Shown here one piece after another: positions 1 to 64,000 of a stretch of 64,000 nucleotides of DNA. Both the position numbers and the translations under genes were made by a program. The stretch spans positions 62,001 through 126,000 of the forward strand of contig CDRNST010000332.1 in NCBI GenBank assembly GCA_977016875.1, given 5' to 3'. The DNA comes from Pavona decussata (Eukaryota). Position 1 is the stretch's first letter. Each line of letters opens with the position of its first letter. The notes under the pieces were generated by a model, which saw nothing but the letters and a program-made list of their open reading frames with translations, did not search any database and was not told the DNA's origin.

Positions 1-151
1 TAATAGTCTTACTCCTGTGGATTGTGGTATTCTGTGAAGGCATTCATTGCCCAAAAAAGTGCACCTGTAATCCATTTGGAAAACATACTCAAGTAACATG
101 CAGCGGTATTGATCAAGTACCGATGGGGATTCCTTCAAGCGTTTTGATTCT
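1..151 (+). CDS. Exon 1 (5' partial): signal peptide + LRRNT
   Basis: Frame from position 3 reads [49 protein letters not shown](L), matching the CPxxCxC...VxC...VP.GIP pattern; donor GTAAG at 152. Confidence 0.85.
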
Positions 152-3100
152 GTAAGAATGTTTTTATTGGTTTTTCTCGATATGTTGTCTTTTACTTATT
201 GCTGTGTCGGTTGTGTCTCGTAGACAACTTTCAGGAAATTCTTTACAGTTCGTCCATGAAGGTGTTTTTGCAAATCTTACTTCACTTAAGAAAATGTAAG
301 TAGCATATGGGGTCCTCTGACATAGGGTGATTATTTGGTGTTTAGTCATGTACAAAATCCAGTCGTTCCACACCCTAAGGCCGCGTTTTCAATCCAGCCA
401 ATTTACACAGAAGGTTAAACCCAAGATACAGATAAAGTGCCTGTTTCTACAAAGGCGGTGGTGTCTAGCGATCCACATCTTGATGACGAACACCTCTCAT
501 AACTATTGAGTAATATGGTCATTTTGTATAACCCATTTTTTCTTTTCCTTTTTGTTTTAGGGAGGGGCAAATGGGGTCATCTAAAGAAATGGAATCCCGA
601 GTAGGGAGGGGGCGGGGGGAGAGTGGTGGGTGGCCAGGGGACTATAAATTACAGTTGGATGGATAAAATTTAAACACAAAAATATGAACGGTTATCGCAC
701 TAATCACTTAACGCGAATCTCCTCTGGTTTCACCTCTAAACAAAACTGAAACTGAGTAAGATTTGGTATTTAGCTTGTCTCGAGCGTTGGACTAAGAAGG
801 TATCGGAGGTCCTGAAAAGAGCCGAGTCAATGACTCTCTGCACTTCTGTCACTAGCCTGCGTAGCAGTCGTTTCCGTTTCCTTCAAGCCAAGCGGGGTAA
901 TCGCGCGAAAGCGTTGGGCAAAAAGGAGCAAAAAAGTAGGAGCGGGGGGGGGGGGGGGGGGAGGAAAGGAAACGCCTGCCGCTGAGCCCAGACATTTTAC
1001 CGAACGCCGTTCGTCAGCGAACGGGAGGCAATGATGTATTTCCATTGGTCAATCGTCTGTCAATCAAACTCATAGACCAAAACGACATCAGGTAAACCGT
1101 TTATCAAAGATGAAAATACAGGCCGAGGCGGAAAACTACGAAAAAGAACTCTCTCGAGTGTCCTTTCGATTTCGAGTTTGCTTTGCTTTGGAAACGACTA
1201 AACTACTTTCGCAGGGAGATACGTTAATTCAGTTGAAACCGGAGTAAAGGACTGCTTTAAGAGCGAATGTCCATTAACATCAAGCAAAATCAAGCATTCT
1301 CGGTCACGCTCAAAATATAGTTTTCATTGCGCTTTGGTTTGTTGGTAGGTATTATCGTCTCAACAAACTTGGTGTCATTCGTTTTTCGAAATCCCGCCGA
1401 ATTTTTTAAAAATTTAAGAAAATTTGTTCTGGCTGTCGGCGGTCTTAAAGACACGAAACTATTGGAAGCAAAATTGGCTGGTCTGAAAGCTTGTTTCGCA
1501 TACGAACAAAGAAATTTTTATTCAAACTTTGTAATCATAAATAGATTGGGGAGGCCTCAAGTAAATACTTTGTAAGAAAATTTCAGTTCTAACCACGGTC
1601 TGAAAAGGAAATTTTCAACATTTAGAAAGACTCTGTATTTCACGCTACGCGAAATACAATTTTATCCTGGAAACGCGAGGAAGTATTTAGCCATGTGGAA
1701 CAAGCTCATTCTGTCTGTAATTCCAGCTGTAAGCAAATGAGTTGATATTCTAAAACATAAAAAAAAAATTGTCTTTGGTAATTTTATCTACGCTTTGTTC
1801 AAGCGACGTAAAATTAGAGAAAATCTTCTAAAATATTGCAACTTGAAGTAATCAAGTTGCCCACCGCGATTCTGTTTTCGCTGAGATTTACCATAAGTTA
1901 AAAATGATTGGTTCTCATGTGCCATTTGACGTGACAGTGTAGGCCCCAAGGGAGCGAAGCCATTTGGGGGCGTTCGGTAGAATGTCTGGGCTCAGCGGCA
2001 GGCGTTTCCTTTTCTTCCGCGCCCCTCCCCGCCGCTCTTACTTTTTTGCTCCTTTTTGCCCAATGCCCTCGCGCGATTACCCCGTTTGGCTTGAAGGAAA
2101 CGGAAACGACTGCTACTCAGGCTATTCTGTCACGTGTTCTAAGTACTGAGTTACTGGGAGACTCCAAACAAGCAGGGCCATTTACCAAGTTCGTGTGTGA
2201 CATTTTTTTCTGTATAATGCTGGGATCAGCAGTTTTCAAAGCGTATGTGCATTGGAAAACGAATAAAGATGGAAAATATTTCAGCTAACAAGAAAATGCT
2301 CCGTCTTTACTTAACAAAAACAGTTACTGCAGTAGTCTGTTCAATCTCTAGCGTAGAACTTCATGGAACGAATCCCTGGTATACACAACGATCGTTTGAG
2401 ACTGTTGCCGTGGCAGATGTCAAACACCAAGCAATATTTTACACAAAAGATACGTTAACCTTATATGTGCTTTATTTTGTTGTTTTCAGAGATCTTTCAA
2501 GCAACCTCCTAAAATTCATTCCACAGAATACCTTCAGGAATTTAAAGTCACTCTCAGTCATGTAAGAACATTTAAAGTTTGTATCCGTTTTAAAGACATC
2601 TTTATGTAATTCAATGCTATTTCTACTCAGTCTGTTACTACATTTTACTAGTACGCGTGACGAGGACACTTAAACATGTAAATTCAGAATAGTTTTCAAA
2701 TGCGCCACTTTGTTGAAGACCGCTCAAAGGCCTGGTTCTCATTTGGCACCCTACGTTCCTGCGACGTAACCTGTGGTGCTACCAGCTGACATCAATTTTT
2801 CTATAAGAGAATTATGAATTATTCAGTAATGACACAGGCAAACTCCGAGTGCTCCTATTAGGATTCGAACCTAAGACCTTCTGATTAATATCAAATAATG
2901 TTAGAGGTGAATGAAGCTCCTAGTGTCCTTGAGTTAAGCGTCAATAAGTTTGTTTATTTTGTAAAAATGTTCAATTGTTTCCGTATAACAAAATTTTGAT
3001 AATCTGCGTTTGGCGTGAAAAAAAAAAAAAAAAAAAAATACCGCTGTTTCCCTAGTCCGTCTTTGCTAAAAAAGCAGTAGTTTTTGTACCTTAAAGTCTC

Positions 3101-6100
3101 GATCGTTCTGGCCTGTGAGCATGGGCCATGGACGTAATTAGACATTCCAGAGCTTTACTTTAAGTTGACTTGAGCTCGACTTCGCTGACGCATCGAAGAT
3201 TCTCGAGGCATACTGGCGATAACATATTTAATTAGCAACTATATCTATCCCAGCATTCATTACATTGCAAGATGGTGTGGCCAGCATGAAGCATTCGTAT
3301 GAATTTGACTGGAAATCTTATCACTTTCATCAGCGTTATGTCGCAGGGACGTCTGGAAGTTCGCTTGGTGACTAGGTCTGCTGGCTACTCCAGCGGCACA
3401 TATACAAGAACCCTGCTTAAGTGTAGCAGTTACTAACTTGACTTTCACTTTTGTCCAATGCAGTGACCTTCATAACAACAAAATTGAAGGAGGATTTTAT
3501 CTCCCCAAAAGTGTTAAGCAGATGTGAGTTTTGATTAAATGCATTAATATAACACAGAAGAATAGCGATTAGTCATACAACTGTTGATCTCAAAGTTCTA
3601 CCTGGACCGTGTCAGTTAATTATTGAAGCTTGAGCGGGAAAAGAAATTGGACAGCAGCATCTGTCAACTTGCATGTTATTTTTGGCGGAATGTTCAGCTG
3701 TTCTGTATTTGGAAACAGGTTCCTCAAACTCATTAATAATTCATCAACAGCAAAGAAAATCACTACTGTGACCGTGGTTTGGATATGTGTTCCTAATTAC
3801 CACAAAATTTTGCCAACTTTAGCATCGAATTTCTCCGAGAATTATCGATCATTTAAGAAGCCATATCAGACACTCGAAAGTGTGTTTCATCATATATCCA
3901 AGCACTTCTAAGCCGTTTAAAAAAATCTCGGCTGCAGCTCGTTTTTTCAACCTATTTCTCAGTGTTTAGATGTCTGATCAAACGCACCTTCTCGTGTTTG
4001 ATATATTACTTCCCCTCCCCTCCCTATTCATGCTGTCGTCCTCTGTTGTTTCCTTTTTATTTCTCGATAATCATTGTAGGCTATCGTGATTATATATTTG
4101 ATCTGACTGGCCAAATTAACTTATCATCTCAGTTGATCATCGTAAAGGGATTCGAAAGCTAACGTTTCCAGGGTTATCCCAGCTCATCAGTTTCGACTCC
4201 TCCACCAACGCACTGATAAGAACCCCCTTATCGAACCTCAATCCTGTCATCCCGGTAATACGACCAAGGTTTTATCGCTCACCGATGTCCGTATTAAAAG
4301 AGATACACATTAAATAAAAGCGTTGATGTGCCTTTTCAGGTCTTGAGCAATGTTTCTAGCCTCTTAGAAAAACACTCACACAAATAAGTACTGTAAGAGC
4401 TATCACCTCTTATCTTCTAGCAATCTACAAGAAAATGCACTGTCATTTGACGACCTTAAAGTGATTTTGAGAGGCTTAAAGAAGCTGTCTTTCTTGTAAG
4501 TGAGTTTTTCCTATTACTGATGACATTCATTATTAATGCAAGGTTAAAACTGTAATGTGTTTTTTCAGTTAGCTATGATAATGGGACCACAAAGTTAAAA
4601 ACAAACAAAACAAACAAACAAAGAAGCAACAACAACAAAAAAGGATTCCCTAAGCAATGAAAATCATTTCGGCATTTCATTTGTGCACCTATTATCGTGG
4701 AAAGAGTGACCACACTTGGCTACCAATTTCTTAGTCGCCATAATATTAAGGAATTTTGTTGAGTTACACTGTTGTCAAATGATCTCATTCCGCCAAAGAA
4801 AACAACACACCATAAGGTGTCCAGCCTCCTTTAATTTTCCGACATATCTCAGACATTTTTATTGAAGCAAAAATGTCCTCGAAATGTCAGGATATTGGAG
4901 CATTTTTGTTCATAGTGGAAGCCAGCCTAAAATAAGATAAGCTCAGTTAACAAAACTTAATGGAGAAAATTGAATAAGGTAGTGTCCAGCCTTCTTTTAT
5001 TTTTCGACACTGAAAGTAGGTTCTTAGATTAAAGAAGTCGTGAATATAAAAGTTTTTACACAACTTGATCAGGATGTTTGAAGAAAGTCTGACATGACTA
5101 CTCTATTTTGAAGTTACTAATTTGGAGTATAAAGTACAATTCTACTCCCCAAACCTTCTTATCAAAACATTGGATTTTCAATATCTAATTTTCGATGCTC
5201 ATAACAATTTGACTTAAGCTACGATAAACTTAATAAACTCTATTTTATTCCCCACAGGAAAGCTGATTCCAATAGACGCATTGGACCTGTTCTTAAGTCA
5301 GACATCTTTGATGGCTTTGAAAGAATGGTATTTCTGTAAGTCGCGTAGAAGATAAAGGTGGGGATGAATATACAATGCGAGTACTGTCATGAAGGGGCCA
5401 AAAAGCGGTATTTTTTCTTGTTCTCTAATGCCAAATATCCGTAAATTACAGAAAGAAAACGATGCAGTAAACGTTGCGACAATCAATCGGATGCGATTGC
5501 TAGAAAATTGAACCAAGTAAAAAGGGCAAACAAAAAATAAGAAAAGAACGTAGAGATAACAAAATAAGCAGAAAGGAACAGCTAAAGTAACACTTACAGA
5601 CGTTAAATGGCCTTTAAAAACGGACAAAGGAAGCGATGTAGAAAGCGCCAAAAACTTAAAGCACAAAGCACAAAACGAGAATAAATAAAAAAGCAAAGAC
5701 GCAAATTTATACTAATGAACTACGGAACAATAGACGAAGTTATGCAGAAAAAAACGAACAGAATAATAATGAATTTCAAAACGACATACAAGCGTGACAC
5801 AACAAATATTCCTAAAAAAAACAAAGGAGTTCGTTTCAAAAGAATGCGGCCGCAACATGTCATTTACTAAAATGTTGAATGTACAGTTGCAGGGATGTCC
5901 ACAACAGCATAAATTTGATTCTCCCTGCATTAAATTGTTTTTTTTTTTTTTCAACATTCTGCTTCTAAAACCCGACCCCCAACTCGTCCCAAAGGATGCG
6001 GATGTGGAGAACACTGTTAAGCTCAATGCTTTTATGGAAAGACGCGGAAGCAGATTGGGAGTTCAGATGTACTTAGATTTCGACTGAGCGCGACACAGAA

Positions 6101-9100
6101 GAAAAGAAACGCTTGAGACTGTCCACTGTTTTGGAAAATTCTTTAAGACTCATTTTTCAATATGGCTTATGAAATATTTGTTCACTTTTCCCGAATTATG
6201 TTAAATTAGGGACGGGCCATTATTTTTCTGGAAGGGGGGGGGGGGGGGGGGGGGGAGTATGAGAAAGTTTTTCCTGCAAACATTTTTTTTAACACATACG
6301 TCTCCGCAAACATGTTTTCCAACATCATCTTCGTGCAAAAATTTTTTTTTCCATTTTTTTTTGCAGTGTTCTTTTTATTTGTGCTAAATGTTATCACTGC
6401 CTTATTGAACTATTTTATGAAGGACGTAATCAATAGATTATAGCCACTTATTTTGTCGATATACTGTCCACTCAGCTCACCTTTTCAATTTTTTGGCAGC
6501 TACTGACGCAAATAAGGGGCATACGACAGGAAATAGGCAAAGGGAGTAGCGGGCTTTTTTTGAATTATAGCCACTTATTTTGTCGATATACTGTCCTGTC
6601 TGGTTAAAAAAGTTCAAAGGCACTTTAATTATTATTGAAAAAATAGAGTTCTCGTTTATTTTATAGAATAAACAACTACTACAAAAACGTTTTTCATTTG
6701 TCAACGAGTGTGTAATGCATGACAAAACAGCTGCTTGAACCATTTTGTCTATCGTCATTTTTTTAGATTTTATTCGTTTATGTCGTCCATGTAATTCATT
6801 GACTTCTCAAATATGTTTTAACTAGCAATGATAAATATAGCCAAGATTAAAGAATATTATCTGTTTAATACAGTTTCGTGAAAAACACCTGATATATGAA
6901 GTTTTGTACAGAGCAAAATGTTGACAAGTAACGTTAAGATTTAATTGCCACAATAAATTCCCATGTTTTCAAGAATGATATTTAGCTATTTTCAGATTTG
7001 TCATTTGCTTTATACGCAGTGACTACTTTTGTAGTGCCCAAATTGTGTTAATTTGTATACTAATGCTTCAATTTGTTACTTTATTTTTTTTATTTCAGTT
7101 TTGGTAATAATGTTTTTTTTTAATATCTTACCTGACTTCTCTGCAAACATTTTTTTTACCCTATCATGTTTGCAAACAATTTATTTTGTCTTTTCAGACC
7201 CTGCAAACAATTTTTTCCATATTTCTCATACCCCCTTCCACAAAAATAATAGTCCGTCCCTTAGTATATTTGATTTTAACGTTTGTCTTTCGTTTTAATC
7301 AGTTATACGAAAATTCATGCAATGCACAATTGATAATTCCTCCATGAAAATTGGGCAATATATCTTTTTAAAATTCGTCGTGATAGACCAGCGTGTGCCT
7401 TCATTCTCACCGCTCCTGACGATTTAATTTATACTTATCTAGATCCCTGGGAGACTGCGGCCTAAAGTACATCGAGAGTGGGGCATTTAGAGCGATGAAG
7501 CATCTGAAACAGCTGTAAGTAGATTATTTAATAACAAACCAGAGCAAGTTTTAGCGGCTTAAATTTTGTTTTCTTCCCTCAGGATTTCTTAGGGGAATGA
7601 AATTGTAAAGTACAATTCGTTATGGGCAGTGAACATTGAAGCCCTTGAAATCCCTCTGAACATGAAGTCCTTGAAAGTAAATTTGGCGCCGATATTATAT
7701 TTAAATATTAAAAAAAAAAAAACAAAGAACAACAGAAACAACAACAACAAGTGCTTAACCATTTCCTTGGTCACGAAGATATTCGAACTCAGTATTTTTG
7801 ATTAGATTACCTTTCTGTGTTGCAAATAGCTTGCAAAGAGCCGTATTAGTATCGGAGTGGCTTGTGGATCTTTTCCTGAGCCCTAGCTCTCACTATCAAC
7901 TAAAGCACTTGCGCAAGCTAAAAAAAAGATAGCATCAAGACGTTCTAACAAAATCACAGTAATGCAAGCATTCAGCATGAACATAACAGGAACAAAGACA
8001 CTGCTTTTCTGTCGGAATCTACCGAGCAATCAAGCTTAAGGAGATGTTAGGAGTATCTGTAATTACTAGAAATTTACTGAGTGTTCTGAGGCTATTAGAC
8101 CAGTCACGAGTATGGAGAAAGTGCGAGAATGTTCTTAGTCACGCGGTGTTAGAATAATGTAGAATTGCATGACTAAGCATTGTTAAAAATAGAGTTATTG
8201 TAATATCCAAGAACAGCTGTGCCTAGAAACTTCTGGAATTCCTCTGATAACTATACATAAGTAGTCAGTCTCTAGCCAGTATCGTGGGGTGTGTGTGATT
8301 AGAGTCCTCAGTTCCCTGTGATTTCGAAAGTGGCATTCCGTGACAAGTGATAAGAGAAGTGATTTCCCTAGTGATTGTAAGTTGCAATTATTGTGGCGAC
8401 TGGAGGCGGGATTTTCGGTAGTGGTGGCTTGTGACCAGTGTTGGAGGTAATATGTCAAAAACGAGGGCGAGTGCTTTATCACGGGTTCCAAATACCGAGA
8501 AACAGATGAAAGCACTCGGCCTGCGGCCTCGTGCTTTCATCTGTTTCTCGGTATTTGGAACCCGCGATAAAGCACGAAGCCCGAGTTTTTGACATGTCTT
8601 CTCAAATGAAACAATAAGAAATTAATCTCATTAAAATGCAAATGTTTGATCTCAGATGAAAAACATGTTTCATCTCAGATGAAAACCTGGTGGTGTTTCA
8701 TCTGGTGTTTCATTGGGGTATCAAGATTCATCCACCTGACCGAAATGGAGGTCATTTATTGGCTTTTGACAGCATGAATTATTAATGAGTTTGAGAATGT
8801 TTGATCAAGAGTTTTGTCAAGACAAGGATAAAGCTATGCCAGCGGACGAGATAAATTATAAAGCAAGAATAGATTGTGTAGACTTTGTGACCAGTAATCG
8901 CTACCATTGTAAGTTTCATCAGTTGTTGTCTTAATGTAAAAATATTGGTAGTGATTGAATTTCTGGGTTTCACATCTTTTGATACACGTCCGTAACACTG
9001 TGACTGCGCTTGTGCTAATTCTTGAACAAAAGATACATAGGTTGATGTAACTCCTATTCTGTGTGTATGAGTGCGCCTTTACTATCGTAAGTAACTCAAT

Positions 9101-10714
9101 CAGCAAAATTGATAACTAATTACCTAAAAAAAAAATGAAAAAAGGATCATGATCGTTTTCTTAAGATTTCAATGGCGCCTGAAATTCTCCCACAGCGTTT
9201 GTGTACAATGGTTTTGGTTCATGCAAATTGAATTTATTACATATTTCCTTAAAGAAACGTTTCTTTGCAGTGACCTTAGTTACAACCAGTTGTCTCGCTT
9301 ACAACCGGGAGCATTGGAAGGACCTGGTGAAAAACTGATTACTTTGTAAGTCACTTAACCTAAAACAATTCCTATAATGGAGACCTCAATTTAAACTTTT
9401 CCACGACAAGGAAAAGCAGTAACAAATGGTTTGCTCTCACCAGGATGACTCTTCAGGAACTGTTACGATAGGAAGCTATTCGTGCAACTTGTCTCAATTG
9501 TGTCCACTGCGTCGTACTATTACGACACATGTTGACGAAACGTTGCGTAGTGAAATGAACATCCCTCACAAGGTTTTTGTTCCAGAAAAGTTTAGTAAGA
9601 AACGAAATTTGTTTCTAATCGGTGCAACACTGGCTGAATGTGGTGTAACATTGGCTTTATAATGTCACAAACGTGGGGCTTTTTCCAAAACTCGGCCGAT
9701 GATTGGCCGATGATCTGGCCCTTTTTGTAGATTGTAGGAGGCTTGTGTTCCCGAAAGGTAGGCCAAGATACTTTTTTTTCACATAAGGTTCAGACTTTTA
9801 ACGTTAAGTTGCTGCAGTGGTAGATTATTTTTATAGCTGAATTTTTTTCAGCACTAATGATGGATCCGAAAAAAGTGAGAAGCGAAACGAAACGAGAAGA
9901 TAAGCTATAGCTATATTAAGGCGAAATTCAAATTACTTAAATTATCCAACTCAACTTAGTATTGTTTGAGTAAAGCACAAAAAAGGTAAAGATATACCCC
10001 AATATTTAGACAATTTGTCGTTTGTAAAGCAAAAAATGCCAATTATTAGGACTGAGCATAAAACCAGTTGGCTTCAAGACTTGCTACCTGTCGCATATTT
10101 AGTTTTAGTCGAGTCAATTGTTTGTTATCATCAACATCCTGGCATTAGTTTATGTTGGATAATAGATAGCTATCCCATTTTTTCAATTACTGTTGGTGAA
10201 TATTCATTTTTATTCATTGCTTATTTTCATTTCAGACTTACCCTGCGGGATTGCATGGCAAAGTTGCTGGATTAGACATTTCTTTGCCACTTAGTGTTTG
10301 TTTGTTCTAGTGTTTTCCTCCTGACATTTTTTACTCACGATAGGTACCTGGGACATAACGAGATGTCGACGATAGCCGATGGCACATTTGAAAAATTCAA
10401 CAATCTCGGCAGAATGTAAGTTGATATACACGCGTTAGCCAGTAGTTAGCCATTTTCGGCCATTGAAACAGTTATGTCAACGATAAACTGATTTAACAGA
10501 CAACTTACTCCAAAGTTTGTCCTATTAGATGCAAAAATGTATTATTTATAAAATTGAAGTTGAAGATTTCGGACAGCATTAAGGCTATGAAGGGCTATGA
10601 AGGGGGGCGGGGGGGGGGGGGGGGAAAGTGGACGGTAGCAAGGTGCAAACAGTAGTAAAGGAGGGAACAACGTCGAAATAACAGCAGGAACAAGGGAGCA
10701 AGGACCCCCTGAGG

Positions 10715-10749
<35 letters not shown>

Positions 10750-11399
10750 ATTAATTAATTAAAAAATACAAATTTCCTGTTGGCTAGCGGGAACCGTGGT
10801 GGTTGCTTAATGGATTGCGACTCCGGGCACGAGGATGGCTTCTGGAGTACCATTTCAACAAGAAGAACGTGATTTAAAGGGTGAAATTGCATATATCCAA
10901 ATTTATATATTGTAAACCACACTTTTTAGTCATGAATTGCAGTCATATGGTGCAGTACTTCGTAACAAACACAACACTTAAATCTCTTACAACTTTTCTT
11001 TATTAATTCCCTTTATGGTGGACACTTCAACCGCTCTGGTGGACTTTCGCTGCCCTGAGCTTTTGGTGCATGGCAGGGATACATTCGAGCACTCACCAGA
11101 TCTGTTACAGAAGAGTGTACTAAAAATGTATTTTTTTTCGGAGGGGAGGGAAGGGGGGTGAACCATCATCTACTAAGTTGAAAGTAAAACGAGAAAAGAA
11201 TATATAATAGCTGTTTTTAATATGACCATTTGATGATACAATAAACACCACTGATTAATGGTCTCAATATTATTTTGTCTCCACAGATATTTAGAATCGA
11301 ATCTGTTGATGTCGGTGCCAAATTTGATAGGCCCTACCTTGTTTGCACATCTGTAAGTATTTATTCAGGGTGTAAATAATAATAATAATAATAATAATG

Positions 11400-11441
<42 letters not shown>

Positions 11442-11608
11442 GTAATAATATTCAGCGGTTTCTAGTTTGTAGGCCTCATTCGTTGGTGGCGGGACTTTGC
11501 TAAAAATCGCATGCCTCACCTCGTCCAGGCATGCAGCCTGACTATTCCCAGTTCCCTCTCCTACCCACAATCCTCTCCAAAACGAACTCGCCTCTTCGAT
11601 ACTACCAA

Positions 11609-11689
<81 letters not shown>

Positions 11690-14600
11690 AGATTGATAGA
11701 TCAGCCATGAATGGTTATTTGTATGAGTATTAGACTTTCAGACATTTAGGCTATGACTTTTATATATGTATATATATTTTATTGATTTATTGACGCGCAA
11801 TTTTAAGTTTCGCTTGGCTCACAGTACGCTCTGCGCACTGCGTTGCTTTCTGATACCGTGCATANNNNNNNNNNNNNNNNNNNNNNNNNNNNNNNNNNNN
11901 NNNNNNNNNNNNNNNNNNNNNNNNNNNNNNNNNNNNNNNNNNNNNNNNNNNNNNNNNNNNNNNNNNNNNNNNNNNNNNNNNNNNNNNNNNNNNNNNNNNN
12001 NNNNNNNNNNNNNNNNNNNNNNNNNNNNNNNNNNNNNNNNNNNNNNNNNNNNNNNNNNNNNTCATCCAGCAAGAATTCAGAGTAGAAATCCCGAGACACA
12101 CGTGTTTGACTAACATGTTTAACTGTGAATCCACCTCTTTTTTAAAAACAAGTTTCTGTTCAAATTTGAGAAACCTAAAACAATTAGAAAATTATAATTA
12201 GACTCTTGAATTTAAATGTCCTTGGACGAAGCAGTAAGTGTTTACTAGAAGACATAACATTATTTCTGTAAGTAGTGTAGACATTGTAAGTACTTTTAGT
12301 TTTGTAAGTATAGTAAATATTGTTAACAACGTAGATATAGTTATTGTAGTTAGCATTGTGACTATTGTAAGTAATGTTAGTAGTGTTCAGTATAGTAAGT
12401 GACGTGTCATGTAAGGCAACTAAAAATTGTTAAAAAGATAATTAAAGTCTGGAAGCCTTACACACTTAAAAAAGAAACAACTCTTATTAAAAATTCATGC
12501 GGTTAATATTAGTCATTAGTATAATTACTCAGGTGATTATAGAGATTCTGTTGATCTCATTGGTCGAAAATTGCGACATATCCTGCCGTAATCACCTCGC
12601 GCGAGGTGATTATTGCGGAGCATTGATTTTCAAAATGGCCGCTAAGCGATTTTTTGATGTTTCTGAGGATAAAGTAGATACGACGAAAGAAAATGCAATT
12701 CCGAAAGGCACAGCAGCTTAGTCCAGGAAAAGCTTACATGCAGCTTAGACCGGGATGACACTTTTCAAAGGCAAGATATGAAAGTTTTGCTAATTGTAAT
12801 AAAAAAAAAACGTGTAAATTGCAATGGAAATGTTGTCGATGTCGGTAGCAGTAAGCTTATAACTGCATATGAAAACAACAAATTAAATTTGCACAAAATT
12901 TTCTTTATTTAACAGAATGGTTTCACCAACAAAACGAATTTAAGGCAGATTTTGAAAAAATGGAAATAAACGAGATGAAAAAAGGAATAAGTTTACGTTT
13001 CAGTGAGGTGAAAAGACGGTAGTTTTTTATAATCTGAAAACTAGTTTGTCGTCAGTTCAAGCGGCTCTTGTTTTGGGCTTTTTATGCCACCACTGTTCTC
13101 CCCTTCATAAGACGGAGTCAAGGCAGCACACCCGGGTTTTCGACCGTTTCCAGCTCGGAGGGGTGAAGTGGCGAGGGCCATGAAGAGACTCACAGGTTTC
13201 AATCCGCAATTTATTACACTCGAACCAGGGGGTTTAGTAAAAAACCAATTGCTGGATTTAGGTGGGTGAGTGATAAAATGAAAGTGTAGAAAATTTTATA
13301 TACGACTGACTTTACATATGGTGCGAAAATTGTTCAAGAAGGAATGAAGGTGCAGGACACAATTAACACGGATAAAGATACGGAAAATAAAAAATACATG
13401 GAAAAGTGTTAATTAACAAAAACCGCAACATCCTGGGGAGCTTCGCTAAATTTGCGGAAATTCAGCAATGAAAGCGAATCAATTAATCTGTCACTGAAAG
13501 TTCTTAGGACTAGCGCATTAAAAATGTCCAAGAGGATTCTGAGAAAAATTGTAGGCAAATGTCAAAGTTACTAATCTTCTTCTTCCAGCAGTACAAATTT
13601 TGAAATCGGTCCCACGAGCGTTGAATTCTTCGTTTTGACTTCTCCAACTCGAACGCGTTGGTCGTGGCCAGGGAAGATCTTCAAAACTCTGCCAAGGAGC
13701 CACCTTCCGCGAGGGGAATTTTCATCCACAAGCATTACGAGATCATTGACCTTCAAGTTTCCTTTCTCGCGAACCCATTTTTGACGTTACTGTAAAGCTG
13801 GAACGTATTCTCTTAGCCACCGTTTCCAAAAGCAGCCAGCAGGGAATTGGGCTCTCCTCCATTGTTTTCTGCTGTAAAGATCTTCGCGAACAAACAGACC
13901 TGGAGGCAGAGCGAGATTTTTCTGTTGCAGCAAAAGGTGGTTCGGAGTGAGTGGTTCCAGGTCGCTTGGATCATCGCTGCTGGGAGTAAGCGGGCGACTG
14001 TTAAGAATGGTAACAACCTCTGCGAAGACCGTGCGTAAGGCTTCCAGTCCAACCAACGCATCTGGATTGCCAAGGATCGCCTTCATGGTCTTACGCACAC
14101 TTCGAATTAACCGTTCCCAGACCCCATTCATATGGCTCGCGGCTGGAGGCTGAAATTTCCACTGGAACATTGGGCACTGGGAGCAATTAATCCCGTCCTT
14201 AATTAGTTGCTTGTTTAGATCATCCTGATTCCACTGACGAATAGAGTTGCGGCGAATTTCCTTGTCCGCTCCGACGAAATTTGTTCCGGTATCACTCCAG
14301 ATTTCTTTGGGACACCCACTATTCGAGATAAATCTGCGGAGGGCTTGAATAAAGGCATCGGACTCTAATGAACTCACGTCTTATATATGCACGGTGCAAC
14401 TGGTAAGGCAGGTGAAGAGGCAACCGTACACCTTTTCTGAACTCCGACCACGCTTCACGTAGAATGGGCCAAAGAAGTCGATTCCTGTGTAGGTGAACAG
14501 CCGATCATAGGGGGTGAGACGTTCCTTCGGCAGGTCGGCCATCAATTGAGTCATGGGGAATTTATTACGCTTGCGACAATCGATGCATCTTCGTAGAACA

Positions 14601-17600
14601 TGGCGCACGAGTGACCTTGTTTGAATAATCCAGAAATGTTGTCGTATGAAGGAAAGTACGTGCTCTCGACCGGCGTGCCCCAGGATTTCGTCGTAGTAGC
14701 GCACGATCAGGGTGGAAACTGGATGATCTTTAGGAAGCATCATCGGATGGGCAGCTTCGAAGGCAATAGGAGCGTGACGAATTCTTCCTCCGACGCGCAC
14801 AGTTCCTTCTACGAGTACAGGAAGAAGAGTTGCAAGCTTGCTTTGACATTTAACTAGACGACCATCGATTAAGGAATCAATCTCTTCGGCAAAGGCTTGG
14901 CGTTGCACCAACTGTACAATTTTCTTGGAAGAGCACCGTATCTCTGAAAGGGATATTCCACCTCTCTCAGTAGAAGTTCCTTTGTTCTGAATATGGTTAA
15001 CAAAACGTAACAACCAGGCGACAAGAGTTAAGAGGCGAGGCCAAGGTGAATAGCGACGCAGAAGCAGGTCCAGTGATGATCCACGGTCAATCACCATGAC
15101 GGTTCTTTCAACTTGAACTTCACTGCCGTCTTCTAGAATATTGCCAATCCTTCTAACTGGCCAATGTTCTTCGGGCTTCAGGAGGAAACTTGGGCCAGAG
15201 AGCCAGCGGCAATTTGGGTCAACATCATGTAGCTTCATTCCTCTGGAACCATCGTCAGCTGGGTTCAGTGATGTTGGCACATGTTGCCATTGCTGAGGAG
15301 TTGAGGCTTCATGAATTTCGTTCACTCGATTAGCAACGAATGGCTTGAAACGCCTCTTCTCGTTTGTAATGTACTGCAAGGTCGTCAAAGAGTCTGTCCA
15401 GAACGTAACACCATGAAAGGAGTATGTCAAGCTCGTCGCGTATCAGTAGATGCAAGCGTGTAGCTACCACTGCTGACTGTAACTCTAAACGCGGTATGGA
15501 CCACTGTTTCAGCGGGGAATTGCAGGTCTTTCCCATAACAAAAGCGCAATGGACCTTTCCCGTATCATCAAAGAGCCTTAAGTAGCCAACTGCAGCGTAC
15601 CCTTTGTTGGATGCGTCAGAAAAATAGTGCATTTAGACATCGGTGATGACTCAGGTGCGAGAAAATGATTTGAAGCATCGCAGAATCTTGATGTTCGCAA
15701 CAAGAGGCAGAGACTCTACCCATCCATTCCACTGTGTTAGTAAAGGCTCTGGAATAGGGTCATCCCACTGGACGTCCATTCTCCATAGTTCTTGAAGAAT
15801 GACTTTGACTGGGAGGAGAAACGGGCTCAAAAAACCAAGTGGATCAAATAGGGAACTAAAAGTCGAATGAATGCCACGTTTAGTTGGAGGTTTGTTCGCG
15901 GGAACAACCTTGAATTGCAAGGTATCCGAAACTGCATCCCAGTGTAATCCAAGTGCACGGCTGATGGGAAGTTGGTTGAGTTCGAGATTGATCGAAGGAT
16001 TCCCTCGTTCCTCTTGTGGGAGGGCCTTTAACACCAGCCTACTGTTGCTTGTGAACATCGTTAGGTGGAAGCCGCCCTCACTCAGTAGCCTGGTCAGCTG
16101 GTCTGCAAGCCAAATCGCCTTCTCTGTTGTCGGCGCAGATTTCAGTACATCATCAACGCAGAAATTTCTGTGTACGGTCGTGATGACTTCAGGGCTATAC
16201 CGGCCTTTAGTATCGTCTGCCGTCTGTCGAAGTACCTTGTTGGCACAGCAAGGGGATGAAGTTGCTCCAAATATGTGAACAAGCATCTAATATTCCTTAG
16301 GGGGAAGATTTGAAGAAGCATTCCACCACAAGAACCCTAGGGCGTCTGCATCCTCTGGAAGAACTTTGACTTGATGGAACATCGACTCTACGTCAGCTGT
16401 GAACGCAGTTTCTTCTTCTCGAAAGCGAATAAGTACGCCAACCAGGTTATTTGTGAGATCTGGGCCATGGTACAACCGATCGTTCAGGGAAGTGCCATCA
16501 AATTTAGCGGCAGCATCAAATACCACGCGTACTTTTTTGGGCTTGTTAACGTTCAGCACCGGGTGGTGTGGTAAGTACCAAGTGATCTTCTATCTCTTAG
16601 AGGCCTCTTCTTCGTTTAGCTGTCTTGCATATCCTTTACTAACGTAGTCATCAATGACGGAACGGTACTTTTCCTCTAGGCCAGGATCCCGGTTAAATCT
16701 CCTTTTCAGAGCTTGAAGACGACCTTCTGCCAAGGCTCTGTTAAATGGAAGGTAGGGTACTTCCTGCCTCCAGAGAAGGCCCATCTGGTAATGGCCGTCA
16801 ACCTTAGAGATTGTGTTCTCTATTATCTTCAGCGCCTTTCGATCCTCAACAGACATTGGCCTAAAGGCTTCTTTCATGGTTCCGTGGGACTCAATTCGCC
16901 AGAATTCCTCCAACTGTCGATTGAGAGAAACATCTTCAAAAGAAGCGTGATGCAGGTTGAACTGATGCCTACCACCTACACTGCTGGAACTTCCAAGGAC
17001 ACTCCAGCCAAGGCAGGATCGTATCGCGAAGGGCTCATTAGGTCTTCCTTTTCTAACTTTTAACGGAATAAAGGCTTCCCGGATGTTCGTTCCAATAAGA
17101 ATAGAAACCTTCTTTCTTTCTACTTCGGGAAAATGAACTTGACACAAATGCGACCATTGCTCCATCTTCTTGCAAGCTGTTACATGCTTAAGTGGGATGG
17201 TAAGGTCTCGTACCGCCCATGCATTGCGCACAGTAATCTGGTGTGAGTGTTGATCATCAACGAGCGCTATTTTGAAGTCAACCTTTACTCCATTCTCCTG
17301 TTTGTCTCTTTGGCTTACTGTGGAAAGGAGGAGTTGTCCCACTTCGCCTTCAATACTAAGCTGGTCGACGAAAGATGGGTCAATCATGGTGACGTCGGAG
17401 CCGGAGTCGATCAAGCCGTAAGTGGTTGTATATCGTCCATCGTTGGCGATGACCTTGAGGGGCATGATCTGCAGGTAAATCTCAGAGGATTCAACCAAGG
17501 TTGCAGTAGCGCACGTGCTCGAGGGAGCATCTTGGTCGCTTGGCAGAACAGTAGGCATGATTGGGATGACTGTGACTTCAGTGTTGTTAGTATGATGATC

Positions 17601-20600
17601 AGCATTTTCTCGGGATGGACCTGACAGGTGAAGCAAAGTGTTGTGAGACCTTCCACAACCAGGTACCTTACAACGCATTGGCGACTTGCACGAATTGGCC
17701 TTGTGTTCCGTAGAGTTAATGCAGTTGCAGCAAATCCGTTTTCTATTGACTAAGGCCCTCCTCTCCTCGACGGGCTTGGACTTGAATACCCCGCAGCGAT
17801 AGAGTGGGTGGCACTGGACACACAAGGGGCAATTGATGGCTTTAGTGACTTTATTGATCGCAAGTTTGCTGGCCTCCCTAGAGGTACTTGTGGTAAAAGT
17901 GGTAAGGTGACGCAGATGAGACTTGTCTCGATCTTCAATTCGTTTGTGTGGCTTCACCTCAGAAGAAGTTATAAAAAGCGGATGATTAGCCAAATCAGCT
18001 CGGTCATTCAGGAACTCAACAATGTCTTTGAATGTGGGGATAATTCTTCCTTGGCGTTAAGGCTTCTTCAAATGTTCTCGAAACTTGTCTTGGAGCCATT
18101 TGGGCAACCTTAGTATCACTTTCTCGAGATTGTCAGTGTTCATTTCTCCTAACCAGTTCATTGTTCCCAGGGTATCATACATAACTTGTGCCATATCTGC
18201 ATAGCGTTGGAGACCTTCTTTGTCTTGAGATGCGATGGGGGGACCTTTAGTCAGAGTGTCGACGCAAGCTCTTACGATCTTAAATGGTTGGCCAAAACGA
18301 CTTTGCAGGACTTCTAACGCCTTGGTTAAACCTCCTGGCAAGGCCTCGTACCTTTGCACAGCTCTAAGAGCAGAACCCTCGAGAAACTGCAGCCGGCGAG
18401 CCATCTTAGTCTGTTCATCCAATGCCTTCGATTCTACCATCTGGCGAAATCTCTGTCTAAATAGTGGGGAGCCATCAAACTTAAGCACCTGTAGTGGAGG
18501 TAGACCTTAGTCGGCACTAAGTCTTTCTATTGTGGTAGCAATAGTTGCAAGGAAGCTTTCACCCATTGGCTGAAGAGAAGGTGGAAGGTGTCCTGAAATT
18601 GGGTGATAAGGCAGGAGAACTGGACCATAGGCTTGAGCACACGAGCTAGCGCGTGAATACGAGGACGGCAACGTTGAGGCAGACATAACCGGAACCACAG
18701 AAGCACGCGTAGGCATCGGTGGGAAATCAGGAACACACGTGGGGTACGGAGGTAACGTGGAGACGCGCGAGGACACCACAGGAACTGAAGAGGTTCGCAA
18801 GGAAGCACACGTAGGCATGGGTGGAAAATCTGTAAGACGCGTAGAGTACGCAGGTAACGAGGATACGCGCGAGGACACCACGGGAACTGCAGAGGCTTGC
18901 AAGGAAGCACACGTAGGCATGGGTGGAGAAGCGGGAACACGAGTAAAGTTCGTAGGCAACGTGGAAACGTGCGAGGACACCACTTAGACTGGAGGGGCTT
19001 GAAAGGACGTGGATGAAAACTCAGGAAAACGTGAAGAGGGCGCAGGTAACGTTGATTCACGCGAGGACGTGTCGGGAAGAACAGAGACACGCGAAGACGT
19101 GACGTGGCAGGTCGAGACTCTCTTGGATGAGACGGAACACGTGGATGGAGACGCGTGAAATGATGTGGACCAGGTGGGGTGCACAGCGCTACGTGTGGAC
19201 AGAGCAGGATGCGTGCCATCCCGCGGGATGGACCCTAATTGCGTGGAAACAGCTTGAGGGAAAACAACTTGAGGACTAGCGTCGGTTACGCTTGTAAAGT
19301 TTCCATCAATGTCAATATTTCTGTTAAAACTATGGCGCTTAGGTGGATTTTCCTCAAACTGCAAACAAGAAAACTCGCGTTCTGCTAACTTGAACTCCAA
19401 ATCTGCCAACTCTGTCCTTTCCTTAGCTTTGTCTGCCTCGGCGTCGAGCTTCGCTTATTCCAGTTGGTGTTGAAATTCGAATTGCTTTTGTTTCATTTCA
19501 AGTTCCAATAACTTGACTTTCATTGCAGTTGTCCTCAATCGTTTCTGCTCGGTTTGTTTCTCGATTAAAGCCGCTTTTTCTGCCGCGATTTTTGCTTCGC
19601 GAAGTCTCGAGCTTGCTGCACTTAACTTGGAAGTTCGACTGCTCTGCGATTTCACCGATCCTCGAGGCAATGAAGTGCTGACNNNNNNNNNNNNNNNNNN
19701 NNNNNNNNNNNNNNNNNNNNNNNNNNNNNNNNNNNNNNNNNNNNNNNNNNNNNNNNNNNNNNNNNNNNNNNNNNNNNNNNNNNNNNNNNNNNNNNNNNNN
19801 NNNNNNNNNNNNNNNNNNNNNNNNNNNNNNNNNNNNNNNNNNNNNNNNNNNNNNNNNNNNNNNNNNNNNNNNNNNNNNNNNNNNNNNTTTTAGTCATCTG
19901 GAAAATAATCGTATAACGGATTTATCACGACTCGTAAAACCAAGACGTCGATGTTTTGCATCACTGTAAGTGCAGCCATTGTTGTAAGAAACTTTCCTAA
20001 CCTGTAAGAAAAAAATCTCCAAATATGTTCACAGGCATTAAATCAATAATGTTTATTTATCAGTCTGTGTAGCAGTGTTTCCTTTTCGAGAGCACGGGAG
20101 GCTCGGGAGGGGAGAGTATGGAAAGGCAATGCATGCCTTCCACTGATCGCAGAAATTTTGCCAAACATCCCCCAAAATTCTGCTAGTGGTTCTTCTCCTT
20201 TGGGACACTCGCTTTCACGTGTAGAACAATGTGGCAAGATTGTTTACGGTTAAAAATGGATCGGAAAGTCAGCACGAATAGGCCATTTCCGAGTTGCTGT
20301 GAACCTCGTTATCGAAGCGAAGCTAAGTGCAAAGCTTTTGATATTAAAATCAGTTTTGTTTGCATATGAATGAAAACTAATTTTCATAATTAAAACTTTG
20401 CACTTAGCCTCGCTTTCATAATGAGGCTTACAGCAACTCGGAAATGGCCTATTCTATCACATACTACCCCCTTAAAGTCTCGGTCTTTCGAAAAGTGAAG
20501 CCTCCTGGGTATTAATAGTAGGCTCATCGTGATTTGCAAGTTTTAATACTGACTGAATAGAGAGCCTGTCCATCTTTGACCTTCTTTTAACTATTTAAGG

Positions 20601-23600
20601 AAATTGTAGCTAGGTCTGGTCTGGCTCACTGAAATGCATGATTTTTCCTACAACCTTGTTTGTCTACTTATGTGTGTAATAGGAAGCGAATCATAGTATG
20701 GACCGTGCATGTAGTAAGCTTTATCTTGCAATTTATGTATAACCAGGACAACAAGTCACATGTTCTTGTTGCCTGTGCCTGCTTAAATCACAGCTGTGCT
20801 TTGTCATCACATTGCGTCGATTTCTTTTAGTATTGTGTGTTTCATTTCCTCGTTTTGTTTAAAGGCCCAGTTTCACCCATTTGGCTTTGCGGCCGTTTGT
20901 TACTGTTTACAAGCGCTTGTATTGTTTAGTCGTGGGATCTGATTGGTTTACAAGAATATTCACGCTGGTATGAAAGTCTTGGCGTATTCAAAATAAATCA
21001 GACCATTCAAATCGGACTGGTTGATTTCGTTTCAGTCGCTCCGATTTATTTTAATCTCTGCACCAAAAAGAAATATTTACTCTCCAAAGCGCTCGAGTTC
21101 TCTGTACTCCTTTGTGAAAATTTCTCGGCGAACGAAAGTCGAGGGTTTGGTTCGTTTTTCTGCATTCGTTTCTTTGAGCGACGCGGCGGAACAGTCGAAC
21201 TGTTACAGCCGGCAGCCCTCAACATTAAATAATTTTTGTCCGAAGATTTTTATTTTATTGTTGTATAAGATAGACAGTCACTGAAAGGGTCCTGTCGATT
21301 ATTATTGAAGTTGAAATTAAAAGAAATTAAGAGTGCTAGACTCAATGTTAGATCAGTTAATATCGCTTTCAAAATTATAGCGCACTACGCCGAACTGGTC
21401 TATCGGTACTATCATGAAATTATTTCTACCTTTGATGATATAGCGAGGGGCTCCCATTGATAACAGACAGCTTTTTACATCTGAAGGGGCTACCCTGAGC
21501 GGTATAAATCAATTTCAAAGGTAGAAATCAGGAACATCGCTACAACAGATGCATGCATGGAGACATGAAATCCTCCCGCTTCTTTGTTTCAGACTAAAAA
21601 CTATGCAAAGAGTTTCTGAGACGAATATATTCCTTCGGAATAACAGCTGTACAACTACATTGTCAACCGCAAGATGTTACTTAGAAGCAACCGACGATTT
21701 TCTGATTTTCCTTTCCACAGGAAGACTGTTCTTGAAAATATCCACATAAATAAAGCGAGAGGATATTATACAAAGCTTAATGACAAGAAAACTAGTGATA
21801 TTCCTGGAAATGAGCTCAATGAATGTGGATTACTTTTGCTATTTAGTGCCCGCTGATACTTTTCTGAATTTTCGACTGTGCAAAGTTCAGCTCGGTGCGC
21901 AATGCCTCTTGGTTGAACATGGGCCTATAAGCAAGGCTATTGGCTGTGTTTAGAATAATGAACAGGTAATGTGCTTGCTTGGAAAGGAAACGCAGGTTAA
22001 AAATAAACAGAATAATGATGCAAAAATTTATTTATGCATGTTGTATTTATCTCCATAACTTAATTGTAAATTTGGTTGTTGGTGTCTCGTCAAAGCAGAA
22101 TTTAGACCCTCGAGGTGGAGGTATGTTTCAAATGTACTTTATGAACTCAAGAAGTCGTCTGGCGGCCCCATCACTTTCCCCTTAAAATAATAATAAAAAG
22201 TAAAATAAAAAAAATCAGGTTTGGAGCTCTTTGTCTCTGTTTTAAAATGAGGATAATCAGCTATTAGAATAGTCAGCTATTAGTTGTAATGCCCCCTTGC
22301 ATGACAATGAAATTGTACGACGGTTTGACTTTTGTAACTGATAATTCAATTTTTTTAGGTCATTGGCTAATAATCAGATTACCTATCTGCCAAAGGATGT
22401 ATTTCGGAACATTTCTGTACTCGGGTTAATGTAAGTTGGACATAACTAGCCCATGACTGTGCGCGAAGTTTGTGTTACGGTCTTACAGTGCGACTACTGT
22501 AAACGGGGTCACTTAAACGAGACTAGCCAATCAGATTGCAGGACAAGAACAATGAATTTCAACCAAAGTCAATTGAACCAATCACGAGTAGACGAAAAAC
22601 AACAGTTCAAAACTACTGTTCGTATCATAATGTGACCTGATTGGCCAGTTCTAAGTGACCCCGGTAATAGTAGTAGCACTGTCATCAATTCGAATGTTTT
22701 GCTGGAATTCAACTTCACAATCGAATTATTCTTCTGGGGCCAATTGTTCAAAACCAGATTAACAGGCGAGATTTTCAGTTCACATACATTTCCTTATAAT
22801 TGTTTTGTAAGGCAAGACTTCGTCCCTCAAATCTAACAAATCGAAAGGGAGTAAAATTTCAATTTGTGGGTGGCCGTATTTTATTGGAAAACCCAACGCG
22901 GCTTCCTTCTACAAACAGAAACGCTACCAGGATCAGAAAAAAAAAAAAAAAAAACAGTCACCTTTTAGGAGCAAAAACCTGTTTGCTTTGGCCCAAGGTC
23001 GCGATTACTCAGAAATGCGGACGAAACATAACATACTACAAACTCGCAAAATAATTGCATGTTAGGGTAAGTTAACACTCGTTTCCATCTCTGAAACTGA
23101 CCTTGGACATTCACTTAAAATTATATTAAGTAAAACTTATTTCAAACGTAAGAGAAAAAGAGGGAAAATACATCAATATAAGCTTCGAACCTGCGTCGTT
23201 AGTTTAATTTCTTTTATTCGTAATCACTACACCAACAACTTGGACTAACTCCCGAGGATAGTAATTTTTAATATAGAGTTACCCATCACAATAACGAAAA
23301 CTAATTATTTTAGAATCAGTACTTAAAAAAGAAGTTCCTCTATAAAATTACAAGCCCTTCCTTCATTCCACACATTTGCATTGAAGGGGCGAGATGCAAA
23401 TTTAGCCACCGTTAAGTCGAGGCAAGTTGTTTACTCAAGCGTCCTCTGAAAAAATTATATACCTTAAAATTTTATAATATATATCACCACATAAGCATGA
23501 GATATCAAGTTCTAAAGGTAAGCCAATTTTATTGACAAGGGCCGTAGAAAAAGACACATACAGTTTGTCAGTTGTATACGCTTTGATGGTTGACTGTCAA

Positions 23601-24748
23601 CTGAAGGTGAGAACGGCCAGGCCATGCCCCTTTTATACCAGACCTTCCGGTTTAACCCTAAATACTGTAGGTATCTTGCAAACCCCAAAGCGATGCCCCT
23701 TGCCTAGCTTGATTTCTATATATTGACTTAGTTTTCTGCCTGATAAATGTCTTCTATTCCCGTGAAAATCATTCCTATGACTATAAGGAATACTACACCG
23801 TGTAAACCTCATTAAGTGTCCAAGGTCAGTTTGAGATGTGGAAACAAGTGTCAACGGGAAAAAGTATGGGAATTGGTAACCAAGCCTTTGATTTCTTTTC
23901 TGCCCATCCAAGATGTTGTCGTTCACTGTCACAAGGTCCATTTGGATTTACATACCCCAAAAACGAAGCGCCCTTTGGACAATTAGAGTAGTCTAATAAG
24001 CATATTGACAAAGATTCCCGTCCATTTTGACATACAGGATTTGTTTAGCTTCATACTGGTTTATTTAATTCAGATTGTTAATTAAAGGCGCGGTTTTTTT
24101 TGGGGGGGTGGGGGGGGGGGCATATTCTGTGTATTCTGACAAAGCAATACACTGAAAAAAAAAACTGTGTTGTATCTGTTGCCCAGTAACGAAATATATA
24201 AAAATGGCCAGATTTAAAGACTCGAATATCTTATTAATTTTTTTGGAAGACAACTATATTTATATTTTTTTCTGATTTTGGAATATAAGGAGATGTCCCC
24301 CCACCCGCCTAAAAAAATAGAATAGGAAGAAAGAAAAACGGGCCCTAAAATTAGTTTATCATTTTATCGCAGTGATTTATCCTTCAACAAAATAGAAGCC
24401 ATACCAGAAGACATGTTCCTTGGATACAAAACTCTAGCCCTTTTGTAAGTGAAATCACAGGTTACTTTTAATCCCATTCAGAATTCCGTGTTTATATTGN
24501 NNNNNNNNNNNNNNNNNNNNNNNNNNNNNNNNNNNNNNNNNNNNNNNNNNNNNNNNNNNNNNNNNNNNNNNNNNNNNNNNNNNNNNNNNNNNNNNNNNNN
24601 NNNNNNNNNNNNNNNNNNNNNNNNNNNNNNNNNNNNNNNNNNNNNNNNNNNNNNNNNTACGTGATATTTTAAGTTTCGCTTGGCTCACAGGTTACGCTAC
24701 GCGCCCTGTGGTGCTTCTTATACTGTGCATAAGATAGTTTTACTGCGC

Positions 24749-24802
<54 letters not shown>

Positions 24803-27800
24803 TTCCAAGCAAAATTGATATTTACAAGTTAATAATAATCATAATAATAATAATCAATTTAAATAGCGCTTTTTATATGATATTCAAAAGCGCTTACAAT
24901 ATAAAAACGAAAAATTTAGTCAAATCAATAAAATATAAAATTTAAGAATAATCAATCAAACAAAAAAGTAAGAAATAAAATAAACAAAGTAGGAAATAAT
25001 CAGATGTCATATGCTTTTTTAAACAAAAATGTCTTCAAGTGTTTCTTGAAAGTATTTAAGTTCTCGGCAGTGCTAATTGCCAGAGGAAGCCTTTTCCACT
25101 TGGATGGACCAGCAAAAGCGCATGCTCGATCACCAAAAGTCTTACATTTGGTTCGAGGCACCTCTAACAAAGTGAGGTCATTAGATCTCAAAGAGCTTCT
25201 GATTGATGCCTTTTCCCTGATGAGATCACAGATATAACGTGGAGCGATACCATTTAACGCTTCGAAAATAAGTAGTAATATTTTGAATTTAATCCGAAAC
25301 TCTACGGGTAACCAGTGAAGATCTTTTAGATAGGGTGAAATGTGATTAAATTTGGGTACTAGACAGACGACTCTAGCTGCAGCATTGAGGACTTTTTGGA
25401 GCCGATCCAGTTGATATTTTGTAAGTCCAGAAAGGAGAGAGTTGCAATAATCCAAGTGAGATGTCACAAAAGCATGAATTAATATCTTGGTGGCCTCAGT
25501 GGAAAGAAATTTTCTTATTTGTCTAATCTTGTAAAGACCCTTCAAGGCTTTGTTACAAATGTTTCCAATGTGAATGTCCATTGCCATGTGCTCATTAAAC
25601 CAAGATCCCAGATTTCTGGTACTCTTTACAGGTTCAATGATGGAGTCCCCAACCATGATAGAATTGATATTTATTTTGGACAGCTGACCACGGGAGCCGA
25701 TAATCAGAAATTCAGTTTTAGAGTCATTTATCATAAGACGATAAGAGACCATCCAGGCACGGATATAAGCGACACACTTTTCAATCGCACTAACTGCATT
25801 ATCCTGGGCCAGCTGTGATTCCGGTTTAAAAGAAAAGTAAATCTGGGTATCGTCTGCAAAGGCATGAGCAGATGGAAAGTGTTTTCTTATGACTTCAAAC
25901 AATTTAGATCCATAGAGATAAATAAAGGACTGGGCCCAGACAGCTTCCCTGAGGTATTCCACGAGACAAGTTGAATTCATCAGAGAGATTGTTCTCTATA
26001 ACAATGCATTGCTTCCTTTCCGATAAGTAAGACTGAAACGACATAAGAGCAGTGTCCGTTACACCAAAGTCGTTTTCTAAAGTATTCAGCAGTAAAGAGT
26101 GGTCAAATGTATCACATGCTGCACTAAGGTCCAAAAGAACCGAAAGAGTAACTTCTTGCTTATCCATATTAAGCAAAATGTCATTCTGGACTTTAAGAAG
26201 GGCAGTCTCAGTGGAAGAAAAACGACGATAGGCTGACTGACAATCCGGTAGTAGAGCATTTTCTTCGCAATGACGTAGAAGTTGATCGACAACAGCTTTT
26301 TCAACAATTTTCGAAATAAATGGAAGGTTACTAACTGGTCTATAGTCCTTGAAATCAGTATCGCTTCCATCCTTCTTTTGTAAAGGAGTAACTAGTGCAG
26401 TTTTCCACTGATCAGGTACATAGCCTTTGGTCAATGAGTTATTTACAAGATCAGTGACTTTACAAGCCCGAGCATCAATGCAAAGTTTGAATAGCCATGT
26501 TGGTAAAGGATCTAGTTGACATGTAGCGTTCGAAGAACTTTTAATTAACTGACGTACATTGGTTTCAGACAATTCTGAAAATTGACTTAATTTCACATCA
26601 CCGCAGCGACAGTCCAGAAGAGGAGGCTCCACATTGATAGCATCAATGTTTTCCAAAATTAAATAAAGATTCTTGATATAAAATTCCCCAAACTCATTTG
26701 CCAAACAGACAGGATTAGTAAACTGAGGAAGGGTATTTCCACAGCTTTTTTTACACAGTGATTTGACGATTTGAAACAATTTTCGCGTATCACCAGTGCA
26801 CTCAGAAACACGGCCAGAATAATAGGCAGACCGAGAGGCCTTGGAAAGAGAAGAATACTCCTGACAGATTACACGAAAAGCTTGTTTGTCGGATTCAAGG
26901 CCAGATTTTCTCATTGATCTTTCCAATCTTCTGCGTCTCCTTTTGAGATTTCTAAGTTCATTAGTAAACCAGGGAGCTTTTGGTCGAGCAACAATTTCCT
27001 TGGATATCATAGGGGCATGAAGATCCAGTGTAGTTATGAGGGCGTTGCAAAATTCATGTACTAGTTCATTCAGGCCATCCGAAGCAAGTGGCAGTTTCAA
27101 TGATGAAATTAGATCAGATTGAAAATCAGTGATATTTATATCTTTTAGCTTTCAATAGGATAGGTGCTTAGATGTTAAAGCAGGTTTAGGAAAACCAATG
27201 TGGGTAATAACTGAATAGTGATCCGAAATAAGACATGTGACCATTGGAACTCCAAGACTAAAATCGGCAACCGATCTACTAATCAAGAGATCAAGTGTAT
27301 GGCCAGACACATGAGTAGGAGCAGAAACATGCTGCTGTAGACCAAAAGTTGTCAAAATTTGGCAGAATCTTCTTGTATCAGCATTCTGATGGTCATAAAG
27401 GTGGAAGTTAAAGTCACCCACAATAAGCAGAGGTTCCAAACACAAAACTGTATTCTCCAGAAGGGTGGAAAACTCTTCAAAAAACACAGAGGAAGAGACT
27501 TGATGCTGTGGCGAGCAAGGGGGACGATATACAATTACCACCTTCAAAGTTTTACACTGTAGTTTCACAGACCATTCAGAATATTCAAATGATTTCAGTT
27601 CTCTGCCATCAAGTAACACGCATTTTAATGAATCGCGGTGCAACATCCGTGTGCCACCACCACGTCTAAGAGATTGTTTTTGAAAACTCTGAAACACATA
27701 GCCCTCAAAGGACAAGCTAGAAATAGTGACAGAGTCCAAGTTTAATGGCAGTGAGCTACTCTTACTAAAGCCAATTTATATGAAGTAAGGTTGTCTGTGG

Positions 27801-30800
27801 TAGAAGGGTCACCCGCCTACTTGAGCTACCTTAGTCGAGACAACTTTTTTAACATTTCCGCACGAAACGCTGTGAATTGTTTACACAAGGAACATGAAAA
27901 CAGCCTACTGGCCCCGTCTATCATGAATAAAGTAACTGCATTGTAAAGCCTAGTGATCTCCTTAATATTCCTTCTCACTACACAAAGGCCATTTGTATCA
28001 TCTTCAATTCGTGTTGAGCTTTTGTTTTACTTCCATTTTCTGCGGTTTTTTACTCTTTCAAAGGAATCTAAACTTCAACAACATCAGCCATATCAGCCGT
28101 CGCACTTTTGCCGGACTTAAAAATCTGATCACATTGTAAGTTTATTTCATTACCTCAGTGTGAGTATTATTAATACCGCTTATCATATCACGATCATTAT
28201 ATCATGATTATTATCGCTGTCATTATCATTATCGACAGATTATTTAAGGCTTATGACATTACTCTTGTCATTGCCTTATCATAATCATGAACATTATTGT
28301 CAGACGAGGAAAAATACGACAATGTGTGAAATGTAATGTCGACGAGTAATATCTACAAAGCAACGAAGAAGAGTTTATTATTCAATTATGCTATTATGAA
28401 AACCATTCCAATCAGGTCAACGTACAGTGCAATACGCTCTTATAGAGTGAATACTCTCTAAAATGACTTTTTGAGTGAACTCGAGTGCTTATGGCGAAGT
28501 TTTGCGTTATGTCATGCTTTGATGTAATAGATCAAACACGAGGAAGAGTTTTTCCTCCGATTTCCAAACACCGAGAAGTAGGTGGGAAAAACGAGGCGCA
28601 GCCGCTTTTTTTTTTTTTAACCAACTTCGAGGTGTTTGGAAATAGGAGAAAACACTCTTTCGAGTGTTTGACATAGCTTCTCAGACTATTGCTAATTCTT
28701 GGAGAAATTCGAAGCAAAAGTTCACAAAATTTTATAATGATTAAGATGACATTTCCAAACCTCCTTCACGGTACTGATTTCCTTTGTTTCCTCTTCATGA
28801 ATTATTAATGAATTCGAGAAATGTTTGGCACGTTTGAATAACAAAAACAATGTTTGTGACAGTAAACATCGCCATACAGTAAAATAACGTATACACATTA
28901 GCAATGTTGTACATATCTTAGTTTCAAGTTCCATTTTCTTTTTAATAGAATGATGATTAAGAATAGTCTGGCGGTTATTCCCAAAGATGCTTTCGCTGAA
29001 GTACCGAGTCTGCGATCTTTGTGAGTAAAATATGTAAAGGAGAACTATAGATTTAAGATTCCTTGATAACTCACCTCGTAATGTCATCGTAGTGAACATT
29101 CAAACATTCAAGTAAAGATCATCTCGCAATTTACTTAAATTTGCTCTTTGGCTGGGAAAATAAAGACTATCACCGATGAACGTCAACCCCTGTATTCCTT
29201 CTTCTCAAAGGCCAGGTCACCAAGTACACAACTGTAAAATGGGTTATTGGTAAGAAACACCACATTAACGGTTAAATATAACACACCCGGTATGCAATGA
29301 ATAATTCCATAGGAGGTTAATGTGCCGAGTTCGGTGCCGCTTTCTTAATAATAGTATATGTTACTGTTTCAGGTTTCTTCATAGCAACGCAGTCAAGCGC
29401 ATTGGGGAAAAAGCCTTTAACGGACTCCGTGATCTTAATTCACTGTAAGTATAAACGATTTCCTATGCGGAATAGATTTTTTTCCAGGCTTACATCTAGT
29501 TAGAACTTTTAGATGCCTCCTAATTTGCGAGTTTAGGCTGTGACAGCGAGGTTAGGTGTCGAGGCCACAACATCGGACAGAATGCCCAGACACTTTTATG
29601 ACGACGGACTATTCGAACTTGAAAGTTCAATCAAAGCGTCTCAAGGCTGATTGACTCAGAGTAATAAAAGATGGTTTTCTCGAGATGGTAGGGCGGCTTT
29701 TTGTAGTTGAAGGTCTTTTCTATCATTTTAGCCGAGAATTAAGTCAAATGGAGGACAATAACAATCTTAAAAAAAAATTGTGCTTTTGACGGTACTTCCA
29801 GTATGAGAAACGACTCTTGTTGTATTTTATCGTTCATTTTCTCCTAAAATAGGAAAGGCTCTCGTACCACTCTTCTTCTCACAGTTTCTGGAGTGCATGC
29901 GTAATTATGACTGGTGCCTGTGAAAGCGCAATCATTGTTTGTACTTTGAAGTTCGGAGTACCCTTGTTATTGCGGGGCGAAGTGATCATGGTTCGTTGAT
30001 TGTCTTTCTCACAGAACTCTTTTTGATAATCCACTAACCTCATTACCAGATGGTATATTTGATGAAATTACTCCAAAGACCAAAGTGTAAGTACCATCAT
30101 TATATATGGTAATAACAACTCTAGCAATATAAAAACTTTCCAAATGTATTTATCTAGTACTACTACACTTGCAATTTTAGGGCTAGTTTGCTCTCCATAA
30201 TGACATACATTTCTCACAGTTTTATCGGCTTAAGATGCTACTGATGAAGCAAAATAAGATAGCATAAAAGCAAAATACAGGCAGAACGCATAAAATAAGC
30301 AGCAACGACAGGGTTAACACTTCCTGGAATCTTCTTCTTTATCCTAATTTAAGTTTTTTTGTTTGCTTTCAATCACATCCAGTTAACACACTGCGACATT
30401 TGTATTCCAATGTAAAGTGGTAGTTAAATTCCTTTCAGGTCTATTGCATGCCAAAATCTTCGCGAAATTCCTCATGGGAGATACTCTACAAGTATGTAAG
30501 TATATCTGGTTTACTGACTTTGGCCATGCTGGTCTATCGCAATTTTTGTGTCTACGGTCGGCGCCCCGTCTTGGGTTATCTGGCCGAATATTTTCAGTTG
30601 CATTCATGGTAATGTTGCATTCACCCGGCTGATGAATCTGGGTTAACTTCTTTGTGCATCTAACAGTTTGTTCACTGCTTATCCTAATTACAGAGTGTTG
30701 TTCAAACGTTTGGGCAAGAAATTTTCTTCTACCTCAGTGAAGAAGATATCTTAGTTTTCCTAGCCCATCCAACTTGATCTACGATCTACTCCGATTGGTG

Positions 30801-32354
30801 CTGCATAACATAGACTCGCTTCTATACTACCTCCTGAGTCCGGGAAACACGAGGATATCTTGTAACACTGACTGGATATTATGTGCCTCCTTGTATGGTC
30901 TGTCTCATCCTTGTTTTTCCAGTTTATCCCTATTATTTTAATATTCTCTAAGGATTCCTGCATCTGGAACCCTATATATCAGGACTGTCATGGTTGTGTT
31001 TCTTTATTTCTAAAATTAACTAGATGATTCCGGAAAATGATCACTCTCTTTGAGCGCCGTAAGCAGCTGTTTTGGTACGTGAGAGAGGTGTTTTTCATTT
31101 AGACAGACCTTGTTAAATTTTGACAAAGCAGCCAAAAAAATAAAGTGTATTGGGATAACTATGATGATTGCTTTCCCAAGCCAAGTTTCAGCAACGAGTT
31201 ATCTGACAAATTACAAAAACTACAAAATTGCGCCATTCGGGTCATGACAAAGTCTGATTACTATTCTAGCGCTACCGCCCTACGCGGTAAGCTGGGATGG
31301 GATAATCTCTGTACCAGAAGGAAAAAGCAAAAAATGAAATTGATGTTTAAAACTTTAAATGATCAGTCTCCGGAGTACCTGAAAGGCCTATTCAAGCCCT
31401 TCAGCACGGACTATGGACTTAGGAATAGTGATAATAAATTAGCTCTGCCTAAGCCTCGTACCGATTTTTTGAAACGTAGTTTCTGCTACAATGGGGCACA
31501 TTTGTGGAACAGCCTTCCATCTAACGTCAGAGCCATAAGATCTTTTACTAATTTTAGAACTGAGGTAGATCGCCAATTGTCCTCCTCGTACTCCCAAACG
31601 CTAAACATGTAAATCAGTTTTAATGTTAACTTTTTATCTTGTAACTGATGTTTTTACCGTGTCTAAATAAAGTGTATGTATGTATGTATGTATGTATGTA
31701 TGTATGTCTGAGTGATTAATGGTCGTATGAGTTTCCACTGTGCCATGTCTCATATTTACGTACTTTTCTATTGCCGTCAATAACCTCTTAATCTTCTGAG
31801 TTTTGCTTGGTCATCAAATAACACATGGCTCTCTCAGTGTGACTTTGTCAGGTCCGAAATACGGCATGGGTCGCAGCGCACGATTTTACAATTTTATAAT
31901 TGGTATCTCCCAATTCTGAGAGCGTAACCTTTTGAATTAATCGCAATTTCGAGGTGGAAACTACTCTGAAGCGCCCACCGTCTCCGGAACAACCTTTTTG
32001 TTGTTTTGATATTGACATTCCTTTTTCTTCATCCTTTTAGTCAGTGCGCTCCTTCAGCAACTTTTTATATCACCCTTGCCCCACACGAACTGAATTACCG
32101 TAGCGGCCTTCTACATTCAGGGTTTGTCTGCAACGGTTGTACTCACTGGAGAGGCGCAGGAGAGAACAGACAGTGTAAATGCAGCTTTTGCCCAGTTGGT
32201 TCTCATATTCATGATTTCAGCGACCTTAAAACCAAAATAGGTTCTTGTCAAGCGTGTCCTGCAGGTAATATTAGAAGATAGAATTAGATCGGTTATGGGC
32301 CCCCATAGAGCAAACACCCGGGTGAGTTCCCAAAACAATAAAGGAAGAAAAAGA

Positions 32355-32386
<32 letters not shown>

Positions 32387-35300
32387 GCAACAACTACAAA
32401 TCCCTATTCCCTTATCATGTTATACTGAGAGATTAATTCCAATGCGCGCCTTTGTTAATTATTTTTGTTTTGCATTTTCACCTCTTCGTATTTTTTATTC
32501 TTGTATTCCCCTTTTTGATTTCCTAATGGGGCTCTCAGGAACTAGACCTTGGAGCACGTTCTCCATTCATTAATTATCTTCTGTATCATTAGGACAGCAA
32601 TTAAAAATATTTTACTATGGGGATTAGCTTTTCTCAGGAATGAAAATAAAAGGAAGATGTGATTAACATAATGAGGCACTTTTACAAATCACAGTGTTTT
32701 TTTAGCAAAGCTTCAGTAGGTAGGTATACTGAGAAACGACTGAATGGTTGCACTCCCCCCTTTTTGTAAGTAACTTTCTTTACTTTTTTATTGGCTAGTT
32801 TTAATTATTTAATTATTTAGCTGTTTATTGGCTTCCGTCAAATTTGCTATAGAATCAGTTGCTTTTATTTTTTAACTATCCTGTAGTGTATGAAATAGTG
32901 GAATCTATCTTTTTCTACCTGCCTCGATTATCTTTCGGTATATACTGATGGTCTTCGCCTGTAGAATAAGAAAAATAACTGATGATGATGATGATGATGA
33001 TGATGATGACGATGATTTTCCAGACTTGATTTAGGTTCGTTGTCCCTTTTAAATTCTCAGGAGGTTTTTATCAGGACCAAATGGGACAGCTTGAATGCAA
33101 GCGATGCAGCACAGGGACCTACGTCTCAGTGGAACGCCATCCTGGTAAAAGTCCAGCTGACTGTTGGGCGTGTCCATACGGTAAGCATCGTTACCACCAC
33201 TCCGTTGGTATCTACATAAATAAATAAATATAAATAATAAATGGGATTTTAAACCACTATGTTGAACACGTGTTGAAGCAAATATTGAAACCTTTTAAAC
33301 GGGATTTAACTGTCACCGCCACCGTCTTGTTCTTGTTCTTCTTGGTGGTCACTGCCATCATAATAATGTCAATCATTTTCCACCATCTCCCCCAGGCTTT
33401 CTCATTAATGCAGAATTTTAAAGCTGTAAAAAATAGTTATTGGAATGATCAAAGCCACTTTTTTAAAGCACTTTTTTCAGTAACTATTTAACATGATTCT
33501 GTTGTTATACCAACAGGCACCCTTTCTAATGAGACCGCTGGTTATCGTGCATGCAGATGTCTTCACGGATTTTACCGCCTGGATCGTTTCGGCTCTTGTG
33601 CACCTTGTCCACCTCACGGCATAAACTGTGTAAACGATACAGCTATTCTGGCGCCTAACTATTACTGGAAATGGACTAATCAAAGTAACCATAAGTTTTA
33701 TACAAATTTTGTCCGCAACATCCACTATTTTGGGCCTAACTACCAAGAACAGTTCTCCAAATGTGCTGTGTCACTACCCAAACCAGTAAAATGTCCTTAT
33801 TCCGGTTCCTGCAAGGGTGGAATAGCCTCAGAATGCCAAGAAGGATACGAAGGAGACCTGTGCGCTACTTGTACGAATGGCTACTACCTACGATTTAACA
33901 CTTGCTTGAAATGTCCACGTTTAACTGTTACCATCACTACATTCATCGTAGTGTTTGCAATCTTTGTTGTGGTGTTTCTGATGGTTCTGTGGGGCGACTC
34001 AAAGAAAACAGAGGATAATCGTACCGTCGCAGATGTCATCATGTCGTGTTTCAAAATTGTGATTGGATTTTTTCAAGTTATTGTTGGTATTTTTTCGGCA
34101 TTAGCTAGGGTTAAGTGGCCAGTAGCTTTGATTTCAATGGAAAAATATTTAAAATTGTTTGACGGAAATATTTTTCAGTTTGCTCCATTAAGCTGCATTC
34201 ATTCAGAACTGCGATTCGATCAGTTCTTAAAATTCGTCCTTGCTATTTCGGTGAATGTCGTAGTCGTATTATTTGTTTTAAGCTATCTCTTTGTTAAGAA
34301 GCACTATATTAAACGAAATCAGGATTTTCCTTGCAGCGAAAAACGTCGGGCGGTGTCTTGTTTAAAGAAGTCCTGCTACCGGAACATGTTCCTATTTCTG
34401 CTGGCTTCATATCCAGTAACAAGCAAGACGATTATCCAAATTCTTCCCCTTCCAGGCGCATGTGTCACACAATGGTTTACAGATCACAAGAATCAATCCA
34501 TCTCCCTCCTGAAAGCCGATTACTCCATCGAATGTTTCACTGCCCGACACAAGTTGTACTGGTCCATTGCAGCAGTGTTTGCCTTGTATCCTGTGGGATT
34601 TCCTCTACTGATGCTGTTTCTCGTTTACAAATACCGCAATGCATGGACTGAAAATGAATTGGCGTTTGGATTGAAAGTCTTTTTTGAAAATTATAAGAAC
34701 AAATTTTGGTTTTGGGAGATAACAGAGATGTATCGTAAACTGATACTAATCTCTTTAATCTTTATCTTTGATTCTGAGAGTGTTTCACAGATTGGCTTCA
34801 CTGTCTTCACCGTAAGTGCGTTTGGAGTGGCCTACACCTTCTTCCGCCCAATTAAAAACAAGTTTGAAGATCGACTCCAAACCATTGTACTATGGGTCAT
34901 CTTTTTTGACGTGTGCCTTGGAGCAATGTACACCACGTGTGATGCCACTCAAAGTGACAAAGAAAACGACTCTTTGATGGTTAACATCTTGTTCGTGGCC
35001 CTCAACAGTTTGGTGTTGCTAGTTGCATTGGGTAAGACTTACAAGAAGAAGGCATTTTTCTATGGACTCATAATGTACTAATAATGTACAATAAGGTAGT
35101 ATAAGAATAACAAGCAACGTTTTAAATATCAACACGGAAGCTTGTCTACTTTAACCCCTCTATATATTGCAAATGGCAGTAAACTTTCCACTCCTATTGC
35201 AATTTGTTTCCGAAATCCCGGACTAAAATAAAGAATGCAGGACGCTTTGCTTGTTTTACTGCGTTATCGAGTATGGTATAATTTACTTTTAAATTTTTCC

Positions 35301-35952
35301 TTTTTTTGGCCAGAAAATGTTGCATTTGAGACTGTACTATAAAACCAATAAGGAACTGTAGTTTCAAAACATTTATTTTGAATATTTGATGCTTGTATTA
35401 ATTATTTTATATTGTCCCCGAGCCAAGAATAACATTTACGCCAATGACAACCTAATGATTATAAGGCGAAAAGTACACGTGTTCCCTGAAATTATAACGA
35501 GTGTCTTTGTTTAAAGATGGACAAAATGAAAATGGATTGGAAATTGAAAAAAAAAAAAAAACTGTAATTCTTTTTTTTATTACAGCCTTCTCTTTAATTG
35601 TTTTTTTTTAGAGTATATCATGCATTTTATGTACAAGATATAGTGCTTAGTTTTAATTCGCAATGTTAACCGGGAAGCTTAAAATCCCTATAAACCGTCC
35701 ACAGCTCCTTTAAGTTTCGTAACTAAAAACGAGCATGCACACATGTTTTCTTACTTTTTTATAGGTAAGGGAATTATCCACGTGAAGTTCTTCTGGAACA
35801 AGATATCTTTGTGCGTGAGACAATGCTTCCATTTCTTTTGGCATGGAGTTGTCTCCATCAAGCAAAAAGCCGAATGGATTTTCCGTGGCTTGGCGTTTTC
35901 CACCCCGAGACTGGAACCATTTGATGCAGGATCATTTTGGAGCCAAGATTGA
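1..35952 (+). CDS. 22-exon gene: signal peptide + LRRNT + 16 LRR + Cys-rich (GCC2/GCC3, ephrin-receptor-like) repeats + ~9-TM domain; orphan LRR multipass receptor/channel-like protein; start codon just left of window
   Basis: Hand-built model join(<1-151,224-295,2490-2561,3464-3523,4421-4495,5258-5335,7443-7514,9271-9345,10344-10415,11287-11352,19894-19965,22359-22430,24373-24444,28064-28135,28949-29020,29373-29444,30015-30086,30439-30495,32041-32264,33061-33180,33517-35031,35765-35952). All introns are GT..AG, phases are consistent and there are no internal stops. From position 3 this is 3399 nt = 1132 aa + stop. Extra exons could be hidden in the N gaps. Confidence 0.88.
224..295 (+). CDS. 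Exon 2, LRR (72 bp)
   Basis: tag|...|gtaag; [23 protein letters not shown]. Confidence 0.88.
853..2124. mobile_element. Non-autonomous DNA transposon (MITE) with ~155-bp TIRs and 9-bp TSD, Mutator-like
   Basis: Termini TAGCCTGCGTAGCAG...CTGCTACTCAGGCTA; TSD TTCTGTCAC at 844-852 and 2125-2133. Confidence 0.85.
2490..2561 (+). CDS. Exon 3, LRR (72 bp)
   Basis: ttttcag|...|gtaag; [23 protein letters not shown]. Confidence 0.9.
2829..2890 (-). mobile_element. tRNA-derived SINE fragment
   Basis: B-box GGTTCGAATCC on - strand (2861-2871) followed by GGAGCACTCGGA...GCCTGTGTCA; no full cloverleaf. Confidence 0.45.
3464..3523 (+). CDS. Exon 4, short LRR (60 bp)
   Basis: cag|...|gtgagt; [19 protein letters not shown]; matched by a paralog exon. 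Confidence 0.85.
3863..4004. repeat. ~140-bp palindromic (hairpin) interspersed element
   Basis: ATATCAGACACTCG...CTCGTGTTTGATAT imperfect inverted repeat; related to 28531-28672 and 8452-8595. Confidence 0.6.
4421..4495 (+). CDS. Exon 5, LRR (75 bp)
   Basis: ttctag|...|gtaagt; [24 protein letters not shown]. Confidence 0.87.
5258..5335 (+). CDS. Exon 6, LRR (78 bp)
   Basis: cccacag|...|gtaagt; [25 protein letters not shown]. Confidence 0.85.
6209..7260. mobile_element. MITE with TTA TSD (PIF/Harbinger- or Zator-type)
   Basis: Termini GGGACGGGCCATTATTTTTCTGGAAGGGG / CCCCCTTCCACAAAAATAATAGTCCGTCCC; flanked by TTA on both sides; internal 33-bp direct repeat near 6437 and 6564. Confidence 0.75.
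7443..7514 (+). CDS. Exon 7, LRR (72 bp)
   Basis: tctag|...|gtaagt; [23 protein letters not shown]. Confidence 0.88.
8452..8595. repeat. Near-perfect ~145-bp hairpin element
   Basis: GGGTTCCAAATACCGAGAAACAGATGAAAGCAC...GTGCTTTCATCTGTTTCTCGGTATTTGGAACCC. Confidence 0.75.
9271..9345 (+). CDS. Exon 8, LRR (75 bp)
   Basis: tttgcag|...|gtaagt; [24 protein letters not shown]. Confidence 0.88.
10344..10415 (+). CDS. Exon 9, LRR (72 bp)
   Basis: tag|...|gtaagt; [23 protein letters not shown]. Confidence 0.88.
10715..10750 (+). repeat. (AAAT)n microsatellite
   Basis: Direct reading. Confidence 0.9.
11287..11352 (+). CDS. Exon 10, LRR (66 bp)
   Basis: ccacag|...|gtaagt; [21 protein letters not shown]. 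Confidence 0.85.
11375..11450 (+). repeat. (AAT)n microsatellite
   Basis: Direct reading. Confidence 0.95.
11611..11687 (+). repeat. (CT)n microsatellite
   Basis: Direct reading. Confidence 0.95.
12520..13075 (+). mobile_element. Degraded 5' part of a Crypton-like (DUF3504) element containing an intron
   Basis: [26 protein letters not shown]...GMTLFK | acceptor aacag ~12915 | [20 protein letters not shown]...KDGSF...[11 protein letters not shown], parallel to the N-terminus of the recombinase at 48587-49856. Confidence 0.55.
13094..13430 (-). repeat. Putative 3' LTR of the BEL/Pao element
   Basis: TGTT...AACA termini; AATAAA on - strand near 13210; lies just downstream of the integrase stop; partner LTR not visible and PPT weak. 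Confidence 0.55.
18690..18985 (-). repeat. Three 102-bp (34-aa) Pro/Ser-rich tandem repeats in the BEL gag N-terminal region
   Basis: GAGGACACCA at 18769, 18871 and 18973; VSS(R/H)VS.LP...PPMPT.AS. Confidence 0.85.
19894..19965 (+). CDS. Exon 11, LRR (72 bp), immediately after an N gap
   Basis: ttttag|...|gtaagt; [23 protein letters not shown]. Confidence 0.8.
20277..20453. mobile_element. ~177-bp palindromic MITE
   Basis: AATAGGCCATTTCCGAGTTGCTGT...ACAGCAACTCGGAAATGGCCTATT. Confidence 0.8.
22359..22430 (+). CDS. Exon 12, LRR (72 bp)
   Basis: ttttttag|...|gtaagt; [23 protein letters not shown]. Confidence 0.88.
24373..24444 (+). CDS. Exon 13, LRR (72 bp)
   Basis: cgcag|...|gtaagt; [23 protein letters not shown]. 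Confidence 0.9.
24658..24802 (+). repeat. Retroposon 3' end with (AAT)n tail; related copy at 11800-11864
   Basis: Shared TTTTAAGTTTCGCTTGGCTCACAG...GTGCATA; both copies abut N gaps. Confidence 0.55.
24833..27739 (-). mobile_element. 5'-truncated L2-clade LINE (APE endonuclease + RT), antisense in intron 13, frameshifted
   Basis: VGDFN, HTLDL, SDHY; [48 protein letters not shown]; 3' hairpin AGCGCTTTT...AAAAGCGCT (~24865-24894) and (TAT)n tail. Confidence 0.93.
28064..28135 (+). CDS. Exon 14, LRR (72 bp)
   Basis: tttcaaag|...|gtaagt; [23 protein letters not shown]. Confidence 0.9.
28531..28672. repeat. ~140-bp hairpin interspersed element
   Basis: ATCAAACACGAG...TTTCCAAACAC...GTGTTTGGAAA...GAGTGTTTGAC. 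Confidence 0.65.
28949..29020 (+). CDS. Exon 15, LRR (72 bp)
   Basis: tttaatag|...|gtgagt; [23 protein letters not shown]. Confidence 0.88.
29373..29444 (+). CDS. Exon 16, LRR (72 bp)
   Basis: tttcag|...|gtaagt; [23 protein letters not shown]. Confidence 0.9.
30015..30086 (+). CDS. Exon 17, LRR (72 bp)
   Basis: ctcacag|...|gtaagt; [23 protein letters not shown]. Confidence 0.88.
30439..30495 (+). CDS. Exon 18, post-LRR cap-like (57 bp)
   Basis: cctttcag|...|gtaagt; [18 protein letters not shown]; symmetric phase 2. Confidence 0.75.
31145..31707 (+). mobile_element. 3' fragment of a CR1/L2-group LINE with (TATG)n tail
   Basis: KLQKLQN.A.R...LGW..L..RR...P.YL...LPKPRT..LKRSF.Y.GA.LWN.LP; AATAAA followed by (TATG)n at ~31674-31707. 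Confidence 0.85.
32041..32264 (+). CDS. Exon 19, start of Cys-rich region
   Basis: Long pyrimidine tract + tag; QCAPSATF...CKCSFCPVG...GSCQACPA(G); donor GTAATA; phase 2 to phase 1. Confidence 0.88.
32355..32395 (+). repeat. (CAA)n microsatellite
   Basis: Direct reading. Confidence 0.85.
32981..33016 (+). repeat. (GAT)n microsatellite
   Basis: Direct reading. Confidence 0.85.
33061..33180 (+). CDS. Exon 20, GCC2/GCC3 (ephrin-receptor-like) Cys repeat
   Basis: ttctcag|...|gtaagc; [39 protein letters not shown]. Confidence 0.9.
33517..35031 (+). CDS. Exon 21 (1515 bp): Cys-rich stalk + nine predicted TM segments
   Basis: caacag acceptor; in frame with ORF 33768..35081; contains [41 protein letters not shown]...[30 protein letters not shown]; donor G|GTAAGA at 35032. 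Confidence 0.93.
35765..35952 (+). CDS. Exon 22, cytoplasmic tail and stop
   Basis: [18 protein letters not shown], phase 1; [12 protein letters not shown]...[10 protein letters not shown]. Confidence 0.72.
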
Positions 35953-36296
35953 CTTTAAACATTATTTGTACTGCACAGTTTATGATTTCCGTTTAAAGGA
36001 GACTTGCGTCTTTGTTTTAATTTGCGAGAGAAATTTAAGGAACGTTGACCTGTGATCAGAGCGAGTTATTTTTTGTTGCCTTTTTCCCATTCCTCTTTTC
36101 TTCCACAATATGAAAAGAAGTCCTGATAAGATCTAACGAAAGGAATAAGCGAAGAAAAGCGACTCTGGAAGAAGTCCAAGACAGGCAGGTATATTTGTGT
36201 ACTCAGCAACAATTCAAAAACCAAATAATTCGTCAATTTAATTTCTACAGTCTTTTATTTATCCAATTCAACAAAAAACTTAAATTGAGCTTGAGG

Positions 36297-36302
36297 AATA
36301 AA
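36297..36302 (+). terminator. Candidate AATAAA polyadenylation signal of the LRR-TM gene
   Basis: AATAAA about 345 nt after the predicted stop; supported by position only. Confidence 0.3.
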
Positions 36303-37399
36303 GAAATTAAAGCTAAATATACATTGCAAATTTGTAGATTGAAAATGTCTTAGGATATGGCTCTCTGTGCTGTGATTAAGCTAATTGGCCTATAGTATGA
36401 AGTATCTCGGTGTATTTGAATTTCATCACACGATCATTTGTCATGATCATACTAGTATTGGGTGGCACCATCTAAAGAATTTACGACGTTGTGTTTCCGT
36501 GATTCATCCTTATCATAACTACGACTGTTTATTGTCAGATCGAAGCTGGTGGCTGTGTGCCCTCAGCGCTCTGATGACAGGAAGCCCAAGCTCAATATCG
36601 GAGAACCGTTGAATTATAAGGATTTGTATGGGAATACAAAAGATTTGTGTAAAATGGCAGAAACTAACATTGTTTTGTCAATAAAAAGTCAACTTACCCT
36701 GTTTCTTTTTGTATTCTTTGTCATTTACCAGCTTTTCAAGCCGATTCGAAGCGATTTCGGTGAGTTAGCGTCATTCGGGTTTCCACTGCTAAGCATAACG
36801 AAAGGCCGAACACAGTCTCAGCCATGCCCGAAGCGTGAAACAGAATAAATCCGTTGAAATCATCCCTAGTGTCCCAATTCCTTCATAGGATCAAAGTAAA
36901 GATGAATAACTATCCTTCCAGCCCATTTCCGACTCAATTGAAGCCGTATCACGTTTGCTCCAGAAAGATTATCTTCAAGTCAGCTCGCTTCTGAAATTTC
37001 GAAAGACCCGCGGCCAAAACGCCATATTGAACGTTCGAATAGTACGCTGGGTAACAAAAGTTCCCTGGCACGGGTGGCCATCGGCCAGTTGTCCACGGGC
37101 AAACAGATTTGTTCGCGGGGTCTCCTCGTGTCTTTTTTGTCAAGACCGTCAAGGTACCATTGTTTCCATCGACCAATCAAAATTACTACCGGACGTGTTT
37201 TCCAAATTTAAAGGGCGCAATCTATTCAACCTAAATTTCTGGTACAGAATCAAATATATGGTGTACAACCCGTTAGCGTCATTCGGGTTTCCATATGGCG
37301 GGAAAAGAGGAATGTGCTTTTTTTTTTTTTTTTTTCGAAGCAACTTAATATACTTGCCTGCGATGCGAAAAGTTAAAAAAAAAAAAAAAATCTATTCTT

Positions 37400-37880
37400 G
37401 ATGTGCACACGCACTTCAAACCGACAGAAACTTTCCAATACAGGCCATATCGAAGGCGAATCCTCAAGACTTCTCCGAACAAAATTTACAAAAATAACAT
37501 TTGAAGCAAAAACATTACTCTATTGAAGCAGAGATTACGCTACAGAAGTTACCTTGATAACCTTATATATAAAACTCTTTCAGCAGTCAATTTCTGCCAA
37601 AGAATGTCGGCACTACAAAACAAACAAAAAATGCGCAAAAACATTTTGCCGTTTGTTACGGAATATCGCCCTTTTGTGCCTAACCTAAAACAATTCAGAT
37701 GAGTAAATGGCACGTAATTGATAGAAAATCAGCCTTTGCTAAGAGACATCTACAAAGACCCTTCCCTACTTTCGTACAGAAAAGGGAGATCTTTGAAAGA
37801 CGTACTCGTAAGAGCAAATTAGCTTTGAAGGTCATATTCTTCCTATCTCGACCAATAGTTGCCGTGTTTGGCCTGTCTTC
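37400..37880 (+). mobile_element. Degraded Penelope-like retroelement RT C-terminal fragment
   Basis: Frameshifted translation KPTETFQY...RLLRT...KNILPFVTEYRPFVPNLKQ..MSKWH..ENQPLLRDIYKDP.LLSYRKGRSLKDVLVRA. Confidence 0.7.
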
Positions 37881-40374
37881 ATTATTTTAGCAAAAAAGCT
37901 CTTCCATCTCATCAACAGCCGCTGACCACGTAAAGCTATTTTCAAGGCTCACCATAGCTTTAAGTTCGACTTGAGCGTGAAGAAAATTATCGTAACTCGA
38001 TAAATAACCCATACCCTCCTGAATGTTTACCCACAGTGTACGCAATGTTTTGATATTTTTTTAGACACCCAGCTCCACATAATCATGTAGCTTAGAATGT
38101 TAGATCTATTAAAATGGTTCTTTTGGATTTAAAATGTGAACAGTATAACAGTTCACATTTTAATTGTTATTGTTGCTAAATAGTTTGCTGCATATGCACT
38201 AAAAATAAATATAAGTCCAGAAAGGATAAGGAATTTGTAAGGTTATTACTTCATACTGAAACCATAAGCAGAAATGGTATTAAAAAGTAATTTTGGAGCT
38301 CCGCTTTTAGGTTTAGCTAAATATGAATATCATGATTTTATTAGTTAGGCATTATTGGGCCTGATCTTGCGAACATTTTACAACTTAGATGAAACCATTG
38401 AATTAGAGTGAAGAACAGGAAAAGGAATCTGCTTCTTTATGTTATTTGGAATTCCTTTAAGGTATCAATAAGTAGTGAATATCGGGGAAATCTTGTTGTT
38501 ACGGTGGCAACACCAATCTATTCTACCTGCGTTACCGTAGCAAATGTACTTATCTCGATTATTATTTCGGATTTCTTTTACGAGTTTTGTTTTGTTTGTT
38601 GTTGTTGTTTTGTCGTTGAGGGTGAGGTAAACGCAAAAGACGTTCATTTTGTTGTATGACATGGCTACTCGCATGTAAGATAAATTCTGCATTGATCTCA
38701 ATGATCCTCTTTCGATAAATTCAATGCTGCAGTATGTCATTGACTTAGAAGATAACAAAGGAATAACAAAATTCAGAAACAATCATATTAACAGTTAGTT
38801 TGTGACAAGCTGTAACTTTTTGCGGCATTTTCAGAACTTACTGATAATCCATCTTTAACAAGCTAGCAAAAACGTCTGAGGTGAGAACAGGGCCAATCCT
38901 TGGATTCTCATCAACATTTCTATGAAAAATGAAAAATTTGGAAGTGATAAGTAAGGAGGCTTGAAATAGGTTTTGTCGGAGAAGATAGATGCCAGATAGC
39001 ACCAAAATATTGCTGATCACAGACAAAAACAAACAGGAAAGGAAAAACAAATATGTCCAAACTACTTCTAACTCTAACTTAGATGGCATTGTGTGACGTT
39101 TCATTCGCCTGCCATTTTAAGCAAAACACTTACAACGAACGTATTTTTTTATGTCCTCTTAAAATCACTTTTAAGTCACGAAAAGAGATTTCGTTACTTT
39201 GTAGGTTTCTAAAAAAAGAGAACAAACTGGATGAACTACTGTATCAATAGAGTCGAATAATTAGCTATCTGATATGACCTAAATGTGACGTTTGTATCAT
39301 TAACGATATATAGTTTATACTGATAAATGTGTCAAAGCCTGGAAACATGGTTTAAGCCGAAACAGTCCAACTAACGAGTCGCACTTGAAGAAAGTGACTA
39401 ATTGTTGCATAATTAGGGTCTCCATGATTGAAAGGCGCATGTAGTTGGTTGTTTTATGCATGGGTAAAGGAAAGATGCATGTCGACTAAATAAAATAGTC
39501 AATTAATCTAGTGTCTTTTTTTCGTTGTTTCTACTAAGTTTGAGTAGACAGTCCATTGAGTTAAGTCTTCACGCAATATTTTTTTTGAATACGAAGGGCT
39601 TATTGTTCGGTATTGTCCTTTACCCCATTTCCCTATTTTACACCGGATTTTTTCGTCTCCTTTGGCCCGGGGCGGGCTTCTTCCCTTCCCTCCAACCCTG
39701 ACTCGGAAGGTGGATAGTACGTCCTTAGATGTTTCTTTTGAAGCCCTTGAAGGCCCTTGAAGGGATCAATTACCAGTACGACATGATTTATAAACGGAAG
39801 CCATATTGGATCTGCCATCTTGAATCAGTTTTCTTTTTGTGTCGAAATCCAACAAATGTCTAGCAAGCAGTAATCTTAGCCTGTTTTGGCCAAGCCATAT
39901 AGCGTTGGAATGGATGAAAAGGTTTAATGTTGAACGATAGAACTCACATGATGAGCACGCTTTCCGGCAGATAAAATCCTCCTGTAATAAAGTTTTTCCC
40001 GAAGATTTCTGAGACAATAATAATGTTACAAAATTAACAAAAATTTATTTTACATTTGGCAATTTTTACAGAATAATTCAATTAAATCACGAAGCTATAA
40101 AAATTACCACCGTAAACTGATGATATTATTTTTTAACTGGCGCAATACATAGGGTTTTTTTCCATCGTCAAATACAAGTGCAATATATTCAAACATTGAA
40201 ACCCAAAGTTCACTGAGGTAATTACGAAGGACGCACGGCTAAAAATAAGGTTAGTCAGTGGTGTATTTATTCATTTATTTATTACTTCTCATTAATCAAA
40301 GATATGATTAACGCGACTGCGATTAGAGCAATCACGCTATTAAAAAAAAAAAAATCGCCAAGTAAGTTGGAATA

Positions 40375-40550
40375 CAGTCGACTCCCGATAACTCGAACCC
40401 TCGCCAACTCGAACTTTGCGCTAACGCGAACCAATTTTCCTGTCCTTTCAGGTCATTTTCTATATAATTTTACCCTCGATAACTCAAACTCCCGATAACT
40501 CGAACCTTTTTCAATTTCCCTTGAAGGTTCGAGTTATCAGGAGTCGACTG
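40375..40550. mobile_element. Tc1/mariner(pogo)-type MITE, TA TSD
   Basis: TA|CAGTCGACTCCCGATAACTCGAAC...GTTCGAGTTATCAGGAGTCGACTG|TA. Confidence 0.85.
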
Positions 40551-40894
40551 TACATCATGTGCACGGAAAGATATACTGAAATATAAATGGCGTTGGTGTA
40601 TAAAGACTATACAATGACCAGTGTATGTCTGATTCCTCATACGTTCTGTATACGGAATCCTGGTATAAGTCTATAAGATCCTCATATTTTTTGGCGTACC
40701 CTGACAAATAATGATCCCGTCGACTGTACATCATGTGCACGGAAAGATATACTGAAATATAAATGGCGTTGGTGTATAAAGACTATACAATGACCAGTGT
40801 ATGTCTGATTCCTTATATGTTCTGTATACGGAATCCTGGTATAAGTCTATAAGATCCTCATATTTTTTGACGTACCCTGACAAATAATGATCCC
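40543..40894 (+). repeat. Recent tandem duplication, 2 x 176 bp
   Basis: 40543-40718 vs 40719-40894; three substitutions seen by eye. Confidence 0.9.
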
Positions 40895-43238
40895 AATATA
40901 CGGGCCTAATACGTCATACCACGTCATATAAACCTAAACCTATTGTCCTGAGCAAATGGCAGGTTAAAATCATTCTGTGAATTACGTTTTCTTTGAAGTT
41001 ATTGAAACTCGACATTGACTTAATATCGTCATTACGTGTGAGAATATCCTTACATTACTTTGAGTGACGTCCGATTCTGAAAGGCATTCTTTGCAATAAA
41101 CTTCAATCGGTTCCTAGAGAGATTCCTGTGAAAACAACCTATCGTTCACCAAAGTCAGCTAAGAGTATTTGTTATTTTTGACAGTATAGAAACTTACGTC
41201 TATACTTTCATATATACTTTAGCAAATTCAGTGTGTTTAAGGCATCTACGGAAGCTAGAAGTTCTGCTAGGCAATAAGACACAAATAGACGAATATTTAC
41301 AGTTTGTGTAGCAAATTAAGATTCCCAAAAGAACCTTCATGAATCGCTATCAAATGATTCCCTGAAGGATTTCTGCAAAAAATATATATAACATCGATCA
41401 GAATTAAAAAAGAATTTCTAGGTTGTGTTTCGCCATCTCGTTTATAATTCAAGGCCTTGAAAATTTGAAAAAACTTCAAGTAAACGATCCCAAAAAATAC
41501 ACAAACATTTCACTTCACTTTGTGGGTAAATGGCACCTATAAATTGTGCAGAAAATGTTTCAAAACATCTACACTTACAGGAAGGAAGTGTTTGATGGTA
41601 TGCCGTCGGGCACTTTTCCAAAACTGATACATTTCACATTAAATCTCATCTTGCCAAAAGCGGTGCAGTTACAGACGTTTGGCAGTGGCCAATAAATTGT
41701 TTGAACTGACGTTATGCATACATGTACAAGCCACAGGCTTAAGAAGATAAGACTAATACCAGTATACATTGGTACCGACGTATTGCCGACGGTTATAAGC
41801 GATAACTGGATCGAGAATTGGCCAAACGCAAATGAATCGTTGCGCATTTGATCATATTTACAGGTATTTTGCGCAATATAGATATTAAATTATTATTATT
41901 AGCTCTCGAGTTGAAAGTTTTTAAGTTACGGTTAAGATTATTCAAGATGTCTTGTCAGTTCGATAGTCTTTTTATACAAGGGGATGTTCGAAACCTGGGT
42001 ATTCTGGATTGTGCACTTAGAATTCAAACCTCTTTTTAGGATTTTTAAGCGTCCAGTCCAAGGGCCTTGCAGGCCTTAAGGCCAGAGTTTGCAGATATTT
42101 TCCGTCACATAACAGGATGATGGGTTGACGGATTTTACGGATCTAAGTTCCAAGGATGTGAAAATCTATATACCGATATATTTAATTGATATATTAAATA
42201 GATTGAACACAGTTCCAAAGGTTAAGATATTCATAGATAGCAAAACCAACTTACACGGAGGTAAAGCGACTCAAAGCTCGGTCAGATTTCTAAAACCAAG
42301 ATTTCTGGTGAACGAACAAGTAAAGGGAAGTTCTAACTGAAGCTAGGGCTGAATTTCGAGTTTCTGCAGCACCGGACCTCTCTGCTAACTCGTTGAAAAC
42401 GCCAAATATTTTATTTTCGAAACCATAGATGCAGAAAAAAAAAAAGCATGATCGTAAACGACTTCCCCTTAATGTTGGAAATGAAAACAATTTTTATATG
42501 AACGAAAACCCGCTCCATTTAACGGACAGCAGGAGGTAAATCATTAAAGGCAAATATGTAAGAGAACCAAAGGCTACCTTACCACAGCTTGTGTGTTGCA
42601 AAAATGAACACTGTTTAAATTATTTGCCTTGTGTGACAAGCTCTGCTAAATTGCTTTAAATGAGTCATCAGCAATGAAACATCGCCTGAGCTATTTTAGC
42701 AAAACACTGAGTAACTGATGTTGTTTTTACGTTAAAAGAAAACACTTTGTGTTAGTATTGTGACTTTTGAATTATTAAAAAAAAAAGAAAAAAGAAATGT
42801 AATCTTTTGGGCATTAACATCTAAAAACATTTACTTTCTATGAGTTTCGAGTCCACGAATCATTTTACCGCTACTGGTATCGTACCGTTTACTCAAGCAA
42901 AGACACAACTTGAAGCTCAATTTACATGAAAAAGATGTAAACTTAGCGAAGATTTACCGAAACGTCTTAAACTTGGAAGCCGTATAATCTCGGTTATTTT
43001 GACTGGCTAACGTGTAGTTGATACTCTGTAAAAGTGGAAATTAATATAAAAGGGAAGTAAATCTTTTTGTTTAAAACGGACCTTTGCAACGTGAATAAAA
43101 ACTACCAAAGTGAGAGGGAAATAATGACGGTATCTATAAATAAATGACTATGAATATATATATATGACTGCGAGAATGCGACCTAAAAAAGATCATTCAC
43201 AAAGACACGCGACATAACAGCAAAACTGGCCTGATGTG

Positions 43239-43437
43239 CAGTCAACTCCCTTTGTTGCAAACACCTTGGGGACCGTGAAGTAGTGTCCTTTATAATAGCG
43301 AGAGTCCGTAATAAAGGGGATTTTTTTTTTCAGTGAAACGTCTGTACTTCATTTTTGCCGGAGTTTTAGTTGCTGTCCATATTATCGGAGTGTCCGTGAT
43401 CGTGATAGCGAGCTGCCCCCAAGGCGAGAGTTGACTG
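43239..43437. mobile_element. Tc1/mariner-type MITE
   Basis: CAGTCAACTC...GAGTTGACTG|TA termini. Confidence 0.65.
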
Positions 43438-44038
43438 TATATGGCTGCAAAGTTTGATTTTTCTTTTTGCCAAATGAACTCCTCGAGTAGGTTTTGGGTG
43501 TGTGTGCCCTGAGGAATCCAAATCTAGACCACGGTTGAGTTAGAAGTGTTTTGCTTTGAAAATGATACCTCGTTCTAGAAACCCATCTTTAGAAAAAATA
43601 TTGTTTTGTCTGAGGAGACTCGAAATGACACAATTGTATTTTCGTATGGATGCCAAATCCGTGAAGATATGATTGGTTTTCTTATGCAAACAAACTTTTA
43701 TTTAAGCCACAACTTAATATGCTTGATAATTTTCTGGTTCGAACTGTCGAGAATTTAATCATATGAATGAGGCATCTCAGAAACATATTGAATTAGTTGG
43801 TAGCGAGTAAAGACAAGCTAGCGAATTGGCGACCGAGGAAAGGTAAGCATTTTTCGTTTTCCACTTTTAAAACCTTCAGTGAATGTTACTGTCATTAGTC
43901 TTTTACTCGGAGATATAACTGAGATATGAAATCTTACCCCTAGATATTATTATAAGTGAAAAGGCTATAAGATTTACTTCCATGATCTTGACTTTCCCAA
44001 GCAAGTTTATCCAAAGCTTTGGCTAAATCATGGAAATG

Positions 44039-44262
44039 TTTGGTTTCATCACAGAGTTGACAAGGTAATTTGGCTATCGTAAAGAGATTCGATCGATTGC
44101 TAAAGTTTCGAGGTTAACACTTAGTCAGAGTGAATCAAGAAATAATTAATTCATTCTGACGAAGGGCTAGCGCTCGGAGCGTCAGCGCTTGAATCCCTTC
44201 CCGGTGGCCAAATTCCCATACCAACTCTCCTGGTAGAACCAAGCAATCGTTTCTACTCCCAG
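44039..44262. repeat. Inverted pair of Penelope-associated repeats with degenerate hammerhead-ribozyme-like cores (second copy 47238-47440)
   Basis: CTGACGAAGGGCTAGCGCTCGGAGCGTCAG at 44156; CTAACGAAGGGCTAACGCTCGAAACTTCAG at 47378; antisense arms immediately upstream of each. Confidence 0.55.
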
Positions 44263-45446
44263 ACCGACGAAACAACACAGTTTTCTTTTTTCCGGTTTAC
44301 CGATTTGCCGGCTTAAGGTTTAAACGTACTGCATGCGTATTTGTTTTGCTTGTTTAAATTCAAGCGAACTATCCGTAAGGATAAAGCCTGTAGTAATAAC
44401 AAAGCAGAGCCAAGCAAGATTGCCTCTCATGTTTAGGGAATTAAAAACATTGAAGGTACTGACACATGTTTTCCAAGGGGGGCACAGAAGTAACGTATGA
44501 ATCATGACCTGATTTAGCAAACGGACAGTATCGTTGTCAACGTCGAATATTCTCTTTACCAAAGAGTACATGAAAAAGCATGAGGGAAAATGACTTTCCT
44601 TCAGTGTATGACATGAAACTTCGACGCTCTATCAAGTTTCGAGCTTGTATGCATGTGTTTGTTTCCTCAAACAACCGCCCACAAGGATTTCGATCTTTAA
44701 ACGAATACACAGCAGCAGGTAAATCATTAAAAGCAAATACATAAGGGAACCAAAGGCTACCAACAGTTAGTGTGATACAAAAATGAACATTGCTTAAATC
44801 GTTGATATTGTGGGACAAGCTCAGCTAAATTTCTTTAAATCAGGCATCAACAATGAAACATCGCCTGAGTTAATGGAAACAAAATTGAGTAACTGGCGTT
44901 GCTTTTATGATATAAGGAAACACTTTTTAAAAAGGGTCAGTTGTTAAAAGACAGTTTAGACTGTGTTTAACAAAAACGCGTTTTAAGCCATTTTCAATTT
45001 TGCCAACAGTCATATCTAAACATCGTCTGCCACTCAAGGTAACAATAAGGCTTCGATCCCAGACTAGAAAGCTATGTATCTTCTTAAAATAAACCACCTA
45101 TAATCAGATTTGGGGACCCACTGATTGTCTTAAGCCGTGGCCTAAGTTAGTCTTTGCTTAAATAATTGGCCCAAATTTGTGTTAATAATGTAGACTTTAT
45201 TTCGAATTATTTGAAACATTAAATCTTAAGGCATAAATATCTAGAATAGTATACTTTCTATGAGTTTCGTGTCCACGAATCATTTTACCGCTTCTGGTAT
45301 CGAACCGTTTACTCAAGCAGCTGCAAGCTCAATTTGCATGAACAAGCTGTAAACTTTGCGAAAATTTACAGGAAGATCTTAAACTTCGAAGCCGTATAGA
45401 CTCGATTATTATGATTCTCCCTTTTATGACGTGTATTTGACAGGCT

Positions 45447-47020
45447 CAAGAGAGGATGAAGGTAAGAGAGGTAATCCCCCATATAGGCCCTATCCCCATC
45501 GTAATCCCTCTGAAGTTATTTTTAGAAGGTATCGATTTTCTCGCGGATAATGTTACCTCGCGCGTTACGTGTCTTTCACCGTTTTTAATTTTACAACGGC
45601 TAATCACAATCATACACTTCCATAAAAGAAATTGTTTCTCGCGTTACTTCCAACGAATCTCTAAGAAATACACGTGAGTTGAAAGCTAATAAAATGAAGA
45701 TTTGAATGTCCGAAGAGATTTTAAACTCACTGTGACAAAAATATCAAAATTTTCGTGCCGCGGTTGTGATCTTTATACTCGTCTGTTCAATCGCGGCTTC
45801 AATTCAAATATAATGTAACACTCTTGCATAAAAAAGCTAAAATTTGTTTCTCGCCTTTCTTTTAATGAATCTCTTGGCTACATGCGTGATTAGAAAGCTA
45901 ATGGAATGTACATTTCAATGACCAAAGGGATGTGAACTCAGTGGGATAAAAATTTCAAAATTCGTGCCAAGGTTGTGATGTTTATACTCGTCTGTTCAAT
46001 CGCGGTTTTGACAGCTAAATGTAAAAAAGGTTTATTTCTCGCGTTTCTTCCAACGAATCTCTTAACTACATACGTGATTTAAAAGTAAATAGAACGTAAA
46101 TTTCAATGACTGACGGAATTTTGGACTCACTGCGATAAAAATATCAAAATTCTTGCCGGAGGTTGTGATGTTTATACTCGTCTGTTCAATCGCGGCTTTC
46201 AATGTTTTGACAGCTATTATAATGTAACACTCTTGCATGAAAAAAGATTTGTTTCTCGCGTTTCTTCCGGCCAATCGCTTAACTACAGCGTAATTAAAAA
46301 GCTAGTGGAATGTAGAATTCAATGACCAAAGGGATCTTGAACTCACTGAGATAAAAATGTCAAAATTTCTGCCGGGGGTTGTGATGTTTATACTCGTCTG
46401 TTCAATTGCGGGTGTCAATGTTTCGAGAGCTAAATGTAATACTCTTGCATGAAAAAAGATTTGTTCTCGCGTTTCTTCCAACGAATCTCTTAACTACATA
46501 CGTGATTAGAAAGTAAATAAAACGTAGATTTCAATTACTGTAGGGATTTTGTACTCACTGCGGTAAAATATCGAAATTCGTGCCTAGGTTGAGATGTTTG
46601 TATTTGTCTGTTCAATCACGGCTTTCAATTTTCGCCAGCTAATTGTATTGTAATATTCTTGCATAATTTCCGCACAGCTGGGCTCTAAAACAAATCATGC
46701 CGGAGCGATTCTTTTCCAATTTGCGTTGTCCAAATACAACCACTTTAAACTCGCATTCGTCCATAAAACATATCCAGGCACCGCTTTCTGTATGCATGTT
46801 CCGCCATTTTGTTTTTAGATCAATTCGCGAAAGACGCGTAGCATTGCGTGGGAATCGACTAAGCTGTCAACGTGGGTAAAATTCATGAGATATGATTGGC
46901 TATCACCTAGCCCTCTTGGGACACTGGATCTCGCGGAAAATCTAAAAATAACTTTAGAGGGATTACGATGGGCATAGGGCCTATATGGGGCATTACCTCT
47001 CTTACCTTCATCCTCTCTTG
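45447..47020. mobile_element. Non-autonomous foldback element, 80-bp TIRs, 7-bp TSD, internal tandem array (P/Galileo-like)
   Basis: CAAGAGAGGATGAAGG...CCTTCATCCTCTCTTG; TSD ACAGGCT at 45440-45446 and 47021-47027. Confidence 0.85.
45630..46665 (+). repeat. ~5 copies of a 190-216-bp tandem repeat inside the foldback element
   Basis: GTTGTGATGTTTATACTCGTCTGTTCAATCGCGG-like motif at ~45762, 45972, 46162, 46378 and 46587. Confidence 0.85.
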
Positions 47021-48201
47021 ACAGGCTAGAATGGTGGAAATTAAAATAAAGTAGAAGCGAATCTTTTTGGCTAAAACTAACCTTTCTCGACTGCAAATAG
47101 AAAATACATTAAAAGGGCAATCATGACTACGATCTATGACGATCCCTACCACCTAAAAAAGATCATAGGCTACAAGAGTTACTTTCTTAAATTTCCCAAG
47201 GAAGTTTATTTAAGACTCTGGCCAAATCAAGGGGACGTTTGGTTTCATCAGCAGAGTTGACAAGATAATTTGGCCATCGTAAAGTAATTCGATCGATTGC
47301 TGACGTTTCGAGGTTAACCCTTTGTCAGGTTAACCCTTTGTCAAGTTAACCCTTTGTCAAGAAATAATTACTTCGTTCTAACGAAGGGCTAACGCTCGAA
47401 ACTTCAGCACTCGAATCTCTTTTCCAGTGGCTAAATTTACTCTGTTCGTTTCTTCTCCCGACGAGGCACCCTTTTATCTACGACATAGAAGTGAGCTAAT
47501 TTGCGTTGAAAAATGAAATTTAACTGTACTGTAAGAGTATATGCTTTGAGAACTATGCGAGGGGATAAAAAACTGTAGTAATAACAAACCAGCGCCAAGC
47601 AAGAATGCCTCTCATTTATAGGGAATAACCAACATTGAAGGGACTCCTTTTAAAGGGCCTATCGCCCCAACTCAGTTTTAATGAATTTCGAAAATTTATG
47701 CATGTCTAAGACGTTTTGCGAAGAAATAAATCGTATTCCATGTTTCGTTTTGTGTTTATTAGACGACAAAATCCCCCAAAATAGGCCATTTTCTGCGAGC
47801 AGTTGAGAGGCTGGGAACTAACAAGCTTGTGACGTCGACCTGGTATCTCGACCAAGGCGAATTTCTCATTGGTCACTACATTCTCTGTACTGAATTTGGA
47901 ATGTGGCAAGAAGGTATGTGGTAGGTGAATGTGCTGCCTTCTCAGATATGTAGAAGGGTATAGTTCTGCACTCTATACCGTTAGATAATGATGAAGCAAG
48001 GAAATGCAGAAAGAAGTAGATCGATTTCATGAAACAAAAGCCGGATAAATGGGAGTTGAAACGGAGACTCGTCAATATGCTCTAAGCACTTCACGAACGA
48101 CGGTTTCATGCGTCAATTCTGATTTAATGATGAAGTGGGTAACAAGCCAATCATCCCAAGGCTGAAACGAGATGATATGTATATGTATATGTATTACCTA
48201 T

Positions 48202-50121
48202 TAATTATATTGTGTATTATTTAAGGGTAAAAAATAATGCTGATTTTGTCAGGAATATATTATTTCAAAACATAGACAATAATGCACAGAATTGATTTTT
48301 ATTGTTAAAGAATATTGCAATACAATTCAATGATTTCAATATGAATTCACAACAACTCTGTATGAAAATTACCATGATAATGTCTTATGAAAGCATTTTT
48401 AATATGCAATGACTGCAATTGTATCTCAAATATCAATTTTGAGGGATGACTCGAAGAGGCATCACAAAAAAAATTAACCAAAACAATGACTTCAATTAAT
48501 ATGCAAATTTAAAAGGTAGCAAATCAATTCTACAAATATTACATCATGGTAATCAGAATGTCATAGCATGGGTTCCAATGATAAAATCAAAGAGGTCTAC
48601 TCATCCTTTTTTTTTTTTTTACGGTGCCTGTGAAGGTATTCTTAATGGTTAATGACTGTTGCTGACTCTGGTTTATTTTTGAGGGCTGAAGGGGCAGCTT
48701 TCCATTATTTGGTTTTATACCGCTGATAATATTGGACAATTCTCTGGACTGGTTTTCATTATCTCCTTCATAAGAATTCAGGCTTTGAATGTTCCTGTGT
48801 CCCGTCACATCCATGATTTTATCTCTTGGGACGCCAGCACTTTTCAGCTTCTGTACACAGGTTTTTCTGCTTGAATGATTGGAGATCTTTTTTCCAGTCG
48901 CTGCTGACAAACCAGACCTCTCACTCATAACTTTCATAATGTTTCCAATTTTGTGTTCTCCGATTCGCCGTCTACGGAACCAGACATCGGTCTTTGGCTT
49001 TGGAATGACTCCCAGAAAGAACGGACCGGTGGTTCTTAGATCAGGAGTTCTTCGCTGCAATAGCTCTTCAAATAACATTACTGGGCAACGTTCACCGCCA
49101 GTTGCAAACATTTTAGGCTGAGCAGCTCTGTGAGTGACTCGAAGACCTCCTTGTCTAGTTTTGGTAGGTCCCTCTTTGAAAGCCACGTACCGCACTGATT
49201 TATCAGGGTTTGTTATCAGGCTAAAATCCTCCACTTGCATTGAATAGTGTTCTTGCCGCCCACGTAAACCGAAATGCTCCGTTAAATTTTTGAAGTTTGC
49301 ATTCACCAGGGCTTGTGCAGAATGCTTTCCAATATGTCCCGTTTCCCAGAGATGTTCTTCGTCATCTTCACTGAGTGCATTTGCTGCGTGTTTTCGTTTT
49401 CCCATTCCTTTTTGCCTCAGGTATCTTGCTTTCGCTTCGAGTTGTTGTCCGAAAAGCTGGAATTGCCGGTCACGCAAAATGCTGTATGGGCGGCCAAGGT
49501 TTTTGAAATGTCGGTCGAGCGAGGCTTGCATTACCGCCAAGCTCTCCGGCTCATACTCTTCTCCATCCTTTTTTTCGTACTTCGGCAAAGAACTTGCATA
49601 GAACTGCGTCTAGTTCTTCGAACGGAAAATCCTTTAAAGGTCATTCTTCCCCGCCAGCGATTTTCCATGAGTTGAAAACATTCAACCACGTCGACGTGCT
49701 TTTCTGGGTGTTTTTGTTCTGGTTTGCGAGTCTCATTTTCTCTAAATCATCTCCCTCTATGTTTGGAAACCTGCCGCCTATTTGTTCTATTTCTTGTTGA
49801 ACAGCTTCATCAAAAAGCTCGAAGGAAACCCCAAAATTTGGCAAATCACTCGCCATTTTGGAAAGTGTTTACCAGCGATTTTTCTTCGCGCTGCTACAGC
49901 GAATCCGTGCTGGATTCTGATTGGTTCAATTTTGATTTTATTGTTTTTCGCGCATTTTAATTGGTCGAGAATGAGCTGTCCAAAACTATTAATTGGTGAT
50001 TTGGACAGTCGAGTTTTGTATATGAAAAACAAATATCTTCGGTATCTTCGGTATAAATATTGAAAATTTACAAATAATACAATGGTTGTTTGAATGGGAT
50101 TTCTGAGTAGCAATATAATTA
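48202..50121 (-). mobile_element. Crypton-type tyrosine-recombinase (DUF3504 / ZMYM-KCTD1-QRICH1-like) DNA transposon
   Basis: ORF 49856->48587 with one TGA (49641-49643) and one +1 A-run frameshift (~49570); GLRGRQEH, KTRQGG, RCPV, NHSSRK, TGHRN, SLNSY catalytic set; terminal TAATTATATTG / CAATATAATTA. Confidence 0.85.
48587..49856 (-). pseudogene. Tyrosine recombinase ORF of the Crypton element (2 lesions)
   Basis: ORFs 49641..49856 and 48587..49588 join via *PLKDFPFEELDAVLCKFFAEVRKKDGEEYEPESL. Confidence 0.85.
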
Positions 50122-51613
50122 CGGTATAAATGTGACACCAACTGTCCATGCTAAAGCGGTGACCACAAGTCCAGGTGTACTGATTTCAACTAGTGCCAAA
50201 CATCGCCGCGAACGAGCGGTAAAAAATGTTTCCTTTTTTTTTTATTTAAACCTTTAGGTACAGCCAAAACAAACCTACTGAAATAGTAAACTGATCTTAA
50301 TTTATAATTGGTCTAGAGTCTCAAGAATGCGAAGAGGCAAATTGAGTCTTTTGCTTCTGAGACTGCTGTCTGTACGTTTTGGCGAGTGGATGAAGGGCCA
50401 CAGTGACATGATAAAGCTAGTACTTCTTCTCTCTCAATTCCACGTGTATAAATCTGGGAGTAGGCTTTCCAAGAAGAACGCATCATTATTTTAAAAAAGC
50501 TTCAGTCTTGAATTTGTCTGTGAAGAACGAAGTTAAGAGTTAATCGAACATGTCGGTCGATTGACATGTTTGAAATACTGCTTCAAAAGGTTGGCTCTTC
50601 TTAATCGAAATCGAAATATTTTGAAAAATAACACACGCAACGGTTTTCCAATCGTTGTGCGGTTTTATTTCTCTTACTACCAGACTAATTTCAGCTGATA
50701 AACAGCTTAAAAATGACAAAAATATCAACAGAACAAGCTTGTATTTACGCCACGAAAAATGCACTACTAAGAGCAGTTTCCGCAGCGGTCCGCATGTTGT
50801 CGCGAACTAAAATTTTTGCACCACGATGTGGTGGTTTCGTTGACAAAAGGTAAGCCTCTAGTTCATAGAAGAAACCTTGCTTATTTTCACTTCCCTCAGC
50901 CCCAGTAAAACATTTTTTAAAACCGAAAGATTTCAGATATTTAGAAAATAGCAAGCTCCCGCAACACAAACCTCAGAGCGGTGCGAAGCGAGGCGATGAA
51001 AAAACAAAACCGTAACTAAACAAACTTAAGCCCTCAATTTCACGCATTGCATAGCTCTCGAAGAAATCTACAATACTTAAACACGGAGCAAAAGACAAAT
51101 AGCAATGGTCAGAGACATAACCCCTTGCCACAAAACAAACGGCCGGGCCCGACAATACAAAAACTGTAAGATAAAGATGTAATTACACAGTTCAAATCCT
51201 AACATAGATAACAACAAAAGCGGTCGCTTTCGGAGGTTCAAGATTATAACACGGTTCAAATCCTAACTAGAAGCTGTACTGTCACCGGACCGCGAAACGA
51301 GCCAAACTAAACCTAAATACCCGTAAAATGAAATGACATAAGAACGACAGTCGCTAAACAGAAACAAAAGGGGTGAAATAAACGGCGGGCGCTAAGCGCA
51401 GAACTCAAAACCCAGAAATGTCCTTTGAGATCAAAATACAAAACATGTAAGGACATGGTTTTATTCAATGATTATCATACAAATCCTTCAAATCGTCATG
51501 CCAACCCGCTGTAAGCATATAAGAAGCTAAATTGATCAAAAGACTGAGACAGAAGCGCTAAACATGCGAGTAGGAGTTTTGTAGGCCTTCCATTCCTATT
51601 TTACGTGCTTGAT

Positions 51614-52000
51614 CAGGGGCACCCAACGGATCATTTCGGTAAATTATCTGTTCGGAAGGCCCTTAATCCCCTACAATTTTCTAAAAATAATTTTCGCCTC
51701 GAACTTTCGTGATATGGGAAATTTAAGGCCTGGTGTTTTCGGATTGATAAAAATGTCGTTTCGGGTACCGAAAAAAGGTCAGCTAAGATTTTCGGAAAGG
51801 AAATAAGACCTAAGTTTTTTGGGAAATGGACAAAAATGCCCTAGTAATTTCGAAAAGACTTAAGTTCCCCTAGAATGACCGAACAGATAAAAATATTATA
51901 GCGCAGCTTTAAATGAATCTATAGAGCTTTAAAGGCACTCCAGATAGCCTAAAATAGCGTTTCAAAGGATCTGAGAGAAAACTCCCATTGGGTGCCCCTG
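51614..52000. mobile_element. MITE with short TIRs (hAT-like), nested in the Kolobok-like element
   Basis: CAGGGGCACCCAA...TTGGGTGCCCCTG; flanking duplication GCTTGATC (8 bp if ends are AGGGG/CCCCT, otherwise 6-bp CTTGAT). Confidence 0.8.
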
Positions 52001-52489
52001 CTTGATCGTCGTGTCAATCACGTAGCCGGGGTTGTAGTTAAATTCTGAATCATCTGAGTTGTAGCTTTGCTCGGATTCGGAGTCAGTGTTCGGCTTTTGT
52101 GATAAAAAAAAATCGGTCAGAAACCCAAACAACTGGCGTATAATTAACTCCGATTCACTGCCGTTTTGTTGCGTGCTTGTTATCAAGATACCGGGTCGAC
52201 GTCACAACTCATTAGTGCCAGTCCTCTAATGGCACGGTTTTAACTTCGGAAATTGTGACTTCGATCATTTTAAAAATCGACAATAACTTCAAATCTCATT
52301 AGTTTGTTTGTTTTGGCTTCCTTTCTACGTCTACTTTTGAGAATGAAAGGAATTGGGTAAGGGTGATAGGCACTTTAATAAACCTTAATCATTACTTATG
52401 AGACACGTTTTCCATTGACCTCTTTCATAGTGGAGGGCTTAATTGTTATTCTTTTGTATGCATTTAAATTAGCCTTCCTGGCCTCGCTA

Positions 52490-53120
52490 GCATGTGTACA
52501 AGACGATAAATGTTTTTTTTGTAAAGAAAATCCTGAGACACTTCTACATCTGCTCTTTCACTGTCCAATTACAGTAGCTTTTCGGGAATGGTGGCTTCGA
52601 AACACCCAGATTGAATTCAACCTTACACCCGCTAATGTTCTATACGGTGTGATAGACAATTCAAAGTTGCCAAATTTGATATATATCGTTGCAGTCTAGA
52701 CGAGGCACCCCTTCTCTTCCCCATCTTTGAAACGGAATTACACGAAAAAGCTCGCATCGAATATGATATTGCCAAGGAATAAGGTTATCTAAAGAACTTC
52801 AAGATTAAATGGGAACCACTTATCGCAACAAATTCATCGAAGACGTAGTCAGTCATTTGAGGGACCCCTTGAATCGCTTTCCACTACTTTTTTTTGTTGT
52901 TCTATTTTTGTCTTTTTTCTTTCGATCGTTTCTTTTTCGCTTACCTGTTCATACTGCAATATTGTAAATAATTAACAATAAAAACAAAAACTAGAGGAGT
53001 GTGTGGATGGGTTGTTATCTAGATACCTTTTTAGTAGTGCAATGTAAGTGGCTTTTGAACTGTAATGTAAATAATGTCAGTTATAATATTGTAAAAAAGT
53101 TGGTAGTGAAGATATAGTGT
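52490..53120 (+). mobile_element. 3' fragment of an L1/Tx1-type LINE (CCHC zinc knuckle + 3' UTR)
   Basis: DDKCFFCKENPETLLHLLFHCP followed by degraded ORF end and a TGTAA-rich UTR. Confidence 0.55.
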
Positions 53121-53767
53121 TATTATTGCTGGCGAGCGTTAGCGAGACAGCACACTATTCTTGTCAATAGGGAAAAAAAATCCAAAATTTTGTCGGATGT
53201 AAGACTCGAAGCTTGCGCAGTAGAGCATTATCCGGGATGGTTGAGACGACAATCATGCGCAAATCACATGGCTGACATATAATCCGGGATGCACACCTCA
53301 CTTTGCACTTGAGAATCGCACGCTGTCAGACGCTTTCGGTTAGGAGGTGCAGTTGACGTTTGCTTTTGTAATCATTCATCAGAAGGTCACGAACGGAAAG
53401 ATATCACTTTCCACGGGATTCATCATTGATCCGTTTCTTGACCTTGATGAATATTCACAAGCAAATGAAGACATCTAGGAAATAAAAATATTTAGGAATA
53501 CTTACCTATTTGTTTTATGGCAAAGTCAACTGCGCCTCGAAACCGTCTGTGGACTCTGTGAGTAAGATCGTGATAAAATTTTCCCGTGGAAAGTGATCTC
53601 AATTCTCAAGCGGTGGATCTATAAAAGCAGCCAAACACAAATCGGATCTCTTTCCGTTCGTGACCTTGATGAATGATTACAGAAGCAAATAAAGACAGCA
53701 AATAGAAAAAATACCGTGGAGGCTAATAATTCAAAATCTGCGAACCACTCAACTGTGAAATCAAAGG

Positions 53768-56700
53768 CAAATGAGCCACGCACAATAGTGTGCCGTCTTC
53801 GCGACTGGAAGCAACGTGAGCAAGTTCTAAGAAAAGCTCGGAAAGAAAAGCCCGTTGGATTACACATCAGTGAGGATATCGCGTTCGCAACTCTGAAAAA
53901 GCGGGAGGCTCACCTTGAGAAGTTTAAAGCTGCTAAGCAGGCGGGTAAAATTGCCTATTTTGTACTCGATCGCTTAGTCATTCGCGATAAATCAGATGAC
54001 TAGTTTATCATCCATGCCATTTTATAATTTGGACGATGATGAATTTCGGCTAACTCTCATTGAATTTATGAATGGCGGTACCATCAATTTTGATCCTGAT
54101 AGATTAGCTCAGTTAAAGTTTAATCCCTTGTTATGTGAATCCTATAAAAATTTCAGTCTTTGTAAAGACAATGATCCAGATATGAATTTTTATTTAAAAA
54201 ACAATAGCTGTGAATACTATACTGAAGATAGCTTCAAAAACATGTTAGCCGAAAACCAAAGTCGCCTAAATTTAAAATGCAGTACCCTTGAATCTAGCCT
54301 TTCGTTCCTTCATATGAACATTCGTAGTTTAAATAATAAATTTGATAAGCTTACAAATTTTCTAGGCCAACTTGTAGTGAAATTTCCTATCATTGGGATT
54401 TCTGAGACTTGGCTTGATGATTGTTATCATTTTTCCGATATAGCGGGTTACAATTTTTTGCATAAACCTAGAGTTGATCGCATTGGTGGAGGTGTTGGCC
54501 TTTACATTTGTGAGCATTTAAATTACAAAGAACGTCATGATCTAGCATTCCCTGGGGACAAATCTGCTGAATCCTTGTTTGTTGAAATTAATAGGACAAA
54601 AGTAAAGAACATAATTGTCGGCATTATCTATCGACCACCCGACTCGAAGTTACATGAATTTCTGTCTGACTTGGATCTAGTACTTGGGAAAATTTCCAAG
54701 GAAAATAAGCTTGTATTTTTAATGGGTGACTGGAATTTAAATCTAATTAACCATCATTGTCATAAAGCGACAAGTGATTTCTTAGATTTGTTGTACTCTA
54801 GGATGTTTTTTCCACTAACAACACGTCCCACTAGAATTACGGCGAACAAAGCTTCGTTAATAGATAATATTTTCACGAACGATCCACTTCGTCCCTCAAT
54901 AAGCGGTCTTTTTCTCAATGACATATCTGACCATTTACCGATATTTTCACTTATTTTGTATAATAATACTACCAGTGATAAGAATAAATGCGTATTTTTT
55001 CGTGAAAAAAATGCGCATAATCTAAGTGTATTTAAAGACGAGTTAGGTAAGATAAACTGGACTGAAATGCCTGGTTTAAATGATCCTTCCTGCGCTTATG
55101 AACTCTTTGTTGGAAAGTATACTACAGTTTATGATAAATGTTTTCCACTCAAAAAAATGAAAGCGAAACGGTTCAATCTTTGTAAGCCTTGGTTTACTAA
55201 AGGACTGGCTAAATCCATAAGGAAGAAAAATATGTTATATCATTCTTTTCTTAATAACCCTAACTCTTCCAATGAAAATGCATATAAGTCGTACAAAAAC
55301 AAACTTACTCATTCTCTTCGAGTTGCTAAACGTTTATATTATGAAAAACAAATTGAAAAATTAAAATCAAATGTCAAGGCTACCTGGAAAGTTCTAAATG
55401 AAATCCTTAATAGAAATAAAGGAAAGCGTAGCTTGCCATCTATATTTAGGGCAGATTCTCGAGAAATTTCCAATCCAAAAGATATAGCTAATTTCTTTTG
55501 TAAATATTTTACTAATATTGGCCCCAATTTAGCTAGCAAAATTCCTGTATCAGAAAAGTCGCACAATTCTTTTTTACCTCCAAAACTAGTTAATTCAATA
55601 TTTCTAGATGCTGTAAATGAGCAAGAAATTATTGAAATATGTAGCACTTGTCGTTCAGGTACTGCTATAGGTTATGACAACATTTCTATGAACCTAATTA
55701 AAGAATCTATCGATTTAATTATTTCACCTCTTACATGCATAATTAACTTATCCATCACTTCTGGAATTGTACCAAAACAATTAAAAATTGCTCGAGTTAT
55801 TCCTTTATTTAAATCTGGTGAGCAGGATATATTTACGAACTACCGACCGGTGTCTGTTTTACCAGCATTCTCTAAAATCCTAGAGAGAGTAATGTACAAT
55901 CGTCTTTTAATGTTTCTTAATAATCATAACATTCTCTCTGACAATCAGTATGGTTTTCGCAAGCATCACTCCACCGCTTATGCTCTTGCTTGTTTATATG
56001 ACAAAATCTCTTCCGCCATTGACAATAAGGAATGCACAGTTGGTATTTTTATAGACTTGTCCAAGGCCTTTGACACCGTTGATCATAACATTTTGATTTC
56101 GAAATTAGAGCATTATGGTGTTCGTGGCACTCCACTTAGATGGTTCGAAAGCTATCTAAGCAATAGACAACAATATGTGGAATTTAATGGCGTTAGGTCG
56201 GAGTCTTGCGAAATTAAGTGCGGGGTGCCTCAGGGTTCTATACTAGGTCCCCTACTTTTCCTACTCTATATAAATGATCTGTGTAACGTGTCGAAGGTCG
56301 TGGACTTTATTCTTTTTGCAGATGATACAAACATATTTTTCTCCCACAAAGATTTTAACTTGCTTCCTGGAATCTTGAATTCTGAAATGCTTAAATTAAC
56401 TCATTGGTGTCGAGCAAACAAACTGTCCATTAACTTTAAAAAATCAAATTTTATGGTTTTTAGACCACCCCAAAGGAGGCAAACACTTGATATATCTATT
56501 CAAATTGACAACAATGCAATTAAACGTGTGAAAGAAACAGTATTTTTAGGTGTTATCCTCGATGAGCATTTGTCATGGAAGCCTCACATTCTTAGTGTTT
56601 CTAGAAAAATATCAAAATCAATAGGTATTATTTATAAGTCTAGTTTTTTGCCTCCCCAAAACCTCCTTACGTTCCTTGTACTATAGTCTAGTTTACCCTT

Positions 56701-57469
56701 ACTTAATTTATTGCGTTTCTGTGTGGGGATCGACGTATCAGTCTAATTTAAATCGGATTATTGTTCTGCAAAAGAAGATAATTAGAATAATATCAAAAGT
56801 TTCTTTTGATGCTCATACCGGTGTTCTTTTTAAAGAACAGGAGATTTTAAAATTCTCTGACATTTATTTATACCAAATAGGTAAATTTATGTATCTTTTT
56901 AAAAGAAGCTTACTTCCAAATTATTTTCGTGATATGTTTACTCTTGCAAGTCAAATACATTCTTATAAAACAAGAAATTCCAACCTTTTCTATATACCTT
57001 ATTGTCGAACTAATCTTCGAAAATTCTCAATTCGGTTTCAAGGTCCTTCGTTTTTCAACTCGCTAAGTCGTGAAATTCAAAACAGTGAAACTATCAGTTT
57101 GTTTGGCAAAAGACTTAAAAAATTCCTTCTAAGTTAAATTGACTCTTTGTTGAGCTACACACCTTTTCTTTACCTTTTCTTTTTTTTCTTCCTTTCCTTT
57201 TTTTTTTTTCTTCTTTTAAAAAAAAAATTTAATTGGAAATTTCAATCAGTACCCTTAACTTCTATGGTTTATCCAATAGTTCTAGGAAGCCTATAGTTAA
57301 TAAGCCCCCGGCTTCTATATAGGCTTCCTAGCCTTTAACACATTTAATATTGTAAATAGTCATGTATGAATATTGTAATAGTAAGAATATTGCGTGTCGT
57401 CTATAATGTATTTATGTTGTATTTTTTTGTTAATGGCAAATAAATTGAATTGAATTGAAATTGAATTGA
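53768..57469 (+). mobile_element. Near-intact CR1/L2-group (Crack/Daphne-like) LINE, 5'-truncated within ORF1
   Basis: ORF1 C-terminus PRTIVCRL...LHISED; ORF2 with APE + RT; AATAAA + (TTGAA)n tail at 57439-57469. Confidence 0.93.
53996..57137 (+). CDS. LINE ORF2: apurinic-like endonuclease + reverse transcriptase, one +1 frameshift in a T run near 56645
   Basis: ISETW, MGDWN, IDNIF, SDHLP; NYRPVS, QYGFR, DLSKAFDTV, GVPQGSILGP, FADDTN; ORFs 53996..56686 and 56676..57137 join as SSF/CLPKTSLRSLYYSLVYPYL. Confidence 0.88.
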
Positions 57470-58029
57470 CTCGTTGTACTTTCACACGAGTTCTTTACCC
57501 GTGGAGCCCAATCATTCAAAATCTGTGGAGTTTGTGCAGGATAATTCGACCGTTGAGTCATGCTCTTTCGGTCCGTAAGTTTGTCCGTTGAGGCAAAAGA
57601 ATTGAAAACATGTCGATCGCTCGTCGAAGCGAACTGTGTAACTGTGAAATCAGATGATTGCTTCACTCTGAAATCAAACGCTTCACTCGAGTTCTTTGCT
57701 CGTGGAGGCAAATAATTCCAAATCTGTGCCGTTCGGGGCGGCTGATCCGTCCACTTCACCAACACCCCCATCCCACAAAAAAGAAGCGTTTTCAACATTT
57801 CTTCCCCAATGTGGGTTATACAAATCACTAAACCTACCATGACCCATTTTCAAAACCAATGCTTGCTGTAGTCATGATTTTTACAACTCATCCAACTGAA
57901 ACCTACTCTCCCTACCCTCAAAGTCGACCGCCTTTTCCAAACCCATTCACTGTTTAATTAAATCCCCACAACTTTATCCCACTTCGCCAGCACCCACTTT
58001 CATATTGAAATCACTAGTTGTAAATAGTA

Positions 58030-58695
58030 TATATGATGAATTAAGTCCGGCAAAAGAGCGGCGTCTGAATAAGTTTGGTACGGCCAACATCGTTGAGTTC
58101 GACGGAGTCTACCGCATTATGCGACACTGGGGCGCCGCTCCTCTCATGTGCCGAACCTAATGCATAAATTACCAATTGTTTGCCGGTGATTGCGATTGTC
58201 CCAAAGCTCCATATCGTGACAAGTCACACATGCATTTTTAACCGTGAAGTAAGTACAAGCGTGACTGTCGCTTGACTCTCTTGCGTCTCGTCCGGTTTGG
58301 CTTTCATTTCGGTAGGCTTTGTGATTTATTTAGAGAGAATTGCTTTGCCATAAATCTGTTTTACCTGCTGTTTTCATCCTCGAAATGTAGAATTTAAAGC
58401 TAAAACTATCGGAAAAAGTCATTGAGAATCACCGATAAAACCGATAAAGTTTAGTCTGTATTGTTATGTAGCGATTACTAAACCAGATCAGCCGTATGTT
58501 TTTACAGAATTCCTGTCTTTCTGTCTCAGTGAAAACTGTTTACTTCTTTTCTAAAAGGTTTTACGAATTTGGTGCGGCAGAGAGTACGCCGTCTGATTCA
58601 GTCGCCGCCCTTAAGTCGCTCCAGAGTCGCTCCAGAGTCGAACTTAAATGAATAAGGTTCGGCACATGAGTGCCGCGGCGTCTCGACCAGGCCTA
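58030..58695. mobile_element. Degraded MITE with internal inverted repeats (Harbinger-like)
   Basis: CTCATGTGCCGAACCT (58143) / AGGTTCGGCACATGAG (58655); right end ...CCAGGCCTA. Confidence 0.55.
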
Positions 58696-59819
58696 AGCTT
58701 CCTGAAAGATGTGTTCAATTTTAAATGTGCATTTTGAAATGACAGTGTTTTGCTTTCTCATTAGTTATTTCAGTGACGATTTCCTGTTACGTCGATTCCT
58801 CTCAATACTTGATGGCTCATGTAACCCAATTTTTACTGACTGTATTATGTTCTTTCAGCTGAGTATCAAGAAAGAAAGAGAATGTCTGTATACTGCCATT
58901 ACCTGCTTCTTACCATAACACTTGGGGTACTGCTTAGATTCTCCATCACAAGTGGTAAGGATTTGCCCCCAGGACTGGAAATCATTAGCCTGAAACTGTG
59001 CGGTAAGATTCTCCTAGTGGAAACTGTGAATGTTAATCTGAAGAAAAGTTTTCAAGGGCCCTTCTTTAAGAGCGGTTATATAATGGTCTTTTTCTGAACT
59101 GCGTTGTTTCGTACTATCTTGACTCCCCATTTTGACATCACAATCATCATTAGTTTTTGTGTTTTGTTTCATCACGACGGTTAAACGGACGGGTAGAGGG
59201 AAGGAGCAAGCGATCCACCGGTTAACTCTGTCACCGACAGAAAGACAAACTGACTGACAGTAACAGCCGACTGATGCACTGACTGATTAGTCAACAGACT
59301 TATTGATCATCTCTCTGCCGATGGACTAGCGGTTAAAAGATCTCTTTGCATTTGCCAAATTACCTTTAGTTACTAGTAGTAATCACAGATTATTGGAGTG
59401 CGTTCGATTCCTTACATAGGACAAAACTTAGGTATGGTGGGCGCTTTCCTGTTCGTTTTAATTTGACTTATTTCGTTCGTTTTACTCTTTGTGCAACTTT
59501 TCTTTATTGCAATAATCATCATCTTCACAGAATATTTGAAGTTTCCTTTCCAAATTAATAACCACAGTTTTACTGCTGGTTACCCAGCCTGAATAAGGCA
59601 AAATTAATGGGCAAATAAAAATCTTAACTTTGAGGGTGAAGAAACATCTGGAGCATGAGGGATTATTTCACTCTTCCACCCTGAAGCTACGAGATCAGGG
59701 GCAAACCCGAGTGCGTGACAGATTTGACAGAGAAAAATTATAATTAAGGTTGCATGATATTTGCAAATTATTTTCGTAACGTCTTTAATCATTGAAGAAC
59801 GTACTTTAACACAACACGG

Positions 59820-60460
59820 TATACTTTTATTTCTACTTGCTACTACTATTTACTAACAACAAGATTTCAAGGTATTTCTTATACGCTACGCGAACATCCC
59901 GCTGCTATGAAGCGATAAACTTTTTGAATGTGGAGATCTAATTAGCATATTGAAAGTCTTGATCTCAGATAACCAAATGCGCGTGTTAACAAGCATAAAA
60001 ATCTAACACAGAAATAAAAATACTACCACAGGCGATAGACTATATATTTCTATTTGCTACGAGAAAGGTACTTTTTTATACTTTACGCGAAATTTCCGCC
60101 TCTAAGAAGCGATAAACATTTTTCAGATTGGGATCTAATTAGCATATTGACTGTCTAAGACACAAGTATAAAAATCTATTGCTCGACACCTCAAGAATAC
60201 AGAGAGATGAAAATGTTACTGAGACGTTACACTACTTGCTTTAATTGCTACTACTCTTTACTTGCAACAAGAAATATATTTTTGATACTCTACGCGAAAA
60301 TTTCGCTGCTATGAAGCAATAAACATTTTGGATGTAAGCTTGATGTACGCGAAAATCCAACCACTATGAAGCGATAAACATTTTGAATGTTCCGATCTAA
60401 TTAGCATATTGAAAGCCTTGTACAAGCATAAAAAATTATTATAGAGACCTCATGAATTCA
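59820..60460 (+). repeat. Imperfect ~200-bp tandem repeat, 3-4 copies
   Basis: Recurrent TACGCGAA...CTATGAAGCGATAAAC...GATCTAATTAGCATATTGA. Confidence 0.75.
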
Positions 60461-60553
60461 GAGAGAGAAAAACTGTGTGCTACCGTATTGTTCATCGCAA
60501 ATGATCCCGTGTATGTCCTTGTTCGTCGGAGAGTGAAAGAGCAAAACCTCTAA

Positions 60554-61700
60554 GGGACCGGTCATTTATTAGAGGTTAAGGGAGGGGGGGGGGGGGGGGG
60601 GCTGGTGCATTTTAATTTTCTTATACATAATTTCTCGTGGGCCTGTTCTTGCCACTGCATAACATAAGTGGCCCCCCTTCAAGTCTGTGCATGAAATAAG
60701 ATGACCCACCCTCAACTACAGAAACAGTTTTAATACAACCGAATAAAACTCACTGAATTATTTATAGCAAATAGCGAGTAGCCCTCCTCCCAGATGTAGT
60801 AGTTGTTACTGTGATCTGAATATCATCCCCTTCATCATCATCATCCTCTGAGCTCGGGCCAATCTCGGCAAGGACATAGTCTGTTTGAACGCTTTTATCA
60901 TCAGAAGATAAGTATTCCTCTTCATTTTCACTACTGCAGAGTGGACTTTCATCTTCTTGTGTAAAACTCTGTATCTGTTGTTGAATAATGTGCCTTTGCA
61001 CCTCCATTAGCTTTGCATGCTTGTTTGATGCAGTGCGAAGCCCGTGACATCACGTATTTATCGATAACTGCTATTGTCTGCTTACTAAGGGAGCCATCTT
61101 TAAACATCGCATTCCAATCATACTCTTGGTATGTCTTGCTTGCCTCAGCTGACTTTTTAACCAGTCTTTTCCTTCTTTCTTTTGTCTTTCTTAAGATCGA
61201 GTAATGTCAAATGCTCCAAATAGTCTTTCATGCATCCCTCAGCCACAACAAATTTCAAGTTACTGGTGGGATCATCCAAGGAGCACTGCCCTGATGCGTA
61301 TGCTGCTTTCAGCGGTACCCTTAGCACGTAATCATCGACAAGCCTATTGTTTGCTGGGGTTTTAGACAAAGGAAGGTAATGATGTCCATCACTTTCGTTG
61401 TCAGGAAATGGCCTCGCAACATGTACTTCAATCTTCTCACAGCATTGTTCTCTTCAGTGTGCTTCAGTAGTCGCGGAGTGTGCCACTTTCACCATTTTCT
61501 TTACAGGCTCCTTTTAAATATTCAAGGAACATCTCTCCAGTGATACAGTGGCTCATGTCCATAAATGAACATATCTTCTTAAAGTAGTGGTATCCAGGAA
61601 CAGAATCTTTGGCAACATATGTAAGATACGATTTCTTGAAAAAGAACTGACAATTTGATTCTGTAGTTGAATAGCACTTTAAGGATATGTTTCGTGGACA
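60554..61700 (-). mobile_element. Degraded DNA-transposon end with transposase-like C-terminal remnants (Zator/Harbinger-type terminus)
   Basis: TAA|GGGACCGGTCATTT + G run resembles the 6209 MITE end; frameshifted - strand ORFs (RPFPD...HHYLPLSKTP..NRLVDDY; acidic tail TTSGRRATRY*). Confidence 0.45.
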
Positions 61701-63114
61701 CATTCTGAAGTTTAAATCAAAAAAACGTTCAAAAAAAAAAAAAAAAAGAAAATAAGAGAAATGCACAGAATAGAAAAGCTAGACGAGAAGAAGAAAATTT
61801 TGGTTTAATCTCCAAAGTACTGTCTGATGGTGATGCTTTGCGTAACGAAATTGTGACGTCATTCAAAATGGCTCTGAAAAAGTGAACGGCCGGCCGATCG
61901 AACGAAAAAACACGGGTTAGCTTTCGCTTGCATGCACAGGGTTCCTACGCGATCACAGGCAGCCCAGAAGATTAGGAAGCGTTCTTCCTTCGTCGAACGC
62001 AATTAACTCACTCCATAAAACCAAATATTCCTTCCCACTTCCGCAGCGATGCAGCACCATTGCTTCTTTAGACGTGTTAGAAACTCAGCTCTTTATCGCA
62101 TTGATAATAAGATGCATTGGATATCAGCTTTGAGTTCATTTTCATGTTACATGTTCTTGTTCATAGAAAAAGTGTCAAGTTCCACCGGGAAGTCAATTCG
62201 CGCTGTTGGTCTTCTTCGTATAATTATACTTTGTTGAAGTATAGTTGTCATTACTCCTGAATGCTCTTTGTAGCTTTCATTCCCATTTTCATTTTCATTT
62301 CATGATAAGAGAGCCAATCATAAAAGGAGGTTTCTCCCCATGGCTTCACGTGATTTCATACTTCTTATACTAGTTCAGGGTGCTAGTTACTTCAATTTGA
62401 TTCTTTAAGCGTTACTGTCACTTTCACCCCTAGTAAGGTAAATCAAGTGACATGAGCAGGAGCGCGCTACAATCGATTCCCTACTGACAGACTGTGAGCT
62501 GTAATCCATCGTTTTGAAATGCGTCAAATACTTTTAGAAATGAAACTTGGTTGCTCTTCTGTATCAAGGTTGGAGCTTGTATGTATGTGTTGTTTCCTCA
62601 AAACAATCGCACACAAGAATTTCGATTTTTAAATGAATCAAAACTCCCTCCCTTTAATAGACAGCAGGAGGTTGATCATTAAAGGAAAGTACGTAAGGGA
62701 ACCAAACGCTACCACTGCTCATGTGTTGCAAAAATGAACATTGTTTAAATTGTTTGTATTGTGTGACAAGCGCAGCTAAATTGCTTTAAATCAGTCATCA
62801 ACAATGACACCTCCACACTTGAGGCGAGTGAAGGCATGGATCGAGGGACAAAAGAAGTTAAAAAAAATAGGAGAGCAAGAAAAGAAGTAAAAGAAAAATG
62901 GGAGGGGAGGGCGAGTAGCTTTAGTTCTTTTCTTGTGTTTGTTTGGAAAGGAAACTATAGCTTCGTAGGCTAGGCTATGAATTCTCACAGAAAGACCCCG
63001 TGAGACCATCAAAAGGACATTAACAAAATACACCAAAGTCCACGGGTTAGACTAGGGTGTCGAGAGAGAAAATCACTCGCAATTACAAGAGTATATATTA
63101 TAAATAGTAATAAT

Positions 63115-63149
<35 letters not shown>

Positions 63150-63439
63150 TAATAAAAATAATAAAAAATCTCTTTATTAAAATATTCCAAGTAAAATGTT
63201 ATTTACAGGTTAAAAGTAACTATTAAAACTTATTTACAATTCTTTTCAACAAAAAAAAGACTATTTTAAGCACATTTTTTTTTTGAAGAAAAGGGGAAAA
63301 AAATCTCATCGAATTACAACAATATTATTATTATTCATTGATTTTTACCTAAAAAGAACCCATCAAACTATATCATAAAAAAAAGAATCAAGAAAAAGTA
63401 TGTATAAAAATCATAGGACCTAGATTTTGGCGAGGCATC

Positions 63440-63442
<3 letters not shown>

Positions 63443-63522
<80 letters not shown>
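63443..63522 (+). repeat. (AAT)n microsatellite (another at ~63110-63165)
   Basis: Direct reading. Confidence 0.95.
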
Positions 63523-63524
<2 letters not shown>

Positions 63525-63789
63525 GTGGACGGCAGGTTAGGTTAAAGCTCTAATGACATTAAACCTCTTTACAGGTCCTCATACGGACAAGACTGCAGCG
63601 ATCAAGATCTATCCACGGCCCTTCATTCCATCTGGAAAACCCTTCAACGTTACTATTACGTTCACCCCCGGTAAAGTAAATCAAGCGATATAAGCAGCAG
63701 CACGCTGCATATCTGTTCCTTACTGATAGACTGTCAGCTGTTATCCATCGTTTTGGCATGCGTCAAATGATGCAATTAAGGTTAAAACT

Positions 63790-64000
63790 AGAGCGGTTGT
63801 AAATTGTTTGTCGAAATTAAATTGGTAATTTCTTTTGTTTTGCTTTGCTTCGCTCCCTGTTTGGCTTGCAACACTCGTGCTACTTTCTCAACCAATGAAG
63901 AGCTCAACTAAAACCAATCGTGACTTGCTTGCACGTGTTTTCCTGCACTTGGCGCTGGTTGCATGTATTTGCGTCGAGTTTTGATTGGTTCATTGTCCTA
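63790..64000. repeat. Left part of an interspersed MITE-like repeat running off the window
   Basis: TAGAGCGG...GTCGAAA...AACCAAT...AAAACCAATCG...CGAGTTTTGATTGGTT pattern recognised from anthozoan repeats (recall, not a search). Confidence 0.4.

Follow-up and report, generated by a model that had tools for sequence, protein, structure and literature searches.

The window analysed here is a 64,000 nt stretch of the Pavona decussata genome (contig CDRNST010000332.1, abbreviated C332, positions 62,001 to 126,000), and its first part is occupied by a gene of 22 exons on the forward strand. Its ATG precedes window position 1 by 19 nt (G000:C332:61982) and the stop codon is at 35950-35952, giving a total of 3402 nt, or 1133 codons and a stop. 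All internal exons have AG/GT borders and the phases are consistent across the 22 exons. The 16 LRR exons each encode one repeat, are 60-75 nt long and are all of phase 2/2, and exons 19-22 show the phase run 2>1>1>1. The model is collinear with the Oculina patagonica RefSeq protein XP_078370474 (1140 aa). Simple LRR motif scans overlooked most of the exons because each exon begins mid-repeat, and mapping with the Oculina protein recovered them. The features are as follows ("mapped" indicates an exon placed with the Oculina protein and bounded by AG/GT; RNA-like runs are X1 and X2).

1..151, + strand: exon 1, signal peptide and LRRNT-like Cys cluster; open frame with ATG, donor GTAAGA, aligns with Oculina XP_078370474 residues 18-70
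224..295, + strand: exon 2, LRR 1; AG/GT borders, phase 2/2, single-exon LRR_8 E 0.0011
2490..2561, + strand: exon 3, LRR 2; mapped, LRR_8 E 4.5e-4
3464..3523, + strand: exon 4, LRR 3, 60 nt; mapped
4421..4495, + strand: exon 5, LRR 4, 75 nt; mapped
5276..5335, + strand: exon 6, LRR 5, 60 nt; mapped
7443..7514, + strand: exon 7, LRR 6; mapped
9271..9345, + strand: exon 8, LRR 7, 75 nt; mapped
10344..10415, + strand: exon 9, LRR 8; mapped
11287..11352, + strand: exon 10, LRR 9, 66 nt; mapped
13787..19409, - strand: fragmented Pao/BEL-type LTR retroelement in intron 10; Peptidase_A17 E 6e-18, Integrase_H2C2 E 6e-8
19894..19965, + strand: exon 11, LRR 10; found by an AG/72 nt/GTAAGT scan, fits Oculina residues 285-308 and the paralogue exon of the same rank
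22359..22430, + strand: exon 12, LRR 11; mapped
24373..24444, + strand: exon 13, LRR 12; mapped
25000..27739, - strand: non-LTR (LINE-type) retroelement in intron 13; RVT_1 E 3.6e-14, Exo_endo_phos_2 E 9e-8
28064..28135, + strand: exon 14, LRR 13; mapped
28949..29020, + strand: exon 15, LRR 14; mapped
29373..29444, + strand: exon 16, LRR 15; mapped, 3' end is a loose end before exon 17 in X1 and X2
30015..30086, + strand: exon 17, LRR 16; mapped, joint 30086>30439 with GT..AG ends in X2
30439..30495, + strand: exon 18, short Cys-containing linker, 57 nt, phase 2/2; acceptor is the X2 joint, donor GTAAGT placed by sequence and frame with no joint, fits Oculina residues 448-465
32041..32264, + strand: exon 19, Cys-rich region and first half of an ephrin-receptor-like repeat; mapped
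33061..33180, + strand: exon 20, ephrin-receptor-like Cys repeat; 74% identity to Oculina, joint to exon 21 in X1 and X2
33517..35031, + strand: exon 21, last Cys repeats, DUF7630 stalk (~33786-33914) and nine-helix membrane domain (~33921-35030); DUF7630 32.9 bits (cut-off 27), AlphaFold pLDDT 90, 60% identity to Oculina over 528 aa
35765..35952, + strand: exon 22, 62-aa cytoplasmic tail and stop; joint 35031>35765 in X1 and X2, contigs fitting this copy better than the paralogues

The encoded protein consists of a signal peptide, LRRNT, 16 LRRs, the short Cys exon, ephrin-receptor-like Cys repeats, DUF7630, nine membrane helices and the 62-aa tail. An initial annotation had proposed 22 in-frame exons encoding a signal peptide, LRRNT, 16 LRRs, Cys repeats, a stalk, membrane segments and a tail; all of the exons were located at or near the span given for them, with splice borders and phases in agreement, and the domain order was correct.

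Pfam profiles were run on the exons singly rather than on the joined spliced protein, and domains split across exons consequently score low. The LRR exons matched LRR_8 below the cut-off (E 4.5e-4 to 0.12 per 23-aa repeat) or, for two exons, gave no match. The repeat register is nevertheless plain in the window sequence and the collinear Oculina orthologue scores 175 bits against LRR_8. Exon 1 matched LRRNT weakly (E 0.3), exon 19 scanned alone had no Pfam match, and exon 20 matched Ephrin_rec_like just below the cut-off (E 1.2e-4, 22.2 bits against 23.1). DUF7630 (PF24633) was detected above its cut-off of 27, at 32.9-33.4 bits, in residues 7-49 of a 437-aa open frame, immediately ahead of helix 1, and was also found in 59 of 67 family members. 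The stalk is invariant in its cysteines in the family alignment, and is rigid and disulfide-rich. An ML-like N-terminal domain (TRP_N PF14558 or ML PF02221) gave no match in any of the exons scanned, nor in the Oculina orthologue or the 42 long relatives, and its place is taken by the LRRs and Cys repeats. No Pfam domain was found in the exon 22 tail.

The assembly contains three N gaps in the gene, all intronic, and no reading frame runs across any of them. Two are in intron 10: one (11865-12061) begins 513 nt past the exon 10 donor, and the other (19683-19887) ends 6 nt before exon 11, leaving the acceptor AG of that exon readable while hiding the tract before it. The third (24500-24657) begins 56 nt past the exon 13 donor, in intron 13. 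Across the three gaps exon order and phase are intact, matching the Oculina protein residue for residue as well as the exon order of a paralogue.

That paralogue is found in the same contig (C332:918001-957500) and shares exons 1-21 and their order with the window copy; no exon 22 was found within this interval. The window copy and the paralogue were compared exon by exon with N gaps left unfilled, and neither copy has a stop codon in the exons compared. Relative to the closest paralogue, the LRR exons have a dN/dS of 0.54 and the TM domain one of 0.20, with non-synonymous change approximately 3.6 times faster in the LRR part than in the membrane part. The comparison did not show positive selection, dN/dS being below 1 in every part. 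Five further loci have exon-1-like and TM-exon-like matches on the same strand, 26-37 kb apart. The family has expanded via tandem duplication.

The locus is an intact, transcribed gene. Coverage in RNA-like run X1 is almost wholly exonic. Transcript joints, examined at this locus from junction 16>17 onward, were found at 30086>30439 (17>18), 33180>33517 (20>21) and 35031>35765 (21>22), and exon 16 is linked to exon 17 through loose ends in X1 and X2. When the junctions of the initial annotation were compared with RNA, 16>17, 17>18, 20>21 and 21>22 were thus recovered, while 18>19 and 19>20, which connect the LRR half to the membrane half, were not seen at this locus among the RNA-like contigs examined. 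The sequence of many RNA contigs is that of a paralogue with 96-97% identity, and several, including one spanning 21>22, fit the window copy better than the paralogues. For a family member from Aurelia (1136 aa, LRR and DUF7630), cluster members of identical length were found on Logan contigs as short as 3.7-3.9 kb, consistent in length with mRNA, though Logan contigs can be chimeric. We consider it very likely that this is a real gene with an LRR-stalk-nine-helix architecture.

The AlphaFold model of the membrane domain is confident (pLDDT 90, pTM 0.88) and contains nine long helices, in agreement with hydropathy and with the approximately nine hydrophobic segments noted initially. A small extracellular beta-sheet includes the LKADYSIEC motif, and on the cytoplasmic side, ahead of helix 6, lies a conserved amphipathic motif, NY....WFWE...MYRK. 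In the 67-sequence family alignment, the nearly invariant columns (K96, I97, F101, Q103, W117, Y215, C232, L248, D251, C256, P279, Y309, W316, E317, E320, R323, K324 and P361) coincide with the TM motifs that had been listed from the window alone. With a signal peptide and ectodomain ahead of nine predicted helices, the tail is placed inside, and the predicted topology therefore has an extracellular N terminus and an intracellular C terminus.

Solved structures provided no counterpart for this fold. When the model was compared with the PDB using Foldseek, nothing was found at E <= 0.001 (best E 0.04, TM 0.15). Among the 48,161 chains compared by VIA-align, the highest Z was 8.2, for a de novo designed helical protein, a value within noise for helical bundles, and a profile search of PDB sequences retrieved nothing meaningful, with rhodopsin only at E 0.33. 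A confident fold with no solved match, GPCRs included, sets the domain as modelled apart from both GPCRs and the canonical TRP fold. The absence of TIR and kinase domains stated in the initial annotation was upheld, as the TM exon and tail have no Pfam match to TIR, kinase or 7TM families.

A distant kinship to the fungal TRP-like Flc/Pkd2 domain had been named in the initial annotation, and was recovered through relatives of the gene. The Pfam family concerned is PF06011 (TRP), the module of fungal Flc proteins and fission-yeast Pkd2. Ten of the 67 family TM domains match PF06011 at E <= 0.01, and one, from Apostichopus japonicus, exceeds the gathering cut-off of 28.5 bits: its isolated TM domain scores 31.0 bits and the full-length protein 36.3 bits, with profile positions 142-411 of 426 covered. 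The same relative matches the window TM exon at E 5.9e-35. The link is transitive, because the window TM exon itself had no match to PF06011 at E <= 1. In the ESM Atlas, models of cnidarian LRR/DUF7630 clusters have TM 0.92-0.93 to the membrane domain, and its nearest language-model neighbours are haptophyte, ciliate and Nucleocytoviricota clusters. These carry ephrin-receptor-like repeats (Ephrin_rec_like), and partly PF06011, on the same predicted fold over all 421 residues (TM 0.77-0.83, predictions on both sides), consistent with the ciliate relatives also named initially. LRRs are not a common domain of the protist and giant-virus clusters, some of which have TIR_2 or START instead. By homology, the membrane domain is probably a divergent member of the PF06011 superfamily. 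The structure and PDB-sequence searches found no solved structure for this superfamily, and hence no pore can be pointed to.

The overall layout of the coral protein is that of fungal Flc/Pkd2 proteins (S. pombe Pkd2, S. cerevisiae Flc1-3, C. neoformans Flc1), to which it is tied in sequence through the relatives passing the PF06011 cut-off. In Pkd2p, a signal peptide and an extracellular domain lead into a central TRP-like membrane domain, and the C terminus is cytoplasmic (PMC6727746; topology also PMC9727806); the same four parts are predicted for the coral protein. The fungal members mostly have an ML-like TRP_N ectodomain where the coral protein has LRRs, ephrin-receptor-like repeats and DUF7630, and the coral protein lacks their C-terminal coiled coil. 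The Flc/Pkd2 family is regarded as fungal-specific in the literature, and Flc proteins function in calcium homeostasis (PMC9600462). With canonical TRP channels and polycystins (PKD2, TRPM, TRPML), the common ground is limited to the historical name TRP and the proposed Ca2+ entry. These have a 6TM tetrameric layout, whereas nine helices are modelled here; the TM exon had no match to Pfam PKD_channel or Ion_trans, and Foldseek returned TRPM3/4 chains only at E 0.37-0.99 (TM 0.12-0.13). LGRs and Toll-like receptors likewise combine an extracellular LRR solenoid, an N-terminal cap and a membrane anchor. In LGRs, however, the anchor is a rhodopsin-type 7TM domain, and in TLRs it is a single helix with a TIR domain, whereas the coral protein has nine predicted helices, no 7TM Pfam or significant GPCR fold match, and no TIR match in the tail or TM exon.

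The family is large: this genome contains at least 119 matches, and public data include 4635 representatives. A similarity search with the TM exon found only close coral relatives of 240-740 aa, owing to the length filter and word pre-filter, and is uninformative on more distant kin. Among homologues of at least 900 aa, LRR_8 was found in 42/42, DUF7630 in 26/42 and PF06011 in 6/42. Predicted animal proteins with the same architecture and conserved motifs include those of Oculina (XP_078370474), Nematostella (A7SVP3 and LOC5518949), Montipora, Aurelia, Sanderia, Apostichopus, Holothuria and Antedon, and some relatives have additional N-terminal CUB, MAM+SRCR or FNIP repeats. The protein is therefore not hidden, as the initial annotation had described it, since full-length predictions are already in RefSeq and UniProt and Pfam has DUF7630 for the stalk. 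Nor is the receptor class confined to cnidarians, as had been suggested, since sea cucumbers and a crinoid share the LRR, Ephrin_rec_like and DUF7630/TRP architecture. Family proteins are thus already predicted in databases but uncharacterised. No paper was found in literature searches for DUF7630, DDB_G0281931 or six Nematostella identifiers, and the family was not mentioned in the coral genome and receptome papers compared.

Taken as a whole, the locus is more plausibly than otherwise an LRR-sensor gene with a Flc/Pkd2-like module that would signal by ion flux. In the proposed mechanism, the LRR solenoid would bind a soluble or surface-bound ligand, the stalk would relay the resulting change to the membrane domain at its extracellular face, and this domain would open or modulate a cation (Ca2+) pathway, with signalling by ion flux and not by a TIR, kinase or G-protein route. 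An ion-conducting function gated through the ectodomain is proposed only tentatively, as a possibility at somewhat less than even chances. The module need not be a channel, because the original description of the Flc proteins was that of flavin or heme-related carriers. In an alternative that we consider unlikely but which deserves attention, the architecture is the same and the nine-helix module is a carrier, a lipid- or flavin-type transporter, or a signalling or trafficking scaffold, with the LRRs serving adhesion or ligand capture. Budding-yeast Flc proteins were linked to FAD/heme transport and osmotic regulation, the molecular mechanism being unknown (PMC6727746), the model of the monomer forms a compact bundle of nine helices unlike any solved channel, and the START or TIR_2 domains of some same-fold Atlas clusters point to lipid or adaptor signalling. 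Against this, reconstituted Pkd2 alone passes Ca2+ under membrane stretch (PMC9727806), and transporter folds do not match either, the best Foldseek transporter rows having TM 0.11-0.15. Stretch is also the sole gating mode tested in the superfamily (PMC9727806), which, with the rigid stalk and its invariant cysteines, would suit a tethered mechanosensor in which the LRRs and stalk anchor to matrix or an adjacent cell and the module is gated by tension in the membrane or tether, not by a diffusible ligand. This appears improbable, as more than 100 paralogues, fast-changing LRRs and ectodomains varied by CUB, MAM and SRCR look more like a recognition repertoire.

The remaining alternatives concern the gene model and the class of receptor. 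That the LRR exons and the TM exon are two separate genes wrongly merged would be in keeping with the two junctions not seen, with one X2 contig that reads past the exon 18 donor and meets an in-frame stop immediately, and with the many database entries that consist of the TM part alone. However, the phases agree throughout, the RefSeq orthologue and all 42 long relatives are fused, and the short Aurelia contigs bear the fused frame of a family member. The extracellular Cys repeats of exons 19 and 20 lack a signal peptide of their own, a transcript joint links exon 20 to the TM exon, and the TM-only entries are mostly gene calls on a single large exon. A wrong merger is accordingly very improbable. 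An LRR ectodomain on a multipass membrane part recalls a divergent LGR-type GPCR, and the Holothuria relative is named LGR4 by its source, but this identity is scarcely credible for a domain with no 7TM Pfam family and a model of nine helices, not seven, to which Foldseek GPCR chains match only at E 0.35-1 (TM <= 0.21); in the PDB-sequence search, rhodopsin matched the profile only at the E value given above.

Studies of coral and cnidarian immunity and symbiosis list TLRs, NLRs, lectins and scavenger receptors. It is conceivable, though we regard it as a rather long shot, that non-vertebrate animals retain an extensive and overlooked class of ionotropic receptors for patterns or partners, in which an LRR solenoid directly gates a Flc/Pkd2-type nine-helix Ca2+ pathway, and that corals, with over 100 such genes, use it for TIR-independent recognition of microbes, symbionts or non-self. 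Should the membrane module conduct Ca2+ in the manner of its fungal relative Pkd2, the family members would act as ligand-binding receptors signalling directly by ion flux, a new receptor logic for early-branching animals and echinoderms. The family offers hundreds of natural ectodomain variants for structural and gating studies of a module without a solved structure, and it probably extends the supposedly fungal-specific Flc/Pkd2 module to animals and protists.

The locus is a real, transcribed gene on the + strand, with the domain architecture given in the initial annotation. The largest open frame of the region (33492–35078, + strand) encodes Cys-rich repeats, a CxxGYxGxLCxxCxxGYY stalk and a long hydrophobic stretch; the stalk was the only part of it recognised by Pfam, as DUF7630 (PF24633; 32.9 bits, cut-off 27). 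Domain searches were performed on single exons, one by one. The closest public relative, a 1140-aa RefSeq protein from the coral Oculina patagonica (XP_078370474), was collinear with the + strand from window position 3 to 35826. When its blocks were adjusted to AG/GT borders, 22 exons resulted, all of them consistent in phase; the initial annotation had the same exon count and had also made the membrane exon number 21. When 1.5 kb of upstream sequence was read, the ATG was found 19 nt upstream of window position 1, followed by a hydrophobic leader and a CPKKCTC...C cap. The exons sum to 3402 nt (1133 codons plus stop).

Exons of the gene
Exon 1, + strand, starts upstream of the window
16 LRR exons, + strand, 60–75 nt each, all phase 2/2, one repeat per exon, beginning mid-motif
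30439–30495, + strand, linker exon (exon 18), 57 nt
Two Cys-repeat exons, + strand, between the linker exon and exon 21
Exon 21, + strand, membrane exon, 1515 nt
Tail exon (exon 22), + strand, terminates at the stop 35950–35952

Transcription was examined using Logan contigs over window positions 30000–35999. Run X15 covered introns as well and was therefore taken to be DNA, while coverage by the RNA-like run X1 fell almost exclusively in exon bins. Joints bounded by GT..AG occurred at 30086>30439 (RNA-like run X2), 33180>33517 (X1 and X2) and 35031>35765 (X1 and X2), and the loose ends preceding exon 17 in X1 and X2 were the final 30 letters of exon 16. Splicing thus links the LRR exons with one another and with exon 18, and it also connects Cys exon 20 with the membrane exon, which in turn is joined to the tail. 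None of these contigs showed junction 18>19 or 19>20. Many contigs matched the letters of a 96–97% identical paralogue, and several were closer to the window than to paralogues. These included a 787-nt X2 contig over 21>22, which differed from the window at 1+1 positions, from paralogue stretch L010 at 9 (exon 21 part) and from paralogue stretch L011 at 9+16. Because contigs fit each, both the window copy and the 96–97% identical paralogue appear to be transcribed. One X2 contig joined exons 16, 17 and 18 and then read through the exon 18 donor (30496–30613). This donor, GTAAGT, supplies an in-frame TAA, so that retention of intron 18 would yield a secreted LRR-only protein. As X2 has further intronic contigs, the read-through need not be an isoform and may instead come from pre-mRNA or carried-over DNA.

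In the 602 Mb genome holding the window, which spans C332:62001–126000, the membrane exon had at least 119 matches. About 20 of these reached 64–96% identity; most of them sit on the contig of the window gene, and several contained stops. Five further loci had an exon-1-like match and a membrane-exon match on the same strand, 26–37 kb apart. A paralogue on the minus strand of the same contig (C332:918001–957500, L021–L024) carried the first 21 exons in the same order, with 83–100% identity per exon; its tail exon (exon 22) was not located in the sequence retrieved. This copy also appears to be transcribed, as its letters occur in many RNA-like contigs. A second, partial copy of this type of gene lies tail-to-tail with the gene (window 38660–41760, minus strand), in which, of the exons of the Oculina protein, only 1, 4, 6 and 7 gave matches.

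The window gene and the C332:918001–957500 paralogue were compared by the Nei-Gojobori method. The LRR exons gave a dN of 0.066 and a dN/dS of 0.54, against 0.018 and 0.20 for the membrane domain. Neither copy contained a stop in the exons compared, which were those other than exon 19 (alignment gap) and exon 22 (that of the paralogue not found). The sensor half evolves faster than the transducer half; positive selection is not demonstrated.

All 3 assembly gaps are intronic and no frame runs across a gap. They lie in introns that also carry mobile elements, and probably arose because of these insertions.

Gaps and elements in introns
11865–12061, gap in intron 10
19683–19887, gap in intron 10, last base 6 nt upstream of exon 11
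24500–24657, gap in intron 13
Intron 10, minus strand, fragmented Pao/BEL retroelement
Intron 13, minus strand, LINE

Exon 11 (19894–19965), for which the acceptor AG is readable but the pyrimidine tract is not, was located by a splice-site and frame scan. It corresponds to Oculina residues 285–308, and its counterpart is the same-rank exon in the paralogue (exon-by-exon comparison only). Simple repeats just ahead of the first gap (11361–11708) are GA-type and TA-rich, one frame reading ERERER... and poly-Y. Intron 18 contains a 155-aa open frame (31145–31612, + strand) with no Pfam match; it falls within a stretch with a word depth of 71,000–85,000 in X15, indicating a very high-copy genomic repeat.

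The gene is a member of an animal family of very large size: when 1.84 billion representatives were searched exhaustively with HMMER, 4635 proteins matched at E <= 0.001. Sources included corals (Oculina, Orbicella, Montipora, Desmophyllum), a sea anemone (Nematostella), jellyfish (Aurelia, Sanderia) and echinoderms (Apostichopus, Holothuria, Antedon). Among the matches listed, all 42 relatives of at least 900 aa contained LRR_8, with DUF7630 in 26/42, Ephrin_rec_like in 18/42 and PF06011 in 6/42; some relatives had additional CUB, MAM+SRCR or FNIP repeats. An Aurelia family member (P0015) has 1136 aa with LRR and DUF7630, and members of its cluster of identical length sit on Logan contigs of 3.7–3.9 kb, a size compatible with mRNA. 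One Holothuria leucospilota relative (KAJ8020080) is labelled LGR4 at source. It has the LRR, DUF7630 and nine-helix architecture of the family, and the name is probably a mislabel transferred through LRR similarity. The family proteins are already in databases as uncharacterised predictions and the stalk already has a Pfam DUF, while literature searches on the family proteins found no paper.

An AlphaFold model of the membrane domain, built from a 67-sequence alignment, had a pLDDT of 90 and a pTM of 0.88. The motifs singled out in the initial annotation proved to be almost invariant columns of this alignment, among them K96, Q103, D251, E317, E320 and R323.

Parts of the membrane-domain model
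Residues 1–50, small Cys knot
Nine long helices
Residues 112–151, extracellular loop with short helices
Residues 232–255, three-stranded extracellular sheet with the LKADYSIEC motif
Short cytoplasmic helix ahead of helix 6

No match to a solved structure was found by Foldseek, VIA-align or sequence profile, and the predicted fold is confident and new to the PDB. GPCR and TRPM chains appeared only at noise level in the structure searches. In the ESM Atlas the same fold was found in cnidarian LRR/DUF7630 clusters (TM 0.92–0.93) and in clusters from haptophytes, ciliates and giant viruses that have ephrin-receptor-like repeats (TM 0.77–0.83), part of which bear PF06011, TIR_2 or START; language-model neighbours were consistent with these groups. 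TIR_2 was present in 13–18% of members of the haptophyte clusters and START in 42% of another cluster, so in protists the membrane module is paired with varied signalling domains.

Kinship of the membrane domain with the Flc/Pkd2 module is well supported. PF06011 (Pfam 'TRP'), the module that spans the membrane in fungal Flc proteins and in fission-yeast Pkd2, matched 10/67 family membrane domains. A sea cucumber (A. japonicus) relative that matched the window at E 5.9e-35 exceeded the PF06011 curated cut-off (domain 31.0 bits, full length 36.3 bits; profile positions 142–411 of 426). The membrane exon of the window itself had no PF06011 match in the Pfam scan, and the homology is therefore transitive, through the relatives.

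PF06011 has been termed fungal-specific (PMC9600462). In Pkd2p, a signal peptide is followed by an ML-like domain outside the cell, a membrane domain in the centre and a C terminus in the cytoplasm (PMC6727746); membrane stretch leads to Ca2+ passage through reconstituted Pkd2, the structure of which is unsolved (PMC9727806). In the coral protein, binding by the LRRs would gate a Ca2+ pathway. Alternatively, the membrane module may be a carrier or scaffold, or the protein may be a tether-based mechanosensor. The observations bearing on a putative role in immunity, symbiosis or allorecognition are family size, clustering and ectodomain variability only. Proteins of this kind are already known, if poorly understood, and the novel aspect of the family is an LRR ectodomain on an Flc/Pkd2-type module in animals.
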